Source: Thermoanaerobaculia bacterium (GTDB lineage: Bacteria; Acidobacteriota; Thermoanaerobaculia; Multivoradales; Multivoraceae). From it: a stretch of DNA of 64,000 nucleotides. The stretch is from NCBI GenBank assembly GCA_963664405.1, contig OY761158.1, positions 4,960,001 through 5,024,000 on the forward strand, read 5' to 3'. Within the stretch, counting starts at the first letter, position 1. Every line of letters begins with the position of its first letter. Of the stretch, positions 1 through 64,000 are shown one piece after another. A program made the translations under genes and the position numbers. The notes below the pieces were generated by a model. That model saw only the letters and a program-made list of their open reading frames with translations, had not been told where the DNA came from and did not search any database.

Positions 1-1245
1 CCAGCGGCGGCTCTTCGCTGGCCTGGAAGCGACCAAGCTCGGGCATGGCGGCGACCGGAAGATCGCCGATCTTCTGGACCTGGACCCTCATACAGTCGCA
101 AAAGGACGTCGCGAGCTCTTCGGCGGCTCCGTGGAGCGCGGAAGAGTTCGAAGAGCAGGCGGTGGCAACCAACGAGTGGAAAAAAAACGCCCGAGATAGT
201 CGATGGAATCCATTCCATACTCGAGGCCGATATAGCTGGTGATCCCATGTCATCAAAAAGATGGACGCACGAGACCGCTGCAAAGGTGGCCCAATGCCTT
301 GCCGAACGCCTTGACATCATCGTATCGGCTACGGTGGTGCGTCGATTGCTCGCAGACCTGAACTATTCCCTCAAGAGCAATAGGAAATGTCTGTCTTCGG
401 GGAACTCCCCAGATCGTGATGCACAGTTCAAGGCCATCAAGCGACTGCGCGAGGATTTCACAAGCGCTGGCGACCCGATCATCAGCGTCGATACGAAGAA
501 GAAGGAGCTGATCGGTCGGTTCAAGAACCAGGGACAGACATGGTGCCGCGAGGCCAAGCGGGTCAAGGATCACGACTTCCGGTCCGAAGCTCTCGCCATC
601 GCCTCCCCCTATGGGATCTACGATCTTCAGAGGAACTTCGGCGTTCTCGTCCTCGGACAGTCGTCGGACACGCCGGAGTTCGCTGTCAACAGCATCGCGA
701 CCTGGTGGCTCAAATACGGTCGATCTCACTATCCGGCGTCTCAGCGTCTCCTCATTCTTGCCGACAGCGGCGCAAGCAACGGCGCACGGCTTCGAGCCTG
801 GAAGAAGTACCTCCAGGAGAAGCTCGTAGACAAGTGCGGCCTCATCATCACCGTCGCCCACTATCCAACTGGCACCAGTAAATGGAATCCCATCGAGCAC
901 AGGATGTTCAGCGAGATCAGCAAGAACTGGGCCGGAGTTCCTCTCGAGAGTTTCGAGATCCTCGTCAACCTCGTCCGCAACACGACGACATCCACCGGAC
1001 TGCGCGTCGAGCCGTGCCGTGATCAACGCCAATACCAGAAAGGAGTCAGGGTATCGGACAAGGAAATGCTGCAGCTCGCGGTGGCCAGGAGCGACTTCCT
1101 AGGAAAGTGGAACTACACCCTCTCGCCGAGACCGCGAACCGAGCAGGAAGAGCTTGCCCCACAGCCTGGGCTCAGCTCACCACCACCTCCAATGCAGCGA
1201 CCGCCCTGTGGCGCCTCGGCCTCACACGCTCCGGCGATAATGTGA
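1..1245 (+). CDS. ISAzo13-family (Rhodopirellula-type DDE) transposase, 5' partial, split by a -1 frameshift
   Basis: Frame 2 reads ...RRLFAGLEATKLGHGG...RRAGGGNQRVEKKRPR* (stop 197-199). A -1 shift at the A8 run (180-187) gives KKTPEI...AGDPM and joins ORF 247-1245, which has ISVDTKKKELIG, ADSGASN, HYPTGTSKWNPIEHR and WNY motifs. Confidence 0.9.
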   Translation, partial: PAAALRWPGSDQARAWRRPEDRRSSGPGPSYSRKRTSRALRRLRGARKSSKSRRWQPTSGKKTPEIVDGIHSILEADIAGDPMSSKRWTHETAAKVAQCLAERLDIIVSATVVRRLLADLNYSLKSNRKCLSSGNSPDRDAQFKAIKRLREDFTSAGDPIISVDTKKKELIGRFKNQGQTWCREAKRVKDHDFRSEALAIASPYGIYDLQRNFGVLVLGQSSDTPEFAVNSIATWWLKYGRSHYPASQRLLILADSGASNGARLRAWKKYLQEKLVDKCGLIITVAHYPTGTSKWNPIEHRMFSEISKNWAGVPLESFEILVNLVRNTTTSTGLRVEPCRDQRQYQKGVRVSDKEMLQLAVARSDFLGKWNYTLSPRPRTEQEELAPQPGLSSPPPPMQRPPCGASASHAPAIM

Positions 1246-1268
1246 AGTTATTTCCGCGCCGACCCTTA
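1..1268 (+). mobile_element. ISAzo13-family insertion sequence (left end outside window)
   Basis: Transposase followed by the putative right IR GAAGTTATTTCCGCGCCGACCC and then TTA(G). Confidence 0.75.
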
Positions 1269-1352
1269 GGGTCGACTGGGGCCGATCGGCGCGAAGGTGG
1301 CGAACCGCGCCCTGGCGGCCCTCCATCCTGTGTACTGCGCTAAAATCCTACG

Positions 1353-1586
1353 GTGCACGAAGCTCAGTCACGGAAAGACACCTCGACGCTCGAGGAGAGA
1401 AGTCGAAGGCGGCGCGAGCAACTCGTCGCCAACCGCACCGAGAGTTTCGACGACGCTGAAGCGTGGGATCTCGATTTCTGGCAGAGCCAGACTCCCTCCG
1501 CGAGATTGTCGGCGCTGGTAGCGATCCGGCGCGAAGTGGAGATTGTGGAAGCGGCGCGCAAGAAGGACGGCCGTAGGAGACCTTAG
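1353..1586 (+). CDS. small hypothetical protein, partner of the downstream nucleotidyltransferase
   Basis: 77 aa with D-x-x-F-W-x-x-x-T-P-x-x-R motif (DLDFWQSQTPSARL); ends 3 bp before the NTase gene. Confidence 0.65.
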   Translation: MHEAQSRKDTSTLEERSRRRREQLVANRTESFDDAEAWDLDFWQSQTPSARLSALVAIRREVEIVEAARKKDGRRRP

Positions 1587-1589
1587 GTC

Positions 1590-2048
1590 GTGGACACGGT
1601 CCATGACTTCGAGGATCTGCTCGAGATCTTCGCAAAATTCGAGGTTCGGTACCTCATCATTGGTGGATTGGCCTTCATCTACCACGCAAAGCCGCGGTAC
1701 ACGAAGGACCTGGATCTCTGGGTCGACCCCGAGCCGGTGAATGTGGGACGGGCCAATGAGGCTCTAGCTGCCTTCGGTAGCCCGCATCTGCTCGACGCTC
1801 GAAAAATCGACGAGATCCTCCAATTGGGAGTCGCGCCGAACCGCATCGACCTGCTACGCAACCCCGAGGGTCCGACCTTCGACGAGGCCTGGCGGCGCCG
1901 AGTTGAAGGCACCTACGGGCGCGCAGCCACGCACTGGATCGACCTGGACAGCCTGATCGACATCAAAAGCCGGATCGATCACCCGCGCCACCAAGAAGAC
2001 GCACGCGTTCTGCGGCTGGTGCGCGATCGCAAGACCCGCGACGAGTGA
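1590..2048 (+). CDS. nucleotidyltransferase (DUF6036-like)
   Basis: YLIIGGLA...PRYTKDLDLW (GG...DxD pol-beta motif) and C-terminal K...R..D..D. Confidence 0.85.
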   Translation: MDTVHDFEDLLEIFAKFEVRYLIIGGLAFIYHAKPRYTKDLDLWVDPEPVNVGRANEALAAFGSPHLLDARKIDEILQLGVAPNRIDLLRNPEGPTFDEAWRRRVEGTYGRAATHWIDLDSLIDIKSRIDHPRHQEDARVLRLVRDRKTRDE

Positions 2049-2083
2049 CCGCACCGAGGCCAGCGCCGGAGGGTAGCCAGAGG

Positions 2084-3151
2084 TCAGGGCCCTTGCAACG
2101 CGGGAAGCACCTCCTTGGCCGCCAGTGCGATCGCGTCGACGCCCGCCTCCGTGCGCATGAGGTTGAAGTTGAGCGCCAGGAAGAGCTTGTCGAGGCCGAG
2201 GGCGGCGAGGCCCTGGAGTCTCTCGACGCAGCGCTCCGGCGTACCGACGATCGCAAAGCGATCGATGAACTCCGGGGTCAGCGTTTGGGCTTGGCGGGAG
2301 TCGTCCCGGGTATGGGCCTTCATGTCGTAGACGCTGTGCAGCGTCTTGAGCGCTTCCTGGGTCTGGTCGGACGCGGGTCCGGTGACGGTGCCGTGCAGAA
2401 TTGAGAAGCGGGCGAAGGTGGTCAGGCCACCCTTGACCAGCTCTCGCGCGATCTCGATGCGCGGGTGACACACGCAGTTCACAAAGACGCCGAAGGCGAC
2501 TCCTTCCGGATCCAGACCGGCGCTGGCACGGGCCGACTTCGCGACTTCGATACCCCAGGCGATCCGCTCCTCGTCAGCGCCGAGGGCGAACATCAGGCGA
2601 TCGGCGTGGACGGCGGAAAGGGCAATCATCCGGGGTCCACTGACAGCGACCTCCACGGGAACCTTGCGCCCGCCTTGCAGCCACTGTATACGGCTTTCCG
2701 GCGCCGCATCGGCAAGATGCAGCTCGTCGACCGGCGCTGCCGCCGATACCTCGATCTCATCGAAGGGAATGGCTTCACCCCTCAGGTAGGCCTGCAGGTG
2801 TCGCAGATAGGTCTCGAACTGTGCGACGCGCGCCGGGGAGCGGCCCACGTCCGCGAGCGCGGAGTCGCCCCGGCCGATGCCAAGCACCGCGCGCCCGTCG
2901 GAGATCCGGTCGACGCTTGCGATGGCCGTTGCGGTTGCCGCCGCGATGCGGGTTACCGAGTTGGTCACCGCCGTTGCCAGCTTGATGCGTTCGGTCACTG
3001 TCGCTGCCATCGTCAGGGCGATGTAGGGGTCCCCCGATCGATTCTGGGAGTCGACGACCCCCAACCCATCCCATCCCTGCGCTTCGGCAAGCCGGGCTTG
3101 ATCGGCAATGGCGCGCGGCGCCGCGGGCATATGTGTCCAGACTTCCACCAT
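2084..3151 (-). CDS. LLM-class flavin-dependent oxidoreductase
   Basis: DSQN..GDPY, TERIKLATAVTN, SDGRAVLGIGRGDS, IVGTPERC. Confidence 0.9.
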   Translation of the reverse strand: MVEVWTHMPAAPRAIADQARLAEAQGWDGLGVVDSQNRSGDPYIALTMAATVTERIKLATAVTNSVTRIAAATATAIASVDRISDGRAVLGIGRGDSALADVGRSPARVAQFETYLRHLQAYLRGEAIPFDEIEVSAAAPVDELHLADAAPESRIQWLQGGRKVPVEVAVSGPRMIALSAVHADRLMFALGADEERIAWGIEVAKSARASAGLDPEGVAFGVFVNCVCHPRIEIARELVKGGLTTFARFSILHGTVTGPASDQTQEALKTLHSVYDMKAHTRDDSRQAQTLTPEFIDRFAIVGTPERCVERLQGLAALGLDKLFLALNFNLMRTEAGVDAIALAAKEVLPALQGP

Positions 3152-3171
3152 AACGTTCGACTCCCTAATTA

Positions 3172-3217
3172 CAGACCTATAATTTCAACAGACCGATGAC
3201 TTCAGCAGACCTATAAT
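3172..3217. promoter_or_regulatory. three CAGACC direct repeats at 17-bp period in a divergent promoter, putative operator
   Basis: CAGACCTATAAT at 3172, CAGACC at 3189, CAGACCTATAAT at 3206. Confidence 0.5.
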
Positions 3218-3276
3218 AGGCGCCTCTAGAATGAATTTACCATTCGCCGATTGACGCCATCAGAGGAGATGACCCT

Positions 3277-3948
3277 ATGACCGAGTACACCACCTACGAG
3301 CAGGTCGGCGACGTTGCCCTCATCAGCATGGACGACGGCAAGGCCAACGCTTTCGGGCCACCCATGATTGCCGCCGTCAATGCAAGCCTCGACCGCGCCG
3401 CGGACGATGCCAAAGCCGTCGTATTGACCGGCCGGCCCGGCATCTTCTCGGGCGGCTTCGACCTCAACGTGATTCGCGGTGGAGACGCGGCACAGGCGCG
3501 CGCCCAGGGGTTGGGCGGCGCGCGTCTGATGATGCGTCTGTTCGGATGGCCGCAGCCCCTGGTCGTCGCTGCCCCGGGGCACGCCATTGCGCTCGGCGCT
3601 TTTTGTGTGCTCACCGGAGATCATCGCCTGGGTGCAGACGGTGAGTTTGGAGTCGGTCTGAACGAAGTCGCCATCGGCGCGACGCTGCCGCCGTTCGCCT
3701 GGCTGCTGGCGAAGGAGCGACTTTCCAAACGCTATCTGTCGCAAGCGACTCTGACCGCCAAAATTTACGACCCCAAGGGTGCGCGCGATGCCGGCTTTCT
3801 GGATGAGGTCGTGGAGGCCGACAAGCTGCGCGACGTCGCGCTCGAATGTGCGGCGAAGCTGGCCGAGCTCCCCGCCGAGGCCTATGCGGGCATGAAGCAG
3901 GGCCTGAGAGGCGAATCCATCGCCGCCGTCCTCGCCGATCTCGGCTAG
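3277..3948 (+). CDS. enoyl-CoA hydratase/isomerase (crotonase) family
   Basis: MDDGKANA, FSGGFDL, GHAIALGAF, GLNEVAIG; SD GAGGAG. Confidence 0.92.
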   Translation: MTEYTTYEQVGDVALISMDDGKANAFGPPMIAAVNASLDRAADDAKAVVLTGRPGIFSGGFDLNVIRGGDAAQARAQGLGGARLMMRLFGWPQPLVVAAPGHAIALGAFCVLTGDHRLGADGEFGVGLNEVAIGATLPPFAWLLAKERLSKRYLSQATLTAKIYDPKGARDAGFLDEVVEADKLRDVALECAAKLAELPAEAYAGMKQGLRGESIAAVLADLG

Positions 3949-4074
3949 GAGTCTGCGCGGCAGCAAACGAGAGCGCTGCCCGAAGCGAATAGGAAGCAGC
4001 CTCGAAGTGCGCCGTCCTCGGCGCCAAAAGAAGACTAGCTTTCGGAAATGATACTTATCATTTTCGAAAGCTAG
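3945..4074 (+). repeat. small hairpin repeat, family A, copy 1 (CTAG-bounded)
   Basis: Similar to 6422-6548 (GAAGCGAATAGGAAGCA, AAGTGCGCCGTCCTCGGCGCCA); terminal hairpin 4035-4074; fills the gap between two convergent stop codons. Confidence 0.85.
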
Positions 4075-5264
4075 GGCTCGCGGGGAAGACCGAGCCCCCG
4101 CTCGGCGATGATATTGCGCTGGATGTTGGCGGTCCCTCCGCCGATGTGCAGGCCCAGGGCCCACATGCCCTGGCTCACCCAGCCGCCACTCCCCTTCGGG
4201 GAGGCGCCCATCAGGGTTCCCTCGGTTCCGGGTGCCGACAGTCCTTCGTCGTCGAGCAGCTCGAGGCCCAGGGCACTCATCTTGAGCGAGAGCTTGGTGG
4301 TGGCGAGCTTGTTCATGAGGCCGACGATGCCCGGCGACTCCCCACGCGCTCGATGCGTCAGTTGGCGATACATCGAGTAGCGCTGCGCCAGGGCCTCTGC
4401 CTCGATCTCGGCCAGCTGCTGGCGCACGTGGGGATCTTCGAGCGCGGGTCGACCGCCGCGGGTGCTCTCCCTGGCGAGCCGGAGGAGATTCTCGAAGAGC
4501 ACGGTGCCGTAGGAGGCGTCTCCGATCATGTTGCGTTCGTGCTGCAACGTCGTATTCGCGATCTTCCAGCCTTCGCCGCGGCTCCCGACCAGGTTGTCGG
4601 CGGGTACATGAACGTCGGTGAAGAACACCTCGTTGAAGTCGGCGTTGCCCGTCATCTGACGTAGCGGCCGCACCTCGATACCCGGCGTCTTCATGTCGAT
4701 GAGGATGTAGGAGATGCCGGCGTGCTTGCCGGCGTCGGGCTCGGTGCGACACAGACAGAACATCCAGTCGGCCTGGTTCGCTCCGCTGGTCCAGATCTTC
4801 TGACCGTTGATCACCCATTCGTCGCCGGTCAGCACCGCGCGGGTCTGGAGCGAAGCGAGGTCGCTGCCCGCTCCGGGCTCGCTGTAGCCCTGGCACCAGA
4901 TGTAGTCGCCGGCCATGGTCCGTGGAATGAAGCGCTCGCACTGTTCCTCGGTGCCGTGCTCGAGCAGTGTCGGCACGAGCATGAGCGTACCCCCGCCCTG
5001 GACCTCGCCGGGCGCTCCTGCTCGTTCGACCTCTTCGGCGATGATTGCCGCTTTCAGCACGTCCGCAGACTGCTCGGAGCCGCCGTAGCGGCGGGGCACC
5101 GCGCGGGCGTAGTAGCCGGCCTCGGTGGCGCGCCGGCGGAAGAGCCGCACTTGTCGATCGCGCGGTAGTGCCGCCTCGTCGCCGCGGAGCGGCCAGCCCG
5201 TTTCCAGAAAACCGCGAAGCTCGCTTCGAAAGGCCTCGTACTCGTCGCTGAATCTCAGATCCAT
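4071..5264 (-). CDS. acyl-CoA dehydrogenase (catalytic subunit type)
   Basis: WCQGYSEPGAGSDLASL, INGQKIWTS, FNEVFF, IGGGTANIQRNIIAERGLGLPR; likely start MDLRFS at 5264. Confidence 0.93.
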   Translation of the reverse strand: MDLRFSDEYEAFRSELRGFLETGWPLRGDEAALPRDRQVRLFRRRATEAGYYARAVPRRYGGSEQSADVLKAAIIAEEVERAGAPGEVQGGGTLMLVPTLLEHGTEEQCERFIPRTMAGDYIWCQGYSEPGAGSDLASLQTRAVLTGDEWVINGQKIWTSGANQADWMFCLCRTEPDAGKHAGISYILIDMKTPGIEVRPLRQMTGNADFNEVFFTDVHVPADNLVGSRGEGWKIANTTLQHERNMIGDASYGTVLFENLLRLARESTRGGRPALEDPHVRQQLAEIEAEALAQRYSMYRQLTHRARGESPGIVGLMNKLATTKLSLKMSALGLELLDDEGLSAPGTEGTLMGASPKGSGGWVSQGMWALGLHIGGGTANIQRNIIAERGLGLPREP

Positions 5265-5287
5265 GTCGTCACACTCCCGGATTTCGA

Positions 5288-6367
5288 TTACCAGCCCGCG
5301 AGGTGCGCGCAACGCTCCCGCTGGTGGTCGGGTGTCCCCAGATAGGCGCGGTCAAAAAGCGCCCGTTTGAACCAGATCTGCACGTCGCACTCCCAGGTGA
5401 AGCCGATCCCGCCGTGAAGCTCCACGGCGTCGCGCGCCGTCTGCATGTAGCGGTCGGTGAAGTGGGCCTTGGCCAGGGCGGCGGTGCGCTCGGCCTCGTC
5501 GGGCAGTGCGTCGAAGGCGTAGGCGGCATACCACAGCAGCCCGCGGCTGGGCTCGGCGCGTACCGCCATTTCGGCGAGTTGATGCTTGACCGCCTGGAAC
5601 GAACCGATCGGGCGAGCGAACTGCTCGCGGGAGCGCGCGTATTCGACGCACATCTCGACCAGCTTCGACGCTCCGCCCAAGGCGTCCGCCGCGAGCAAGA
5701 CGAGGCCGGCGTTACGAACCGCGCCCGCGGTCGCGCGCCCCCCTGGGAGGACTTCGGCGGGCGTGCCATCGAAGCGCACCTGGTCGAGTCCGCGGGTGCG
5801 GTCTGCGCCCTCGAAAGGCGTGGCGTCGAGCCCCTCGGCGCCCCTCTCCACGAGAGCGAGCTCCCCTCCCTCGAGCCCGACCACGATCAGATCGGCGAAC
5901 CGACCCGCGAGCACGTACTCCTTTGCGCCGTGTACGCGCCCGTCCTGGAGCGAAGCTGACCAGGCCTCGGGGTCCCAGGCGCCGGCGGTCTCGGCAAGGG
6001 CCACCGTCGCCGTACGCTCTCCCGCCGCCAGCGCCGGCAGCCAACGGGCGCACTGCTCGTCGCTCCCTCCGCGCGCGATCGCGAGAGTCGCGAGCAGGTG
6101 GCCCAGGTACGGTCCGGCGAAGGCCCCTTCGCCCAGCGCCTCCGAGACCAGCGCGGCTTCCAACAGCCCGAGGCCCACGCCTCCCAGCGCCTCCGGGACG
6201 AGCACGCCACCCAAGCCCAGCTCCATCAGTCCCTGCCACAGCAGACGATCGTGCCCCACACCCGCGTCGAATACCTCCCGACGCTTCTCGGCAGGGTACT
6301 CCCGCGCCAGGAAATCCCTCACCGTCCGCTGGAGCATCTGCTGCTCCCCTGAAAGGCCGAAGTCCAC
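5288..6367 (-). CDS. acyl-CoA dehydrogenase (partner subunit type)
   Basis: REQFARPIGSFQAVKHQLAEM, LHGGIGFTWE; GTG start at 6367 with SD AAGGAGG. Confidence 0.92.
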   Translation of the reverse strand: MDFGLSGEQQMLQRTVRDFLAREYPAEKRREVFDAGVGHDRLLWQGLMELGLGGVLVPEALGGVGLGLLEAALVSEALGEGAFAGPYLGHLLATLAIARGGSDEQCARWLPALAAGERTATVALAETAGAWDPEAWSASLQDGRVHGAKEYVLAGRFADLIVVGLEGGELALVERGAEGLDATPFEGADRTRGLDQVRFDGTPAEVLPGGRATAGAVRNAGLVLLAADALGGASKLVEMCVEYARSREQFARPIGSFQAVKHQLAEMAVRAEPSRGLLWYAAYAFDALPDEAERTAALAKAHFTDRYMQTARDAVELHGGIGFTWECDVQIWFKRALFDRAYLGTPDHQRERCAHLAGW

Positions 6368-6421
6368 GTCTATCCTCCTTGCAAGGATCGCCGCCCCGCT
6401 GGGGGCGTGCGCCCCGCGTCG

Positions 6422-6548
6422 AGGAGTCTGGGCGGCAGGAAAAAAATAACGCTCTCCGAAGCGAATAGGAAGCACCGCCCAAGTGCGCCGTCCTCGGCGC
6501 CAGAAGGCAAATAGCTTGCGGAAATGATATTCATCATTTTCGCAAGCT
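6422..6548 (+). repeat. small hairpin repeat, family A, copy 2
   Basis: Homologous to 3945-4074; hairpin AGCTTGCGGAAATGAT...ATCATTTTCGCAAGCT. Confidence 0.85.
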
Positions 6549-7514
6549 GTCCGTCCGGTCGATCCGGGTCTTGAGCTCGAAGGTGTACTCGTCTTCGAGA
6601 GCGGCGCTGTGGTGATGTCCAAAATCGCTTTCACCGAGCTTCTCGACCACTTCTTCCCATGCACGATGACTGGGGACTCGAAGCAGGCGATAGTCGCTCC
6701 AGGTGCGGCCATCGCCGACGAGTACTCCGTCGACCTCTGCTCTCATCATGGGCACTACACCTGCCTGATGGAGGATTTCCTCGGCAGACTTCTCGAACAG
6801 TTCCATCGCTTCGCGACCGCTGCGTTTCGGCTCGTTGCTGCCCGCCGGGTACTGGGCCACGTCGCGATACTTGACGAGATGGAGGAACGTAAAGGATGGA
6901 TCCTGGGCAGTCGCGGGATAGGGGATGTCCTTGGCGGCGAGGGGCGTCTTGTCAGAAAAAGTCCACGGTTCAGGCGTCGTCACTATGACCTGGGTTATAC
7001 CCAGGCTGGCTCTCTTGTGTTGGACCGTATCCCTGAATTCTGCACTCGAGGTCATTTCCCTGAACTTCGCGCGACTGGGATACATGACCATCGCGACGGT
7101 GTCCCACGTCGGGTCTTTCCCCTCCAGTTGCACTTCGACATCGCCTGCATAGACGAGATCGCCGCCCACTTTCTGGATTTCCGGCTGCGGATTGTAGCGC
7201 TGGCCGGCTTCACGTCCGCTCAACCCGGCCTCGGGGCCGTCGCCATAGTCGGCCTGGTCCCGGTACTTCATGAGGTTGAGCATGTAGAACATTTTGTCGT
7301 TCTCAGGCGCAACCGCCATGAAACTCGCCGAGTCGGGATTCGATGTGCCGAAGCTGGGACTGTCGGGCCGGCGTTGCGCACCCGCGGCAGGAGAGAACAT
7401 GAAAGCGGCCATGGCCGCGATCGCGAGCCCTGCCGTCGGACGTGAGCTAATGATCCTCGCTAAGTCGAACCTCATGATGCTTTCTCCTATGCGTACACGA
7501 CTTGCCTCGGACAT
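6534..7514 (-). CDS. secreted protein with two DUF1330-like domains
   Basis: Signal peptide; repeated (M/L)L(N/H)L.KYRD.A.Y...SGREA...W module. Confidence 0.7.
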   Translation of the reverse strand: MSEASRVRIGESIMRFDLARIISSRPTAGLAIAAMAAFMFSPAAGAQRRPDSPSFGTSNPDSASFMAVAPENDKMFYMLNLMKYRDQADYGDGPEAGLSGREAGQRYNPQPEIQKVGGDLVYAGDVEVQLEGKDPTWDTVAMVMYPSRAKFREMTSSAEFRDTVQHKRASLGITQVIVTTPEPWTFSDKTPLAAKDIPYPATAQDPSFTFLHLVKYRDVAQYPAGSNEPKRSGREAMELFEKSAEEILHQAGVVPMMRAEVDGVLVGDGRTWSDYRLLRVPSHRAWEEVVEKLGESDFGHHHSAALEDEYTFELKTRIDRTDSLRK

Positions 7515-7545
7515 TTGCGCATGATCGCGTAGATTGACACATAAA

Positions 7546-9519
7546 CTAGACCGGCGGAGCCAGACGGACGATCTGCCCGCCCGAAGCGTTCTCCAGAAGG
7601 AGCAGAATGTCGCCGGAGGGACTCACCTCGACGTCTCTGATTCGCGCGAGATTCTCGACCACCGTTTCGCGGTGCGAGAGGCTGCCATCCTCGATCACGA
7701 AGCGATAGAGGTCTGACCCCTTCAATGAGCCGACCAGCATGTGGCCGCGCCACTTTGGAAAGGCATCGCCGTGATAGATCACGAAGCTCGAGACCGCGAC
7801 AGATGGTGTCAAGTCGACCACGGGTTGCTCGAACTCTTCGAGACTGTACTCGATACCGAGCCCCTCGCCATCGACCGGCTTGCCGTTGTAGTGCACGCCT
7901 TTGGAGGTGAGCGGCCAGCCGTAGTTGCGCCCTGGTAGGAGGAGGTTCACCTCGTCGCCGCCTCGTGGGCCCATCTCGGTCTCCCACAGTTGGCCGGTCT
8001 GCGGATCGTACTCGAGACCATGCGGGCTGCGATGACCGTAGGTCCAGATCGTGTCGACCGCATCCGGCACGGTGAGGAAGGGGTTGTCCTCGGGCACTCG
8101 CCCATCGTCGTGGATGCGGTGGATCTTGCCCCAGGGACGATCCAGATCCTGAATCCCAGCATATCGTATGCCCGGAAACATGCCGACACTGAGGAAGAGG
8201 TGGCCGGCCTGGTCGAAGGCGATCCGCCCGCCGGCCGTCATATCGGTACCCGGGGCGTAGAGCTCTCGGTCCACCGCCCAGAGGGTCTCCTCGTCAACCC
8301 AGTGGCCGTCGCGAATGCGGCCGCGGATCAGCTTGACCATTGACACTGGAGGCTTCCGGCCGCTGCGACTGATCTCGTTGCAGTCGCTGCAGCGATCGCC
8401 GTAGGAAAGGTAGATCCACCCGTTGTCCTCGAATTCGGGATGAGGCGCGACATCCAGGATCCAGCCATTGCCGAGGCGCATCGGCCCGCGCTGGGGAGCA
8501 TCATCGTAGCCCTCCGGTGCGCCGGCGATGAGGCCGGACTGCTCTCCGTCGGCCGAGATGAGGGTCAGGCCGCGCATCTTCTCGGTGAGCAGGATGCGGC
8601 CGTCTGGGAGCGGAGCGATGGAGTAGGGCAAGGGATCGAGATCTTCGATGACGGTCTCGAGGCGAAAATCGTGGAGCTCGCTCGACAGAGTGCCGCTGGG
8701 CACCTCGAGGGGCGCGGCCATTCTGAAGTCGGCGTAGGTCGACTGGGCGCGTTCTTCGGAGATGAAGATGGCGAGGCTCCTGATCTGGGTGTCGGTCAGC
8801 TCCCCGGAGAATTCCTCCATGCTGGTGCCTGGAACGCCCTTGCTGATCGTTTCGATCAGCTCCGCCATGGAGTCGCCATGCATGAGATCGACGCCGACCA
8901 AGGGCGTGCCCTGGGCTTCACCCGTGAGGTCGGCTCCGTGGCACACCGAGCAGTATTCTGTAAACAGTTCAGCGAAGGCCGGGCCGTCCGTACCGGCAGG
9001 AGAAGCACCCGCGGCAGAAGCACCCGCGGCAGAACCACCTCCATCGTTCCTGGATGCGACCAACTCGAGAAGGCGGTCCAGTTCTCCTAGATCGATGCCG
9101 CCGTCGCCATTGGCGTCGATCATCGGGAAGTTCGCTTTCATGTCATCCACCGCTTCGTCCCTACTGATCGCGCCGCTATTGTCGCCGTCGAGCGCGTCAA
9201 GGATTTGTTGAGGTGACTGCGCACCCGCGGCAGGAGAGAACATGAAAGCGGCCATCGCCGCAATCACGAGCCCTGCCGTCGGACGTGAGCTAGGCCAGCG
9301 TTTCCGAAGTTCGCGCCACCTATCTCGGCCCCTTCTGCCCGCTGGCGGCGTTGCACCTCCTCGCCAGATTCCCAATATGCCTGCGTCGGTGCGCCTTGCC
9401 AGCGAACAGAATGACCTCGAGCTATGCGACTCGAACTTCGGAAACGCTGGTCTAGTGATCCTCGCTGAGTCGAACCTCATGATGCCTTCTCCTGTGCGTA
9501 CCCGACGTTTCTCGGACAT
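7546..9519 (-). CDS. EF-hand + cytochrome c + PQQ-dependent sugar (glucose/sorbosone) dehydrogenase fusion; in-frame MITE in the leader
   Basis: DGDNSGAISRDE and DANGDGGIDLGE (EF hands), CSVCH, IWTYGHRSPHGL, EMGPRGGDEVN, NYGWP. Confidence 0.88.
   Translation of the reverse strand: MSEKRRVRTGEGIMRFDSARITRPAFPKFESHSSRSFCSLARRTDAGILGIWRGGATPPAGRRGRDRWRELRKRWPSSRPTAGLVIAAMAAFMFSPAAGAQSPQQILDALDGDNSGAISRDEAVDDMKANFPMIDANGDGGIDLGELDRLLELVASRNDGGGSAAGASAAGASPAGTDGPAFAELFTEYCSVCHGADLTGEAQGTPLVGVDLMHGDSMAELIETISKGVPGTSMEEFSGELTDTQIRSLAIFISEERAQSTYADFRMAAPLEVPSGTLSSELHDFRLETVIEDLDPLPYSIAPLPDGRILLTEKMRGLTLISADGEQSGLIAGAPEGYDDAPQRGPMRLGNGWILDVAPHPEFEDNGWIYLSYGDRCSDCNEISRSGRKPPVSMVKLIRGRIRDGHWVDEETLWAVDRELYAPGTDMTAGGRIAFDQAGHLFLSVGMFPGIRYAGIQDLDRPWGKIHRIHDDGRVPEDNPFLTVPDAVDTIWTYGHRSPHGLEYDPQTGQLWETEMGPRGGDEVNLLLPGRNYGWPLTSKGVHYNGKPVDGEGLGIEYSLEEFEQPVVDLTPSVAVSSFVIYHGDAFPKWRGHMLVGSLKGSDLYRFVIEDGSLSHRETVVENLARIRDVEVSPSGDILLLLENASGGQIVRLAPPV
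9290..9455. mobile_element. MITE family B, copy 1 (162-bp in-frame insertion)
   Basis: TIR CTAGGCCAGCGTTTCCGAAGTTCG / CGAACTTCGGAAACGCTGGTCTAG; empty site in the paralogous leader at ~7447; second copy at 52593. Confidence 0.9.
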
Positions 9520-9736
9520 TCCCGCTGTCCCTTTTCTCTGTCGATGACTCGGTGCGGAGTTTCCTCCACCCGGGCCAAGCTAGCCCAACAAGGGAATCAC
9601 CTCCGCATGGTCGCGTAGACTGACACATATACGTACTATTGTCACTACGAGTGACAATCGGTTTGGCTAGGAGTCGACCAAGGAAGTCGACGGATGATCA
9701 AGAGAGCTACAGTTGAGCGCATCAGGGGGGGGTGGT

Positions 9737-9844
9737 ATGAAAGAGAAGTTCTCGAACTTCGACAGCAAGGGTGACGGCGGGATCGATCTTGCTGAGCTCA
9801 CTGCGATTCTGAAGGCGGTGAATGCGCAACGCGGTTCAAGCTAA
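9737..9844 (+). pseudogene. EF-hand fragment (35 aa)
   Basis: MKEKFSNFDSKGDGGIDLAELTAIL resembles MKANFPMIDANGDGGIDLGELDRLL of the neighbouring divergent gene. Confidence 0.5.
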
Positions 9845-11760
9845 GACTGGCGATTCAACAAGCGACGTTAGGCTGTCGGTTCCTTGGATCTGCCTCTTGG
9901 TTGCCGGTTGTCTATTGGCGCAGGCCGGAGCCCGTGCGCAGACCCTTTCTCGTAGCCGTGAGATAACCATCGATGTAATCGACGGGCGAGCGTCAGACAC
10001 TCTCGATGCGTCGGCCCTTCGAGTCGAGCAGGGCGGTGGTGAGGCGGAGATCGTGGACCTTCGACCTGTTGCCGGCAGCCCTTGGAGCCTGCTGATCTAT
10101 GTCGACGCTCTCAGTTCCACTGCCCAGGGGCTCGAAAGGGCCGCGGCGGTTCTGCAAGAGGTCGTTCCGGTGCTTACCGGACTCGGCGAGGTGACCCTGC
10201 TCGTAGTCGACGAGCGGCCAGAGCCGTGGATTGAGAGCAGTCGTGATCGAGGGGAGCTCGAGCGAGCGTTTGCAAAGCTGGCGGAGTCCCCTTTCCAACG
10301 GCCGGATCTGGGAATAGAGGGCTTCTCGTCGTGGCGGCGAGGGCTGTTGATCGATGCCCTGGTGGGCGCGGCCGGTGATGGCCCGCGGGCCGTTCTCGTA
10401 GTAGGGGACGCCAACGGCGAGCGGTTGACGACGACAGAACGAGAGGTAGACCGCCTCGAACGAACCAGCCTGGCGGCGATTACGGCGGCTTTGGACTGGG
10501 TTGCTTTTCCGCTCCACCTCGCCGGCGATGGCGCGGATGTTGCGATCTCGCCCTTGGCCGAAGAAACCGGCGGCGCCGTAGCAGCGGATGCCGATGGGCT
10601 CTCGGATGCGCTGCTGCGACTCCACGAGCGCTCATTTCTTCGCTTTCGGGAGCGTGTCGGAGGTAATGGTGAGATCACTCCACTGTCGGTTGTGACAGAG
10701 GCCGGAACAGTGCGGGCCGCGCGTTGGTCGGCGCCGATCAGCCCGGATATCGTGCTCATAGCGCGCGGGAACGGCCTTCTCGGTGAAGGAGTCGATGGCG
10801 ATCTCGACGTGATCAGTACCGGTACGCTGGAGAGCGATGGGAACGGAGAGGAAGAGCTCGAGCTGGAGATTCTGACCGAGGTGTCTTCTCTCCCCGCTCT
10901 TGAACGGCCCCTGGCGGATTTGGTCAGAAGAGGCGCCAACTACTTCTCGTCCTCGCGTCTGCGAGTGACTCTGTTGCTCGACTTTGTCGACCAGTCGCCG
11001 TCCATCTTGCATTTTCGCGGACGCGGAGCGCGTCTCTCCGGCTCCGCCAGGTGGCTGGTTCAGGCACGGGCGCCGGTCTCGGCCGAGCTACGACAGGTGG
11101 TGGCCGTCGTCGAGGACCTGGGGACGGGTCGATGGGGCGTGGCCGAGATCGATTTCGGGGGCGACTCTCTGGGGATACTCGATCCGGACACCGTCGTCGA
11201 GGCGGTCGATCTGCGCCCCGCGACGGATGCCGAGGACAAGCTGATCGAGCTCATCCCTCCTCGTCAGCGCGACCTCACCGGAACGCAGCAATTCCGCACC
11301 ATGTCGCTCAGCTCTCTCATCGGCCGGGTGGTTTTCTACCTCGACGGCAAGGTGATGGGGGAGGATCGGAGAAGTCCTTTCAGCGCGCGCATCGATCTCG
11401 GACCAGAGCTGAGACCTCGGGAAGTTGAGGTGGTCGCTTTCGATCGCGCCGGCCAAGAGATGGGGCGCGACAGCCTGATCGTCAATCGGGGAGGTAGCGC
11501 CTTCGAGGTCGAGCTCGTGCGAGTCGAAGGAGATCCGGTCGATGGATTGCTACAGGTTGCGGTAGAGGTCAGTGTTCCTCCCGAGCGCTCCCTGGATCGT
11601 GTCGAGCTGTGGTGGAACGACACTTTGAAGAAGACTTTGGAGAGCGCTCCGTTTGTCTCGGAGATCGGGGTCCGGGGGACCGGCGGCACTGACTTCGTTC
11701 GGGCGGTCGCCTATCTCGACGACGGCAGCAGCTTCGAGGATGTGGAGCTCTTCGGCGCCG
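9822..11760 (+). pseudogene. secreted VWA-like/Ig-like (Big) domain protein, apparently 3'-truncated
   Basis: Signal peptide and Ig-like repeats (RVVFYLDG...PFSARIDLG; RVELWWND...PF...FVRAVAYLDDG). Protein-like sequence ends at EDVELFGA and the ORF then runs out of frame into the sulfatase. Confidence 0.6.
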
Positions 11761-11853
11761 AGTTGCGTTGTAACCCCGGCGCGTTGCATCATCGGGTCAA
11801 GCAAGTAAAGAGGATCGCACCGGAACACTCAACCTTCCGGGCAGGAGAGCCAG

Positions 11854-13317
11854 TTGTTGTATCGAATGTTGTTGGTGTTTCTGCTGCCGGCCTTGGTTCA
11901 CGCCAAGCCGAACATCTTGTTCATGATGGTCGACGACCTCGGCTGGAACGATGTCGGCTACCACGGCAGTGAGATCAAGACACCGAATATCGACGCGCTG
12001 GCCGAGCGGGGCGTCGAGCTCGATCGCTACTACGCTTTCCCCATGTGTAGCCCGACGCGAGTTGCGTTGATGACGGGTCGGTCGCCAATTCGCCAGGGAG
12101 TCGACACTCCAATCGGTCCCCACGGCGGTATGCCACTCGATGAGCATCTGTTGCCGCAGACGCTGCGGACGGCCGGCTACCAGACCTTCATCACCGGCAA
12201 GTGGCATCTCGGGCTGGAGCACGCCGCCTCGCATCCAAATAACCGCGGCTTCGACCACGCCCACGGGCATCTCGCCTCTGCGGTCGACTACTTCACTCAC
12301 ATCTGGGAAGGTGGCCTCGACTGGCATCGCAACGGCAAGGTGATTCGCGAAGAGGGCTACACCACCGAGCTCATCACCGAAGAGGCCGTGAGCTTGATCG
12401 AGGGGCGCGACAAGTCGAAGCCGATGTTTCTCTACGTCGCCTTCAATGCGCCGCATTCGCCGCTGCAGTCGACCGAGAAGTATCTGCAGCGCTACCCGGA
12501 CATCGGCGATCCGTATAGGAAGCTCTTCGCCGCCATGGTGAGCGCGGTCGACGACGGAGTGGGCAAGATCCTCGATACCCTCGAGACGGAGGGCATCGCC
12601 GACGATACTCTGGTGGTTTGGGTCAGTGACAATGGAGGAGCGTTGCAGGCGGGCGCCGACAACAGCCCCTTGCGCGGTGGGAAGGGCACGACCTTTGAAG
12701 GCGGTCTCCGAGTTCCAGGCCTGATCTACCAGCCTGGCGTGCTCGAAGGCGGGAAGCTCAGCCAGATGTTCACCGCTCATGACTGGTTCCAGACCTTGAC
12801 CACGGCGGTCGGGGTGACACCAAAGAACACCAAGCCCTTCGACGGGATCGACATGTGGGCGGCGCTCAGCGAGGGCGAGAAGGCCGGCAGGCGCGACACG
12901 GTCATCGGCATCGACGGCAACTACACGATCTTCAGGCAAGGCTGGAAGTTGGTCGAACATACGCCGCGGCGAAGCGACACCACAACGATGCACCTGTTCC
13001 GTATTCTGGACGACCCCAGCGAAGAGCACGATCTCATCGATGAGAATCCGGATCTGGCCAAGGAGCTGTTGGCCGCTATCCGAGCGATTCCCCGTCCGCC
13101 CTCGGTCAGCCGAGACCGGCCCGGTGAAGGATTTCGGACCGCGCGTCGACAGAACGCAAGGACTGGGGGCGCTGGGCGTGGTGGCGGGGCCGGGGGGGGT
13201 GGTCGCGGCGGTGGAGTGAGGAATGGTGCTCGTGGTGGCGGTGGCGGCCGGGATCCCTTAGCGGGTTGGAAAGAGGAGACGCGGGAACCGTGGGTGGAGG
13301 TAGCGATCCGTGATTAA
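11854..13317 (+). CDS. arylsulfatase (Cys/FGly type), tandem copy 1
   Basis: PNILFMMVDDLG, CSPTR, GKWHLG, SDNGG; Gly/Arg-rich C-terminal insert. Confidence 0.93.
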   Translation: MLYRMLLVFLLPALVHAKPNILFMMVDDLGWNDVGYHGSEIKTPNIDALAERGVELDRYYAFPMCSPTRVALMTGRSPIRQGVDTPIGPHGGMPLDEHLLPQTLRTAGYQTFITGKWHLGLEHAASHPNNRGFDHAHGHLASAVDYFTHIWEGGLDWHRNGKVIREEGYTTELITEEAVSLIEGRDKSKPMFLYVAFNAPHSPLQSTEKYLQRYPDIGDPYRKLFAAMVSAVDDGVGKILDTLETEGIADDTLVVWVSDNGGALQAGADNSPLRGGKGTTFEGGLRVPGLIYQPGVLEGGKLSQMFTAHDWFQTLTTAVGVTPKNTKPFDGIDMWAALSEGEKAGRRDTVIGIDGNYTIFRQGWKLVEHTPRRSDTTTMHLFRILDDPSEEHDLIDENPDLAKELLAAIRAIPRPPSVSRDRPGEGFRTARRQNARTGGAGRGGGAGGGGRGGGVRNGARGGGGGRDPLAGWKEETREPWVEVAIRD

Positions 13318-13384
13318 AGCATCGAGTCAAGCAGACAAAGAGATAGCCCACCGGAACCCTTAACCTTCCGGGGAGGAGAGCCAA

Positions 13385-14770
13385 TTGTTGTATCGAGTGT
13401 TGTTGGTGTTTCTGCTGCCGGCCCTGGTTCACGCCAAGCCGAACATCTTGTTCATGATGGTCGACGATCTTGGCTGGAACGATGTCGGCTACCACGGCAG
13501 CGAGATCAAGACGCCGAATATCGACGCGCTGGCTGAGCGGGGCGTCGAGCTCGATCGTTACTACGCCTTCCCCGTCTGTAGCCCGACGCGAGTTGCGTTG
13601 ATGACGGGTCGCTCGCCGATTCGCCAGGGCGTCGATTTTGCCATCGGCCCCCACGGCGGGATGCCACTCGATGAGCATCTGCTTCCGCAGACGCTGCGGG
13701 CGGCCGGCTACCAGACCTTCATCACCGGCAAGTGGCACCTCGGGCTGGAGCACGCTGCCTCGCATCCGAATAACCGTGGCTTCGACCACGCCCACGGGCA
13801 TCTCGGCGGCGGGCTCGACTACTTCACTCACATTTGGGAGGGTGGCCTCGACTGGCATCGCAACGGCAAGGTGATTCGCGAAGAGGGCTACACCACCGAG
13901 CTCATCACCGACGAAGCGGTGAGCCTGATCAAGAGTCGCGACAAGTCGCGGCCGATGTTTCTCTACGTCGCCTTCAATGCTCCGCATGTTCCACTGCAGG
14001 CGACCGAGAAGTATTTGGGCCGTTACCCCGACATCGGCGATCCGTATCGGAAGCTCTTCGCTGCCATGGTCAGCGCCGTCGACGACGGCGTCGGCAGGAT
14101 TCTTGCCGCGATCGAGGCGGAAGGCATCGCCGACGACACCCTCGTGGTCTGGGTCAGCGACAACGGAGCGATTCCGGGGGTGGGCGACAACAGCCCCTTG
14201 CGTGCGGGGAAAGGCACGACCTTCGAAGGCGGTATCCGTGTCCCGGGCATGATCTTTCAGCCTGGCGTGCTCGAAGGCGGGAAGTTCACCCAGATGGTCA
14301 CAGCGCAGGACTGGTTCCAGACCTTGACCACCGCGGCAGGCGTGACGCCGAAGAATACGAAGCCCTTCGACGGGGTCGACATGTGGGCGGCACTCACCGA
14401 CGGCCAGGAGGTCGACCGGCGGGACACCGTCATCGGCATGTATGGCAACTACACGATCTTCCGAGATGGCTGGAAATTGGTCGAGCACACGTCTCGGATG
14501 GGCAATACGACCACGATTCACCTGTTCCGACTTTTGGACGACCCGAACGAAGAGAACGATCTCATTGATGAGAATCCGGATTTGGCCAAGGAGCTGTTGG
14601 CCGCTATCCGTGCGATTCCGCGTCCGCCCTCGGTCAGCCAGGTTCGGCCCGGAGAAGGATTTCGCTCACGTCGAGAGGCGACGAGGGGTGGCAGAGGTGG
14701 CCGGGACCTCTCGTCGGGTTGGAAAGAGGAGACCCGGCAGCCGTGGGTGGAGGTAGCGATCCGTGACTAG
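13385..14770 (+). CDS. arylsulfatase, tandem copy 2
   Basis: Near-identical to copy 1 including the upstream region; CSPTR. Confidence 0.93.
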   Translation: MLYRVLLVFLLPALVHAKPNILFMMVDDLGWNDVGYHGSEIKTPNIDALAERGVELDRYYAFPVCSPTRVALMTGRSPIRQGVDFAIGPHGGMPLDEHLLPQTLRAAGYQTFITGKWHLGLEHAASHPNNRGFDHAHGHLGGGLDYFTHIWEGGLDWHRNGKVIREEGYTTELITDEAVSLIKSRDKSRPMFLYVAFNAPHVPLQATEKYLGRYPDIGDPYRKLFAAMVSAVDDGVGRILAAIEAEGIADDTLVVWVSDNGAIPGVGDNSPLRAGKGTTFEGGIRVPGMIFQPGVLEGGKFTQMVTAQDWFQTLTTAAGVTPKNTKPFDGVDMWAALTDGQEVDRRDTVIGMYGNYTIFRDGWKLVEHTSRMGNTTTIHLFRLLDDPNEENDLIDENPDLAKELLAAIRAIPRPPSVSQVRPGEGFRSRREATRGGRGGRDLSSGWKEETRQPWVEVAIRD

Positions 14771-15620
14771 ACCAGCGACCGTGATCACAGTTTTGGCCCT
14801 TTGCTTTGTCCCGTCGTGGGCGTGGGCTGCAGCCATCCGCGACGAGCCCGCGATTCCCGCCGACGCCGAGAGCGCCGTCGATCGCCTCAACAACTCTCCT
14901 CGCCATGGCGAATGGGTGGACATCGTCGAGGGTCGCGGCGATCATGGCGGCTGGAACGACAGCGTGCGGGCCTGGGTCAGCTATCCGGAGCGGGCGACCA
15001 CCGCCCCGGTGGTGATCGTCATCCACGAGATCTTCGGCCTCACCGATTGGATTCGGGCGGTCGCCGATCAACTGGCCGGCGCCGGCTTCATTGCCATCGC
15101 CCCCGATCTGCTCACCGGGGTCGGAGCCGCCGGCGAGACACCGGAGGACCCCCAGGAGGCGATCAAGCTGGTCCGCGGGCTGCGCATCGAAGACGTGACC
15201 AGACGGCTGACCGCCGTCGCCCGTTACGGTAGCTCGCTACCGGCGGCCAACGGAAGGTTCGGCACTGTGGGGTTCTGCTGGGGCGGCGGAACCAGCTTTG
15301 CCTTCGCCGGCCACGACATGGATCTGAGTGGGGCGGTCGTCTACTACGGCAGGACCCCCGAAGCCGAGATCCTGGGGAAAATCAGCGCGCCTGTGATCGG
15401 CTTCTACGGCGGCGACGACGCGCGCGTCAACGCCACCATCCCGCTCGCCGAGAGCGAGATGTCGCGGGCGGAGCAGAGCTACACCAAGAACGTCTTCGAG
15501 GGCGCGGGGCACGGCTTCTTGCGTCAGCAGTCAGGACGCGATGGCGCCAACCTCGACGCGACGAAGGCGGCCTGGCCCGCCACGGTGAAATTCTTCAAAG
15601 AGCACCTGGAGACCGAATGA
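14763..15620 (+). CDS. dienelactone hydrolase family protein, secreted
   Basis: IHEIFGL, GFCWGG nucleophile motif, GAGHGF. Confidence 0.92.
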
Positions 15621-17090
15621 GAGCTTGGGCAGCCTTCGCTCTGCTGCTAGCGGCCGCGACTCTCGAAGCGAAACCGAACGTCGTCTTCATCATGGCCGAC
15701 GACCTCGGCTGGAACGACGTCGGTTATCACGGCAGCGAGATCCGCACTCCCAATATCGACCACCTGGCCGAAGAGGGGGGTCGAGCTCGATCGCTACTAC
15801 GCCTTTCCGGTCTGTAGCCCGACGCGGACGGCGTTGATGACCGGGCGCTCGCCTCTTCGTCTTGGCGTCGATCGGCCGATCGAGACCAAGAACGGCGTGC
15901 CGCTGGACGAGCACTTTCTGCCGGAGACCTTCAAGGCGGCCGGTTACGAAACGATGATCACCGGCAAGTGGCATCTGGGCCTCGAGCATGTCGACTACTT
16001 CCCGGGGGCGCGCGGCTTCGATCGCTGGCACGGCCATCTCGGGCCCGGGATCGACTACAACACTCACATCTGGGACGGTGGGCTGGACTGGAACCGCGAC
16101 GGTAAGGCGATCGAGGAGGAGGGCTACTCGACGGAGCTGATCGGTGCCGAGGCGGTGCGCAATCTGCGGGAACGAGACAAGGCGAAGCCGACCTTTCTCT
16201 ACGTTCCCTTCAACGCACCGCATGGACCGCTGCAGGCGCCGGCAAAGCTCGTTGACGAGTACGTGGCGGTAGAGAACCAGGACCGGCGCATCTATGCCGC
16301 GATGGTGAGTGCGATGGACACAGCGGTGGGCTCGATCTTGGCGGCGCTCGAGGATGAGGGGATGGCCGACGACACCATCCTCGTCTGGGCGAGCGACAAC
16401 GGGGGAGCTCTTCCACTCGGAGCGAGCAACGCTCCTCTGCGCGGTGGGAAGGGCGGCTCTTTCGAAGGAGGTATTCGGGTACCGGCCTTGATTCATTGGC
16501 CGGCGCAGCTCGAGCCCGCGAAGTTCTCCCGGCTGATCACTGCGCACGATTGGATGCCGACGTTGGCCGCGGCCGCGGGCATCGAAGTCAAGTCGACCAA
16601 GAAGCTCGATGGCTACAATATGTGGCCTTCACTGAAGGATGGTGAGGATCTCGACCGCGGACCGACTGTCATCGGCATGCTCAATACGGCCAGCGTCTTT
16701 CACGACGGCTGGAAGTACATGGAGCACCGCGGGCGGCGAGAGCCCGAGACGCTTCCTTACCTGTTCCGCATTCTCGATGACCCGAACGAGGAGAACAACC
16801 TGGTCGAGAGTCACCCGGACCTTGTTGAAGAGATGGCGGCAATGCTGCGGTCCATTCCGCGAGCCCCGACGGTGGCGCCCGATGTGGAGATACCTGGCTC
16901 GGGGCGGGCCGGTGGTAGAGGTGGACGGGGTGGGTCCGGAAGAGCCGGGGCGGGGGGAAGAGGTCCTCGGGGAGGCCAAGCTCGGGGAGGCCAACCTCCC
17001 GGAGACGGTCCTCCCGGTCGAGGAGCGGGTAGGCAGGGTTGGAGCGAGATCACCGATATCCCATGGGTAGAGAGAGCGAAGCGAGATTAG
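15617..17090 (+). pseudogene. arylsulfatase with a +1 frameshift in the G6 run at 15775-15780
   Basis: [12 protein letters not shown] and the CSPTR/GKWHLG part are in different frames; paralogs read GVELDRYY, which needs one fewer G. Confidence 0.85.
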
Positions 17091-17120
17091 TGGACTAGAG
17101 TCGTAGGTAGGAGAGTCGAC

Positions 17121-18317
17121 ATGGCAAGAATACCGAGTCTGAGTCTTGTCCTCGTTTTGGCGGCAGCCGCCCTGCCGGGCGCCCAGAATAGCGAGTGCCC
17201 CAGCGACGGTTTTCTGGACGTTGCCAACCAACCCGGCCCCGGCGGGGACTATCCAATGCCCGAGCTCCAGGTGGAGTGCGAGGGCAACACCATGATCGTG
17301 CGCGGCAACGGGATCCCTCACTACGAGTTCGTCCAGGTCACCCCGAATCCTCTGCTCACTTCGGATCGGGAGTATCGAATCAACCTCGATCCGCGCCTTG
17401 CCGAGACGCCGAGCCCGATTCCTCTGCTCGGAACCGTTGGCGTCGCCATCAACGGCATCCCCTTCTTCGGACCCAATGAGGGCGCGGAGCCCTTCCCCGG
17501 CTTCGGCGACCCGATCTACAACTCGATCATGGACGCGTGCATGGGTCACACCGCAAGGGAGTACCACTACCACGCGTTGGTCCAGGCGTGCCTCGCCGCC
17601 GGCGTGAAGACCGGCGCTCCCTCGCCGGTTCTGGCCTATGCGGTCGATGGCTTTCCTGTCCGCGGGCCCTACGGCTGTGTCGACGAGGACTGCTCGGAGG
17701 TGGTCAAGTTCAAGAGCAGCTGGGAGCGATTGCGCGAGCCAGAGGTCGATTCCTGGGATGCCTACCGCTATGTCGCCAAGGAAGGTGCCGAGTATCTGGA
17801 CCGTTGTAACGGACACAGCGGCGCCGATGCCGACGGCAGGTATCACTATCATGCCACCGAGACCTGGCCCTATATCCTGGGCTGTTTCTCCGGCACGCCC
17901 TCCGGCGGTGCCGGTGCTCACGCGGCGCCGGCGCGCGAGACTCGTGGCGGGCGACGTCAAGGGCCGCCAGTCGATCCCAGGCCGACCGCGGAACAGGTGA
18001 AGATGGCGGCCGCCGCACTCGATCTCGAGGAAACGGTGGTCGCCTCGGCACTGCGAAAGACCGATGGACGCATCGTACCGATGAATTTTCTGGCTTCTTC
18101 CCGCACCCTTGGCGTCGAAGAAGCCGCCCTGCGAGAGGGCCTGGGCGTGCCGCCGAGGAGAAGAAGAGGGTCACCCCCTGGGCAGCTCGCGCCCGGCGAG
18201 GAGCCGCCGTGCCGATTCCGCTGTGGCCAGAGTGACCACAATGCCGTCGGCTGTTCCCTGACTCCGGAGCACAAAGTCGTCTGCAGCCGCCCCTGCGACA
18301 ACAACAAGTGCGGCTGA
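17121..18317 (+). CDS. YHYH domain protein
   Basis: NGIP.H, GVAINGIPFF, YHYH twice, DGFPVRGPYG, LDRCNGH. Confidence 0.9.
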   Translation: MARIPSLSLVLVLAAAALPGAQNSECPSDGFLDVANQPGPGGDYPMPELQVECEGNTMIVRGNGIPHYEFVQVTPNPLLTSDREYRINLDPRLAETPSPIPLLGTVGVAINGIPFFGPNEGAEPFPGFGDPIYNSIMDACMGHTAREYHYHALVQACLAAGVKTGAPSPVLAYAVDGFPVRGPYGCVDEDCSEVVKFKSSWERLREPEVDSWDAYRYVAKEGAEYLDRCNGHSGADADGRYHYHATETWPYILGCFSGTPSGGAGAHAAPARETRGGRRQGPPVDPRPTAEQVKMAAAALDLEETVVASALRKTDGRIVPMNFLASSRTLGVEEAALREGLGVPPRRRRGSPPGQLAPGEEPPCRFRCGQSDHNAVGCSLTPEHKVVCSRPCDNNKCG

Positions 18318-19438
18318 CCACGAGGAGAGTGGCCCCGGGCCGCTGGCTGATCCTCGTCGGTCTGGTCTTCGTCGTGGGCGTGGTTTGGCCGCAGATGCCG
18401 CACCCCGATCACCTGGTGGTCGAAGTGCCTCACGACAGGCCGTACCCGTCGGTCGTGATCGAGCTCGAAGCGGATCCGGTCGACGGCTACAACCTTCATC
18501 TGGTCACCCGTAACTTCGAGTTCACCCCCGAGGCCGTCAATCAGGAGCTGGTGGCCAACCAGGGACACGCGCATCTGTTCCTCAACGGCGCCAAGGTGGC
18601 TCGCCTCTACTCCGCGTGGAGGCATCTGCCGCAGGCGCTCTTCGAGGAAGGTGTGAATCGGCTCGAAGTCGTGCTCAACGCCAACGACCACTCCACCTGG
18701 GGCATCGCCGGCGAACCGATCGGTGAGGAGCTGCTGACCTATTCGGGAGCCACCAGCGGGAGCCCGATCGTTTACGGCGATGTCAGCTACCGAAGCAGCT
18801 GGTTTTGGGGACGAGCCAAAGCTCATCGATCGGGAAGGGGTTGGAGGACGACCAACGATCTGGGGTACGAGGTCCACGTTCGGGCCGGACGTGTGGTGAC
18901 CCGGAACCTCGAGCTGGTGCCTTGTCACGCACCTTCCGGGAGCATGTCGATGGCACGGCTGTTGGAGCTCTTCCGGCCGCCGGCGGTCCACGCCGGGCAC
19001 GCCAGCATGCTGCCGAATGCGTCCAGGATCTCGAAGTCTTTCGAAGATGACCTGGGGGATCCGAAGCCGCGAGAGATCGAAGTTCGCCGGGTGCGCGACC
19101 CAGAGTACTGTCAAGCTCACCTTTTGGTCGCCCGCCCCTCGGGCACCGCCCCGTCGGCAAGCAGCGTCGAGGTTTCCGGAACGTGGAAGAAGAAGGGCGG
19201 GGGGCGTTCCTCGTTCGAGATCGACGGCGGTGTCGCTTACGGCGAGTTGAAAGACCTGCGCGCCCTATCGGGGGGCGAGCCTGAGGCTCAGAGCATCATC
19301 GGGGGTGTTCGCGTCGAGCTGCGTCGTCGACTCGACACCTTGTTCGACGGAGTCGACTTCGAGACCATGGACTCCGCCGCCCAGGCCAACGCTGTTGCCC
19401 ACTCACTCGTCGGCGACGCCGAGCTGCTTGCCAACTAG
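18308..19438 (+). CDS. His-motif secreted hypothetical protein (possible metal binding)
   Basis: GHAHLFLNGAKVARLY, LNANDH; second domain with AGH and YC motifs. Confidence 0.6.
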   Translation: MRLTTRRVAPGRWLILVGLVFVVGVVWPQMPHPDHLVVEVPHDRPYPSVVIELEADPVDGYNLHLVTRNFEFTPEAVNQELVANQGHAHLFLNGAKVARLYSAWRHLPQALFEEGVNRLEVVLNANDHSTWGIAGEPIGEELLTYSGATSGSPIVYGDVSYRSSWFWGRAKAHRSGRGWRTTNDLGYEVHVRAGRVVTRNLELVPCHAPSGSMSMARLLELFRPPAVHAGHASMLPNASRISKSFEDDLGDPKPREIEVRRVRDPEYCQAHLLVARPSGTAPSASSVEVSGTWKKKGGGRSSFEIDGGVAYGELKDLRALSGGEPEAQSIIGGVRVELRRRLDTLFDGVDFETMDSAAQANAVAHSLVGDAELLAN

Positions 19439-19604
19439 ACCGGCGGAGCCAGGCGGACAGTCTCCTCTCGGTGCGATCTCGGCGCGCGCCGCATCGCGTT
19501 CGATTTTGCGGCGGAACTATAGCCTAGGCCTTGATTCGGCCTGCTCGCTCGGCGATCACGGGCTGGTACTCTGCGGCCGGTGACAGTAGATTAGGGAGGT
19601 CGTT

Positions 19605-19976
19605 GTGGAGACGCGCGCTTACTTTGTAGTTGGCGATCTACTGTCGACCTGCGTGATCGGCACTGCCGTCGGCGGGGTCACCGGCCTGGCAGTGCCGGCA
19701 GGATGGTCGATGCCGATGGGCATGATGGCCGGAATGCTTCTGGGTATGGTACTCGCCCTGCCGCTCTCTCTGGTCTTCATGCCCGCCTTTGGCGCGATGG
19801 AGATCATGCTGCCTGGGATGCTTGCCGGAATGGTGTCGGGGATGGCTTCCGGCATGGCAGTTGCGGCGGGGGCCGTGAACGGTCTCGAGACACTCGCGGT
19901 CGGCGCAGGGTGTGGGCTCCTGGTCTTTGTCTATACCTATGCGCTCAATGCCAGGTTCGGAGGGCTACGCCGTTGA
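19605..19976 (+). CDS. Met/Gly-rich membrane protein
   Basis: Four hydrophobic segments with many GM motifs; SD GGAGG. Confidence 0.75.
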   Translation: METRAYFVVGDLLSTCVIGTAVGGVTGLAVPAGWSMPMGMMAGMLLGMVLALPLSLVFMPAFGAMEIMLPGMLAGMVSGMASGMAVAAGAVNGLETLAVGAGCGLLVFVYTYALNARFGGLRR

Positions 19977-20581
19977 CGGACGCTGCAACACGCGACAAGT
20001 GGGACCGGGCGGCGAAGACTTTCGACCTGATGAACGGAGCCGGTCCGGAGAAGCGATGGGGCGCGGTGAAGAGCCGGCTGTTCTCGCTCATGCAGGGCCG
20101 AGTTCTCTTCGTCGCCGCGGGAACCGGACTGGATTTTCGATTCTTTCCGCCGGGTCAGCAGATCGTCGCTATCGACATCAGCCCGCGCATGCTGGAACAG
20201 GCGACGCTCAAGGCGGCTTCCTACGACGGCGAGCTCGAGCTACGAGAGATGGACGTTCACGATCTCGAGTTTGCGGACGGGAGCTTCGACCAGGTCTTCA
20301 CTTCGTGCACGTTCTGCTCGGTACCGAATCCGGTGAAGGGGCTCGAGGCCCTGCGAAGAGCTCTCGTACCCGGCGGCGAGCTGCACATGTTCGAGCACAC
20401 CGGCAGCCGACTCTTTCCTTTCAACCTCATGCTCCGCGCCATGACCCCGCTGAGCCGTCGAGTAGGACCCGAGCTCGACCGAGATACCCCCGCGAATGTG
20501 GAGCAGGCGGGCTTCGACGACATCGAGGTGGAGAATGTCTTCCTCGACGTAGTCCGCCTCATCCACGCGCGGAAGGTCTAG
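19973..20581 (+). CDS. class I SAM-dependent methyltransferase
   Basis: VLFVAAGTG, IDISPRML, FDQV, TFCSVPNP; TTG start overlaps the upstream stop. Confidence 0.88.
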   Translation: MTDAATRDKWDRAAKTFDLMNGAGPEKRWGAVKSRLFSLMQGRVLFVAAGTGLDFRFFPPGQQIVAIDISPRMLEQATLKAASYDGELELREMDVHDLEFADGSFDQVFTSCTFCSVPNPVKGLEALRRALVPGGELHMFEHTGSRLFPFNLMLRAMTPLSRRVGPELDRDTPANVEQAGFDDIEVENVFLDVVRLIHARKV

Positions 20582-21264
20582 CTTTTCCTTTCGCGAAACT
20601 GTTTTCTCACGGCGGAAGGCGTGACCTTGATCTTGCTCCAGCGGGCGACGGTCTCAGGGTCGATGGGGTCTTTGCCGGCGAGAAACATCTCCATGTAGGG
20701 GAAGTCGTCGTAGCCGAAGAAGAGCTCCTCTCGAACGATCATCGTCGGCACGGCGAAAACTCCGGCGGCGATGGCGTCGTCGGTCTGCCGGCGCAGGCGC
20801 GCCTTGATCTCGGGATCGCTCGCCTTCTCGACGATCGCTCGACCGTCGAGGCCGGCGGCATCGGCCACCGCCTCGACAACCGCCGGCTCGCTGACGTGGC
20901 GCCTCTCGGCCCAGACCGCGAGAAAGAGCCCGTCGATGAGGCGCCGCCGTGGGTCGGGCTCTAGATCCAGGGAAGACACCCGCAGCGAGAGAAGGGGGTT
21001 GTACGGGTGGTGCAGGGGCGGCTGTAGCGGCACGCCGAGAATCGCCGCCTTGCGCATGACGTTTCGCCCCATCCACCTCGCTTTGGGTCTCACCTCGGCC
21101 GGACCCATCTGGCCGTGGGCGCCGAGCAGGCCGGCGAAGAGCACCGGGATCGGCTCGAGGGTGACGCCGTATTCTTCTTCGAGGCGTGCCAGCTGGGTCC
21201 AGGCGATATAGGCGTTATTCGAGATGTAGTCGAAGTAGAAGCGTAGTGGATCGTTGGCGGTCAT
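20578..21264 (-). CDS. DsbA/2-hydroxychromene-2-carboxylate isomerase family
   Basis: FYFDYISNNAY, GVFAVPT, ELFFGYD. Confidence 0.88.
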   Translation of the reverse strand: MTANDPLRFYFDYISNNAYIAWTQLARLEEEYGVTLEPIPVLFAGLLGAHGQMGPAEVRPKARWMGRNVMRKAAILGVPLQPPLHHPYNPLLSLRVSSLDLEPDPRRRLIDGLFLAVWAERRHVSEPAVVEAVADAAGLDGRAIVEKASDPEIKARLRRQTDDAIAAGVFAVPTMIVREELFFGYDDFPYMEMFLAGKDPIDPETVARWSKIKVTPSAVRKQFRERKS

Positions 21265-21273
21265 GGGATGGGC

Positions 21274-23082
21274 TCAGCGAGAGGCGCCGGTCGGACTCTG
21301 CCCTGCTGGCGGCAGGACGGCCGCGCCTGGCTTCTCGATCCACCAAGAACGTGTGCCAGGGCGAAACGCGGTTACGCCAGAGGGAGCGACCTCGACTCCT
21401 CTCATTCGCTTCGAGAAGCCCCAGGTCGTGCTGTACTCCCACAACCAGAGCACCGCCTGATCCTCGTAGACGACACGCTGAATCTCGCGAAAAAGCCCCG
21501 CACGCTTCTCCCTGTCGAGCTCGAGGCGGGAGCGGTCGAAGAGCTCGTCGACTTCGGGGTTGGAGTAGCTATCGTAATTACGGCCATTGTCGATGGCGTC
21601 GGTGTGGAAGAAGTTGCGCCAGATGTCGGGGTCGGAGAACACCTGGTAGGTGTCGATGTGACCGACGTACTCGTGCTCGACCATCATCTGTTGCCGGCTG
21701 GCGTTCTCCTGGATCTCGGTGGCGAAGGAGACACCGATTCGACGTAGGTCGTCGCGATAGATGTCGGCAAAGCGGCGGGCATCGACGAAGGACTGAGCAA
21801 GGTTCAAGACGAAGTGGAATTGCACCCGCTCGCCGTCGATGGTTTTGTAACGCCAGCCGTCGTCGGGGTCGGTCAGCCAACCGGCTTCGTCGAGGAGCGC
21901 CGCTGCCCGATCGAGGTCGTAATCGAGGATCTCGATGTCGGGGTTGTGAGCCCAGTGGGTCGGGCCGAACATTCCGTTCGACGGCGTGTAGAGATTCCAG
22001 GTAACCTGGCGTAAGACGCGCTTGCGGTCGTAGGCGTGAGCCATTGCTTGACGCACCCGCTTGTCGGTAAAAAAGGGAGTCTTGCCGCTCTTGTCCCAGC
22101 CGATGAAGGCCTGCATCCAACGTGGTTTCCAAGCCTTGACGCCGACTTCGCGAAACGCTTCGTCGTTGGTCTGGCTGCCGTGCTGTTGCACCGTGAGCCA
22201 GATGTCGTCGAGCGTGCCTTTGCGGAACTGCAGAAGAGCTGTGTTGCGGTCGGGCTGGCTGGTGACTACCTGGCGCCAGATCGGGGGCTGCTCGAAGGGG
22301 TAATCCTCCCAACGTTCCACCACGACCCGGTCCCCCTCGATCCATTCGACGAAGCGATAGGGCCCGTTGCCGATGCCAAGCTCCCTCTTGTAGCGATTGA
22401 AGAAGGTGCTCGAGCGCATGGTGGGATCTTTGGCGCGCTCTTCGGGGTTGTCGAGAAGATGCTTCGGCAGAGTGGGGAAGTACATATTGTCGATCGCCAA
22501 CGCTGTGATCTGGCGATGGACCACCTCGAAAGTGTGGTCGTCGAGAACGCGGATGTCGTCGATCTCTGAGACTTTGTACTTCGCATCGAGTGCGGGAACG
22601 CTGTCGTCGGAGATGGCCTCATAGGTGAAGCGCACGTCGTGCGCGGTGAACGGCTCGCCGTCGTGCCACCGCAGAAAAGGATGCAGATGGACGCGATGAA
22701 TGAGTCCGCCTTCGAGCTCCTCGACGTGGTCGACGATGTTGGGGTTCCAGACCGCCTGCAGCTCCGAGTTGCGATGCGCAACGTAATCGAAGAGGAGCTC
22801 GTAGAGATAGCCGTCCGCCCAGGCACCGGAGAAGAGGGGGTTCAAGGAAGTTGGCTTGTCGAGCGCGTAGCGGATCACGGTGGCTTCGGTATCGGCTCGA
22901 TAGCGCTCGGACTCGGTGAGCGGCTCGAAGAGCGATGCAGGGTTTGCCGCTGGATCGGCAACCGGATCGTAGGACTGGCTCGAGTCCGATGTCTGTCTGG
23001 GGTCGCTCAGACAGCCCGCGAAAAAGGCTGCTGCGGCGATGAGGGGAGCACCCACAGAACGAGCGGATCGTCTCGATTCCAT
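21274..23082 (-). CDS. ABC transporter peptide-binding lipoprotein (family 5)
   Basis: Lipobox AGC, RWHDGEPFTAHDVRFT, GNGPYRF, DKRVRQAM. Confidence 0.9.
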   Translation of the reverse strand: MESRRSARSVGAPLIAAAAFFAGCLSDPRQTSDSSQSYDPVADPAANPASLFEPLTESERYRADTEATVIRYALDKPTSLNPLFSGAWADGYLYELLFDYVAHRNSELQAVWNPNIVDHVEELEGGLIHRVHLHPFLRWHDGEPFTAHDVRFTYEAISDDSVPALDAKYKVSEIDDIRVLDDHTFEVVHRQITALAIDNMYFPTLPKHLLDNPEERAKDPTMRSSTFFNRYKRELGIGNGPYRFVEWIEGDRVVVERWEDYPFEQPPIWRQVVTSQPDRNTALLQFRKGTLDDIWLTVQQHGSQTNDEAFREVGVKAWKPRWMQAFIGWDKSGKTPFFTDKRVRQAMAHAYDRKRVLRQVTWNLYTPSNGMFGPTHWAHNPDIEILDYDLDRAAALLDEAGWLTDPDDGWRYKTIDGERVQFHFVLNLAQSFVDARRFADIYRDDLRRIGVSFATEIQENASRQQMMVEHEYVGHIDTYQVFSDPDIWRNFFHTDAIDNGRNYDSYSNPEVDELFDRSRLELDREKRAGLFREIQRVVYEDQAVLWLWEYSTTWGFSKRMRGVEVAPSGVTAFRPGTRSWWIEKPGAAVLPPAGQSPTGASR

Positions 23083-23160
23083 CCAAACACCGTAGCAGAG
23101 AGGCTCAGTCTCCGGAAGTGATTGCTGTCACTTCCTGCGGCTAGCCGAGTCGAGGATCAA

Positions 23161-23260
23161 CCGGGGCTAGGAGCGTGTCCGAGAATTCGGACACGCGAGT
23201 AGTTCTTAGGGGGGGATGGGCCGGAGAACGGGCCGCAGGCCCGTTTTTCCGGGGCTAGGA
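23161..23260. repeat. palindromic MITE-like remnant
   Basis: 12-bp direct repeat CCGGGGCTAGGA (23161, 23249) around palindrome GCGTGTCCGAGAATTCGGACACGC and hairpin AACGGGCCGCAGGCCCGTT. Confidence 0.55.
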
Positions 23261-23315
23261 TAAGCTCTTATGCCTCCGCTATCGGATCCAGCTCGAGAGG
23301 AGGTCGCTCGACTCG

Positions 23316-24248
23316 ATGAAGACGATCGTAGCCCTGTTGTCTCTTACAGCTACCGTCGCGGCGTCGGCCCAGGAACCCTGCAAGCCCTCTCGATGGGGGG
23401 CGGACGACGAGATCGGCAACACCAATCTGATCACCACCGAATCGGTGCTTGCGGCGTCGAAGCTGATCACGACCGGCAAGACCTACAGTCTCGGCATCAC
23501 TATCGACAGTACGACGCCCGCCTTCGCGCCACGCGGAATGATGCTGCAGGTGGTCCAGCCGAATCAGCAGCAGGGGCGGGCCGCCTTCCCCAACGCGACT
23601 TACAACGATGACATTTTTCAGGGCTGGTTCGGTATCGGTCCCCAGATCGACGGCCTGGGCCACATCGGCTCTCCCGACGGCGTGTACTACAACTGCAATG
23701 ACGCCAAAGATTTCGCCTTCATCACCGGCTTGACCAAGCTGGGCATCGAGAAGGTGCCGCCCATCGTCGCCCGCGGCATCGTGCTCGACATGGCCGGGCA
23801 TTTCGGCGTCGACCATATGGAAGCGGGCCAGTCTTTCACGGTCGATGACGTCAAGGCAGTGGAAAAGAAGCAGGCGACGCCGGTACAAGAGGGCGACGTG
23901 GTCCTGTTCCACACCGGCTGGACCGACGCCAAGCTGGAGTCGGATCCCGACACCTGGGGGACCGCCGAGCCGGGCCAGAGTGAGGAGGTCGCGCGCTATC
24001 TCGCTTCGAAGAACGTAGTGGCGGTTGGCGCCGACACCTGGGGTGTCGACGTCGTGCCTCCCGCTGATGCGAACCGCCCCTTCCAGGGGCATGTGATTCT
24101 GCTACAGGAGAACGGCATCCACATTCTCGAGACCATGAATACCGGACCGCTCGTGCGCGACGGGGCCTTCGAGTTCATGTTCGTGCTCGGCCAGGCGAAG
24201 GTGAGAGGCGCCGTTCAGATGATCATCAATCCGATCGCGATTCGTTGA
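23316..24248 (+). CDS. cyclase family (kynurenine formamidase-like) protein; island target gene
   Basis: WGADDEIG, QIDGLGH, ARGIVLD, GDVVLFHTGW, VGADTW, INPIAIR. Confidence 0.9.
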   Translation: MKTIVALLSLTATVAASAQEPCKPSRWGADDEIGNTNLITTESVLAASKLITTGKTYSLGITIDSTTPAFAPRGMMLQVVQPNQQQGRAAFPNATYNDDIFQGWFGIGPQIDGLGHIGSPDGVYYNCNDAKDFAFITGLTKLGIEKVPPIVARGIVLDMAGHFGVDHMEAGQSFTVDDVKAVEKKQATPVQEGDVVLFHTGWTDAKLESDPDTWGTAEPGQSEEVARYLASKNVVAVGADTWGVDVVPPADANRPFQGHVILLQENGIHILETMNTGPLVRDGAFEFMFVLGQAKVRGAVQMIINPIAIR

Positions 24249-24510
24249 GGGGCAACGTCCTATTCTCGTCTGTGATCAATAGAATCATAGGCTTACGAGG
24301 ACTCCGCTCTTTGCGAGCCAGGTGCCACCCGAAAGTGTCGAACGAAGAGCAGATAGAGACTCAGAGACGTCCCGGCCAGCAATCCACCAACAAACGGGTG
24401 GCACCGTTGGCAGCCGAAGGCTGCCGGGGGCACGCGAGCGCGTAGAGGAATGGATTCACATTTGCGACGGGCGATGATCTCGTGATCCGATGCCAGAGGG
24501 AGGCCAGAGA

Positions 24511-25348
24511 ATGAAGCTCAAACAACCGACCTTTCTCATCCCGCTTGGCGGTCTCGTTCTGGTGCTGGGGATGGGCTGCTCGGATGCCTTGCCAGAGGCC
24601 GAGAAGGGAGAACAGGGAGGGGCCCGACGTCGCGTCACCGGTCCCGGCATCGGGAGCTGAAAAGCCCACAAGCTTGCCTATCGTCGACCGAGCCATCGAA
24701 TTCCACGGCGGCGACATCTACGAGGCCTCAAGGACCGCTCTAACGGTGACGTCGCGGTCGGGAAGTTTCGACCTCCTCGTGACGAGGAACAGCGGCGAGT
24801 TCGACTACACCGTGACGGGAAAGGTCGGCCGCGACCAGGTCGAGCGCAAGGTCCACTACATGAACACATCGGTGGAGCGTTGGGACAATGGTGAACCGTT
24901 CGAGCTCGACGAGGAAACGGCGCAGCGGGCCCGCAATTTCGTGAACGCCAGGGTCTACTTCCCCTTCCTGCCGTATGGGATCAATGGCGCTGAGGTATAC
25001 CGGGAGGATCTCGGGGTCGACATCTGGGAGGGCAAAGAGCTACACAAGGTTCGAGTGAGCTTCGAGCCGGGCACGTCGACGGACGCCGACGACCAATACA
25101 TGTACTGGTTCGATCCGGAGACCGGCGAGATGGCGATGTTCGGGTACGACTTCACGAACGGCCTTCGCCTGCGCAAGGTCAGCGGGTCGCAGCGGGTTGG
25201 CGGTGTGCTCTTCACGGATCAGGAGAACTACGCGATCGACGGGCAGGGCTTCTCGGTCCTCCAGCTGACGCCGGACTTCGTCGCCGAGAACATGGAGCTG
25301 CTCTCGACCGTGAAGCTCTCGAACGTGGAGGTGCAGGGGTCGAATTGA
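24511..25348 (+). pseudogene. DUF6503-like lipoprotein with a frameshift near 24615-24622
   Basis: Signal/lipobox MKLKQ...LGMGC is in frame 1; the body (IVDRAIEFHGG, YFPFLPY, DQYMYWFDP) is in frame 2. Confidence 0.75.
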
Positions 25349-25431
25349 GCCTGTCGCGATGCACCGAATTTCACGACCGCCCGCCCCTCCGCTCAGAGGC
25401 TTATTTACTTTCGGCTATTCTTGTCGCAGTC

Positions 25432-25828
25432 CCAAGGGATGAGATGTCAAGACAAATCTTTCCTAGGCCCTCGACGACTTGATATCGAGCGCGGTACTTT
25501 CCGTTACCGAGCCGGTCCGCTACGCGCAGTTCGGTCCTCAGATCGGTTGTGTGAGCGGTGCGGCGTTGGAGATAAGAAGCGAGTTTTGGTGTCCTACTAG
25601 GTTTGTGGACCAACTTCCCAACGGGGCCTCTTAGGCCATTTCTTCTTTCGGTCCTGTGAGGGGGCCTAGTTTCCGCCTGGTGACTTCCACCGTCTTCGAT
25701 GGGGCCGATGACGACACTGGAGACTTCCCCTCGACCTTTCGATCTCGCTGCCGATCCCGCTCCCGATCCAGGCTCCTGAGCTACGTCAGCCTGCAGACGG
25801 CTCGAGCAAGGAGCGGAGAAGGGGTGGC
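25432..25828 (-). ncRNA. putative seekRNA/bridge-RNA region of the IS110 element
   Basis: ~400-bp non-coding region downstream of the transposase, as in IS1111-type elements; RNA boundaries cannot be determined by eye. Confidence 0.55.
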
Positions 25829-26863
25829 TCAGCTCATGGGTTTGTACTCGCTTTCGGTCTTCCACATCGCCAAAACGATGGCCGCGAGCTTGCGCGCCAG
25901 CGTCAGCTGCGCCAGGTTCGGGTTCGTCCCGGCTTCTAGCATGCGGTCGTAGTGGTTGCGGAAGGGGTTGGGCGCCAACATCGTGCGCGCTGAGAGCGCC
26001 GCGCCCTTGAAGACCGCTTTCAGCGGCCGGTTGGATGCCCGATTCAAACCGCGGGTCTGGATCACCGGTGCGCGCACCCAGTGCCCGGACTGCTGGACCC
26101 AGTCCGAGGAGCTCCGAGTCACGATTCCCAGACCACAGTACGACCAAAACTGCCGCTTGGTGCGAAACCGGTGCGGTGTGACCACCGTTGCGAGCAGGAT
26201 CGCGGCTCGCTTCTTGGCAATCCCCGGTGCGGTCTGCAGCGTGCTCCAGACCGGAAACTGCGCAGCCGCAGCGTGCATCTGTTTCTCTGCTTTCTCGTGG
26301 AGCTCTGCGAGCAAATCGATCTGCTCGCCCCAGATCTCCGCGCACGGACGTCCGCTCGGAGGCAGCTGTTTTACCCACTTCGAGCGATGCCGTGGTAGGT
26401 AGAGGTCGCCGTTGGGGCACGTCACCCCCCGCCGACGGTAAAGGCTGTTCAAGCGCAGCTTCGTGCGAGTCAGATCCTGGGTCAGCTTCGACTCCAGGCG
26501 CACCGCTTCGCGCAAACGAGCCCACTCCTGCCCGGGCTTGTACACCGGCGGGCCCGTCCGATTCGTCCGCAGACGCTCTGCCAGCTCCCGAGCATCGCAG
26601 GCATCGCTCTTCGGACCTCGACGCTTCTCGGGCCGACAGACCACCAGGCGAGCCACCCACGGTGTCAGAATCTCTGAGATCCACTCGCCCCACTCGCCCT
26701 CTTCCACACAGACGTGCAGCGGCCCTCGAAGCTCCCGCACCGTCTTGACCAGCTCCGACCCTTCGGTCGGCACCACCATCTGCTTGACCTTCTTGCCTCG
26801 CGGGCTCACCAACGCCAGCGTGCAGCTGTCGCGGTGGGGATCGATGCCAAGGTATCGTTCCAT
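25829..26863 (-). CDS. IS110-family transposase/recombinase
   Basis: YLGIDPH, CVEE, KSDACDARELA (DEDD RuvC-like), PGIA, SYCGL...SS, LARKLA; the SD lies in a GGTCCTCC...GGAGGACC hairpin. Confidence 0.93.
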   Translation of the reverse strand: MERYLGIDPHRDSCTLALVSPRGKKVKQMVVPTEGSELVKTVRELRGPLHVCVEEGEWGEWISEILTPWVARLVVCRPEKRRGPKSDACDARELAERLRTNRTGPPVYKPGQEWARLREAVRLESKLTQDLTRTKLRLNSLYRRRGVTCPNGDLYLPRHRSKWVKQLPPSGRPCAEIWGEQIDLLAELHEKAEKQMHAAAAQFPVWSTLQTAPGIAKKRAAILLATVVTPHRFRTKRQFWSYCGLGIVTRSSSDWVQQSGHWVRAPVIQTRGLNRASNRPLKAVFKGAALSARTMLAPNPFRNHYDRMLEAGTNPNLAQLTLARKLAAIVLAMWKTESEYKPMS

Positions 26864-27017
26864 CTTGGTCCTCCTTCCTGGGTCCAAGCCCAGGTGTTTG
26901 TGTTTCCCTAAGCTTGACGCCTTCGGGGGAGGACCACTCAAGAATATTCATCGACATCGTCCGGGGGCGCCACCCGCGCGCCATCCCATGATGTTTGCGC
27001 CAGATTTCACGACACGT

Positions 27018-29735
27018 TCACTCGGTAGGCACCAGCCGCTTCAGCTCCTCGAACCAGTTCACGACGACATGGAGCTTGGCGTTGATCTGCTCGTGTGCTC
27101 GCTTCACCACGAAGAGCTGCTGACCGTCCGAGGAGACATCATACGAGCGCCCCGGCGTATCGATGAAATCGGTTTCGAAGACGAGCTGCGCCGGGCCGAA
27201 CTCGATCTTCCGGCCCTGCCTGAACGTGTGCGCGAACCAGCGGTCACCATCGCGATAAAAGAGCTCGTCACAGCCACGGCAGACGTACGGCTCCATGCCT
27301 CCGTTGGTCGAGATCTGCTCATCGGCTTCGTCGCCTGGATAGGAGCGAACTCGAATCTCATAGCGACCCGTCCGGTTCGAACTGTGCGCAAACCATCTCC
27401 CGTCTCGAGAGAAATAGGGCGCGGCCTCGCTGGCGTCGCTACGAGAAGCCCAACGTACTGTATCGTCACCGATCTCTAGAAAGCCGAAACGGAACCTGCC
27501 GTCAAAGCTGTAGACCCCGAGCCTGTCGCCGTCCGGATGCCACGAACCCGGAGCAACGCGGGTCTCTCCCATAAACACTAGTTGCGGTTCCTCGTCGCGA
27601 TCTGCTGCCGCAATGAAGAGCCCATGCCCTTGCCCCGGCATCGCCGCCGTGAAAGCGATCTCATCGCCGTCCTGGCTCCACTTGGGCCAGCCCGCGTTAC
27701 CGGGCACGGTCAGTCTCCTCTCTGTCTTCGCCACGCGGTCCCAAATGACGATGTAGTCGTTGACATCTGCGACCTGAAGGGCGATCCGGGAACCGTCCGG
27801 GGAGAACTCGAAGTAACCGTAGACTCGCTCGGGTAGATCCAGGAACTCGACCGCTTCGGTGCCGCGGTCGATCGATGCGATCTTGCCGATCGCTGCGTCG
27901 CTTCCGGGCACATAGACCAGCGTACCTGTCGCCGAGAAGGCAACCTGAGCTTGGCCGAATAGCGATTCCATCCTCACATCTGGTACAACCGGAACTGAAG
28001 CGCCGAAGACCTCAAGGGCGGCGATGTCAAACGCTACCGCGTAGAGCGTCCCGGAGCGAGCGAACAGCAAGTGACCCGTGGGGACGTATCGCGCGTCGTA
28101 CCCGCGTTCGATCAGTAGCTTTCGCTCCAGTGTCTCTAGCGAGAGCAAATAGGTATTTGCATAGTCGTGGCCGATGCTCGTTAGGGCAGTCTGGATGAGT
28201 GCGTGCTTGCCGTCGGGAAGCACGTCGCTGAGGTATGTTTGACGGCCGCCGACTCCAAGGCTGTCGATCTCGGTGACAGTGCCGCCGGCTTCGGGAACGC
28301 TGCTCAGCGTGAACCCCTCGTCTTCAGCGAAAAAGATCGTTCCGTCAGCTACCCATGCAGCGTGTGTGGGATTCCTCGCCTTGCATACGGTTTGTGGGCG
28401 ATCTCCCTCTCTCAGCGAGACTTTCTTGACCTCTTGGTTGGTCAGGAATCCGAGCCAATCGCCGTCTGGCGAGAAGAATGCAAAGAGGGCGCCCTCCGTT
28501 CCCTCGATCGGCTCAGGTTCATCGAAGCTGTTGATGGGACGCTGGTAGAGCAGGGTGCCCGGGCCGTACTTGCCGATGTAAACGATAAGCGCCCCATCCG
28601 GAGATACGGCTACCTGCGGGCTATCAAACCCGAGAGCTGTTGTACCGAAGCCGAGAGGTGCTTCTGCCGGGAAATCGATCTCTGTGCGCACAACGACTGC
28701 CGCCGTGGGCGGCGACCTAGGCTCGGATCGTTGTCGCCACGCGGTACCAAGCCAAAGACCGGCCGCTAGGGTAGTCAGCGCGACGACGATGACCATAGCC
28801 AACGTGGAAACGGAAAACGCCCCGTGCCCGCCAGCCGGCACGGTCGCCACGACACGCTGCGACTCGGGATTGCGCAGCGCGTCGCTGATCTCGATTCGTG
28901 CGTCGGCGATATCGTGCAACCGATCCCTCGCGGGCTTTGTCAGGCAGCGCCTCAAGAGCCGAACGATCGAAGCTGGTGTCGGCGGCGGAAGTTGCTCCCA
29001 TTCAGGTTCCCGTTCAAGTATCTTTGCGAGTGTTTCGGGAGCCGTCTGCGCATCGAAACCGCGAGATGCAGTTAGCGCCTCAAAGAGGCAGACTCCGAAA
29101 GCCCAAATGTCCGCTCGCCGGTCGACCGCCTGACCTCTCGCCTGCTCGGGAGCCATGTAGGCGGCTGTGCCGAGAATCTGACCCCGTTGAGTTGCTGCAA
29201 GAGTGAGGGTCGGAGACTCGGACAAGCCGTCGTCTCCGCTCGCACTGCCTTCCACAGCCATCGCCTTGGCCAGCCCGAAATCGAGGATCTTGACCTGACC
29301 GTCTTCAGACACTTTGATGTTCGCGGGCTTCAGATCGCGGTGGATGACGCCCTTTTCGTGGGCTGCCTCCAGCCCCTCAGCGATCTGCAAGAAGACGGGC
29401 AATGCTTCGTCGACTGGCATGGCTCCTCTCTTGATGCGATCCGCTAGAGTCTCGCCCTCCACCAGTTCCATGACCAGGAAGCTGGTGTCGCCTTCCCGCT
29501 CGAAGGCGTAGAGCGTGGCTATGTTGTTGTGGTTCAACGAGGCCAGGACCCGCGCCTCGCGCTCGAAGCGAGCCAGACGTTCTGGATCGGTGGAGACCTC
29601 TTCGAGGAGGAGCTTGATCGCCACCTCGCGCCCGAGCTTCGTGTCCATGGCTCGATACACTTCTCCCATGCCTCCCGCACCAAGCGAGGAGACCACTTCG
29701 TAGTGGCCGAGCGTCGAACCAGCTTCCAGCGCCAT
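27018..29735 (-). CDS. Ser/Thr protein kinase with TM helix and PD40/TolB-like beta-propeller (kinase 1)
   Basis: LGAGGMGEVY, VAIK, HRDLKPANI, DFG, YMAPE; repeated FSPDG. Confidence 0.95.
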   Translation of the reverse strand: MALEAGSTLGHYEVVSSLGAGGMGEVYRAMDTKLGREVAIKLLLEEVSTDPERLARFEREARVLASLNHNNIATLYAFEREGDTSFLVMELVEGETLADRIKRGAMPVDEALPVFLQIAEGLEAAHEKGVIHRDLKPANIKVSEDGQVKILDFGLAKAMAVEGSASGDDGLSESPTLTLAATQRGQILGTAAYMAPEQARGQAVDRRADIWAFGVCLFEALTASRGFDAQTAPETLAKILEREPEWEQLPPPTPASIVRLLRRCLTKPARDRLHDIADARIEISDALRNPESQRVVATVPAGGHGAFSVSTLAMVIVVALTTLAAGLWLGTAWRQRSEPRSPPTAAVVVRTEIDFPAEAPLGFGTTALGFDSPQVAVSPDGALIVYIGKYGPGTLLYQRPINSFDEPEPIEGTEGALFAFFSPDGDWLGFLTNQEVKKVSLREGDRPQTVCKARNPTHAAWVADGTIFFAEDEGFTLSSVPEAGGTVTEIDSLGVGGRQTYLSDVLPDGKHALIQTALTSIGHDYANTYLLSLETLERKLLIERGYDARYVPTGHLLFARSGTLYAVAFDIAALEVFGASVPVVPDVRMESLFGQAQVAFSATGTLVYVPGSDAAIGKIASIDRGTEAVEFLDLPERVYGYFEFSPDGSRIALQVADVNDYIVIWDRVAKTERRLTVPGNAGWPKWSQDGDEIAFTAAMPGQGHGLFIAAADRDEEPQLVFMGETRVAPGSWHPDGDRLGVYSFDGRFRFGFLEIGDDTVRWASRSDASEAAPYFSRDGRWFAHSSNRTGRYEIRVRSYPGDEADEQISTNGGMEPYVCRGCDELFYRDGDRWFAHTFRQGRKIEFGPAQLVFETDFIDTPGRSYDVSSDGQQLFVVKRAHEQINAKLHVVVNWFEELKRLVPTE

Positions 29736-29925
29736 TAGATGGGCGGGATCTTATCTCTCACTGACCGGAGTCAGCTGGCAGGAGTCGCTTTCGCCGTGTC
29801 GTCCTCCGCCAGGAATCACGACACCCCCACGAAGCAGAGTACCTCCTGAGTCGGCTCCGTATGGATACCTCAGGAGTACACTCGAGTCTCCGGGAGCATT
29901 CCCGAGTCACGAAAACCAGTTCGTC

Positions 29926-30225
29926 ATGTCCCGTATAGTTCACCGGACCCTTTGGTTGACTCTCTTTCTGGCGATCGCCTTCAATTCTCCACCGGTACTG
30001 ATTCACGCTGGTCCCCTCGGGATTCTTGCTCTGTTGCCTCTCGTCGTTTGGAGCTTGGCCGCGGTGCCCTTTTCCTTCTTTCTTCCGAACCACTTCGGCA
30101 TCACTGACTTCGGGCCGGAACCAGAGACCCCGTTTGCCGTTGGGCTCGTGGTCGCTGTCTGGTGCTTTGTCGCCTGGGTCGGGGCGGTTCTCCTCGTGAG
30201 AATCAAGGAGGCTCGGGAGTCGTGA
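29926..30225 (+). CDS. small membrane protein
   Basis: 99 aa, three hydrophobic segments; GTGA overlap with the next gene. Confidence 0.6.
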   Translation: MSRIVHRTLWLTLFLAIAFNSPPVLIHAGPLGILALLPLVVWSLAAVPFSFFLPNHFGITDFGPEPETPFAVGLVVAVWCFVAWVGAVLLVRIKEARES

Positions 30226-30611
30226 AGGGATCCCTTCCTCGAGGGTTGGCACCGATGTCCTTCAGTTCCGCGTTGGGCTTTGGTATTTGGGCCGCTTCAC
30301 CGTTGATCACCGGTCGTGCAGAGCCCTGGGATGCCGAGATCACGTACTACACGCTCACCTCGGTGATCGGCGCGGCCGTGGTGGGCTACGCCTTCCCCCG
30401 CCATTGGCTGCTCGTCTTCCCCGGAGCCTGGTCAGGCCAGGTGATAGGACTGGCGGTCCTGCCGGGTCTTGACAGGGGATGGCTGCTTCTTGGGGCCATC
30501 ACGACCGGCATCGGCAGCCTACTCTTTCTTCCCGGTTCGGCCCTCGGTGCGCTCGTCGGCCGGCGGACGCGGAAGCGTCGGGGGGCGTCGAAGGAGAAGA
30601 CAGGGGACTAG
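30222..30611 (+). CDS. small membrane protein
   Basis: IWAASPLITGRAEPWDAE motif plus four hydrophobic segments. Confidence 0.7.
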   Translation: MKGSLPRGLAPMSFSSALGFGIWAASPLITGRAEPWDAEITYYTLTSVIGAAVVGYAFPRHWLLVFPGAWSGQVIGLAVLPGLDRGWLLLGAITTGIGSLLFLPGSALGALVGRRTRKRRGASKEKTGD

Positions 30612-30660
30612 CTTGCCTCGGCGGGGAAGGTGTCGTGGTTCGCCAGATTTTGCGACACTC

Positions 30661-30801
30661 TCAGTCGGCGGGCACGCCGCTAGCCAGAACGCCCGAGTCT
30701 TCCAGGTCCTTCTTCAAGTCTTCAAACTCCTTCCGGAGCTTGGCTATCAGCCCCCAGGCAATGATCCCAAATGTCATTCCAATCATTCCAAACACTTCCA
30801 T
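30661..30801 (-). CDS. 46-aa membrane/coiled-coil peptide (not in the ORF track)
   Basis: MEVFGMIGMTFGIIAWGLIAKLRKEFEDLKKDLEDSGVLASGVPAD*; SD GGAG upstream. Confidence 0.65.
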   Translation of the reverse strand: MEVFGMIGMTFGIIAWGLIAKLRKEFEDLKKDLEDSGVLASGVPAD

Positions 30802-30918
30802 TGTGCTTCTCCTTTTCCTTGGTCACAGCAGACTGTCCGGTGTAGCTGTCGGCGCTCGCCTGGCTTGCCCCGTGACTCCAGCCTGAGGGTCGGGCGTGGG
30901 GCTGAAGCGCGACGCCCA

Positions 30919-31350
30919 TCAGAGCGCAAGCGCGCCGAAGTAGACAAAGGGCGCGCTGATGGCGATGCGCACCAGTCCCAACAGGCGCCACCCGATCAGG
31001 CTCCCACTCAGGTCAGAGGGCACGAACGCCTGGATGATGGCTCGGAAAGAGCCTGGGAACAGCACCAACGCTGTTGTCATGAACACGACCAAGACCCAGC
31101 CGATGAGCGACAGGATGAACGCCAAGGTGCTCTGCCCATTCAGGTCCAAGGACCCCTGCTCTGAAGCTCCTGCCCAAATCATCGCCAACCCGAGTGGGAG
31201 CAAGAACGCCCCGAACGTTCGGGTTCGACCGTTCGTCGTGGTCGTCCTAGTGAACCAGCGCAGCACAGACGCTGGCGCGACGAAGACGAAGCCCCCGTAG
31301 CCAACACCGAGGACCCCAACCGCGATGCTCACGATTCCAAGCGCGCTCAC
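30919..31350 (-). CDS. membrane protein (DUF2065-like)
   Basis: Four hydrophobic segments; SD AGGAGG. Confidence 0.7.
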   Translation of the reverse strand: MSALGIVSIAVGVLGVGYGGFVFVAPASVLRWFTRTTTTNGRTRTFGAFLLPLGLAMIWAGASEQGSLDLNGQSTLAFILSLIGWVLVVFMTTALVLFPGSFRAIIQAFVPSDLSGSLIGWRLLGLVRIAISAPFVYFGALAL

Positions 31351-31543
31351 GAGCCCTCCTTAGAGACTTCCTTGGGGGTGGCTGAACAAGCTACCCGAGT
31401 GGCTGCTTTCAGCGACATCGAATGGACAGCATTCTAGCTGGCGGTTCAGGAGCCTGATAGCTATTCAGCTCTTCCTGTCGTCCTTCGCCAGGAAGTGCGA
31501 CAGCCTCAGCCGCCACTCGGGAGAGCGGCGTCTTGAGGCGACC

Positions 31544-33835
31544 TCAGGTCTTAGCCATCTCGCCCAGACCCACCCGGCTCATCGCAGACAGGAAACGAGG
31601 ATCAGACCGAACCGGAGCCGACCAGCGGAACACCAGCCACACCATCGCTATCAGGGTGCCCTCGTCGACGGCCTTCTCCAGGAAGTCCAGGGCCGTATCG
31701 TAGTCCCCTATCCCCAGATAGAGGATACCGACGTAGGCAGGCGGTACGTAGCGCAACTTCGAGATGGCCACGAGCTTGTTCAGATGTTTCTTGGCTTCCT
31801 CTTGCTGGCCCATACCCTCAAGGACGGCGCACAAGCGAGCGTAGACATAGTAGGCCTCCTCACCCGCGACTGATAGTGCCCGCGAGAAAGCGCGGTGGGC
31901 AGCCTCGAGGTCTCCGGTTTCACAATAGGTGTCACCCAGAAACTGGAGCGCGAGATAGTAGTTTCGATCCGTCGTGAGAACACGTTCAAGTTGAGCGAGC
32001 GCCTCGTCGTATCTGCCGGAACTGTAGAGAACCATAGCGATCCCGGTCTGAGAAAGGGGGTCGAGTGGATCCGCCTCGACAGCCCTCTCGAACTGAGCGA
32101 GAGCTTCATCGAATCGCCTCATCCACCACAACCGCCAGGCGGACCAGCGGTGCGCATCTCCGCTGTCAGGACTCAAGGCCAGCGCCCGCCCGAAGGAGCT
32201 CTCGGCTCCGGCCCAGTCCCTTCTGTACGTCACTCTCATGATGCCTCGCATCACATGTACTTCCGCCAAGCTGCTATTCAACTCGATGGACCGATCGATG
32301 GCGGACCGCGCGATGGGATACGCCTCCGTCGGGGGGATCTCGAACATCGGGCCGGCCCCCCCCATGAACATCGTTGCACCCGCAAGCGTGAAGTAAGCCT
32401 CCGCGTACTCCGCATCGAGCTCGATCGCCTGCTTCGAGTATTCGACGGCTGTCTGAAGGTCCGGAACAGTGAGTTTGTGGAAGTGATAGCGCGCTTTCAG
32501 ATAGAGCGTGAAGGCCTCTCGGTTTCTCGTGCGCCGCTTCACGAGATTCTCGCTGTCGGTGCCGAACAGCTGCACCCTGAGCTCGTCGACGATCGCTAGC
32601 GTGATCTCGTCCTGGATTGCGAAGACATCTTCCAGCTCTCTGTCATAGCGCTGGGACCACAGGTGGTAACCATCGCTGACATTGACGAGCTGCGCCGTGA
32701 CCCGAATCCGCGCGCCAGCCTTTCGAACGCTTCCTTCGAGCACGGATCGGACCCCCAGCTCCTTCCCGATCTCGCGAACATCGACATCGCGGCCTTTGAA
32801 CGAGAAGGCCGAAGTCCGTGCGACGACGTGCAGGTTCTCGAGCTGTGTCAAGGCGTTGATGAGCTCCTCCGCCATGCCGTCACAGAAATACTCCTGTTCC
32901 GGGTCGGCGCTCATGTTGGCAAAGGGAAGCACAGCGATCGAAGGTCGCTTCCCGTGGTGTTGCTCTCCTCGACCGCCCCCGGATCTCTCTTCCAGGGCCT
33001 CGAGCTCGATCGCTAGGTCTCGGGCGGATTGCCACCGTCGATCCGGATTCTTGTCGAGGCATCTGCTCACAATCCAATCCAGTCGAGGCGGGGATAGAGG
33101 TTGGTGTCTCGACGGGGGATCTGGATCCGAGCGCAGAATGGAAGCGATCAGATCCGCCTGGCTGTCTCCGCTGAAGGGCCGCGATCCAGAAACCAACTCG
33201 TGAACGATGCAGCCGAGCGCCCAGATATCAGCCCGAGCGTCGACTTGTCCGCCCTGCAACTGCTCCGGAGCCATGTAGGGCATCGTGCCGAAGATGTGTC
33301 CTTCCTCCGTTATCGCTGCCGCCATTGTGGTCGCCTCGGTGTCGACTACCTCGCGGTCGGCACTGCCTCGCGCAAGGCCGAAGTCGACAACCTTCGCTCC
33401 CGTTACAGTCAGCATCACATTGCCCGGCTTGAGGTCGCGATGGACGACAGCCCTCCGATGAGCCGCCTCGATCGCCTCGGCGATCTCCCCCGCGACTCGA
33501 AGAGCCTCCTTGATGGGGAGCGCACCCTTTTTCAGCCGATCTTCGAGCGTTTCCCCCTCTAGGTATTCCATGACGAGGTAGTCGAGCCCGTTCTCTGAGC
33601 CGACGTCGTACAGCGTGCATATGTTTGGGTGCTGCAGCTGGGAGATGGTCTTCGCCTCCCGCTCGAAACGCCTCTTGAAGGTGGCGTCCTTGCTCAGTGA
33701 GGAAGGCAGGACCTTGACGGCGACATCACGGCCGAGACGGGTATCACGAGCCCGATACACCTCCCCCATGCCGCCCTTGCCGCGCAGCTCGACGATCTCG
33801 TAGGGACCGAGGCGGGAGCCTGGTTCTAGAGCCAT
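31544..33835 (-). CDS. Ser/Thr kinase with TolB-N-like domain and TPR repeats (kinase 2)
   Basis: HRDLKPGNVML, DFG, YMAPE; SIAVLPFANMSADPEQEYFCDG; TPRs. Confidence 0.95.
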   Translation of the reverse strand: MALEPGSRLGPYEIVELRGKGGMGEVYRARDTRLGRDVAVKVLPSSLSKDATFKRRFEREAKTISQLQHPNICTLYDVGSENGLDYLVMEYLEGETLEDRLKKGALPIKEALRVAGEIAEAIEAAHRRAVVHRDLKPGNVMLTVTGAKVVDFGLARGSADREVVDTEATTMAAAITEEGHIFGTMPYMAPEQLQGGQVDARADIWALGCIVHELVSGSRPFSGDSQADLIASILRSDPDPPSRHQPLSPPRLDWIVSRCLDKNPDRRWQSARDLAIELEALEERSGGGRGEQHHGKRPSIAVLPFANMSADPEQEYFCDGMAEELINALTQLENLHVVARTSAFSFKGRDVDVREIGKELGVRSVLEGSVRKAGARIRVTAQLVNVSDGYHLWSQRYDRELEDVFAIQDEITLAIVDELRVQLFGTDSENLVKRRTRNREAFTLYLKARYHFHKLTVPDLQTAVEYSKQAIELDAEYAEAYFTLAGATMFMGGAGPMFEIPPTEAYPIARSAIDRSIELNSSLAEVHVMRGIMRVTYRRDWAGAESSFGRALALSPDSGDAHRWSAWRLWWMRRFDEALAQFERAVEADPLDPLSQTGIAMVLYSSGRYDEALAQLERVLTTDRNYYLALQFLGDTYCETGDLEAAHRAFSRALSVAGEEAYYVYARLCAVLEGMGQQEEAKKHLNKLVAISKLRYVPPAYVGILYLGIGDYDTALDFLEKAVDEGTLIAMVWLVFRWSAPVRSDPRFLSAMSRVGLGEMAKT

Positions 33836-33991
33836 GAGTTGAATAGAAGTCTACCGCCCACGGGCGCTATGGCCGAGCACGAGGATCACACCCGTGTCGC
33901 AGAGCACCCACAAAGACGACATCGCGCCGATTTTGGGGTCTATCGTCCTTCAGCTATGCCTGTCGTGGTCCGCCACATATTGCGACATCTC

Positions 33992-36682
33992 TCAGTCGGT
34001 TGGCACGAGGCGTTTCAGCTCCTCTAGCCAATTCAGGACGACGGTAATCGTCATGGTTTCGGTCTCCTCTACCTCAGGAATTGCAAGCATGAGGAAGCGG
34101 CCGTCGCGGGCGACATCGTAGTTCGGAAAGTGATCTTCCTGTGAGAAATATGGGTGGCTCCAGAGCTCAATCGGCTCGTCATGTAGCAGTTCGGGTTCGG
34201 TCTCGATTTCCACAGCCATCATCCGGTCCCGGACGCGGTAGTACAGCTCGTCTCCCGTCGATGACCACACCGGCTGACTACCGCCGCCTTGGGATATTTG
34301 TTCCGCCCTTTCCGTTCCAGGATAGCGTCGAACCCAGACCTCGGACTGCCCAGTCTCATCAGAGCTATAGACGATCCAACCCCCTTGTGGAGCGAATTTC
34401 GGAGAAGCGGCATCGTAGGTCGCGTCCGTCAGTGGCTCGGGCAAGCCTCCCCGGGGCAGGACCCATATCCTCGAACCGTCGGCAGATACTTCCCGGAATG
34501 CCAGGGATTCCCCATCGGGTGACCACGATCGGGGCATCTGATAGTTGTCGCGAAGAAGCACTTCTGTGCGTACGGCATCTTCATCCACACGCTTCTCGAA
34601 CATGTCCCCGTTCACGGTATAGGTCAGTGTTTCACCGTCGGGTCTCCATGCAGGGTTGTACTCGATCTCGTCCTCCCCCACCGGGAACGCCCCGCTCCCG
34701 TCGATGTTCATGACCCAGACCTTGCCGATTCCGTGAGCGTCGGTTCGGGAGGTCGCGAGCCGATCGCCCGCCGGAGAGATCTGCAGATCGAAGTACAGCC
34801 CCAGTGGCGCATCGATGAGCGTCTCGTGGCCCTCTCGATCCACCCAGGCGGGCTGTCTTTCCAGACCCATTGTGCCTTGCACAAAAACCAGATCTCCGGT
34901 CGGTGAGAGATCGAAAGAAGCGTGCTCCAGCCCCGCACTATTGCCGGCTGCGATGCCGTCCTCCGCCGTCTGTATTCGACCCATTTCAAGAGTGTCCAGG
35001 TCGAATGAAACCAGCCGTAGGTTCCCGTTCTGCGTAAATGCAATGTATCCGGGCGACAGATATCGTGGCTCCGATCCCGACAGGCCGAGATCGACCCAGT
35101 CGCCTGTGTCGAGCGACAAACGAGCGATTCGCGATCCGTCCTTCGTTCCAATTGCAAACAGCACCGTCGTGCCGTCAGGCAGGAATTCAGGATGTCCGTG
35201 AGCGATCTGACCGCCTCCTGGATCCGGAATTGTGAGCGGTCGGGGAGCACCTCCCGTTAGGGAGACTTGGACGAGCCCGGATGGAATGCCATTGCCGAAG
35301 ATGATCAGGTCATCCGGTCCCCAGGCGACGCCGTAGACAGGCCCTACGCTGGCGATATCCAGTGGTGCGCCACCTCCAACTGGAACTCTTTGTAGTTTTC
35401 CGTTGGCCGTAAACCCCACCCACGCACCATTGGGGGAGAAGAAAAGATCTTGCGCCCCTTCGGTTCCGGCCAGAAGCGTACCCTCGCCTTCGGCCATGGC
35501 TCGGACGAATATCTGACGGACCGGTTCACGTCCTTCTTCTCCGGAGGGTGCTACCCGGGTTGAGAGGTAGGCGATGCGTGACCCGTCTGGCGAGATAGCA
35601 ATCGGACCATCGACCCCAGACCCGATCCCCTGATTTGCGCCCAACGGAACGTCAAACGAAAAGCGAACCGTTGGAGAGTAAACGGACCGATCGGTGGCGA
35701 AGTTCCATGCGGCGAATCCGGCCACCAGCACGCCGAGCGCGAAAGCGATGCCCCATGTCAGGCCACTTGGCGATCTGGTTCGAGTCGCGGTCTGGGAGTG
35801 AGCTCCCGGCTCCTCAGCGTCGGCAGCGTCATCGCCGACCGCCTGAAGCTCGATGCCCACATCCAAGGCCGACTGCCAGCGTCGCTCGGGGTCTTTGGCC
35901 AGACAGCGGGACACCACCCAGTCGAGACGTCGTGGAGCGAGCTCTTGGACCACGCTCAGCGGTCGAGGCTCGGAGGCCATGATGGCGGTGGTCAGACTCG
36001 CCTGGTTGTCGCCCTGGAAGGGCCGCTCGCCGGTGATCATCTCGTAGAGCACGCAGCCCAGGGCCCAAATGTCGGTGCGGGCATCGGTGTCCTTGCCTTC
36101 GAGCTGTTCCGGTGCCATGTAGAGCTGCGTGCCGAGGATCGAGCCCTGACCGGTGATCGGCTGCATCCTCGTTGGTGACTGAGTGTTGGCCGCTTGTGGT
36201 TCCGGCTCGATGCTCTTCGCCAGTCCGAAGTCCAGCACTTTGACGCCGGTCTTGGTCAGCATCACGTTGCCGGGCTTCAAATCCCGATGCACGATTTCTG
36301 CCTTGTGGGCGGCGTCGATCGCTGCGCCGATCTGGCTGCCGATCTCGAGCGCTCGGGCGATCGGTAGAGCGCCCTTCTCGAGGAGCTTCTCCAGGGTCTC
36401 GCCTTCCGCCACCTCCATGACCAGGAAGCGAGTGCCGCCGGCTGCTTCGAAGCTATAGAGCGTGGCGATGTTCGGGTGCTTGAGGCCGGCCAGGACCTTG
36501 GCCTCGCGCTCGAAGCGAGCCAGCCGGTCAGCATCTTCGGAAACCTCATCGAGAAGCAGCTTGATCGCTACTTCCCGCCCGAGCTTGGTGTCTTTGGCTC
36601 GGTAGACCTCTCCCATTCCCCCAGCACCGAGGGAAGAGACGACCTCATAGTGGCCAAGCTTCGTGCCTGCTTCTAGCGCCAT
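33992..36682 (-). CDS. Ser/Thr kinase with TM helix and PD40 propeller (kinase 3)
   Basis: Kinase motifs; ISPDG/FSPNG/WSPDG repeats; ends NWLEELKRLVPTD. Confidence 0.95.
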   Translation of the reverse strand: MALEAGTKLGHYEVVSSLGAGGMGEVYRAKDTKLGREVAIKLLLDEVSEDADRLARFEREAKVLAGLKHPNIATLYSFEAAGGTRFLVMEVAEGETLEKLLEKGALPIARALEIGSQIGAAIDAAHKAEIVHRDLKPGNVMLTKTGVKVLDFGLAKSIEPEPQAANTQSPTRMQPITGQGSILGTQLYMAPEQLEGKDTDARTDIWALGCVLYEMITGERPFQGDNQASLTTAIMASEPRPLSVVQELAPRRLDWVVSRCLAKDPERRWQSALDVGIELQAVGDDAADAEEPGAHSQTATRTRSPSGLTWGIAFALGVLVAGFAAWNFATDRSVYSPTVRFSFDVPLGANQGIGSGVDGPIAISPDGSRIAYLSTRVAPSGEEGREPVRQIFVRAMAEGEGTLLAGTEGAQDLFFSPNGAWVGFTANGKLQRVPVGGGAPLDIASVGPVYGVAWGPDDLIIFGNGIPSGLVQVSLTGGAPRPLTIPDPGGGQIAHGHPEFLPDGTTVLFAIGTKDGSRIARLSLDTGDWVDLGLSGSEPRYLSPGYIAFTQNGNLRLVSFDLDTLEMGRIQTAEDGIAAGNSAGLEHASFDLSPTGDLVFVQGTMGLERQPAWVDREGHETLIDAPLGLYFDLQISPAGDRLATSRTDAHGIGKVWVMNIDGSGAFPVGEDEIEYNPAWRPDGETLTYTVNGDMFEKRVDEDAVRTEVLLRDNYQMPRSWSPDGESLAFREVSADGSRIWVLPRGGLPEPLTDATYDAASPKFAPQGGWIVYSSDETGQSEVWVRRYPGTERAEQISQGGGSQPVWSSTGDELYYRVRDRMMAVEIETEPELLHDEPIELWSHPYFSQEDHFPNYDVARDGRFLMLAIPEVEETETMTITVVLNWLEELKRLVPTD

Positions 36683-36780
36683 GCGAGTGGCGAGAGTCTA
36701 CCGCTCGACTGCCTTCAACGACTTATAGGCCGATCGCGATACTTGTCGCGGTCCGCCACCAAAGGCGACAAGGCCCGCGC

Positions 36781-39459
36781 TCACGAGCCCCCCTCGGAGA
36801 ACATCTCGAGCACCTTGGCCCGCCAGTTCTGGACCAGGATCACTTTTTCCTCCTGGTCCTCAGCGGCCTCGACCATCAGGAAGCGGCCGTCCGGATGCAC
36901 ACCGTAGTTGATGATGCCTAGGTTCGGACCCCTTCGGAACCGATCTTCGAACAGGGTCTCAGGCCGCCCGATGACCAACTCACTGCCCTTCTTCTCGATC
37001 GGGATGGTCATCATGTGGGTCGGGCCGCGGTAGAAGATCTCGTCTCCCGAAGAGGACCATGCCGCTTCCTGGCCGCCTTCGAAGGTGAGCTGGCGCGGCT
37101 CCCCTGGGCCCGGGAAGGGGATCAGCCACAGCTGCGACATAGCGTCGACGGGGTCGAATCCGGCGTAGGCGATCCAGTCCCCATCGGGGTGGAAGCCTCC
37201 CGAGCGAACGAAGACACTGTCGTCGACCACAGAGCGTACCTCGCCGCTACTGCGGTCGAGGGCGACAAACCCCTCCTCGAAGAAGTGGTAGAGCAACACC
37301 CAGCGCCCGTCGGCGGAGACGCCGAAATAGGATTGAGCCTGCTCGGAGGGCAGTAGCCTCTGCGCCGGGGCGCTACGATCGGCCGGCTGGAAAAACACCT
37401 GTGCGTAGTCGTCGACGCGATTCGCCACGAAGAAGATCTCTTTGCCGTCTGGCGGGATCTCTGTCGCGACCGAAGTGGAGCCCGTCTGAGCCGGTCGGCT
37501 CCACGAGCCGGTGGCGAGGTCGAGGGCCCATTGCTCGTTGCCGTCGCCGGCCGAGTTTCGCGAGTGGACCGAGATCCTGTGACCATCGAGGGATGGCCTG
37601 GGAACGGCGAAGGCCTTGATCTCAGGAGCCACCGGCTCGACCTCGCCGCCGCCGCGGTTCACCCACACCAGCCGAGACTGGTTGCTCACCTGCCCTCTCA
37701 CGTAGACGAGATCACCGGACTTTTGAACGTCGAAGCGACCAATGTCGACCGGAATCCCGGGCACGCGAGCTACCTCGGTTTCGACTTGTCGAGGCGGAGC
37801 CGCGAGCTCTCCGGTCACCGAGTCGATGGGAGCCGCCCACAGCGCTCCGCTTCGATAGAAGGCCATCAACCCCGGTTCGACGTAGGTGGCCGCGGCGCCT
37901 TGCGTGAGCACCCGCCCCTCGCCGGTCCCCAGATCCACGGCGACGAGGTCGGCCCAGAACCCTTCTCTTCGATCCTGCGGCAGAGTCGCCAGCAGAGTTT
38001 GACCTCCGGGGAGGAGAGCGGTTGCCATGCCATCACCGATACGCTCGGGCTCGCCGCCGGTAACCGCGACTCGCCAGATCTCGGCTTCGTTTGGGTTAGT
38101 GCGCGATGGTACATGAGTGTAGTAAATGGAGCCGTCCTCTCCCCACGGCCCTGGACTAAAGACGTTCTCCGCGATCGTCGTGGCTCCTCCTCCCTCGACA
38201 GCTACCGTTTTCAGCTTGCCACTGCTGTCAACGAAGACCAGATTCCCGCCGTCGGGGGAGAAGAAGGCAAATCCTCCAGCTCCCTCAGTCCCCGAGATCG
38301 GTTGCGGAAACAGCGAATCGAGGGAGCGACGAGCCAGGATAGATCCGCCACCGGCCTGCTGTTGCGGGAATACCAGAGTACGCCCGTCAGGCGAGATCGT
38401 CGCGAGTCCTTCGTCGGCCGCGATGTCGAGGGTCGTCACGGTCCAGACCTCCGCGCCGCCCTCGACCGCCGGCACATTCGAGCCGCGAGGAAATGCGAAG
38501 CCGATTACCATCCCGACCAGGAGAACGAGGCCCCCGGCCAGGGCGGCGACTCGCGGACGCAGGGCCCGGTCGGCGGTGCCTCCTGTAGGCGCCGCCGTCT
38601 CGGTCCCCTGGTCGAGGCCGCCCAGCTCCAGCGCCACATCGCGCGCCGACTGCCAACGCCGATCGGGATCCTTGTCGAGACAGCGCTCGATCACCCAGTC
38701 GAAGCGGGCCGGCGCGAGCGGCTGGAGCTCCGACAGAGCGCGCACCCGACCGGTCATGATCGACGCGATCAAGCTGGCCTGAGAGGTCCCCTCGAACGGC
38801 CTTGCCCCGCTGGCCATCTCGTAAAGCACGGCGCCAAGGCCCCAGATGTCGCTGCGAGTGTCTGCCTCCTTACCTTCGAGCTGCTCGGGCGCCATGTATT
38901 GCAGCGTGCCGAGAATCGAGCCTTCGCTGGTCAGTGGCTGGGTGATGGTCGGCGTCTGCGTGCTCCCGCTAAGGGCACCGACCTGGACTCCCTTGGCGAG
39001 GCCGAAGTCGAGCACCTTGGCTCCCTCGCGAGTCAACATCACATTGCCGGGCTTGAGATCGCGGTGGACCACTCCCTGGCGATGAGCGGCGTCGATGGCC
39101 TCGGCGATCTGGGATCCGATCGTCGCCACCTCATCCAGCGGCAGGGCGCCGCGTCGAAGCCGGTCCTCGAGGGTCTCTCCCTCCAGGTACTCCATGACCA
39201 GGTAATCGACACCGTCCTCGCTGCCGATGTCGTAGAGCGTGCAGACATGGGGATGGGTCAGCTGCGAGATGGTCTTCGCTTCGCGCTCCAGCCGCTGACG
39301 GTAGAGCGTGTCCTGCCCGAGCTCCTCAGGTAGCACCTTGATGGCGACATCCCGCTCCAGGCGTGTGTCACGACCCAGGTACACCTCTCCCATGCCGCCC
39401 TTGCCGCGCAGCTCGACGATCTCGTAGGGACCGAGGCGGGAGCCTGGTTCTAGAGCCAT
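36781..39459 (-). CDS. Ser/Thr kinase with TM helix and PD40 propeller (kinase 4)
   Basis: Start MALEPGSRLGPYEI at 39459; kinase motifs; propeller repeats. Confidence 0.95.
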   Translation of the reverse strand: MALEPGSRLGPYEIVELRGKGGMGEVYLGRDTRLERDVAIKVLPEELGQDTLYRQRLEREAKTISQLTHPHVCTLYDIGSEDGVDYLVMEYLEGETLEDRLRRGALPLDEVATIGSQIAEAIDAAHRQGVVHRDLKPGNVMLTREGAKVLDFGLAKGVQVGALSGSTQTPTITQPLTSEGSILGTLQYMAPEQLEGKEADTRSDIWGLGAVLYEMASGARPFEGTSQASLIASIMTGRVRALSELQPLAPARFDWVIERCLDKDPDRRWQSARDVALELGGLDQGTETAAPTGGTADRALRPRVAALAGGLVLLVGMVIGFAFPRGSNVPAVEGGAEVWTVTTLDIAADEGLATISPDGRTLVFPQQQAGGGSILARRSLDSLFPQPISGTEGAGGFAFFSPDGGNLVFVDSSGKLKTVAVEGGGATTIAENVFSPGPWGEDGSIYYTHVPSRTNPNEAEIWRVAVTGGEPERIGDGMATALLPGGQTLLATLPQDRREGFWADLVAVDLGTGEGRVLTQGAAATYVEPGLMAFYRSGALWAAPIDSVTGELAAPPRQVETEVARVPGIPVDIGRFDVQKSGDLVYVRGQVSNQSRLVWVNRGGGEVEPVAPEIKAFAVPRPSLDGHRISVHSRNSAGDGNEQWALDLATGSWSRPAQTGSTSVATEIPPDGKEIFFVANRVDDYAQVFFQPADRSAPAQRLLPSEQAQSYFGVSADGRWVLLYHFFEEGFVALDRSSGEVRSVVDDSVFVRSGGFHPDGDWIAYAGFDPVDAMSQLWLIPFPGPGEPRQLTFEGGQEAAWSSSGDEIFYRGPTHMMTIPIEKKGSELVIGRPETLFEDRFRRGPNLGIINYGVHPDGRFLMVEAAEDQEEKVILVQNWRAKVLEMFSEGGS

Positions 39460-39614
39460 GAGTTGGCGACATCTTACAGTCGCCCGGTGGATCAGCGGCT
39501 CAGAGCTCGAATTGTGTTGTCGCACCTCACCATATTTCACGACAGCCCCTCTCCTCAGAGGCTTATTCGTTTTCGGCTATACGTGTCGTGGTGCGCCCCA
39601 AAGTGCGACATCTT

Positions 39615-42303
39615 TCAGTCTGTGGGCACGAGGCGCTTCAGCTCCTCGAACCAGTTCTGGACCAGGACGACGTCATTGCGCTCGCCCCCCTCGGTCGTCT
39701 CCAGTGGTTTGACCATCAGGAACCTCTCGCCGTCCGGGTGGATGTCGTACATGCGACCGACGGAGACGGCATAGTTTCCCGTGAAGATCACTTCAGGTTT
39801 CCCGGGCTCGAACGAGGGCTCGGTCCTGACCGGCACCGCCATCAACCGATCGCCGGCACGATAGAAGATCTCGCTGCCGTCCGGCGACCACAGCGGTTCG
39901 GTGCCGCCTCCGGCCGAGATCGGAAAACGGCCACCGGCTTCTACGTCGGGAAACGGCCTCACATAGATTCGGTCTTCGTCCGCCGATTCGTCCGACTGGT
40001 AGACCAACCACCGGCCATCGGGTGAGATTTCTCCATTCAGCTCACGGAACTCCGAGGCTAGAAGCGGTTTCGGCGATCCTTCGCCTTCCAGCGACAGCAC
40101 TCCCAGATCGAACCCTGACGTCACTCCGACGCGGTAAAGCAGGGCCTTGCCGTCTGGGGAGATCGACGACGGATATAGATACTCCGCGAACTCGATAAGG
40201 AGCTTCACTGTTCCCGTTCCGTCAAACGCTCGCTGGTAGAACCCCAGGGTCCCGTCACGGTCGGAGACGAACACCACTTCCCGGCTGTCACGAGTCCAGA
40301 CCGGATACACGTCTATTGCCGGATCAGCGGTCAGCCGGTCCAGAGGAGACTCCCGCGTGAGGTCCCAGATCCACACGTCCTGGTCTTCATCGCGGGAAGA
40401 GACCGCCACCCGCTGTCCATCCGGAGAGATTCGGGGATAGATGTAGAACCGGGGTGGGGCCGAGAGAGCCGCCTCTCGTCCGTCGCGTCCCACCCAGACA
40501 AGGGTCCGTTGCGCCCCTCCCCCCATGCCACCGGTGACGTACACCAAGGACCCGTCCTGCGAGAAGTCGAAGTTCACAACACCAAAGGTCTTGGTGTTGA
40601 CGCCTTCTAGGACAGGGACCGGATCTCCCCGCACTTCCAGACTCCCCGCATCGAAGGCCACCGCATGAAGCGTACCGTTCAGCCCATAGACCAGGTGCCC
40701 GGTGGGCACGTACCGGGCACCGGCACCTCCAAAGACCAGGTCCTTCCGCTCCCCGGTGGTGAGAGATTGAGCCACGATCTGCGCGTCGTCGACGTTCGAG
40801 CTCGTAAAGACCGCAAAGAGAACGGCTTCGCCACCCGGTAGAACCTCGGGAAAACGATAGGAAAGCTCTCCTTTATCGGGATCTAGCGCGACCAGCCGCT
40901 CCAGTTCACCGCCTCCCCCCGACACCCGATAGAGCCCCTCGTTGAGGAAGCCAAGGACAATGGTGTCGTCCGCGCCCCAGCTCGCGCCGAGAAGAATAGA
41001 GGGTAGTTCGCACAAAGTCACCGTTGGCCCCCCGAGAATGGGGACTTTCTTAAGAGTCCCGCCGGACTCGAAGGCGACCCAGGCCCCGTCGGGCGAGAGG
41101 AAGGGAGACTCAGCGTCCTCCGTTCCTCGCAGCTCGGAGCCAACGATGCGGTCCACCCAGCGAACATAGAGAGAGCCTTCGCTCTTGTAGACCACCACCC
41201 GACCATTGCGTGCCATCGCCAGATCGCGAGCAATGGGAAGAGAACCCGTCATCGGCGCGCTGGGAGCGGCGCTCAGCACCGCACGAACGACGGGGCGCTC
41301 GGGTGGTGCGGGCTTCAGGGTCCAGACGGCGATGCCAGCGATCACCGCGCCGGCAGCGAGGGTGGCGAGGGCCAAAGGTACAGGACTGCGCTCTTCCGCC
41401 GCGGCCGCGCCGGGCGTCGGCTCATCGCTCTCGGGAGCCTCGATGACGGTTTCGATTTCCATCAGGGCATCACCGATGTCTCGCAGCCGTTGTCGTGGAT
41501 CCTTGCGTAAACACCGCTCAAGCAATTCGCGTAGTCTTCGAGGAACGCTTGCGGGGAGCGGGTCCCAGCTCGGCACATCGCGCAACACAGCGCCTACTGT
41601 CTCCATCGCATCTTCGCCCTCGAACAAGCGTTGTCCAACAAGGGCCTCGTAGAGACAAACACCGAAGGCCCAGACGTCGGTGCGCTTGTCGACTGCCTTC
41701 CCCCGAGCCTGCTCGGGCGACATGTAGGCAGCAGTCCCGAGGATTTCACCGCGCTGTGTCGCAGCTAGCGTCAGCGTTGGCGACATCGACATCGAGGCGT
41801 CACCCGACTCGCCGACATCTCCGACCATTGCCTTGGCCAACCCGAAGTCAAGGATCTTGACGTTGCCGTCGTCGGTGACCTTGATGTTGGCGGGCTTGAG
41901 GTCGCGATGAATGACGCCCTTGTCGTGAGCAGCTTCTAGCCCTTCCGCGATCTGGAGGAACAGCGGCAGAGCCTCCTCGACCGCAATAGGCCCTCGACTG
42001 ATCCTCTCCGCAAGGGTCTCGCCCTCGACCAGTTCCATGACCAGGAAATTGGTGTCTCCGTCCTTCTCGAAGCCGTGGAGCGTAGCGATGTTGTTGTGGT
42101 TCAGAGAAGCAAGGACGCGGGCTTCCCGCTCGAACCTCGCGAGCCGTTCTGGATCGGTCGACACCTCCTCCAACAGCAGCTTGATCGCGACCTCACGACC
42201 GAGCTTCGTGTCCTTCGCCCGGTACACCTCTCCCATGCCTCCCGCACCGAGGGAAGAGACCACTTCGTAGTGGCCGAGCTTTGTGCCTGCTTTCTAATGC
42301 CAT
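39615..42303 (-). CDS. Ser/Thr kinase with TM helix and PD40 propeller (kinase 5); extra base near codon 4-5
   Basis: ATG GCA TTA GAA A GCA GGC has an extra A at 42291-42293 compared with the paralogs' MALEAGTKLGHY; the rest is intact. Confidence 0.9.
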
Positions 42304-42494
42304 CGACTGAGCGACATTCTACCGGCAGCCGCCAAGGGCCGATTTCGAGGTGTCGCGATCCACCAGATTCTGCGACACTGACGATGTTGTCCATTGCACC
42401 TTCCACTAGAAAAGGTGCCAGTATCAACCCCGCCGAGGGCGTGGGCTCCAGGAGCCTGAATTCGGCTAGCCCGGCTAAATAGGAGATCTGGGAC

Positions 42495-44189
42495 ATGAAT
42501 GCACGGAGAATCCCGATACTCGTCTTGATGCTGACGCTGTTTCTGGGCGCCTGCGGAGCGTTCGAGCCGGATGAGGCAGTGCCAGTGGAGACGGAAGAGA
42601 GGCCCAACTTTCTTCTAGTCGTTGCCGACGACATGGGATACACGGACACAGGCCCCTTCGGCGGTGAGATCGAGACCCCGAATCTCGACCGGCTCGCAGC
42701 CTCCGGGGTCCGTTTCGCGGACTTCCACGTATCCATGTCCTGCTCGCCGACGCGCGCGATGATGATGTCTGGCATGGACAACCACCTGGCCGGTCTCGGC
42801 AACATGGGGGAGCTCATCACGCCCAATCAGCGCGGCAAACCGGGTTACGAGGGTTACCTCAGCCGCGATGTCATCAGCCTGCCTGAGGCGCTCGGGAGTG
42901 GCGGGTACCACACCTACATGGCCGGAAAGTGGCACCTGGGACACGAGCCGGATCAGCGTCCCTTCGCACGGGGCTTCGAGCGCTCGCTGGCGTTGATGTA
43001 CGGTGGCGCGAGCCATTGGAATGACAGGCATGGGCTCATTGCCGCGCAGGATCCGGTCATCTACACGCGCAATGGCGAGAAGCTCGAACAACTGCCCGAG
43101 GATTTCTACTCGAGCAAAAACTACGCCGACTTCCTCATGGAGTCGATTCGAGAGAACCACGGCGACGGCAAGCCCTTTCTTGCCTACCTCGCCTTCACAG
43201 CGCCTCATGACCCTCTGCACGTGCCCGAGCCTTGGCTCAGCAAGTACCGAGGGCGGTACGACGAGGGCTACGAAGCTCTGAAGGCAAGTAGGGCTGAAGG
43301 CGCGGCCCGGGCCGGCGTCGTGCGGGCCGGCGCCCCGCTGCCCCAACGCCACTCGATGACTCCGGCCTGGGACACCTTGAGCCCCGAGGAGAGAACCCGG
43401 CAGTCCCGGATGATGGAGGTCTATGCGGGGATGGTCGACAACATGGACCACCATCTCGGCCGAGTGCTGGATTTCCTCGACGACATCGGCGAGCTCGACA
43501 ACACCGTCATCATTTTCTTTTCGGACAACGGGCCCAATCCGTGGGACAGCGAGGATTATCCCGGCAATCGGGACGGGAACTTCATGGACCTTTTCGACAA
43601 CAGTCTCGACAACCTCGGCAAGCCCGGCTCGAACGTCGCCTACGGAAGCGGCTGGGCTCAGGCGAGCGCCGGTCCCTACAGTTACTTCAAGATGACGGTC
43701 GCCGAGGGAGGCACACGGAGCCCTCTGATTGTCGCTGGACCGCAAGTGAACAACGGCGGACGGATCAACGATACCCCCGTAACCGCCATGGATGTGATGC
43801 CGACCCTCCTAGACATAGCGGGCATCGAACACCCCGAGACGTTCAACGGCAGACGGGTCAAGCCGATGATGGGCCGCTCGATGAAAGGCGTGGCAGCCGG
43901 CACCGCAGAGCGCGTGCACCCGGAGGACACACTCTTCGGCCACCAGGCCTTCGAGGAGCACGAGCTTTCCGGCGAGATGCTGGGCGGCAAGTTCGTGCGC
44001 CGCGGCGATTGGAAGGCGCTCTTCGTGAGCCGGCCGTATGGCCCGAACGAGTGGCAGCTCTTTGATCTCGCCGCCGACCCCGGCGAAACCGATGACCTGG
44101 CGGGTGAGCATCGGGAGCTGTTGGAGGAACTGACTGCGGGCTGGGACCAGTACGCGAACGACGTGGGGGTTGTCCCACCGGAGGGCTAA
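42495..44189 (+). CDS. AtsA-like arylsulfatase, lipoprotein
   Basis: Lipobox LGAC, RPNFLLVVADDMG, CSPTR, GKWHLG, FSDNG. Confidence 0.93.
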   Translation: MNARRIPILVLMLTLFLGACGAFEPDEAVPVETEERPNFLLVVADDMGYTDTGPFGGEIETPNLDRLAASGVRFADFHVSMSCSPTRAMMMSGMDNHLAGLGNMGELITPNQRGKPGYEGYLSRDVISLPEALGSGGYHTYMAGKWHLGHEPDQRPFARGFERSLALMYGGASHWNDRHGLIAAQDPVIYTRNGEKLEQLPEDFYSSKNYADFLMESIRENHGDGKPFLAYLAFTAPHDPLHVPEPWLSKYRGRYDEGYEALKASRAEGAARAGVVRAGAPLPQRHSMTPAWDTLSPEERTRQSRMMEVYAGMVDNMDHHLGRVLDFLDDIGELDNTVIIFFSDNGPNPWDSEDYPGNRDGNFMDLFDNSLDNLGKPGSNVAYGSGWAQASAGPYSYFKMTVAEGGTRSPLIVAGPQVNNGGRINDTPVTAMDVMPTLLDIAGIEHPETFNGRRVKPMMGRSMKGVAAGTAERVHPEDTLFGHQAFEEHELSGEMLGGKFVRRGDWKALFVSRPYGPNEWQLFDLAADPGETDDLAGEHRELLEELTAGWDQYANDVGVVPPEG

Positions 44190-44557
44190 GGCTTGCTCCG
44201 CCTCCGCCGTCGAAACGGGCTCGGTCCGAATTTGAAGGGCTAAGGGAGGTGCCACCCTTCGCCTTCCCATGGCACCTTCCACAGCGAACTATGCAAGTGG
44301 ACTTCTGGCTTGCGATGTCGCAGAGCACCACAGATCGCGACACGCCTGCTCCCAGACGCCCGTAGACGTTGAGCTCTCGTAGTGGCGTGGGGTGAAAAGG
44401 CGACATCTTGTCGCAATTTTTGCTTAGGTGCGACACCAGACTTCTCTAAGCCACTGATTACAAGCTAGATCCGTGCAGGCCCTAAGCCTGTAAGAGCTCG
44501 CGGATCTGGTATGTTCACGATCATCAATCCGATTGCGATCCGTTGAGGAGGGACCCA

Positions 44558-45628
44558 ATGACGCTATGCCCGAGGTCGGCTGGCCTGATGCTTCTTACCA
44601 TCGCTGCTCTCAGCTGCGCCCCGGCTGCCGACGAAGGTGCTGAATCGACGACGGTACCCGTTTCTGTCGTTGACTCCTTCGTTCCGCCCGAGGTGACGCC
44701 CGAATCGCGCGATCTGACCCTGGCCGATATCGAGCGGATGATGGAGGAGCTGTCGAACTGGGGCCGCTGGGGCGGCGACGACCAGCTGGGCGCCGCCAAT
44801 CTCATTACGCCGGCCAAGCGACTGGAGGCGGTCTCACTGGTCACCGAGGGTATCTCTGTCTCGCTGGAGCATCAGCTGTTGACCGAAGAGGCCGAGGACG
44901 TGCCGCGGCCGTTCGACCGCCGGATGCTGGGGCTCCCCGATCTGACGGCCGAGCCTCTGTTCAGGAGCGGGGTCAGCGACGCCTACAGCATCAGCTATCA
45001 CGGTTACTCCCACAGCCACATCGACTCTCTGTGTCACATGCTCTACAAGGGGCAGATGTATAACGGATTCTCTCGGGAGACGGTAACGGAGGAGGGCTGT
45101 TCGAAGAATTCAGTCTTCAATCTGCGGGGCGGCATCGTGACTCGCGGCGTGCTTTTCGACATCCCCCGCCTCAAGGGAGTGCCCTACCTCGAGCCGGGCA
45201 CTCCGATCTATATGGAAGACCTCGACGCCTGGGAAGAGATGGCAGGGGTCACGGTTCGACCCGGCGATGCGGTCTTCGTGCGCACCGGCCGTTGGGCGCG
45301 ACGTGCGGATGTCGGCCCGTGGGCCGTCGCGGAGAGCGCGGCCGGTCTGCACGCCTCGGCGGTGCCCTGGCTCAAGGCGCGGGATGTCTCCTTTCTCGGC
45401 GGCGACGCGGCCTCCGACGTCGTGCCTTCCCAGATCGAAGGGGTGCGGCTTCCGGTGCATACTCTGACCATCGTTGCGATGGGCGTCGACCTCTTCGATA
45501 ACCAGGATCTCGAGGACCTTGCCGAGACTGCCGCAAGACTCGACCGATGGGAGTTCATGCTGGTTGCAGGTCCGCTGGCGGTCGAGACCGGCACAGGCTC
45601 TCCAGTCAACGCTTTGGCAATTTTTTAG
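44558..45628 (+). CDS. cyclase family protein
   Basis: SNWGRWGGDDQLG, HxxxxSHIDSLCH, RGVLFDIP, GSPVNALAIF. Confidence 0.9.
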   Translation: MTLCPRSAGLMLLTIAALSCAPAADEGAESTTVPVSVVDSFVPPEVTPESRDLTLADIERMMEELSNWGRWGGDDQLGAANLITPAKRLEAVSLVTEGISVSLEHQLLTEEAEDVPRPFDRRMLGLPDLTAEPLFRSGVSDAYSISYHGYSHSHIDSLCHMLYKGQMYNGFSRETVTEEGCSKNSVFNLRGGIVTRGVLFDIPRLKGVPYLEPGTPIYMEDLDAWEEMAGVTVRPGDAVFVRTGRWARRADVGPWAVAESAAGLHASAVPWLKARDVSFLGGDAASDVVPSQIEGVRLPVHTLTIVAMGVDLFDNQDLEDLAETAARLDRWEFMLVAGPLAVETGTGSPVNALAIF

Positions 45629-45639
45629 GAGGCTGCCCT

Positions 45640-46365
45640 ATGGCGACTTTTGAACGCGACGGTGTTTCGATTCACTACGAGGTCCGGGGAGGTGGTTTCC
45701 CCGTTCTGCTCATTGCCCCCGGCGGGATGAAGAGCGTTATTTCGATGTGGGAGACGACTCCCTGGAACCCGATCGAGCAGCTTTCGAGCGACTATCAAGT
45801 CGTTGCGATGGATCAGCGCAACGCCGGCACCTCGAGCGCGCCGATCAGCGGCGACGATGGCTGGCACACTTACATCGGAGATCAGCTTGCGCTGATGGAT
45901 CACCTCGGTGCGGACCGCTTCCATGTGGTCGGTATGTGTATCGGGGGCCCCTACAGCATGGGGCTCATCGAGGCCGCACCGGAGCGGGTGGCGTCGAATG
46001 TTCTCTTTCAACCGATCGGTCTCGATAACAATCGAGAGGCCTTCTACGAGATGTTCGATAGCTGGGCCGACGTGCTTCGGACCACTTCTCACACCGACGT
46101 GCCGGCCGACGATTGGACTCGCTTTCGCAGCAATATGTACGACGGCGACAAATTGCTCTTCAACCTCGATCGCGACTTTGTGCGTGCCTGTACGACTCCA
46201 CTGCTGGTGCTCGCCGGGAGTGACCTCTATCACCCGGCCTCGACCTCGAAGGCGATAGCGGAGCTCGCTCCTAACGTGGAGCTCATTGAAAACTGGAAGG
46301 AGTCGCCGGACCGAGAAGCCGCTATGGAGAAGACCGCCGCCTTCCTGCGGCGCAATTCAATCTAG
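45640..46365 (+). CDS. alpha/beta hydrolase
   Basis: MDQRNAG, GMCIGG, DLYHP. Confidence 0.88.
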   Translation: MATFERDGVSIHYEVRGGGFPVLLIAPGGMKSVISMWETTPWNPIEQLSSDYQVVAMDQRNAGTSSAPISGDDGWHTYIGDQLALMDHLGADRFHVVGMCIGGPYSMGLIEAAPERVASNVLFQPIGLDNNREAFYEMFDSWADVLRTTSHTDVPADDWTRFRSNMYDGDKLLFNLDRDFVRACTTPLLVLAGSDLYHPASTSKAIAELAPNVELIENWKESPDREAAMEKTAAFLRRNSI

Positions 46366-47018
46366 ATTGACGCGACACGCTCGAGGATCTGCTCGATGAC
46401 TTCTTCGATCCCGAGCTCGGTGGTGTCGACGATCTGGGCGTCGGCTGCCGGAACCAGGGGTGCGATGGAGCGGCTGGAGTCGCGCTCGTCTCGCTCTCGG
46501 AGCGAGGCGAGCACCTCCTCATAAGATTCTTCCAGGCCTTTCGCGGCGAGCTCGCGCTGTCGGCGCTGAGCACGAACTTCGTCGTTGGCGGTGACGAAGA
46601 ATTTGGCGCCGGCGTCGGGGAAGACGACTGTGCCCGTATCGCGACCCTCTGCCACGACGCTCCCCTGGGCAGCGATCTGACGCTGCTGCTCCAAGAGTGC
46701 GCGACGTACGGCCGGCAGCGCCGAGACGATCGAGGCCGCTTGGGAGATCTCGGGCAGGCGAATCGCGTCGGAGACGTCGTCGCCGTCGAGGGAAACGCGA
46801 TTGACTCCCTCCCGCATCTCGAATGAGATGTCGAGCGCTGCGGCGAGCTCGGCGAGTCCTTCTTCGTCGCCGTGGTCGAGCCCTCGCCTATGGGCCGCCA
46901 GCGCGAGGCTGCGATAGATCGCACCGGTGTCGAGGAGCATGAAGCCGAGGCGCGAGGCGACTTCGCGTGCGACCGTCGTCTTTCCGGCGGCGACCGGGCC
47001 GTCGATGGTGACGATCAA
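46362..47018 (-). CDS. cmk: cytidylate kinase
   Basis: IDGPVAAGKTT, DTGAIYR, EGRDTGTVVFPDA, RDERDSSR; TTG start overlaps the upstream stop. Confidence 0.93.
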   Translation of the reverse strand: MIVTIDGPVAAGKTTVAREVASRLGFMLLDTGAIYRSLALAAHRRGLDHGDEEGLAELAAALDISFEMREGVNRVSLDGDDVSDAIRLPEISQAASIVSALPAVRRALLEQQRQIAAQGSVVAEGRDTGTVVFPDAGAKFFVTANDEVRAQRRQRELAAKGLEESYEEVLASLRERDERDSSRSIAPLVPAADAQIVDTTELGIEEVIEQILERVASI

Positions 47019-47515
47019 GTGCCGGCGGCCTGGTTGTCGTACTGCTCGACGCGATCTTCGACTACTTCGAGCTCTATGCCCGCTTCGGCAAAGAGATCGC
47101 GAGTGTCCTGCGCGGCGTGATAGCGCCGCTTCGGTACCACGCGCTTGATGCCTACGCTGGTGATCAGCATCGCGCAGACGCGGCACGGCTCCATGGTGCA
47201 ATAGAGGGTCGTGCCCTCGAGCGAGAGGCCGTATCGTGCAGCTTGGCAGATGGCGTTCTGCTCGGCGTGGATGGTGCGCACGCAGTGGTTGCGGACGGTA
47301 CCGTCCTCGTCGACCATCTTCTTCATATAGTGGCCGGCCTCGTCGCAGTGGGGGAGCCCGGGAGGCGAGCCGACGTAGCCGGTACAGAGAATGCGCTTGT
47401 CTCGGACGATGACGCAACCGCTACGGCCGCGGTCGCAAGTTGCCCGGCTCGCAACTTCGTCTACGAGGCGAATGAAGTACTCATCCCAGCTCGGTCGAAT
47501 CGAGTCATTGGCCAT
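47015..47515 (-). CDS. dCMP deaminase family
   Basis: RPSWDEYF, RATCDR, HAEQNAI, PCRVC. Confidence 0.92.
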   Translation of the reverse strand: MANDSIRPSWDEYFIRLVDEVASRATCDRGRSGCVIVRDKRILCTGYVGSPPGLPHCDEAGHYMKKMVDEDGTVRNHCVRTIHAEQNAICQAARYGLSLEGTTLYCTMEPCRVCAMLITSVGIKRVVPKRRYHAAQDTRDLFAEAGIELEVVEDRVEQYDNQAAGT

Positions 47516-47541
47516 GGTCGGATTCTATGCCTCTTCTCTCG

Positions 47542-49956
47542 CTAGAGCACGCCACGGCGGTGTAGCAGCAGCCCTACCAGATAGCTCAGGAGGGCCATCG
47601 CAAACAGCCAGGGTGCCAGATGGATCTGCCGTGTTGCGAAGTCTTCCCCGGGCTCGAGAACCTCGGCGATGCCCGCGCCCAGGGTGCCGCCGGTTGCGGT
47701 TGCGAGAGTCTGGAGGAGGTCGATATCGGGGGGCCTGGGCAGGGTCTCGTCGGACTGGGGATAGTAGAGAGAGCGGAACGCTCTCGTCTCGCCATCGATC
47801 GAGAGCTCGAAGCGAAAGTCGCTGGCGGGGTCGGGGACGGCCTCGTAGACCGCTCCGAAAGAACCTGGAGCGCTTTGGGTGAGCTCTACTCGTCGATCGC
47901 CGCCGGCTCCTCCGACGAGCACCGAGGCCTTCACGTCGGTCCTCGGCTCACCATCGGCGTCATAGAGCTCGAGGGCGAGCTCGAAACGGCCTCCGCTGCG
48001 GGTGACTCCGAACTCGAGCTCGCGGGTCACTCGCTCGCCGGCCGCGTCTCTGAGAACCTGAGAGAAGAGAGTGCCAAACCCATCCCAGTCGATCCACTCT
48101 GCGGCCCAGCGCGGCTTGACGTCGGCAGCGAAGATCCACACCTTTCCGAGCCCCGACTGGCGAGAGGCGAGAAGAGGTTTCTCAGTCGTGGTCTCGAGCA
48201 CGACCTTGCCGTGCGGACTCGGCTCGAGGGTGACGAACCCGCGTAGAGCGGGAGCGCTTGTGATGTCGACTCCGTCGAGCACGGAGGCCTCGGAAAGAAC
48301 CGCAGCTTTGAACGATTTTTCGACCAGGGTGCGATCGCTCTTGCGACGCGCCTCGTCGATGAGAATGCTCTGGACTCTCGACGCGTCACGCACGAAATAG
48401 CTCTCGCCAGCACCCCACTCGGCAATTCGGTCGAGGAGCTCGCGGTCAGCACCTTCGCCGACGGCGACCGTCGAGACTGTGATCTCCTGCTTGCGTATCC
48501 GCGCCAGCAGGTCTTCGTAGTCGTCGAGATAGGTTTTGCCGTCGGTGATCAGGATGACGTGCTTGACCTCCGCCTCCGTCGCGCTGAGCTGGGCGAGGCA
48601 GCTCTCCAGAGCCGGGTAGAAGTTGGTCTGGGAGCTGGCCTGGATTCGATTGATCAGGTCGTTAATGGCCTCCCGATTCGCTGCCGACTGCAGCGGAACC
48701 GCGTCGATGCTCTGCGAGTCGAAGGCCACCATGCCGAAGCGTTGCTCGTCGTCGAGCTCGCCCAGCGCCGACTTCGTTGCCACTTTGGCCAGTTCCATCT
48801 TCGGGCCGTTCATGCTGTAGCTCTTGTCGAGAGCGATCATCAGGGCCAGGTCCACTCGCTCCTCCTGCAATCGAAAGCTGAGCGGCAGAATGGTCTCCAG
48901 AGGGCCACCGCTCCAACCTCCTTCACCGAAGGTGCGGGGCCCGGCGGCGAAGAAGAGGCCGGTGCCACGAGTCGTGACCCAGTCGACAATCGCCTGTTGA
49001 GTCGTCTCCGGGAAGTCGGCGGGTGTGACGTCGCTGAGCACCAGGGCACGCCAATCACCCGCTTCGAGTTGTCGTAAAAGGGCGGCGGGGGTCGTGCTCG
49101 TGATCTCGAAGCCGCGCCGATTGAGCGCCGACCACAGTGGGCTCAGGCCGTCTCCGGACTCCACTAGAAGAATAGGAGTCGGGCGGTGAACGTCGAGAGT
49201 CTGTCGCCAGCCGATCGGGGCGCCTTCAATTCGGAGCTGTAGAGGAGCTCGACCGGTCTTCGCCAGGGTGAGCTCGATGCGATGCGTCGTGCCACCGGCC
49301 TCGAGCGTGATGCGCTTGGACGACTCCTCTCCGGCGCCCACGCTCCACGCAAGCTCGACCTCGGTGCCCTCCGCCGCCAGGATGTCGACCTCCAGGGGGA
49401 CGGTGGCGTTGGCGGGGGAGCCCAGCGGCAGTCGGGTGGCGGCAATCCGGGGTGGCTGCGGCGCCCCCGAGGCGAGCCGAGGAAAGACACGGATCTGATT
49501 CTGGATCAGAGCCGGAAGAGCCCGCTTGGCGCTGCCCGTCGTCTGATTGCCATCGCTGATAAGAAGAATGCGCGAGACACGATCGAAGCGCGCTCGCTCG
49601 ATGGCGGCAAACAGTGCGGTCTCCAGATCGGTCGAAGCGCGGTCGAGAGAGTCTTCGGGAATCTCGGTGTCGGCGACCCCGGTTGAACTGTCGTAGAGCT
49701 TGAGGTCCGACAGCCCCTCGGCGTTGGTCAGGCGGAGGCTGCGGTCGGCAAAGGCGATGACTTCGAGATCAGGGTCCAATGTCGAGAGGTCTTCGATGTT
49801 CTGGCTCAGGTCTTGACCCGCAATGCTTCGTGAAACGTCGATCACCGGGATGAGCTCGACGACCCGCCCCTTGGTCTGTACCAACGGTAGTGTCAGTCCG
49901 GCAAGTAGGCAGACGCCGGCGATGAGGTGAAAGAGGCCGCGGCGCAAACCAGTCAC
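47542..49956 (-). CDS. double VWA/glutamine amidotransferase-like membrane protein
   Basis: MIDAS-like DVSRS and DKSYS, ITDG; GTGA overlap start. Confidence 0.85.
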   Translation of the reverse strand: MTGLRRGLFHLIAGVCLLAGLTLPLVQTKGRVVELIPVIDVSRSIAGQDLSQNIEDLSTLDPDLEVIAFADRSLRLTNAEGLSDLKLYDSSTGVADTEIPEDSLDRASTDLETALFAAIERARFDRVSRILLISDGNQTTGSAKRALPALIQNQIRVFPRLASGAPQPPRIAATRLPLGSPANATVPLEVDILAAEGTEVELAWSVGAGEESSKRITLEAGGTTHRIELTLAKTGRAPLQLRIEGAPIGWRQTLDVHRPTPILLVESGDGLSPLWSALNRRGFEITSTTPAALLRQLEAGDWRALVLSDVTPADFPETTQQAIVDWVTTRGTGLFFAAGPRTFGEGGWSGGPLETILPLSFRLQEERVDLALMIALDKSYSMNGPKMELAKVATKSALGELDDEQRFGMVAFDSQSIDAVPLQSAANREAINDLINRIQASSQTNFYPALESCLAQLSATEAEVKHVILITDGKTYLDDYEDLLARIRKQEITVSTVAVGEGADRELLDRIAEWGAGESYFVRDASRVQSILIDEARRKSDRTLVEKSFKAAVLSEASVLDGVDITSAPALRGFVTLEPSPHGKVVLETTTEKPLLASRQSGLGKVWIFAADVKPRWAAEWIDWDGFGTLFSQVLRDAAGERVTRELEFGVTRSGGRFELALELYDADGEPRTDVKASVLVGGAGGDRRVELTQSAPGSFGAVYEAVPDPASDFRFELSIDGETRAFRSLYYPQSDETLPRPPDIDLLQTLATATGGTLGAGIAEVLEPGEDFATRQIHLAPWLFAMALLSYLVGLLLHRRGVL

Positions 49957-51635
49957 TCCAGATACCCTCGCTGCCTCAGCGCAAATTCGACGGCCAGCAG
50001 CGCCAGGGCCAACAAGACCAGCACGACCTCCGGAGACCACGCCGCCGCGGCCGGGCTCGCCGTTGTCGCCTCCGTGCGTCTCCGATTGATGTCGGTGACC
50101 TCGGCCCCCAGGGGCTCGATCGCGCTGATCTCGGCACGACCTTTCGAGTGGCTGAGCTTGACCAACTGGGGGCGGTCCGCCTCGTCGTCAGCGTAGCCTG
50201 ACCATCCCGCTTCTCGTGGTGGCTTGGCGACGGTCAGCGAAAGCGCATCCAGAGCCAGCTCGACCAGGGCCGGGAACTGTGCGTCGAGGTGAACCGAAGA
50301 GGCCTCGGGATCGAAGCTGAGGACCGCGATCCGCGGCGGCTCGGCCTCGCTCCCGAGAACGAAGAGCAGTGGGGCGTCCTCGCCGGTCCACAGTGTCTCG
50401 GCCTGCGGGACGCTGTAGCGACGGAGGGCCTCGAAGGCGACGTGGCGCGGGGCAACACCTGGAAGCGCCCACGAAGTTTCTGCAAAGATCGCGGGCGCTG
50501 CGGCCTGCTCCACCGGCAACCATGGGCGATCCGGCGGGTTGACCAACAGAGTCGGCCCACCGGGTCGCTCGACGGGCGCGTCGTGGTACCAAACGTCCAC
50601 TTCGTAGCGCTTCACTTCGAGATCGGGGCCCGGGCGGAGCGCCGTCAAGGTCGGGTCGGCGGCGACCACTCGATCGATCGGCTCGCAGACCCCGTGGACT
50701 TGGAGGCGTCGTGGCAGGAGCGCCTGGGTGACGACCCACGCCTGGTCGTCCAGATCGAGCGCATCGTCCGGGCTGGTGACGGTTGCTCGGAACCATTGGG
50801 CCTCGAGCGTCGGCAGGGGCTCGAGGCGGACGGTCGCCGACCACAGCTCGCCGGCTTCCAGACTCAGAGTCTGACGTGCGAAGACTCTCCCTTCCTGGTC
50901 CGAGATCGCGACTTCGACAGCGGCTTCGCGGGGACCGGCGTTGGTGACTTCGAGCAGTGCCGCCGGTTGGCGTGCCCTACGTTGGGTGACCGCGAACCGA
51001 GTCAGGCCGACGTTGGGCTCGGGCTCGAAGACACTGACGATGGCGGCCCCGTCGGGTGCTCCAAGATCGGCGACACCGTCGGTGACTACCCACAGCGGCC
51101 GGCCGTCTGAGCTCGAGCCGGGAATCCTCGGCGGGCGAGCCGCGTGGAGCTCGAGCTCATCGAGCTTCTCGAGGGCGGCTCGACGGCTGCGGAGCTCGCC
51201 GCTGTTGACGCCGCCGGTGGTGTCCGAGATCGTGATCGGCGGGGCCGCATTGCGGATCAGTCGGCGTGCTGTCGAGAGGGCGCGGTCGAGGCGGGTCTGT
51301 CGTCCACCGGAGCGGGCGCCCATTGTCGCGGAGGTGTCGATCACCAGCCTCGGCCGGGTCAGCTCCGGCGCGGCTCGTTGCGCCCCGGTGAAGGCCATGC
51401 CGATCAGAAGCGCGATTGCCGCTGACACCAGCAGTGAGAGCAGCCAGCGAAGGAGGTCCCGTTTGCGCCGCCGCCGCCGCGCGACCTCCTCCCAGAGAAG
51501 GATCGAAGATACCGGCTGCCTCCGAGCCGGCGGGCGCAGCAGGTAGAGAAGGATAACCGCGGCTGCGGTGCTCAGTAGGACTGCGACGGCAAGCGCGTAG
51601 GGCAGGGTGGAGAAAGAGAGAGTCGCGGGGCTCAT
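49953..51635 (-). CDS. BatA/VWA domain protein
   Basis: LYLLRP...VSSILLW (BatA N-terminus), DTSATM, TDG. Confidence 0.85.
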   Translation of the reverse strand: MSPATLSFSTLPYALAVAVLLSTAAAVILLYLLRPPARRQPVSSILLWEEVARRRRRKRDLLRWLLSLLVSAAIALLIGMAFTGAQRAAPELTRPRLVIDTSATMGARSGGRQTRLDRALSTARRLIRNAAPPITISDTTGGVNSGELRSRRAALEKLDELELHAARPPRIPGSSSDGRPLWVVTDGVADLGAPDGAAIVSVFEPEPNVGLTRFAVTQRRARQPAALLEVTNAGPREAAVEVAISDQEGRVFARQTLSLEAGELWSATVRLEPLPTLEAQWFRATVTSPDDALDLDDQAWVVTQALLPRRLQVHGVCEPIDRVVAADPTLTALRPGPDLEVKRYEVDVWYHDAPVERPGGPTLLVNPPDRPWLPVEQAAAPAIFAETSWALPGVAPRHVAFEALRRYSVPQAETLWTGEDAPLLFVLGSEAEPPRIAVLSFDPEASSVHLDAQFPALVELALDALSLTVAKPPREAGWSGYADDEADRPQLVKLSHSKGRAEISAIEPLGAEVTDINRRRTEATTASPAAAAWSPEVVLVLLALALLAVEFALRQRGYLE

Positions 51636-52591
51636 CGGAGGAGGTAGCCGGTCTTGAAGATCTGTCGCAGCTGGTCCGACAGAGGCTGGTCGGTCCTGGC
51701 CCTGATGTAGCTCCAGTGGCGCTTCCGGCATAACGACTCGAATTGCTGATGCTGCTCGCTCAGAAGGTCGCGATAGTCGAGCAGGGTGTCGTGACTGGCG
51801 TTGATCAGGGCTTCGCCGCCGGTCTCGACGTCGACGAGTAGGGCTCGGCCGGCGAGACGAGGCTCTTCTTCCAGAGCTGACGCGATCCGAATCGCCATCA
51901 GGTCGAAGCCGGCGCCGAAGCGTTGGAGAGCGCTCTGCGCAGTCGCGTCGAAGAAGTCGGAGATGATGATCAGCAGGCCTCGCTTGCGGGGGCTCTCGAG
52001 AAAGCTGATGAGCGCCCGGTCGTGCGCCGTTTCACCCGCCGGCGTCAGGCCTTCGAGGTGGCGAAACACTCGATGGATCTCGTTGGGGCCGCGTAGTCCC
52101 CGCAGCTCCGAACCGGTGGTGGTCGAGTAGGTGACCAGGTTGACGCGGTCCAGGTTGCTGAGGCCGACATAGACCAGGGCTGCCGCGAGTCGACGCGCGA
52201 GGTCGAACTTGGTCTGGGCGTTGCCGTCGCCGGCCGCATCGAAGCCCATCGAGGCGCTGGTGTCGAGGAGCACCGCGATGGGGAGCTCGGTCTCTTCCTG
52301 AAACATACGGATCAGCAGCTTGTCGAAGCGAAGGTAGGCCGGCCAGTCGACGAAGCGCAGTGAGTCGCCGTCGACATAGGGGCGATAGTCGGCGAACTCG
52401 ATGCCGGAGCCCCTTCTCTTCGAACGATGCTCCCCACGGAGCGCACCTGGCGTAAGGCGACGCGAGACCAGGCGGTAATGATCGAGCTGGGCGAGGAAGT
52501 GCCGGTCGAAGAGCCCCTCACGACCACCCTCCGACGGGGTCGGGCCAGTGCCATGGGAGTGGCGCCAAGGGGTCGGCAGAGACCAGGGCAA
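51632..52591 (-). CDS. DUF58 protein
   Basis: GSGIEFADYRPYVDGD, DTSASM, ISDF; probable TTG start right after the MITE. Confidence 0.9.
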   Translation of the reverse strand: MPWSLPTPWRHSHGTGPTPSEGGREGLFDRHFLAQLDHYRLVSRRLTPGALRGEHRSKRRGSGIEFADYRPYVDGDSLRFVDWPAYLRFDKLLIRMFQEETELPIAVLLDTSASMGFDAAGDGNAQTKFDLARRLAAALVYVGLSNLDRVNLVTYSTTTGSELRGLRGPNEIHRVFRHLEGLTPAGETAHDRALISFLESPRKRGLLIIISDFFDATAQSALQRFGAGFDLMAIRIASALEEEPRLAGRALLVDVETGGEALINASHDTLLDYRDLLSEQHQQFESLCRKRHWSYIRARTDQPLSDQLRQIFKTGYLLR

Positions 52592-52592
52592 G

Positions 52593-52759
52593 CTAGACCA
52601 GCGTTTCCAAAGTTCGCGCACCCTATCTCGGCCCCTTCTGCCCGCTGGCTGCGTTTCGCCTCCTCGACATATTGCCCAATATGCCTGCGTCGGCGCGCCT
52701 GGCCAGCGAACAGAATGGGCTCGAGCTATGCAACACGAACTTTGGAAACGCTGGTCTAG
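52593..52759. mobile_element. MITE family B, copy 2 (at the moxR stop codon)
   Basis: TIR CTAGACCAGCGTTTCCAAAGTTCG / CGAACTTTGGAAACGCTGGTCTAG; interior homologous to 9290-9455. Confidence 0.9.
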
Positions 52760-53733
52760 GTAACCTGATCGAGGATGTCGGTGATCAGCTTGTTGGTACT
52801 GATCCCTTCGGCCTGACCTTCGAAGTTGAGCAGGATGCGGTGGCGCAGAGTCGGGAGGGCAACCGCATGAAGATCTTCGACCGATACATAGGGGCGGTCG
52901 TTCTGAAGGGCACGGACTTTGGCGGCGAGGACTATGGATTGCGTTCCGCGGGGGCTGGCGCCGACGCTGACAAAGCGTTTGATGGCCTCAGGAGCGTCAC
53001 TCTCCTGGGGGTGCGTGAGCAGCGTGGCCCGGATTGCAACATCGAGAACGTCGTCGGCGATCGGCACCGAGCGCACCACCCGTCGCAACTCGATGATCGA
53101 CTCTGCGTCGAGAACCGTCTTCACCTCCGGGGTCTGGGTCCCGGTCGTCCGATTGAGGATCTCCCGTAGCTCCTCGGCCGACGGATACTGCATTTCGAGC
53201 TTCATGAAGAAGCGGTCGAGCTGCGCTTCGGGAAGGGGATAGGTGCCCTCCATCTCGATCGGGTTCTGGGTGGCGAGAACGAAGAAGGGCTCGTCGAGTT
53301 TGTGGCTGGTGCGGCCCACCGACACCGTTCGCTCCTGCATCGCCTCGAGCAGCGCCGACTGGGTCTTCGGTGTCGCACGGTTGATCTCGTCGGCGAGAAG
53401 CAGGTTGGTGAAGACCGGGCCGGGGCGAAAACGGAGGGCTCGACCGCCGTGAGCGTCCTCCTGGAGAATCTGGGTGCCGATGATGTCCCCGGGCATGAGA
53501 TCGGGGGTGAACTGCACTCGGGAGAAACCGATGTCGAGGACCTCAGAGAGGGTGTGGGCCAGTTGCGACTTGCCGAGGCCTGGAACGCCCTCGATCAAGA
53601 CGTGGCCGTCTGCAAGTAGACAGGTGAGAATCGCCTCTACGCTTTCGGTCTGGCCTACGATCACTCGACCGACTTCGTCGATCAACGCCGCGAAGCTGGT
53701 ACGGAAATCTGCCAATCGACTTTCGGGATTCAT
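52756..53733 (-). CDS. moxR: MoxR AAA+ ATPase
   Basis: EGVPGLGKS, RVQFTPDLMP, DEINRATPKTQSALLEAM, NPIEMEGTYPLPEAQLDRF. Confidence 0.95.
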   Translation of the reverse strand: MNPESRLADFRTSFAALIDEVGRVIVGQTESVEAILTCLLADGHVLIEGVPGLGKSQLAHTLSEVLDIGFSRVQFTPDLMPGDIIGTQILQEDAHGGRALRFRPGPVFTNLLLADEINRATPKTQSALLEAMQERTVSVGRTSHKLDEPFFVLATQNPIEMEGTYPLPEAQLDRFFMKLEMQYPSAEELREILNRTTGTQTPEVKTVLDAESIIELRRVVRSVPIADDVLDVAIRATLLTHPQESDAPEAIKRFVSVGASPRGTQSIVLAAKVRALQNDRPYVSVEDLHAVALPTLRHRILLNFEGQAEGISTNKLITDILDQVT

Positions 53734-55121
53734 GGCTCGGCGTCTTCCTCTCTCGGTCCTGCCGGTGCGAAGTAGTTCAGAAGTAGGGAGCGCCACGCTG
53801 GCTCGACCTGAAAGGGCTCGAGGCTCGAGTCGACTCCCCGCCAGTCGCCTCGCCGCGCCAGCTCCAGGCCGAGCTCACTGTCTTGCTCGCGGCTGGACCG
53901 CCAACGACGGTCTTTGCTGTCTGGATCTTTCTCCTCTCGCTCACGGAGCAGGGCCTGCTCCAGGGTCACGAGGTAGTCTTCGCTGGCTTCTCCGAGGAGC
54001 GTGCTCTCTCCGCCGTCGTTGGGCGTGCCAGGCTCGTCGCCGCCCTGTGCGCCTTGTCGAGGTATGGCGCCGTCGCTAGGCACCTGGCCATCGGCCGCCT
54101 CTGATTGCGGAGTAGTCGGCTCGCCCTCGGCGGATGAGGCCTCCGAGGATTGCTCTTCGTCAGAGGTGCCGGCGTCTCCGCTTGGCGATCCCTGCGAGTC
54201 GTTCTCCTGGGCGTCGCTCGACGCCGCATCTTTCGGGTCACTGGGTTGGCGAGAGTCGATTCGACGCCGCTCGAGCTCATTGAAGGCGTCACCAAGCGAA
54301 TCGTGGGAGGGAAGTTGGAGGAGCTTGAGAGGTGAATCCGCATCGTCGGCTTCGTCCCCCATGGCGGGGCCGCTCAAGATCTCCGGTAGCGCCTCGAGAA
54401 TCTCGGTCGACAACATCCCCTCGTCGCCCTCCTCGATCTGGGGGAGGTAGATCTCGGTCAGCTTCAGGTCCTCTCCGAGCCGTAGGCGGCGGGAGGACTC
54501 AGTCCGAGACTCCTCCTCCTCGCCGTCACTCATCTCGGCCGCCGCTACCGCCCCCGACTGGCTTCCTGGCGGCTGAGACTCTGCAGCCCCGGGTAACATG
54601 GCGATCCGGTTCGAGCTCGTCTGGAGGAGATTGACACGCGGCATCATCCATACTGCGACGAGGAAAGCGAGCGCTCCCCAGAGCGCCCAGGGGACGATCA
54701 GAGGTACCAGGCGTTTGAGATCGATTCGAGCGAGTGCATGCGATGCGCGCTCGCGAATGAGACGATGCCAGCCAAAGGGATCTTCGGCTTGCGGGCTGAG
54801 ACTGACGGCGGTGAGGAGCAGGTCGTCGAGCTCGGCCTCGTGGTCGATGATCCGAGCTCCGGCGCTGACTGCAGACCGCGGTGGGAAGAAGAGGGCGGCG
54901 CCCAGTCGGACGAGCGCGGCGGCAAGCACAACAAGTACCAGCACGACGATGGTTGTGAGAACGGTCGCCGGCGCGCCGGTCGGGGGAGCGAGGCGCAGCA
55001 GCAGTGACGAGATCGCGGCCGCGGCCAAGAGCCAGATCAGCGGGGAGGTGCCTTCCGCCCAGCGTCGACGTCGGTATGCCGACAGCAATGGCTTGGTTAT
55101 AAGACTCAATCGCTCATCCAC
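53730..55121 (-). CDS. membrane protein with an acidic low-complexity region (MoxR-operon associated)
   Basis: TM helices, acidic Ser/Gly-rich tail, C-terminal WRSLLLNYF; coupled to moxR. Confidence 0.75.
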   Translation of the reverse strand: MDERLSLITKPLLSAYRRRRWAEGTSPLIWLLAAAAISSLLLRLAPPTGAPATVLTTIVVLVLVVLAAALVRLGAALFFPPRSAVSAGARIIDHEAELDDLLLTAVSLSPQAEDPFGWHRLIRERASHALARIDLKRLVPLIVPWALWGALAFLVAVWMMPRVNLLQTSSNRIAMLPGAAESQPPGSQSGAVAAAEMSDGEEEESRTESSRRLRLGEDLKLTEIYLPQIEEGDEGMLSTEILEALPEILSGPAMGDEADDADSPLKLLQLPSHDSLGDAFNELERRRIDSRQPSDPKDAASSDAQENDSQGSPSGDAGTSDEEQSSEASSAEGEPTTPQSEAADGQVPSDGAIPRQGAQGGDEPGTPNDGGESTLLGEASEDYLVTLEQALLREREEKDPDSKDRRWRSSREQDSELGLELARRGDWRGVDSSLEPFQVEPAWRSLLLNYFAPAGPREEDAEP

Positions 55122-55157
55122 TCATTGACCACCAACCGAAGGGGAAGTCCCCCCAAG

Positions 55158-55517
55158 CTACGAATATAGCGCGCCGGACGGTCTCAAGGACCAAACCTCT
55201 TCGGCTCCGATCGCTTGCCGCAGTGGCTCCACAGAGGCAGGGAAGCAAGCCAGGGAGCCGGCCGAGAATAGATGAGTTGCACATTTGCAGTCAGAAGCGC
55301 CGAAGCCTTTCGGAGCCGCGATGGGCACGCCGATCGATTCCAGCGCCGCGGCCCATGCGCATTCGAGGCGCTGCGAATCATAGGACACGAACGCGAGTAG
55401 TGGTTCTGCCTCTTGTCGGAGGTAGTCGACGTGCCAGTGGAGTCGATCGACAGGTCGGGCGTGGCGGCGCAGTCTAGCCGCCGGGCCGCCCGGGCCCCGT
55501 GCACTCCCCACGTACAC
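55158..55517 (-). pseudogene. GIY-YIG/DUF123 nuclease, 5'-truncated
   Basis: YVGSARGPGG...RH...HWHVDYL...EC...FGASDC.C.THLF; the N-terminal strand is missing. Confidence 0.75.
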
Positions 55518-55674
55518 ACTTGTGTGACTGGGCGTTGGTCAAGACCGTCGTACCCTCGGGCACGAGACTGGAATGGGCGATGAAGACGATGGGCTGTCCA
55601 GGGAAATCGAACTGATAGACAAACTGATCCGTTGTCATCCCAGGCTCCGGCTGAACCACCGATGCACCGCCGAG

Positions 55675-56090
55675 CTGTCGAGCGGCGGCACCTCGACCGG
55701 CTACTCCGGGATCTGGTTCGGCTTGGCGCGCGCAAGACCGGGGGCACACTCACGACTTTCGAGATCGATCCCCAACGAGCGGCAACCGCGCGTGCGAACT
55801 TCGAGCGTGCAGGGTTGAGTGAGCTCATCACCCTGATCGAGGGAGATGCCCACGACAAAGTGGCCGCGGTCGAGGGCCCCATCGACATCGTCTTTCTCGA
55901 TGCCGACAAGGATGGCTATATCGACTATCTGAACAAGCTCTTGCCTCTCCTCCGCGACGGTGGGCTGGTGATTGCCCACAACATCACCCCTCGAATGGCC
56001 GACCCCGCCTACATGGAGGCGATCACCACGAATCCCGATCTGGAGACGATCGTGCGCGATGGCGTCGGCTTGACGCTCAAGAAGAGGTAA
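55675..56090 (+). pseudogene. O-methyltransferase, 5'-truncated and frameshifted near 55729
   Basis: GTSTGYSGIWFGLA and RKTGGTLTTFEIDP...IDIVFLDADKDGY...IAHN are in different frames. Confidence 0.8.
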
Positions 56091-56112
56091 AGAAGGGCTC
56101 GCCGCCGCCGAG

Positions 56113-57033
56113 CTACCTGAAAGCGGAGATCACCTCTTCTTCGAACTGCTTCAGGCGCGCCACGTCTCCGGACCTGATTGCGCCGAAGATGACCTCGGCG
56201 ACACCGGCCTCCTCGAACTCGCCGATGCGGTCGACTACGTACTGGCGCGAGCCGGCGACGGTGCCTGGGCCGAGCGAGGCTGTGACGCGCTCGATCATCC
56301 CCGTGTCCTCGGTCAGATAGCAGGGCATCATAACCGTCCTGCGAATCTCAGCCGGATCGCGACCGCAATCTACACAGTGTTGCTCGAGGATCCCGGCCTT
56401 GTACTTGTAGTAGTCCAGAGCCAGGCCTTTCCCAGCCCAGCCATCCAGGTTCATGACGTCGCCGTACCTCGCCAGGGTGCGCAGCGTCCGCTTGGGGCCG
56501 CTGCCGCCGACCATGATCGGGATCGGCCGCTCGTATGAGCCGGGTGAGAGAGGTGCCTTGTCGAGCTGGTAGTACTTGCCGTTGTAGTCGACCGGCCCGT
56601 CGGAGTGGATTAACAGCCGAATGAGCTCTACCGCCTCCTCGAAACGATCCTGGCGCTCTTTCATCGTCGGGAAGGTCCAGCCGTAGGCGTCGTGCTCACG
56701 TTCGCACCAGCCGGCGCCGATCGCCAGGGTGAAGCGTCCTTCGGTCATGGTGTCGATGGTGCCGGCCATCTTGGCGACCAGTGCCGGGTTGCGATAGGTG
56801 TTGCCGATGACCAGGTTCCCGAGTCTCAGCTTCTTGGTCATGCCACCGGCGAAGGCGATGGCCGAGATGCCTTCGAACGCAGTCAGGGACTCATTCTCGA
56901 GGCTGGCGCGGGGCGGTACGAAGTGGTCGGCGAACCAGACACTGTTCCAGGGGCCGGCCTCCATGGCTTCGACGGAGGCTCTCACCGCCTCCCACTCGGT
57001 CTGATAGACGCTTACCTGTACTCCAAAATCCAT
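56113..57033 (-). CDS. LLM-class (F420-dependent-like) oxidoreductase
   Basis: SVWFADHF, NTYRNPALVAKMA, GRFTLAIGAGW, IPIMVGGSG. Confidence 0.92.
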   Translation of the reverse strand: MDFGVQVSVYQTEWEAVRASVEAMEAGPWNSVWFADHFVPPRASLENESLTAFEGISAIAFAGGMTKKLRLGNLVIGNTYRNPALVAKMAGTIDTMTEGRFTLAIGAGWCEREHDAYGWTFPTMKERQDRFEEAVELIRLLIHSDGPVDYNGKYYQLDKAPLSPGSYERPIPIMVGGSGPKRTLRTLARYGDVMNLDGWAGKGLALDYYKYKAGILEQHCVDCGRDPAEIRRTVMMPCYLTEDTGMIERVTASLGPGTVAGSRQYVVDRIGEFEEAGVAEVIFGAIRSGDVARLKQFEEEVISAFR

Positions 57034-57087
57034 GCTTCGAGTCTCCTCTCGTTTCGTCGTCGACGGCGGTCGGTGGGCTTTGGGCGC

Positions 57088-57714
57088 CTACGACCCCGGC
57101 GCTCTTGTGATCTTGAATTGGCCGAGCACCGACGGATCGGCAGTGAGCTCCTGGTCACCTTCGGGGAAGTCGTTCCGAGCCATGATGTAGGCGAGGATTC
57201 TGACATAGGTCTGCGCTGGAAGGCTATTGGGTGCATTGGGCGGCATTGCACTCTGCATCGCGGTGAAGAGCTCGCGGAGGGATTTGTTCTCCCAGACGAA
57301 TTGAAAGCTCTCTCCGACCAGGCTGGGTGCTGTGCCGTCCCCCTGCAGATTCAGGAAGTGACAGGTGGAACAGGATCTTCGGTATTGCGCCCCTCCGAGC
57401 CTCGCCTGCTCGGCGGAGTAGGCTCCGGCCCAGACCGACTTCGTGGCCTCGACCACCGGGCTCGTGGCGCCGGTCACCGGGCTGGTCACCTCGACGCTCG
57501 CCGTAGCGGTCGGCATCACCCTCGCCCCTCGACCCGGCAGCGCGAAGACATGGATCGAGTTGCCGTTGTTCGGGCGACGGATGTGGGGCGTGAGATCTCG
57601 CGGCAGCATGGTCGACCAGCTGGCACCGCCGGTCCCCGAGGGGATCGCAATGTACTGCGTGCCGTCGGCCAGATAAGAGACCGGAAAGCCCTGGGCGGAG
57701 GTGGGCAGGCGCGT
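57088..57714 (-). pseudogene. 3' fragment of a PQQ dehydrogenase with C-terminal cytochrome c
   Basis: TRLPTSAQGFPVSYLADGTQYIAI, SIHVFALP, SVWAGAYSAEQARLG, CSTCH. Confidence 0.75.
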
Positions 57715-58130
57715 GTGCCGAAGGCCTCGATGATCCAGCCAAGCACCAGAGCGCCGATGGGGGCGCTGCCGATCTGGCCGACGCTGAAGACCGAGAGCAC
57801 CCGTCCGCGGAAGGCGGGAGCCGCCGATTCCTGGACGATCGAGCGGGCGCGAGTCGAGGTCACCCCCATATTGAGGCCCCAAGAGACCGTGGCGACCACC
57901 AGCAGCCACCAGCTCGGCTCGATCCACAGCAGCATCAGAATCACCAGACGCGAGAGCTGCATGAGCAGAAACAGCCGCCCGGGTTGAGCGAAAGGCATCC
58001 AGCGCAGCATGGCGCCAGCGAAGAAAGCCACCATCATGCCGGCGAGAAGCGCGGCGTTGCCTCCGTAGATGCGCTTGATGTGAATGGGAAGACGGTCATG
58101 AAGGCGCCGGCGTTGAAGATAACTACGGCG
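57715..58130 (-). pseudogene. MFS transporter internal fragment
   Basis: RSIVQESAAPAFRGRVLSVF...GSAPIGALVLGWIIE. Confidence 0.7.
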
Positions 58131-58149
58131 AGTACTCGAGCGTCGCCGG

Positions 58150-58200
58150 CTCCGGCGGGCTTGGGCCCAGATGATCAGGCGGATCTACGAGGTGGATCTC
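58150..58200 (+). pseudogene. IS91-family-like transposase C-terminal remnant
   Basis: RAWAQMIRRIYEVDL resembles the WA.LI.+IYEVDP motif. Confidence 0.45.
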
Positions 58201-58413
58201 TCAGGTCCAGGCTGTCAATCCCTTCCTGATACTGGTCTTGATTCCTACCTTCACCTACCTCGTCTACCCACAGGTCGACAGATATACCAAGGTTACGCCG
58301 CTGCGAAAGATCGGGGCGGGCCTGTTTCTGACCAGCGTCGACAGTGGCGGGCGAGCACGCGGAGTTGAACTACAATGACCAACAAATGCTCGCCTCCGAA
58401 CCGAGGTCAATGA

Positions 58414-59775
58414 ATGAACGGTTCTCTTCAGAAAGCGACCAAAGTTTGCATCTTGCTTGCCGCTATTGCCTCTGCGCCATTGGCGCCCGCTATCTTCGCC
58501 GCCGAGCAGCCGAACATCGTGTTCATCATTTCCGACGACCACGACAACGAGCACCTGGGTTTCATGGGCAACAAGATCGTGCACACGCCGAATCTCGACC
58601 GGCTGGCTCGGGCGGGGACGGTGTTCACCCGCGCGCACCTACCGATGTCGCGCTGCCATCCGACGCTGGCAAGCTTTCTCAGCGGCCGCTGGCCTCATCA
58701 AACGGGCGTTTACCACAACTTCGGAACGAAGAAGCTCGACCCGACAAACTCGTTGCCCAGGCTCTTGAAAGACGCCGGCTACGCGACCTACGTCGAGGGC
58801 AAGTACTGGGAAGGCGATCCGAGAGGAATGGGCTTCACACATGGCAAAGGCGAATCGGGGAACGAGTTTGTGCGCAATGGACAGGCCGATCTTTTTGCGT
58901 TTGTCGACGAGGTTGGCGGGCGAGAACCGATGTTCATCTGGTGGGCGCCCAAGATCCCACACCTGCCACACGACCCGCCGCAAGAATACCTGGCGTTGTT
59001 CGACAAGAAAGAGATCCCCATGCCTGCTTGGATCGGCGAAGACCGTCGGGAATCGTTCCTGCAGAAGGAACACCTGAGCCTGGCGATGGAGGCGTGGCTG
59101 GACGACGGAATTGGCAAGCTCGAAAAGAAGCTGCGCGAAAAGGGAGTCTACGAAAACACCCTGTTCGTGTTTGTCATCGACAACGGCTGGTGCAACGGCT
59201 TGGTGTCGAAAGGTTCGCCGTTTGAAAAAGGCGTCCGCACGCCGGTGTTCTTCAGCTGGCCCGGCAAGATCAAAGGCGGGCAGCGTTTCGATGCTCTGAC
59301 CAGCACTTTGGACATCTATCCGACAATTCTGGATTACGCCGGCGCGAAGACGCCCGCTTCCGCCGCGGGGAACAACTTGCGGCCGATCATCGATGGCAAG
59401 ACAACCAAGAATCGCGAGCGCCTGTTCGGCGCGATCTACTCGGCGTTCGTGACGGAGACCGACGAGCGACCCGAGCGAGATATCTACGCGCTTTACGTCC
59501 GCGACGAGCGGTGGAAGTACATGTTCTTCCTGCAGGATGTCGTTGAAGAGCGCAACAGAAACTACTTCCGCATCCAATGGATCGAGACGGACTACCCCGC
59601 GCGGCGAAAGGGCGCAGAAGACCTGTACGACCTCCAAGCCGATCCGACGGAACGAACCAACCTGGCCGCGAAACCCGAACACGCCCAGCGGATGGCCGAG
59701 ATGCGCGAGGCCGTGCTCGCATGGTGGAAGGAAACCGGCGGCAAACCGATCGACGCGTTGGCAGAGAAGGACTGA
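58414..59775 (+). CDS. sulfatase-like hydrolase with atypical CHPTL motif
   Basis: QPNIVFIISDDH, SRCHPTLASFLSGR, DNG, LYDLQADP. Confidence 0.88.
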   Translation: MNGSLQKATKVCILLAAIASAPLAPAIFAAEQPNIVFIISDDHDNEHLGFMGNKIVHTPNLDRLARAGTVFTRAHLPMSRCHPTLASFLSGRWPHQTGVYHNFGTKKLDPTNSLPRLLKDAGYATYVEGKYWEGDPRGMGFTHGKGESGNEFVRNGQADLFAFVDEVGGREPMFIWWAPKIPHLPHDPPQEYLALFDKKEIPMPAWIGEDRRESFLQKEHLSLAMEAWLDDGIGKLEKKLREKGVYENTLFVFVIDNGWCNGLVSKGSPFEKGVRTPVFFSWPGKIKGGQRFDALTSTLDIYPTILDYAGAKTPASAAGNNLRPIIDGKTTKNRERLFGAIYSAFVTETDERPERDIYALYVRDERWKYMFFLQDVVEERNRNYFRIQWIETDYPARRKGAEDLYDLQADPTERTNLAAKPEHAQRMAEMREAVLAWWKETGGKPIDALAEKD

Positions 59776-59802
59776 GGGAGATCCGCTTGATTCGGATCTC
59801 CA

Positions 59803-61227
59803 TCAACTCGCGGCGTAAAGGCGCTCGGCGACGGCGGTCAGCTCTTTCACGATGCCGGAGTTGCCGGAAGCGTCGATGACGTTGTGGTGCTCGCCCGGGT
59901 CGGCCTCCAGGTCGAACAACTCCGAGCGCTCCCAGCTCAAGTAGTTGAGCTTCCACTTGTCGGTGCGCACCATTAGGATGGGCGGCTTGCCGACATAGCG
60001 GTTGTCCACCGTGAAAGAGCTATGGCAAAAGTAGTACTCCGAGTATGCGTGCTCGCGCTGCGTGTACGCTCCGCCTTGGACTAAGGGTGCAAAACTGCGG
60101 CCGTCGATCCCGGCGGGGCTCCCCAGCCCGCACAGCTCAGTCAGAGTTGGGAGCAGATCGACGTGCTCGATGATTTGCTTGCGGGCGGTTCCGGCTTCGA
60201 TCCGCTCCGGCATGCGCACGATCAGCGGCACGTTCACGCTCTGCTCGTACATGTTGTGTTTGGTCCACATGCGATGCGCCCCGGCCATCTCGCCATGGTC
60301 CGAGGTGTAGACGACCACTGTATTCTTGTCGAGCCCTAACTCGCGCAACGTGTCGAACACCCGCCCAAGGTTCGCGTCCATCTGGGAGATGTTGCCGTAG
60401 TAGCCGCGGATGGCGTCGCGCAGATCGTCGTCGGTCTGCTGATACCAGCCGCGGTCCTTCGCGCGAATCAAGTGCCCGACGAAGCCGCCCTCCAGCTCTT
60501 CTTCCGACCGCTCGGGCAAACTCAGACTGACCCCGTCATACATATCCCAGTACCGCTTCGCCGGAACCAGAGGCGTATGCGGCATGTAGAACGACGTCCA
60601 CAGGCAGAAGGGGCGGTCCTTGTTCTCGCGCAGAAAGGCGACCGACTCCTCGGCGTAGAAGGTATCGGGGAAGTACCTCTCCGGGGCCTTCGAGGTGGCG
60701 CCGCTCAGCCCGGTCGCGTACTCGCCGTCGGTGTACGCCGCGTATTGATCCTGTTGAAACTCCCGCTGTTCGGCCTCGGTGAGCCGGTTGAAGTGATCGT
60801 CGCGGTGGAGCCGGTGATCGAAGCCGTGCCGGCGGGTCTCGTCGACGAAGTGCATCTTGCCGATCGCGCCGGTGACGTAGCCGTGATCCTTGAAGTAGTG
60901 GGCGACCGTGCGCGCCTCGTCAGGCAGCGGGTCTCGCAGAATCTTCGCCCCGTGCTTGTGGGGGTGGAGGCCCGTGATGATCGACCCGCGGGCCGGGACG
61001 CAGACGGGTGCATTGCAGTAGGCGCGCTCGAAGCGGACGCCTTCGGAGGCGATCTCGTCGATATGGGGCGTCTTGGCTTCGTGGCTTCCGTAGCAGCCGG
61101 ACGCGGCGGTCTGATGTTGATCCGAGCACAGGAAGAGCAGATTCGCTCGCCGTGTCTGCGCAAAGTTGAAAAAGGGCCCGACAGACGCGGCGGCGACGCT
61201 CTTGACTGCTTGACGGCGAGTGATCAT
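59803..61227 (-). CDS. choline-sulfatase-like sulfatase with Tat signal
   Basis: MITRRQAV, SDQH, CVPAR, GKMHF, TSDHG. Confidence 0.9.
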   Translation of the reverse strand: MITRRQAVKSVAAASVGPFFNFAQTRRANLLFLCSDQHQTAASGCYGSHEAKTPHIDEIASEGVRFERAYCNAPVCVPARGSIITGLHPHKHGAKILRDPLPDEARTVAHYFKDHGYVTGAIGKMHFVDETRRHGFDHRLHRDDHFNRLTEAEQREFQQDQYAAYTDGEYATGLSGATSKAPERYFPDTFYAEESVAFLRENKDRPFCLWTSFYMPHTPLVPAKRYWDMYDGVSLSLPERSEEELEGGFVGHLIRAKDRGWYQQTDDDLRDAIRGYYGNISQMDANLGRVFDTLRELGLDKNTVVVYTSDHGEMAGAHRMWTKHNMYEQSVNVPLIVRMPERIEAGTARKQIIEHVDLLPTLTELCGLGSPAGIDGRSFAPLVQGGAYTQREHAYSEYYFCHSSFTVDNRYVGKPPILMVRTDKWKLNYLSWERSELFDLEADPGEHHNVIDASGNSGIVKELTAVAERLYAAS

Positions 61228-61332
61228 TCTGAGCACATTGTAGTTCAGCCGAATCCGTCCGCGGCCGACACCGCACTGCTGGCTTGCTATGCTCTCCGTG
61301 GCGGAATGGCCGAGAATGGAGGCTACAAGCCC

Positions 61333-62820
61333 ATGAAAATCCACCGAATCACGATCGCCCTTGTTCTCGCCTTAGGAGTACTCGCCCAGCTCCCTCTCCG
61401 CGGAGCCGAATCATCGACACCGAACATCCTCTGGATCATCGTCGATGATATGTCGGCCAACTTCTCTTCCTATGGAGAAACGCTGATCGAGACGCCGCAT
61501 GTCGATCGGTTGGCGAGCGACGGGGTGCGGTTCGCCAACGCATACGTCACGGCCCCGGTCTGTTCGCCCAACCGCTCGGCGTTTATTACCGGGATGTACC
61601 AGACGTCCATCGGCGCTCACCACCACCGCAGCGGCCAAGGGCAGCTGAAAATCCGTTTACCTGACGGCATTCGGCCGATTCCGGAGATGTTTCAAGAGGC
61701 CGGCTACTACACGGCGATCACCGGGTGGCCCAACACAGATCGGACGACCCTAGGGAAGACGCACTACAACTTCGAATGGGACGAAGCCATGTACGACGGC
61801 CCCGACTGGAGTCAACGTCAACCCGGCCAGCCATTCTTCGCCCAAGTTCACCTCCCCGGCGGCAAACATCGCGGCGGGTCAATCGAGTCTTTCGAAAAGC
61901 TCAGCGCTCGCATCGAGAAGCTGTTGGGGAGCAGAACCGATCCTGCCAAGGTGAAGCTGCCGCCGTACTATCCCGACGATCCGGTGCTTCGAAAAGATTG
62001 GGCGGCGTATCTGGATTCGGTTCGTCTCACCGACAAGTTCGTGGGCGACGTCGTGCAACGGCTCAAAGACGAGGGCGACTACGAGAACACGGTTGTGCTC
62101 TTTATGACCGACCACGGCATCAGCCACGCCAGGGGAAAGCAGTTTCTCTACGACGAAGGTCTCCACGTGCCTCTCGTCATCGCCGGACCGACCATCGAGC
62201 CCGGGCAGGTTCGCGACGACCTGGTCGAGCACATCGATATCGCGGCTCTCTCGCTCGGACTCGCGGGAATCGAGATTCCCCAAACCATGGAGGCCCGCGA
62301 CATCCTCAGCAAGGACTACAAGAAGCGGACAGCTATCTTCGCGGCCCGTGACCGCTGCGATGAGACGGTCGACTACATCAGAGCGTTGCGTACAGCGCGC
62401 TACAAATACATCCGCAACTTCCTGCCCGACCGCCCTCACCTGCAACCCAACCTCTATAAGGATGGGAAAGGCATTCTCATAGCGCTGCGCAAGGCTCATG
62501 CGGCCGGGACGTTGAATGAGACCCAGGAGCTTCTGTTTGCCCACAGTCGCCCCAAAGAGGAGCTCTATGATCTGACGGAGGACCCGTTCGAAGTCCGCAA
62601 CCTGGCCGGCGATCCGAAACACGAAGCACAACTGAAGAAACTAAGAACGCGCCTCGACGAATGGATCCTGCGCACGAACGACCATGGCGCGGAATCAGCA
62701 GCCGTGTACGACAGCGAGATGGTCGCGTATTCCAAGCGCGTAGGCAACAATCCTGAAGCGGCAAGCATCCTGCGTGGCAACATCGCTCTGATGAAACGGT
62801 GGGCGGCCGAGGGCATGTAA
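61333..62820 (+). CDS. sulfatase (sulfamidase-like)
   Basis: PNILWIIVDD, CSPNR, TDHG, ARDRCDE. Confidence 0.92.
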   Translation: MKIHRITIALVLALGVLAQLPLRGAESSTPNILWIIVDDMSANFSSYGETLIETPHVDRLASDGVRFANAYVTAPVCSPNRSAFITGMYQTSIGAHHHRSGQGQLKIRLPDGIRPIPEMFQEAGYYTAITGWPNTDRTTLGKTHYNFEWDEAMYDGPDWSQRQPGQPFFAQVHLPGGKHRGGSIESFEKLSARIEKLLGSRTDPAKVKLPPYYPDDPVLRKDWAAYLDSVRLTDKFVGDVVQRLKDEGDYENTVVLFMTDHGISHARGKQFLYDEGLHVPLVIAGPTIEPGQVRDDLVEHIDIAALSLGLAGIEIPQTMEARDILSKDYKKRTAIFAARDRCDETVDYIRALRTARYKYIRNFLPDRPHLQPNLYKDGKGILIALRKAHAAGTLNETQELLFAHSRPKEELYDLTEDPFEVRNLAGDPKHEAQLKKLRTRLDEWILRTNDHGAESAAVYDSEMVAYSKRVGNNPEAASILRGNIALMKRWAAEGM

Positions 62821-62853
62821 GCTGTCCGCGAGCTGGGCTATAATAGAACCATC

Positions 62854-64000
62854 TTGTTCAAGGCGTACCGGGCAGCAATAGCTCCACTTTGGCTCGCCGC
62901 CAGCCTCCCGTTGCCGGCCACGGCTGCGACCGTCGATTTTCATCGCGACGTGCGACCGATCCTCTCCGACAACTGCTTCGCTTGCCACGGCAACGACGAA
63001 TCGAAGAACCGCAGCGGATTGAGGCTCGATACGCCGGACGGTCCGTCCGCCGACCTCGGCGGCCGTTTCGGCGTCGTCCCAGGCGAGGTGGAAAGGAGCG
63101 AAGTCTACAAACGCATCTCTTCCGACGACGTCCGACGTCGCATGCCACCGTCGTCGTCCGGCGCAAGCAAGCTCTCGCCCGACGAGATCGAGACCATTCG
63201 CCTGTGGATCGATCAAGGTGCAGAAGGGGGCGGTCATTGGGCTTTCGAGACCCCGACGAGACCCGAGCTGCCCGAGGTCGACGGGGAGGATTGGGCGCGT
63301 AATCCCATCGACTTCTTCATCCTCGACCGCCTATCTGTCGAGAGCCTCGAACCTTCGCCGACAGCACCCCGCGAAACACTCATCCGCCGAGTCAGCTTGG
63401 ATCTGACCGGTCTACCGCCGACGCCGGCGGAGGTCGACGCATTCCTCGCCGACGACTCCGCCGATGCTTACGAAAAGCTGGTCGACCGCCTACTCGAGTC
63501 TCCGCGCTACGGCGAGCGCATGGCGATTCGCTGGCTCGACGCGGCGCGCTACGCCGATACCAACGGCTATGAGACCGACGCCGAGCGCTATCAATGGCGC
63601 TGGCGCGACTGGGTCATCGACGCCTTCAACAACAACATGCCCTTCGACCAGTTCACTATCGAGCAGATCGCCGGCGACATGCTGCCCAACGCAACGCTCG
63701 AGCAGAAGATCGCCAGTGGTTTCAACCGCAATCACCGCCAAACCGGCGAGGGTGGCACCATCCCCGAAGAGTACGCCGTCGAGTACGTGGCCGATCGCGT
63801 AGATACGACCTCGACCGTCTGGCTCGGCCTGTCGATGAGCTGCGCCCGCTGCCATGACCACAAATACGACCCGATATCACAGAAGGACTTCTACCGCTTT
63901 TTCGCCTACTTCAACAACGTTCCCGAACGGGGCATGGCTTTCAAATACGGCAACTCGCCGCCGATGATCGTCGCGCCGACTCGCGCTCAACAGGCGATGC
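62854..64000 (+). CDS. planctomycete cytochrome c / DUF1549 (PSD1) protein, 3' partial
   Basis: DFHRDVRPILSDNCFACHG, HWAF, NPIDFF, YGERMAIRWLDAARYADTNG, CARCHDHKYDP; open to the window end. Confidence 0.9.
   Translation, partial: MFKAYRAAIAPLWLAASLPLPATAATVDFHRDVRPILSDNCFACHGNDESKNRSGLRLDTPDGPSADLGGRFGVVPGEVERSEVYKRISSDDVRRRMPPSSSGASKLSPDEIETIRLWIDQGAEGGGHWAFETPTRPELPEVDGEDWARNPIDFFILDRLSVESLEPSPTAPRETLIRRVSLDLTGLPPTPAEVDAFLADDSADAYEKLVDRLLESPRYGERMAIRWLDAARYADTNGYETDAERYQWRWRDWVIDAFNNNMPFDQFTIEQIAGDMLPNATLEQKIASGFNRNHRQTGEGGTIPEEYAVEYVADRVDTTSTVWLGLSMSCARCHDHKYDPISQKDFYRFFAYFNNVPERGMAFKYGNSPPMIVAPTRAQQAM

What the first reader, a model, noticed from the sequence alone, without database searches (positions are those of the whole stretch)
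25352..44435. Integron-like gene-cassette array delimited by an unfamiliar 27-bp palindromic site (TGTCG-N17-CGACA)
Seen: each boundary between gene modules in the island carries a 27-bp site with inverted TGTCG/CGACA ends and an asymmetric core starting C[AG]CC at position 11, all in one orientation. Examples: TGTCGTGGTT-CGCCAGA-TTTTGCGACA (30631), TGTCGTCCTC-CGCCAGG-AATCACGACA (29797), TGTCGTGGTC-CGCCACA-TATTGCGACA (33961), TGTCGCGGTC-CGCCACC-AAAGGCGACA (36744), TGTCGCGATC-CACCAGA-TTCTGCGACA (42351). Several sit 3-10 bp from a stop codon (25348, 27018, 30661, 33992, 36781, 39615). Some lie between convergent gene ends (25352, 30631), where an operator makes little sense. I saw no copy outside the island. 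Known: a 10-7-10 layout with a directional spacer fits tyrosine-recombinase core sites, and co-oriented sites give excision/integration, but the sequence matches neither attC nor XerC/D dif. Inference: a cassette system that stacks and shuffles kinase and other genes using a recombinase encoded elsewhere.
Basis: partly seen in the sequence, partly recalled or inferred. Interest (0 to 1): 0.92.

Follow-up and report, generated by a model that had tools for sequence, protein, structure and literature searches.

The report
Gene-cassette arrays joined at 27-bp sites
The repeated 27-base sites are real and most likely mark the joints of a previously undescribed gene-cassette system that has stacked and copied kinase and other genes in nine places of this bacterial chromosome.

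Summary
The window has 11 exact TGTCG-N17-CGACA sites (0.14 expected) plus one degenerate and one split copy, all at 25352-44435. The genome has 109 such sites, none in a reversed-sequence control; 96 lie in nine arrays, co-oriented within each array.

Read along the genes, the site is TGTCGY-N7-TGG(C/T)G-N4-R-CGACA. There is no stem covariation, so it looks like a double-stranded protein site. One class (core TGGCG) often lies 1-15 bp after a stop codon, whatever the gene family.

The left half travels with the upstream gene and the right half with the downstream DNA. Three cassettes are 98-99.8% identical between arrays that have unrelated neighbours, and their homology starts and stops inside positions 11-17 of the bounding sites. 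Cargo is mixed: about 30 Ser/Thr kinases plus unrelated enzymes and transporters.

Best reading (0.62): core sites of a site-specific, probably tyrosine, recombinase that delimit mobile cassettes. It works like an integron or the Acinetobacter dif modules but belongs to neither.

The recombinase is not identified. A 179-aa catalytic-domain-only tyrosine recombinase, itself a cassette, is a weak candidate. No circles or excision joints could be tested. Older paralogues give a more mixed breakpoint picture.

The parts
25352..25378 (-). Degenerate B-class site (GGTCG...CGACA on the gene strand) at the tail of the array, 4 bp from the stop of the convergent gene 24545-25348
   Evidence: (PWM 24.8)
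25422..25431 (-). Right 10 bases (positions 18-27) of an A-class site split by the IS110-family element
   Evidence: sequence GACTGCGACA follows the IS end directly, then the usual 39-43 nt spacer and the site at 25352
25432..26997 (-). IS110-family insertion sequence (transposase ORF 25829-26941) inserted between positions 17 and 18 of an A site
   Evidence: Pfam PF01548+PF02371, NCBIfam IS110 RNA-guided transposase, junctions; a copy in array A3 has the same left junction
26998..27014 (-). Left 17 bases (arm plus core TGGCG) of the split A site, 3 bp after the kinase stop at 27018
27018..29735 (-). Cassette gene: Ser/Thr kinase with PD40 beta-propeller repeats (905 aa)
   Evidence: Pfam; codon score
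29797..29823 (-). A-class site (core TGGCG)
   Evidence: PWM 34.3
29824..30630 (-). Small cassette without a confident gene; 98.4-99.1% identical to genome 767727-768557 in array A3, with homology ending in the cores of both bounding sites
30631..30657 (-). A-class site
   Evidence: PWM 36.3
30658..31475 (-). Cassette with a 143-aa ORF (30919-31350, no family) plus about 257 bp that looks like a kinase 3' remnant; 99.5-99.6% identical over about 560-580 bp to genome 599467-600055 in array A2
31476..31502 (-). A-class site
   Evidence: PWM 33.1
31544..33835 (-). Cassette gene: Ser/Thr kinase with TPR repeats (763 aa)
   Evidence: Pfam
33895..33921 (-). B-class site (core GGGTG), 60 bp upstream of the start at 33835
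33961..33987 (-). A-class site, 4 bp after the stop at 33992; 66 bp start-to-start from the B site
33992..36682 (-). Cassette gene: Ser/Thr kinase-PD40 (896 aa)
   Evidence: Pfam
36744..36770 (-). A-class site, 10 bp after the stop at 36781; its left half and upstream flank recur at genome 31969 and 611583 with other right halves
36781..39540 (-). Cassette gene: Ser/Thr kinase-PD40. The longest ORF is given; it overlaps the B site, so the true start is probably about 60-65 nt downstream of that site
   Evidence: Pfam; head alignment
39518..39544 (-). B-class site
39584..39610 (-). A-class site, 4 bp after the stop at 39615
39615..42263 (-). Cassette gene: Ser/Thr kinase-PD40 (882 aa)
   Evidence: Pfam
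42351..42377 (-). B-class site between the divergent kinase and sulfatase genes
42495..44189 (+). Cassette gene in inverse orientation: sulfatase (564 aa). A 564-aa ORF of the same length at genome 771143-772837 lies co-oriented in array A3; its family was not tested
   Evidence: Pfam
44316..44342 (-). B-class site of the array head
44395..44405 (-). Half-site TGTCGCCTTTT, 3 nt from the head site; conserved in the heads of all nine arrays
44409..44435 (+). Head ('C') site: same arms, inverted relative to the array, core without GGYG; 93 bp start-to-start from the first B site, as in six other arrays

Best explanation
The 27-bp elements are double-stranded core sites of a site-specific recombinase, most likely a tyrosine recombinase. 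Two TGTCGY/RCGACA arms would bind a dimer, and a directional central region of 6-7 bp (positions 11/12-17, nTGGCG or nGGTG) would be where strands are exchanged. The sites delimit gene cassettes, each consisting of the right part of one site, the cargo (often with its own short promoter-like region) and the left part of the next site.

Cassettes have been inserted, copied and re-sorted among nine co-oriented chromosomal arrays, of which the window holds one. Each array starts with a conserved head: an inverted variant site, a half-site and a B site.

Shown: the sites, their classes and orientation, the mosaic joints, the cassette-precise duplicates and the mixed cargo. Inferred: that a recombinase makes the joints, and that exchange occurs in the central region. 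Unknown: which enzyme acts. A 179-aa catalytic-domain-only tyrosine recombinase, carried as a cassette at the tail of another array, is my weak first candidate (about 0.3).
For: 1. Non-random sites. The window has 11 against 0.14 expected. The genome has 109 against 0 in the control. 96 of 109 lie in nine arrays, and each array has one orientation.

2. No hairpin selection. Watson-Crick pairs at positions 6/22 to 10/18 are 53, 35, 25, 49 and 18, against 54.9, 37.0, 24.9, 48.8 and 20.0 expected if the positions are independent.

3. Mosaic halves. There are 64 left alleles and 40 right alleles in 101 combinations among the 109 sites. Pairs with the same left allele share the upstream flank in 26% of 113 pairs, against 1.0% of all 5,886 pairs. 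Pairs with the same right allele share the downstream flank in 39% of 235 pairs against 5.3%, and the upstream flank in 1.7%.

4. Pairs alike on one side only. Of 12 pairs alike only upstream, the left block is identical in 11 and the right block differs in 11. Of 54 pairs alike only downstream, the right block is identical in 33, and in 30 of those the left block differs by 2 or more.

5. Near-identical cassettes in different arrays with unrelated neighbours. They are 3.7-3.8 kb at 99.7-99.8%, about 806-860 bp at 98.4-99.1%, and about 560-580 bp at 99.5-99.6%. At all 5 boundaries that lie at sites, identity starts at position 11-13 of the upstream site or stops at position 17 of the downstream site.

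6. A sites follow stop codons. 22 of 53 lie within 15 bp and 6 more within 40 bp of a co-oriented stop, across unrelated gene families. For B sites the figure is 1 of 43.

7. Gene orientation. 54 genes are co-oriented with their array and 12 are opposite.

8. Mixed cargo. It includes kinases, methyltransferase, MFS, ornithine cyclodeaminase, ATP-grasp, Na/H exchanger, DUF3604, TonB receptor, amidohydrolase, PLD and sulfatase.

9. Other genomes of the phylum. Isolated sites or A-39-B pairs flank non-orthologous genes and transposases. MAG contigs break at the sites.

10. Insertion sequences target the sites. An IS110-family element sits inside the site. An IS91-like element sits at one fixed place of the A-B spacer in 3 places of this genome, and its end sequence is at the same place in G460.

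11. Candidate enzyme. All 3 loci of the small recombinase in this genome lie within about 350 bp of a site. Its only close homologue among 299 genomes of the order (G008, 53-75% identity, frame-shifted) lies about 340 bp from a site.
Against: No excision circle, deletion joint or strain with another cassette order was seen. The runs that hold the locus are kept as contigs only, and their joints fall in kinase paralogue repeats.

In the systematic count over older paralogues of 80-95% identity, only 27 of 85 upstream and 4 of 22 downstream boundaries map to the core. 49 and 10 map between the core and the cassette interior, 6 and 5 run on, and 3 and 3 end at the outer edge. So either exchange is not confined to the core, or the variable blocks turn over, or gene conversion among kinase genes blurs the record.

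About half of the cassettes are one paralogous kinase family, which tandem duplication could also expand.

No recombinase gene sits at most arrays. The candidate is absent (E<=1e-20) from 400 sampled genomes of the phylum, among them G460, G380, G427 and G668, which carry a few good sites. Its plasmid relatives sit beside inverted repeats of other sequence.

A -10-like TAGAAT/TAAGAT lies 30-47 nt downstream of many sites, so a regulatory role is not excluded.
Confidence: 0.62

Rival explanations
1. The sites are operators or activator sites of one dimeric transcription factor that controls a large regulon of kinase and other genes. The cassette-like mosaic is a by-product of duplication.
For: The arms are palindromic and show no stem covariation. 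B sites lie 60-90 bp upstream of starts. A -10-like TAGAAT/TAAGAT lies 30-47 nt downstream of B sites, or of A where B is missing. In many other bacteria, TGTCGA...TCGACA palindromes of the same length lie upstream of SoFic-like Fic genes, which carry a winged-helix domain. So this kind of palindrome can be an operator.
Against: A sites lie 1-15 bp after stop codons, and some sit inside apparent operons 41 nt before the next start with only a ribosome-binding site between them. The distance from site to -10 differs by about 14 nt between promoter types, which is not one helical phase. The genes next to sites in other genomes are not orthologous and include transposases. Duplication with random end points cannot place about 40 joints inside a 5-7 bp core or produce cassette-precise copies. 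No SoFic-type domain is found in this genome.
Confidence: 0.15
2. The sites, with the 39-bp spacer, are a REP/BIME- or MITE-like intergenic repeat. The arrays grew by homologous recombination and gene conversion between repeated intergenic units of about 140 bp.
For: The A-39-B-leader unit is conserved over about 140 bp. The second half of the spacer holds a hairpin of variable sequence. IS110-family elements are known to target REPs (recalled). In one search, 59 of 107 boundaries of older paralogues fall beside the core rather than in it, as gene conversion tracts ending at the edge of homology would.
Against: 96 of 109 sites lie in nine arrays rather than being spread over 6.8 Mb. The 27-mer itself has no conserved stem beyond 5 bp. 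At A-only joints the partners share nothing but the 27-mer, with about 17 fixed bases, which is too little for homologous exchange; yet the joints are precise. A MITE would keep its left half whatever gene lies upstream, but left halves follow the upstream gene.
Confidence: 0.1
3. The sites are primarily the targets of the resident IS110-family RNA-guided recombinase or the IS91-like element, and those enzymes caused the rearrangements.
For: IS110-family copies sit 17 bp inside the site, counted from one arm, at two full junction pairs, and a third copy shares the same left junction. IS91-like copies sit at one fixed spacer position in 3 places of this genome, and the IS end sequence is at the same position in G460. 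Both enzyme families can join DNA at specific sequences (recalled).
Against: There are only 3 IS110 copies of this type, against about 100 joints. RNA-guided recognition needs defined sequence, but the site halves vary. An orthologue of the IS91-linked recombinase occurs in G002, which has no convincing site (1 chance-like pattern match), and none is found in G008, G117, G460, G380, G427 or G668. The IS91-like insertion point is 22 nt outside the site.
Confidence: 0.05

Closest known systems
Integrons (IntI integrase, attI, attC-bounded cassettes; sedentary chromosomal integrons and integrase-less attC clusters)
   Same: Arrays of co-oriented, mostly single-gene cassettes of unrelated function. 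The recombination site begins within a few bases of the stop codon. Each cassette carries parts of two sites. Arrays exist without an adjacent integrase. IS110-family elements insert into the sites; the IS1111-attC group does so in integrons (recalled).
   Different: The site is a 27-bp double-stranded-type site without selected hairpin pairing, not a folded 57-141-nt attC. No integron integrase scores over the family cut-off, and the nearest recombinases lack the IntI-specific segment. Many cassettes bring their own promoter-like region. There are two site classes in tandem, 66 bp apart, and a head with an inverted variant site.
Acinetobacter dif modules (pdif sites, XerC/XerD); seen as search listing and abstracts only: PMC13141974, PMC6449649, PMC10132070
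   Same: Short (28-bp) simple recombination sites bound discrete modules of varied cargo. The modules are shuffled between replicons. A dedicated insertion-sequence family targets the sites.
   Different: The sites here do not resemble the candidate chromosomal dif of this genome. They are co-oriented rather than alternating. They lie in chromosomal arrays of up to 22 sites, and there is no evidence that Xer acts on them.
Small tyrosine DNA invertases (FimB/FimE size class)
   Same: The candidate enzyme has 179 aa, the catalytic domain only, and weak matches to the 'tyrosine-type DNA invertase' models over nearly their whole length. Two of four plasmid relatives that were examined lie beside inverted repeats, 36 nt and 60 nt long.
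   Different: The scores are far below the family cut-offs. Here the sites are direct repeats, which would give excision and integration rather than inversion. No link between this enzyme and the sites has been shown.
REP/BIME elements
   Same: Short palindromic-ended intergenic repeats, often just after stop codons, that IS110-family elements target (recalled).
   Different: They are clustered in nine arrays rather than spread genome-wide, have no conserved stem, and their mosaic halves follow the flanking genes.

Membership tests
Integron | Integron integrase (IntI) with its characteristic extra segment | tested here: not met
   19 matches to TIGR02249 in the genome, none over the cut-off (best 122 bits against 265). 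The best hits match in two pieces that skip model positions 181-235.
Integron | attC sites: imperfect palindromes of 57-141 nt that fold as single strands | tested here: not met
   The sites are 27 bp. Pairing beyond the 5-bp arms is at chance level. No Rfam family matched, though an attC model may not be in that library.
Integron | Co-oriented cassettes, each ending in a recombination site next to the stop codon | tested here: met
   54 co-oriented genes against 12 opposite. 28 of 53 A sites lie within 40 bp after a co-oriented stop.
Integron | attI with promoter Pc next to intI at the array head | tested here: inconclusive
   A conserved head exists, but there is no integrase beside it. Only a 56-aa recombinase remnant lies at one head. 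Promoters were not mapped.
Xer-dif modules / IMEX | Sites resemble the host dif (11-6-11, ATAA-N6-TTATG) | tested here: not met
   the one dif-like sequence near the GC-skew extreme (genome 6765435) is unlike the 27-bp sites.
Xer-dif modules / IMEX | Modules flanked by sites in alternating orientation | tested here: not met
   all sites of an array share one orientation.
Simple tyrosine-recombinase core site | Two inverted binding arms around an asymmetric 6-8 bp exchange region that recombining partners share | tested here: met
   One search shows arms TGTCGY/RCGACA and a fixed GGYG centre. Searches show the joints of recent copies mapping to positions 11-17. This is by sequence only.
Simple tyrosine-recombinase core site | Binding and cleavage by a cognate recombinase | not testable with these tools
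   Needs biochemistry or in vivo assays.
Transcription-factor regulon | Sites upstream of orthologous target genes across genomes | tested here: not met
   in G460, G380, G427 and G668 the sites flank a kinase, a hydrolase, MFS, amidohydrolases, a CAAX protease and two transposases.
Transcription-factor regulon | Fixed, helically phased distance to the core promoter | tested here: inconclusive
   -10-like hexamers lie at offsets of about 30 and about 42-44 nt. Transcription starts are not known.
REP/BIME | Hundreds of copies spread over intergenic regions; stable stem-loop | tested here: not met
Phage_integrase (PF00589) tyrosine recombinases, for the candidate enzyme | Catalytic domain with the conserved R, H-x-x-R, H and Y residues | tested here: met
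   Pfam E=3.4e-29. The alignment to XerA shows the matching blocks ...TG(M)RVSEL..., HVLRHTF, LGH and the tyrosine in TTEIY. The family length of 175 aa is conserved in most of the 120 listed relatives at 57-92% identity.

The most novel reading that the evidence does not exclude
A chromosomal gene-capture platform that is distinct from integrons and from Xer-dif modules. Short double-stranded 27-bp sites of two compatibility classes (cores TGGCG and GGTG) are recombined by a dedicated minimal tyrosine recombinase, about 175 aa and catalytic domain only, that itself travels as a cassette. The system builds arrays from a conserved head, has multiplied sensor Ser/Thr kinases to about 30 copies in one genome, and leaves single cassettes scattered through the phylum.
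Probability: 0.35. Interest if true: 0.88.

Novelty: new variant of a known kind. Interest (0 to 1): 0.78.

Why it matters
Integrons are the textbook case of a system that captures and stacks genes, and the Acinetobacter dif modules are a second, recently recognised case. A third system, with its own site and in a soil- or sediment-type lineage with large kinase families, would show that cassette platforms arose more than once. It would also offer a mechanism for lineage-specific expansion and re-sorting of signalling genes. The 27-bp site with a simple architecture might additionally be useful as a recombination tool. The claim can be tested directly with a two-site substrate and a handful of candidate enzymes.

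Tried and rejected
RNA or single-strand structure. Rfam scans at permissive thresholds of window 24-46 kb and of four head loci gave nothing. No pairing beyond the arms is selected. Rejected.

Integron. No IntI scores over the cut-off. Membership rejected.

Xer/dif. A dif-like site at genome 6765435 differs from the sites. Rejected as the likely enzyme-site pair, though not tested.

tRNA-linked island. ARAGORN found no tRNA in the window or in 12 array loci. A sequence upstream of one head that looked tRNA-like to me was not called as one.

Flanking duplication. The two cyclase genes on either side of the window array are only 26% identical, so they are not a target duplication.

Reads. One search listed 9 runs. 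I laid 4 of them (X4, X5, X9, X6). All are kept as contigs, at a depth of about 5-10 on unique parts. The listed joints lie inside kinase paralogue repeats with sides of 21-38 letters, and none lies at a site. Contigs end at or near sites, as expected for repeats. This tests neither excision nor its absence.

Faulty scans. The patterns (A-spacer-B with cores) and were mistyped with six instead of five free bases between the core and CGACA, which makes a 28-bp site. One search found contig L132 only through a 28-bp variant copy.

Generic scan. One search, with a generic pair pattern, mostly hit a different element upstream of Fic genes. No SoFic-type domain is found in this genome.

Viral contigs. 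One scan with the small recombinase gave a single hit at 33% identity. Uninformative.

IS91-linked recombinase as the enzyme. Its orthologue (56%) is in G002, which has no convincing site, and none was found in G008, G117, G460, G380, G427 or G668. I judge it unlikely.

Likeness of plasmid repeats to the site. Two plasmid inverted repeats partly resemble the site halves. This rests on 2 AT-rich cases judged by eye, so I give it no weight.

Literature. One search looked for IS91-linked tyrosine recombinases. One search looked for integrons in Acidobacteria. One search searched four spellings of the motif and found 0 papers. One search combined Acidobacteria, kinases, tandem and site-specific recombination. 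None turned up a description of these sites. The library lacks most subscription journals, and supplements were closed. Of 10.1101/542381 I saw two passages only. The dif-module papers I saw as listing and abstracts only.

Unpublished genomes G148 and G347 are counted in the tallies as genomes with at most 2 pattern matches. No other claim rests on them.

Full report
1. THE OBSERVATION

The pattern TGTCG-N17-CGACA occurs 11 times in the window, against 0.14 expected; the largest count in 100 shuffles is 1. Spacer 17 is special: every other spacer from 5 to 29 gives 0 or 1 hit. A one-mismatch copy lies at 25352. I built a position-weight matrix from the oriented genomic sites. It finds 12 window sites, all between 25352 and 44435.

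The window is G000:C1:4960001-5024000 in a genome of 6.78 Mb on one contig. That genome holds 118 exact matches, against 9 for the reversed control pattern. At matrix score 20 or more it holds 109 sites, against 0 in the reversed genome. Of these, 96 lie in nine arrays and 13 elsewhere, and within each array all sites point the same way. The window array is therefore one of nine.

2. ANATOMY OF THE SITE

Read on the strand of the array's genes, the site is TGTCG-Y-N7-(T)GG(C/T)G-N4-R-CGACA. Positions 1-5 and 23-27 are nearly invariant. Position 6 is C or T and position 22 is G or A. Positions 9-10 are A or T. Positions 14, 15 and 17 are G.

Position 16 splits the sites into class A (C, 65 sites) and class B (T, 44 sites). 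Pairing between the two halves beyond the 5-bp arms is exactly what independence predicts: 53 against 54.9, 35 against 37.0, 25 against 24.9, 49 against 48.8, and 18 against 20.0. This fits a protein site on duplex DNA. It does not fit a folded attC-like strand or an RNA stem. Rfam gave nothing.

3. ANATOMY OF THE ARRAYS

I called genes by a codon-usage score trained on this genome. Within the arrays, 54 confident genes run with the array and 12 against it, three of the latter being insertion-sequence ORFs.

A sites follow stop codons. Of 53 A sites, 22 lie within 15 bp and 6 more within 40 bp of a co-oriented stop, whatever the gene family. For B sites the figure is 1 of 43. Where both classes occur, B starts 65-67 bp after A (57 bp once). 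The spacer has the consensus nGnATAGC..GAA..C.GATAAGCC followed by a short hairpin of variable sequence. After many B sites comes a conserved leader with a -10-like TAAGAT or TAGAAT, 12-18 nt before the start codon.

Each array begins with a conserved head. It consists of a variant site that reads as an inverted copy without the GGYG core, then 3 nt, then a half-site TGTCGCCTTT, then about 50 nt, then a B site. In seven arrays the exact spacing of 93 bp from the head site to the first B site is seen.

4. CARGO

In the window the array holds five Ser/Thr kinases with PD40 or TPR domains, a sulfatase in inverse orientation, two small cassettes and an insertion sequence. Across the arrays about 30 ORFs belong to the kinase family. 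The other cassettes encode:
- methyltransferases
- an MFS transporter
- ornithine cyclodeaminase
- an ATP-grasp enzyme
- DUF1326 and DUF5916 proteins
- a Na/H exchanger
- a zincin
- DUF3604 proteins
- a TonB-dependent receptor
- an amidohydrolase
- a PLD-like protein

5. THE JOINTS ARE IN THE SITES

The variable block left of the core (positions 6-12) has 64 alleles. The block right of it (positions 18-22) has 40. They occur in 101 combinations among the 109 sites.

Each half follows its own flank:
- Same left allele (113 pairs): the upstream 30 nt are at least 80% alike in 26%, against 1.0% of all 5,886 pairs.
- Same right allele (235 pairs): the downstream 30 nt are alike in 39%, against 5.3%. 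The upstream 30 nt are alike in only 1.7%.

Pairs alike on one side only show the same thing:
- Twelve pairs have upstream 60 nt nearly identical and downstream 60 nt unrelated. The left block is identical in 11 of them and the right block differs in 11.
- Fifty-four pairs are alike only downstream. The right block is identical in 33, and in 30 of those the left block has two or more mismatches. In 18 of the 54 the right block also has two or more mismatches.

One example: genome sites 28161, 614402 and 759557 share the gene end and TGTCGCATTTGG(T/G)GGCG, and then continue with AAGGACGACA, GACCACGACA and CACTGCGACA, each with its own downstream DNA.

6. CASSETTE-PRECISE RECENT COPIES

(a) Genome 28161-31969 in array A1 and 755749-759557 in array A3 are 99.7-99.8% identical over 3.7-3.8 kb.
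(b) Window 29797-30631 and genome 767727-768557 (A3) are 98.4-99.1% identical over about 806-860 bp.
(c) Window 30631-31476 and genome 599467-600055 (A2) are 99.5-99.6% identical over about 560-580 bp.

In all three the neighbouring cassettes are unrelated. At the upstream bounding sites the sequences differ at positions 6-10, 6-11 or 7-12 and are identical from position 11, 12 or 13 on. At the downstream bounding sites of (a) and (b) they are identical up to position 17 and differ from position 18. The exchanged unit thus runs from the centre of one site to the centre of the next, and the exchange region is positions 11/12-17.

At A-only joints the partners share nothing but the 27-mer. That argues against homologous recombination.

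7. RESULTS THAT CUT THE OTHER WAY

I classified every boundary of every pair of inter-site intervals whose interiors are at least 80% alike.
- Of 85 upstream boundaries, 27 map to the core, 49 map to the right of it (right block unlike although the interior is alike), 6 run on and 3 end at the outer edge.
- Of 22 downstream boundaries, 4 map to the core, 10 to the left of it, 5 run on and 3 end at the outer edge.

Most of these pairs are kinase paralogues at 80-93% identity. Gene conversion among them could end at the edge of the site. Alternatively the variable blocks may turn over, or exchange may not be limited to the core. These pairs are not independent events.

Direct evidence of movement is also lacking. 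The runs that hold the locus are kept as contigs, at low depth, and show no joint at a site.

8. DISTRIBUTION

Among 299 other genomes of the same order, none has more than 6 pattern matches, and most matches look like chance. Two are exceptions. G117 has 4 good sites, including an A-B pair 66 bp apart, on contigs of 2.9-5.9 kb that end near sites. G008 also has 4 good sites.

Among 400 genomes sampled from the phylum, none has more than 3. G460 has an A-B pair 66 bp apart plus a third site, and G380, G427 and G668 each have one good site. The genes beside these sites are not orthologous. They are a kinase, a hydrolase, an MFS transporter, amidohydrolases, a CAAX protease and two transposases.

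A 1.3-kb metagenome contig (L132) carries three 27-bp sites and one 28-bp variant in the same layout.

Three of my four scans of the large collections were faulty; the fourth used a generic pair pattern (see Tried and rejected). The wider distribution is therefore unknown.

9. WHICH ENZYME?

No integron integrase is present. A dif-like site near the skew extreme differs from the sites. The genome gives 25 tyrosine-recombinase matches and 12 serine-recombinase matches.

The 179-aa tyrosine recombinase stands out. Its gene (genome 5456062-5456601) lies as a cassette between an A site and a B-like site at the tail of array A8. A truncated second copy starts at the same distance after a site at the tail of A3. 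A 46-aa remnant lies beside the head of A4. It consists of the catalytic domain only. That is its native length: most of the 120 listed relatives, at 57-92% identity, have 175 aa.

Its distribution is narrow. Among 299 genomes of the order, the only homologue above 50% identity is a frame-shifted copy in G008, about 340 bp from a site. None at E<=1e-20 was found in the 400 sampled genomes of the phylum. That sample includes G460, G380, G427 and G668, which do have a few sites.

Plasmid relatives at 52-56% identity sit beside inverted repeats of other sequence in 2 of the 4 plasmids examined, so elsewhere the family may act as invertases. I rate this enzyme a weak candidate, about 0.3.

The IS91-linked recombinase does not track the sites. 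A small serine recombinase lies 160 bp from the last site of array A9, next to an IS21. It was not followed further.

10. COMPARISON AND VERDICT

Functionally the system resembles integrons and the Acinetobacter dif modules: short sites bound single-gene modules of varied function, which are stacked and re-sorted, and insertion sequences parasitise the sites. It fails the defining tests of both families (see Membership tests).

I found no description of the motif in four literature searches, within the limits of that library.

I therefore file it as a new variant of a known kind: site-specific-recombination cassette arrays. Confidence is 0.62 that the sites are recombination sites that delimit mobile cassettes. 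The enzyme is open, and direct proof of movement is still to be obtained.

Noticed in passing
window 25432-26997; also genome 778.97-780.3 kb and 5459.5-5461.1 kb: An IS110-family (RNA-guided, DEDD) insertion sequence sits inside the 27-bp sites, 17 bp in from one TGTCG arm, in either orientation. The window copy splits an A site cleanly into 17 + 10 bases.
   Followed up: partly
genome 34.9-37.4 kb, 41.4-43.9 kb, 597.0-599.4 kb, 615.2-617.5 kb, 887-888 kb; L169 (G460): An IS91-family element carries a 286-aa XerC/IntI-like tyrosine recombinase upstream of the Y2 transposase. It is present in 5 near-identical copies. Three insertions lie at the same position of the A-B spacer (after GATAAG, at the foot of the spacer hairpin), and the same IS end sits at the same position in a genome of another family.
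   Followed up: partly
window 42390-42420 and 44266-44290; genome 6514874 and 6516571: A second motif, CATKGCACCTTCCAC followed by TAGAAAAGGTGC (an inverted repeat GCACCTT/AAGGTGC), flanks the inverted sulfatase cassette of the window and a PLD-like cassette in array A9. In both it lies 44-48 bp from the bounding sites.
   Followed up: no
L013-L128, e.g. L041 3385-3482, L075 354-450: In many Proteobacteria and a few Acidobacteria, 70-bp-periodic arrays lie directly upstream of SoFic-like Fic genes with a winged-helix C-terminal domain. The arrays alternate 27-bp TGTCGAW..WTCGACA palindromes with short TGTCGAT-N3-5-ATCGACA palindromes. This was checked by Pfam in 2 loci only. It looks like an autoregulation operator and seems unrelated to the cassette sites.
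   Followed up: partly
genome 6765435 (outside the window): A candidate chromosomal dif site, CGTCCGATAA-GATAGA-TTATGTCAAC, lies near the cumulative GC-skew extreme at 6.74 Mb.
   Followed up: no
window 23316-24248 and 44543-45628: Putative cyclase (PF04199) genes lie on both sides of the array. They are only 26% identical, so they are distant paralogues and not a duplication made by insertion.
   Followed up: yes
window, 12-18 nt upstream of kinase starts (e.g. downstream of 42351, 39518, 29797): -10-like hexamers TAGAAT/TAAGAT lie so close to the start codons that the transcripts would be nearly leaderless. No -35 consensus was evident.
   Followed up: no
L152 529-772 (Piscirickettsia salmonis plasmid), L153 3731-4587 (Candidatus Megaira plasmid): Relatives of the 179-aa recombinase lie next to a 172-bp segment flanked by 36-nt inverted repeats, or inside a 737-bp segment flanked by 60-nt inverted repeats. 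These are likely invertible DNA switches.
   Followed up: partly
genome 6506941-6510104 (array A9 tail): An IS21 pair (IstA/IstB) and a small serine recombinase (229 aa) lie between an odd head-like site at 6506590 and the last array site at 6510264.
   Followed up: no

Follow-up and report, generated by a model that had tools for sequence, protein, structure and literature searches.

An IS1111-type insertion sequence with a candidate guide RNA interrupts a repeated 27-bp site in a cassette array

An insertion sequence splits a 27-bp site

The locus lies in a 64,000-nucleotide stretch of bacterial DNA (the window) and consists of an insertion sequence (IS) that splits a site of the form TGTCG-N17-CGACA into 9 + 18 nt. 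The following parts were assigned:

25431..26996, minus strand: IS1111-type insertion sequence, 1566 bp, with ends to within 1 nt (25432-26997 equally restores the 27-mer)
25422..25430, plus strand: left 9 nt of the split 27-bp site, TGTCGCAGT, from the sequence and junction tables
26997..27014, plus strand: right 18 nt of the split site, G followed by CGCCAGATTTCACGACA, from the sequence and junction tables
25832..26863, minus strand: transposase gene P0001 (344 aa, DEDD), stop codon at 25829-25831, from its translation and Pfam, NCBIfam and PDB matches
25436..25441, no strand: subterminal inverted repeat, arm of the 3' (right) IS end, GGGATG on the plus strand, covarying with the other arm
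26982..26987, no strand: subterminal inverted repeat, arm of the 5' (left) IS end, CATCCC on the plus strand, covarying with the other arm

Read in the orientation of the transposase, TGTCGCAGT is the 9-nt right flank ACTGCGACA. In the window sequence TGTCGCAGTC occupies 25422-25431 and CGCCAGATTTCACGACA occupies 26998-27014, and when 25432-26997 is deleted the halves abut as a 27-nt TGTCG-N17-CGACA. The initial annotation had stated that removal of the element rejoins a perfect 27-bp site without obvious target duplication, and the sequence at 25422-27014 bears this out, with no duplication seen at the insertion. The right half-site ends 3 nt from the stop codon of a kinase gene (27018-29735, minus strand).

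Deletion of 25431-26996 also gives the 27-mer, so that the IS ends are fixed only to ±1 nt by this means. Among copies, the base beside the 5' (transposase-proximal) end varies (C,C,C,G,A,G,G,G,A,A), as site position 10 does, and the base beside the other end is constant within each clade, which together favour 25431-26996. The ends first given, 25432-26997, therefore stand in that they restore the site, but judging from the copies the true insertion point probably lies 1 nt to the left.

The non-coding ends of the IS measure 133 nt on the 5' (left) and 398 nt on the 3' (right) side. The subterminal repeat GGGATG/CATCCC described at the outset is present in both, and its arms covary in three variants: GGGATG/CATCCC, GGAATG/CATTCC (in the relative L051) and TAGAAAT/ATTTCTA (in clade 2). 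The repeats span 6 bp in elements of the window type and 7-9 bp in those of clade 2, compared with 7-17 bp given for IS1111 elements in a section of PMC11208160 and mostly 11-13 bp in a section of PMC11187229. The terminal extensions outside the repeats are asymmetric (9 and 5 nt), differing by 4 nt as do the published 7 and 3.

The transposase belongs to a divergent branch of the IS110 family

The transposase gene is preceded by a GGAGG ribosome-binding site. Its product matches both Pfam domains of IS110-family enzymes, DEDD_Tnp_IS110 (PF01548; 1.1e-10, 42 bits, cut-off 29) and Transposase_20 (PF02371; 4.1e-10, 40.3 bits, cut-off 21.3), and thus has the DEDD/RuvC-like N-terminus and the PF02371 C-terminus with catalytic serine that define the family. 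The NCBIfam model NF033542, 'IS110 family RNA-guided transposase', aligns with residues 4-337 of 344 at 118.5 bits, below its cut-off of 140; eleven other IS110-family genes of the genome exceed that cut-off, and the clade of the window element scores lowest. The only PDB matches were IS621 (8wt6, E 5.4e-6) and ISCro4 (9t56). In the catalytic-serine region GLGIVTRSSS aligns with GLTPRRYESG of IS621 and the serine is kept; relative to the IS1111 motif GL-P----S(t)G, the protein has I for P and S for G, with the serine present.

The layout of the element is that of IS1111, which sections of PMC11187229 and PMC11208160 describe as a long non-coding end downstream of the transposase gene together with subterminal inverted repeats: here, too, the long non-coding region lies downstream of the gene and the left end is short. 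Insertion is site-specific and without target duplication, as in that group. The Pfam domains, the full-length if sub-cut-off NF033542 alignment and the layout thus support the original IS110/IS1111 assignment.

A protein search of 400 genomes of the phylum found relatives in 13 other genomes at 36-49% identity, and 4216 of 8000 candidates scored at E ≤ 1e-20. A DNA search of 60 related genomes returned fragments only, in 8 other genomes, and a single-protein search of genome contigs returned one locus only, the same as L007.

Copies and relatives rebuild the site at the same cut

A second genomic copy, 100% identical, lies at C1:779072-781929 between other flanks than the window copy. Together with the relative L048 these make three near-identical copies, all of which (3/3) sit in 27-bp-type sites. 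The junction set further comprised 13 metagenome relatives. Where both flanks of a copy or relative are visible, the exact 27-mer, cut 18+9, is rebuilt in six of seven elements; the seventh is the second genomic copy, in which 26 nt rather than 27 are rebuilt. Junctions seen at the left end only (n = 8) include three canonical half-sites and one with a single mismatch, and those seen at the right end only (n = 5) one canonical and one near-canonical. The canonical half-site was absent from the visible flank in five relatives (left in L052, L055 and L057, right in L049 and L023).

The expectation, set out beforehand, that homologs' flanks would rebuild the site at the same position is thus realized exactly in six of the seven two-flank elements. 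That other copies occupy the same site holds for the near-identical ones and not throughout, given that some relatives sit in non-canonical sequence. Window-type elements cut between site positions 9 and 10 (or 10 and 11), and a sister clade, inserted in that site the other way round, cuts between positions 18 and 19.

The target is an abundant repeat with hybrid copies

Around the interrupted site lie further sites:

25352..25378, plus strand: neighbouring CACC-type site with 1 mismatch, ending in CGACC, 70 nt upstream of the interrupted site
29797..44435, plus strand: the remaining array, 11 exact sites in one orientation, from site matches

Sites fall into two core classes, CGCC and CACC, and a CACC-type site is the usual partner of a CGCC-type one. 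Cassettes in the array at 29797..44435 encode Ser/Thr kinases that carry PD40 or TPR domains, besides small membrane proteins and a sulfatase, and the array closes with a distinct site at 44409-44435. With at most one mismatch, TGTCG-N17-CGACA occurs 14 times in the window against 3.77 expected, a count reached in 0 of 100 shuffles. Genome-wide, the N17 spacing has 118 matches compared to 6-28 for the N14-N20 spacings, and with a CRCC core there are 88, the reversed control pattern giving 0 and 60 related genomes 0-5 each. Across the 61 genomes searched, the site occurs almost exclusively in this one and one other (G008). These sites cluster in about seven one-directional arrays, each closing with a conserved special site, and the cassette genes within the arrays lie in both orientations.

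Near-identical cassettes found in different arrays, beside different neighbours, carry hybrid sites. At all five cassette boundaries examined (5/5), identity switches inside the site core CGCCA (positions 11-15), such that a cassette carries one part of its upstream site and the other part of its downstream site. Such hybrids argue for real crossovers within the site and are the signature of site-specific recombination, here in a genome in which no integron integrase was found. Judging from these patterns, the 27-bp repeat looks like a real, undescribed recombination site, and the early proposal that it is abundant and functional gains support, on the first point from the counts (118 and 88) and on the second, at sequence level, from the hybrids. 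In the open-access literature we found nothing on the 27-bp site or on comparable cassette arrays, which is not proof that they are unpublished.

As to what might move the cassettes, the best match in the genome to the integron integrase model (TIGR02249) reaches 122 bits against a cut-off of 265 and leaves model positions 181-235 unmatched, and no conserved recombinase was found at the array ends. A multi-copy tyrosine recombinase of 286 aa was considered as cassette mover and rejected: it adjoins a 408-aa protein, which we take from its N-terminal sequence to be IS91-like, and the pair is accordingly read as another IS. That the cassettes are moved by a recombinase of the DEDD or bridge type instead of a tyrosine recombinase is unlikely. 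A folded, hairpin form of the site was likewise rejected, given that arms 6-10 and 18-22 match at 1.62 of 5 positions, compared to 1.67 for cassette-own ends and 1.68 for random pairings; the 5-nt ends are inverted repeats of each other, and beyond these 5 nt the arms lack complementarity.

Instead of a cassette recombination site, the target could be an extragenic palindrome of the REP kind, like those targeted by ISPa11, ISPpu9/10 and IS621. According to a section of PMC11187229, IS110/IS1111 members frequently target REPs, and 12 Y1-transposase-like genes above the Pfam cut-off are present in the genome. However, none of these genes is in or beside any array, the sites are arrayed in one direction rather than dispersed, their arms are no more complementary than random pairings, and identity switches inside the core at every boundary examined. 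We consider a REP-like target unlikely.

The hybrid sites also bear on whether the 1.57-kb segment is self-mobile or is itself a gene cassette, moved by the cassette recombinase. It does lie in a cassette array, between two site halves. Cassettes, however, have a whole site on either side, with identity switching within CGCCA, whereas the IS is flanked by the two halves of a single site, cut at 9/10 (or 10/11), its sister clade cuts at 18/19, and the IS has inverted repeats, a transposase and an RNA of its own, all of which makes a cassette origin extremely improbable. Nor are the TGTCG and CGACA halves readily taken for terminal inverted repeats of the IS, with the intact 27-mers as footprints or miniature derivatives. 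The mutual inversion of the 5-nt site ends would suit such a view, but the two 100% identical copies have differing half-sites (left flanks TGTCGCAGTC and TGTCGTTTC, right flanks diverging after CGCCA), 88 intact sites stand against 2 full copies, and the sites bound unrelated genes and have cassette-specific hybrid halves. To this view we assign next to no probability, and we retain the reading of an IS inserted into a pre-existing site.

A predicted two-module RNA in the 3' end

The long non-coding end downstream of the transposase gene contains the following candidate RNA features:

25658..25732, minus strand: RNA module 1, proposed to bind the target (RNAalifold on 11 relatives, pair counts)
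25607..25654, minus strand: RNA module 2, proposed to bind the donor (RNAalifold on 11 relatives)
25613-25624, minus strand: 3' loop strand of module 2, CCGUUGGGAAGU, similar to the right IS end joined to the left IS start
25708..25716, minus strand: guide 1, UGUCGUCAU, 5' strand of the module-1 loop, with complementarity to the target's 9-nt right flank
25669..25678, minus strand: guide 2, AGGCGGAAAC, 3' strand of the module-1 loop, equal to the top strand of the left-flank core (GGCG) followed by the initial 4 nt of the IS

In module 1 the predicted fold consists of a basal stem (GAGGG/CCCUC) that leads through an internal loop to a distal hairpin, and in module 2 of a stem (GGACC/GGUCC), an internal loop and a hairpin (GGCC-UAAGA-GGCC). 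The alignment (A1) was made without L053, L055 and L061, whose contigs hold less than 110 nt of the RNA region, and L060 (30% identity) was left out of the analysis. The consensus fold has 34 pairs, with 97.1% of cells paired compared to 32-50% when partners are slid, and 10 pairs changed on both sides, most of these compensatory changes coming from one divergent sequence, L008; the observed values were reached in 0 of 500 shuffles. Folded singly, the sequence gives z = -1.64 only. No Rfam family matched at E ≤ 1 in window positions 24000-46000, which would place the RNA outside the curated families.

Guide 1 matches its own flank at 9/9 positions in L051, L003, L056 and L008, at 8/9 in L058 and at 7/9 in L048. 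The fit is poorer in the window copy (6/9, plus one G:U) and the second genomic copy (about 6/9), as well as in L023 (6/9) and L049 (3/9), both of which were kept in the counts. Elsewhere in the genome, two sites fit the window guide 1 at 9/9 and eight at 8/9. The window guide's match of only 6/9 to its own flank suggests that the four inner positions are tolerant or that the rule is incompletely understood. Overall, guide 1 fits the flank at 66 of 81 positions, compared to 52.0 under permutation, with 31 of 20000 permutations as good, figures that overstate independence because the elements are related. Guide 2 reads GGCG or GGUG in covariation with the flank core in 4/4 clade-1 elements, and its last 4 nt equal the IS start in four variants (AAAC, AGAC, AGTC and AATC); in clade 2 its fit to the left flank is poor outside the IS-derived bases (7/10). 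In module 2, RNA UUGGG, UUGGA and AUGGA go with right-end TTGGG, TTGGA and ATGGA, and for the 5' strand of the loop no convincing complementary stretch was found in the IS ends. The series includes at least five guide variants, among them an orientation flip on one site family. The arrangement predicted in silico is that of an IS1111 seekRNA or bridge RNA, located in the right end, with guide 1 preceding guide 2 and the two abutting or overlapping at the insertion point.

These matches have to be weighed against recognition of the TGTCG...CGACA ends by protein or DNA structure, with the 3'-end matches as ancestral leftovers. Consistent with this are the partial fit of the window guide, the kinship that inflates the covariation statistics and the invariant CGACA, which by itself supplies five guide-1 matches in every site-targeting element. 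On the other hand, L008 combines an unrelated guide (GCACCUCCU) with an unrelated flank (AGGAGGTGC) at a non-site target and still matches at 9/9, the full matches of L051, L003 and L056 involve three different inner tetranucleotides, and the GGCG/GGUG strand follows the flank core in all four elements. Moreover, RNA guidance has been demonstrated experimentally for IS1111 members, as reported in a section of PMC11187229. We therefore hold recognition without RNA to be quite improbable and favour RNA guidance: the predicted 3'-end RNA resembles bridge or seek RNAs in its two modules, and its loop strands match the flanks and IS ends and covary with them. The initial annotation had proposed that the IS is programmed by RNA against the 27-bp site; the conserved two-module RNA, the complementarity of its loop strands and their covariation point the same way, with a partial fit (6/9) of the window guide.

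A candidate circle-junction promoter and a proposed mechanism

Two hexamers would come together if the IS ends were joined:

25445..25450, minus strand: TTGACA, candidate -35 hexamer of a circle-junction promoter, at a distance of 14 nt from the right IS end
26988..26993, minus strand: CATCAT, candidate -10 hexamer of that promoter, at a distance of 3 nt from the left IS end

Joining the ends would leave 14+3 = 17 nt between the hexamers (13+4 if the ends are at 25432-26997), a spacing kept in every clade. [C/T]ATCAT lies 3-4 nt from the start in 14/14 left ends, and the distance of TTGACA is constant in all right ends seen, which were themselves located by this motif. The TTGACA-17 bp-CATCAT promoter put forward earlier is thus conserved across clades in its hexamers and spacing. 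Four public contig runs contained no empty site or circle joint; contigs break at repeat boundaries, so these runs are uninformative on activity.

From what is known of the family, the IS would excise as a circle, placing TTGACA of the right end 17 nt from CATCAT of the left end and so forming a promoter that would read through the transposase gene into the 3' non-coding end. The latter would give rise to a two-module bridge or seek RNA bound by the transposase. In its module-1 loop, a 9-nt strand would pair with the last 9 nt of the target (NNNNCGACA), and the second strand would correspond to the left-flank core (GGCG or GGTG, the reverse of CGCC or CACC in the site) plus the first 4 nt of the IS; in module 2, a loop strand resembles the joined IS ends. 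The DEDD recombinase may then exchange strands between circle junction and site, 18 nt and 9 nt from the TGTCG ends, without duplication.

Taken together, we are confident that the element is a site-specific, RNA-guided IS from the IS1111 branch of the IS110 family and that it has inserted into a 27-bp recombination site. The IS itself is ordinary and of a kind already known; what looks undescribed is its target. The wider proposal, on which we are evenly divided, is that the 27-bp sites are the crossover sites (within CGCCA) of an undescribed, integrase-independent cassette system of seven arrays with conserved terminal sites, and that a divergent IS1111 clade is its specialised parasite, the counterpart of IS1111-attC. 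If so, the guides would show which site positions are constrained.

The IS represents a divergent branch of RNA-guided DEDD recombinases that is widespread in the environment, and its natural series of retargeted guides (two clades of opposite orientation and one element aimed elsewhere) is useful for working out the pairing rules of IS1111 bridge RNAs. The insertion also provides a separate line of evidence that the 27-bp repeat forms a discrete unit, recognisable as such. Since it destroys one site, neighbouring cassettes should freeze together, as with IS1111-attC elements in integrons.

Comparison with known systems

The IS1111-attC group (ISKpn4, ISPst6, ISPa25), for which Tetu & Holmes 2008 and Post & Hall 2009 are reportedly the references, shares with the window element the IS1111 type, a seekRNA region (predicted in the window element) and the fixed insertion in a cassette site. 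A section of PMC11187229 describes its seekRNA in the downstream end and its insertion at a fixed cassette-site position without duplication. In contrast to that group, the window target is the 27-bp TGTCG-N17-CGACA and not a folded integron attC, with no integron integrase found; the transposase is divergent, and the site is used in one orientation by one clade and in the opposite one by its sister. The marks of an attC target were absent: no IntI exceeded the cut-off, the arms are uncomplementary beyond 5 nt, and 24000-46000 gave no Rfam match.

IS621, the best PDB match to the window transposase, resembles the element in its DEDD recombinase and in the two-internal-loop RNA and junction promoter predicted for the latter; a section of PMC11208160 describes an RNA with one loop for the target and one for the joined ends, and a circle-junction promoter. 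The two differ in that the window RNA lies in the right end downstream of the transposase gene and that of IS621 in the left end, and in that the strand order is IS1111-like, the complement of the top strand coming first; in sequence the two proteins are very little alike (E 5.4e-6, two short stretches). For ISEc11 and ISXne4, natural retargeting by replacement of loop bases with conserved stems, and for ISEc11 a junction promoter, are reported in a section of PMC11187229. Those elements have other targets and hosts, compared to the at least five guide variants of the window series.

With ISPa11 and ISPpu9/ISPpu10 the element shares a target that is an abundant short repeat with inverted ends, but here the repeat is clustered in arrays, lacks a hairpin beyond 5 nt and forms crossover hybrids. 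The REP/RAYT arrangement differs likewise: the repeats are clustered and hairpin-free, and Y1-like genes lie elsewhere. Integron arrays, finally, resemble the target only, in their one-directional cassettes with a recombination site between them, in cassettes that take one site part from upstream and the other from downstream, and in identical cassettes placed in different arrays beside different neighbours. Unlike integrons, which are recognized by an IntI with its specific insertion beside the array, the arrays described here have no IntI and no attC hairpin, and consist of 27-bp sites of two core classes with genes in both orientations, in seven arrays within one genome, each with a conserved special terminal site.

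The 27-bp site and its arrays

Within the window, TGTCG-N17-CGACA occurred 14 times at ≤1 mismatch versus 3.77 expected, and none of 100 shuffles scored as high. Genome-wide, the N17 spacing gave 118 matches versus 6–28 at the remaining N14–N20 spacings, and 88 matches had a CGCC or CACC core (55 and 33, respectively) versus 0 for the reversed control. The site is far above chance in this genome; in related genomes (n = 60), cored sites numbered 0–5 per genome. The sites fall in about seven arrays, with one orientation within each (C1 is this genome's contig):

Window 25352–44435: array A5
C1:17.6–41.4 kb: array
C1:599–618 kb: array
C1:748–779 kb: array A3
C1:3.945–3.980 Mb: array
C1:5.457–5.475 Mb: array
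C1:6.507–6.523 Mb: array

CACC-type and CGCC-type sites often lie 66 nt apart. The cassettes hold many Ser/Thr-kinase paralogues of ~2.75 kb with PD40 or TPR domains, ~0.83-kb units with small membrane proteins, and a sulfatase. Every array closes with a distinct conserved site: at window 44316–44435, and in the other arrays, a CACC-type site is followed by ~55 nt, CGAAAGGCGACA, 3 nt and a distinct 27-mer, TGTCGCGATATGTGCGTGGGTGCGACA or one of its variants, which could be a primary, attI-like site.

A gene with a 'Putative cyclase' domain (Pfam) lies right of the window array at 44543–45628, and the gene to its left at 23316–24248 was also judged a 'Putative cyclase', from its sequence; the pair may reflect an ancient duplication or the locus where insertion first occurred. 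In four public runs, summed contig depth over window 26988–27074 was 360–1900 versus 2–10 on either side; the segment combines the site with the conserved 3' terminus shared by the kinase paralogues, and occurs on very many contigs. The contigs of these runs, which break at repeat boundaries, showed no joint of either an empty site or a circle.

An IS1111-type element inside one site

One site is split into the half-sites TGTCGCAGTC (25422–25431) and CGCCAGATTTCACGACA (26998–27014), with 1566 bp between them, in which a minus-strand reading frame is the sole long one with a family:

25431–26996, minus: IS1111-type insertion sequence
ATG at 26863, minus: transposase P0001, 344 aa by translation

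P0001 has the Pfam domains DEDD_Tnp_IS110 and Transposase_20, and aligns end to end with the NCBIfam model 'IS110 family RNA-guided transposase' at 118.5 bits, below the cut-off of 140. A structure search returned IS621 and ISCro4 as its only solved relatives. Non-coding ends of 133 nt and 398 nt lie 5' and 3' of the gene, respectively.

The second genomic copy (copy 2; C1:779072–781929) is 100% identical and is itself split by an ISL3 element, which made a duplication of 8 bp. The same genome holds L003, a relative at 68% whose transposase is frameshifted, and two solo left-end fragments:

C1:1144819–1144909 (L004 1501–1591): 91 nt, 98% identity
C1:3962570–3962679 (L005 1501–1610): 110 nt, 87% identity

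Each fragment adjoins a half-site, and both break off at about the same internal point. The ISL3-family element in copy 2 (L002 3043–4326; C1: about 780614–781897) lies 24–32 nt from the right end, encodes a transposase of 411 aa (Pfam DDE_Tnp_ISL3, 4.9e-76) and is flanked by the duplication ATCTTTCC.

Further close relatives were found on metagenome contigs (n = 13), and the protein clade of P0001 is common in environmental data. Clade 1, the window type, comprises the relatives at 77–99% identity; clade 2 comprises those at 63–66% plus L003. Fragments came from related genomes, among them L008 and L023. On one metagenome contig (L054 1–740), two window-type copies with matching orientation occupy neighbouring sites ~660 nt apart.

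Ends and junctions

The initial annotation had set the ends at 25432–26997, which restores the 27-mer; placement is ambiguous by 1 nt, and we favour 25431–26996 because the base adjoining the left end varies like site position 10. The subterminal inverted repeat it had described, GGGATG/CATCCC, becomes GGAATG/CATTCC in L051 and TAGAAAT/ATTTCTA in clade 2; though short, it appears to be real, because both arms change together across these three variants. TTGACA lies 14 nt from the right end (13 nt in clade 2) and CATCAT 3 nt from the left (4 nt in clade 2), so that joining the ends would yield the proposed TTGACA-17 bp-CATCAT arrangement with a 17-nt spacer in every clade. Because right ends were located using the TTGACATC motif, finding it there is partly built into the method, which does not apply to the spacing or the left-end hexamer.

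In transposase orientation, clade 1 junctions read TGTCG-N7-N-GG(C/T)G-N, then the element, A(A/G)(A/G)CATCAT...TTGG(G/A), then ACT(G/A)CGACA. Homologs had been expected to rebuild the site cut at the same position, and six of the seven elements with both flanks did so exactly (18 + 9 = 27 nt, TGTCG and CGACA both in place); copy 2 rebuilds 18 + 8 nt. Eight junctions were represented by a left end only (three canonical, one with AGTCG, one degenerate, three unrelated) and five by a right end only (one canonical, one near-canonical, two unrelated and one, L008, at a different target). Clade 2 uses the same family of sites and lies reversed relative to the CGCC/CACC core; its insertion point, too, falls 18 nt from the TGTCG at the 5' end and 9 nt from the CGACA at the 3' end. 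Both full copies occupy the first CGCC-type site at the array end far from the special terminal site (A5 in the window; A3 at 779 kb).

A candidate guide RNA

Eleven 3' ends could be aligned, with conserved stems and variable loops. RNAalifold gave two modules of like build: a stem at the base, then a large internal loop, then a hairpin at the far end. Paired cells amounted to 97.1% versus 32–50% with slid partners, and 10 of 34 pairs had changed on both sides, most of these double changes being supplied by L008; none of 500 shuffles reached these values. The window RNA alone folded with z = -1.64.

In module 1, 9 nt of the 5' loop strand (guide 1) are complementary to the right flank. Matches to each element's own flank were as follows:

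L051, L003, L056, L008: 9/9
L058: 8/9
L048: 7/9
Window, L023: 6/9
L049: 3/9

Altogether 66 of 81 positions matched versus 52.0 on permutation (equalled in 31/20000), and 22 of 32 versus 16.2 (352/20000) at the four variable positions of the eight site-targeting elements, figures that are generous since the elements are kin. L008 (G041:C33) offers what we read as the telling case for guidance: its RNA scaffold is conserved, and its guide GCACCUCCU and adjoining flank AGGAGGTGC are both quite different, yet match at 9/9. This would make it an example of natural retargeting away from the site family.

The 3' loop strand (guide 2) repeats the flank core, each fitting its own flank (GGCG for the window copy, L048 and L050; GGUG for L051), and continues into the element's first four bases, with which it covaries in four versions. 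The corresponding 3' strand of the module 2 loop tracks the five terminal bases at the right end (UUGGG, UUGGA, AUGGA), then the left-end start. The strand order is that reported for IS1111 seekRNAs, in which the complement of the top strand comes first (PMC11187229).

One guide, UGUCGUCAU, is common to the window copy, copy 2 and L048, and it fits their own sites at only 6–7 of 9 positions, while two genomic sites would match at 9/9 and eight at 8/9. Specificity therefore seems to come mostly from CGACA and the core, or inner guide positions tolerate mismatches.

Proposed cassette exchange within the site

Near-identical cassettes occur in different arrays beside different neighbours (window 29824–30630 and C1:767754–768556, 99.1% over the full length; C1:28188–31902 and 755842–759556, 99.8%). 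At all five boundaries examined, identity begins at site position 11 upstream and ends after positions 15–17 downstream, which places exchange within CGCCA. Each cassette brings with it the right part of one site and the left part of the next, and the sites around near-identical cassettes are hybrid; the CACC-type site and a 39-nt linker move inside it. Complementarity between the site arms is no better than random. A profile search of the genome found no integron integrase, and we found neither a recombinase conserved at the array ends nor a RAYT adjoining the arrays. From sequence, the arrays look like an undescribed system for recombining cassettes, one without IntI.

Could the element itself shuffle the cassettes? 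It cuts between site positions 9/10 (clade 1) or 18/19 (clade 2). We regard it as a parasite of the site rather than the shuffling enzyme, because both cuts lie outside positions 11–15.

Several kinds of insertion sequence have gathered in the arrays. A multi-copy pair in or beside them consists of a tyrosine recombinase (286 aa) and a protein of 408 aa, the latter of which we take to be IS91-like:

C1:34950–37055: recombinase/408-aa pair
C1:41711–43816: same pair
C1:597007–599112: same pair
C1:615271–617376: same pair
C1, near 887 kb: same pair

Only one recombinase-like gene was found right at the edge of an array: a 179-aa tyrosine-recombinase reading frame with the catalytic domain only (C1:5456062–5456601, minus). 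Its end lies 89 nt ahead of the first site in the 5.457 Mb array.

Comparison with known elements

The element shares its layout, its insertion and, in silico, its RNA with the IS1111 group, and falls below IS1111/IS110 norms in inverted-repeat length, C-terminal motif and NCBIfam cut-off. Because of this partial agreement and these three shortfalls, we would file it as a divergent addition to the known IS1111 group. In its predicted way of working, it would resemble the IS1111-attC elements and ISEc11/ISXne4.
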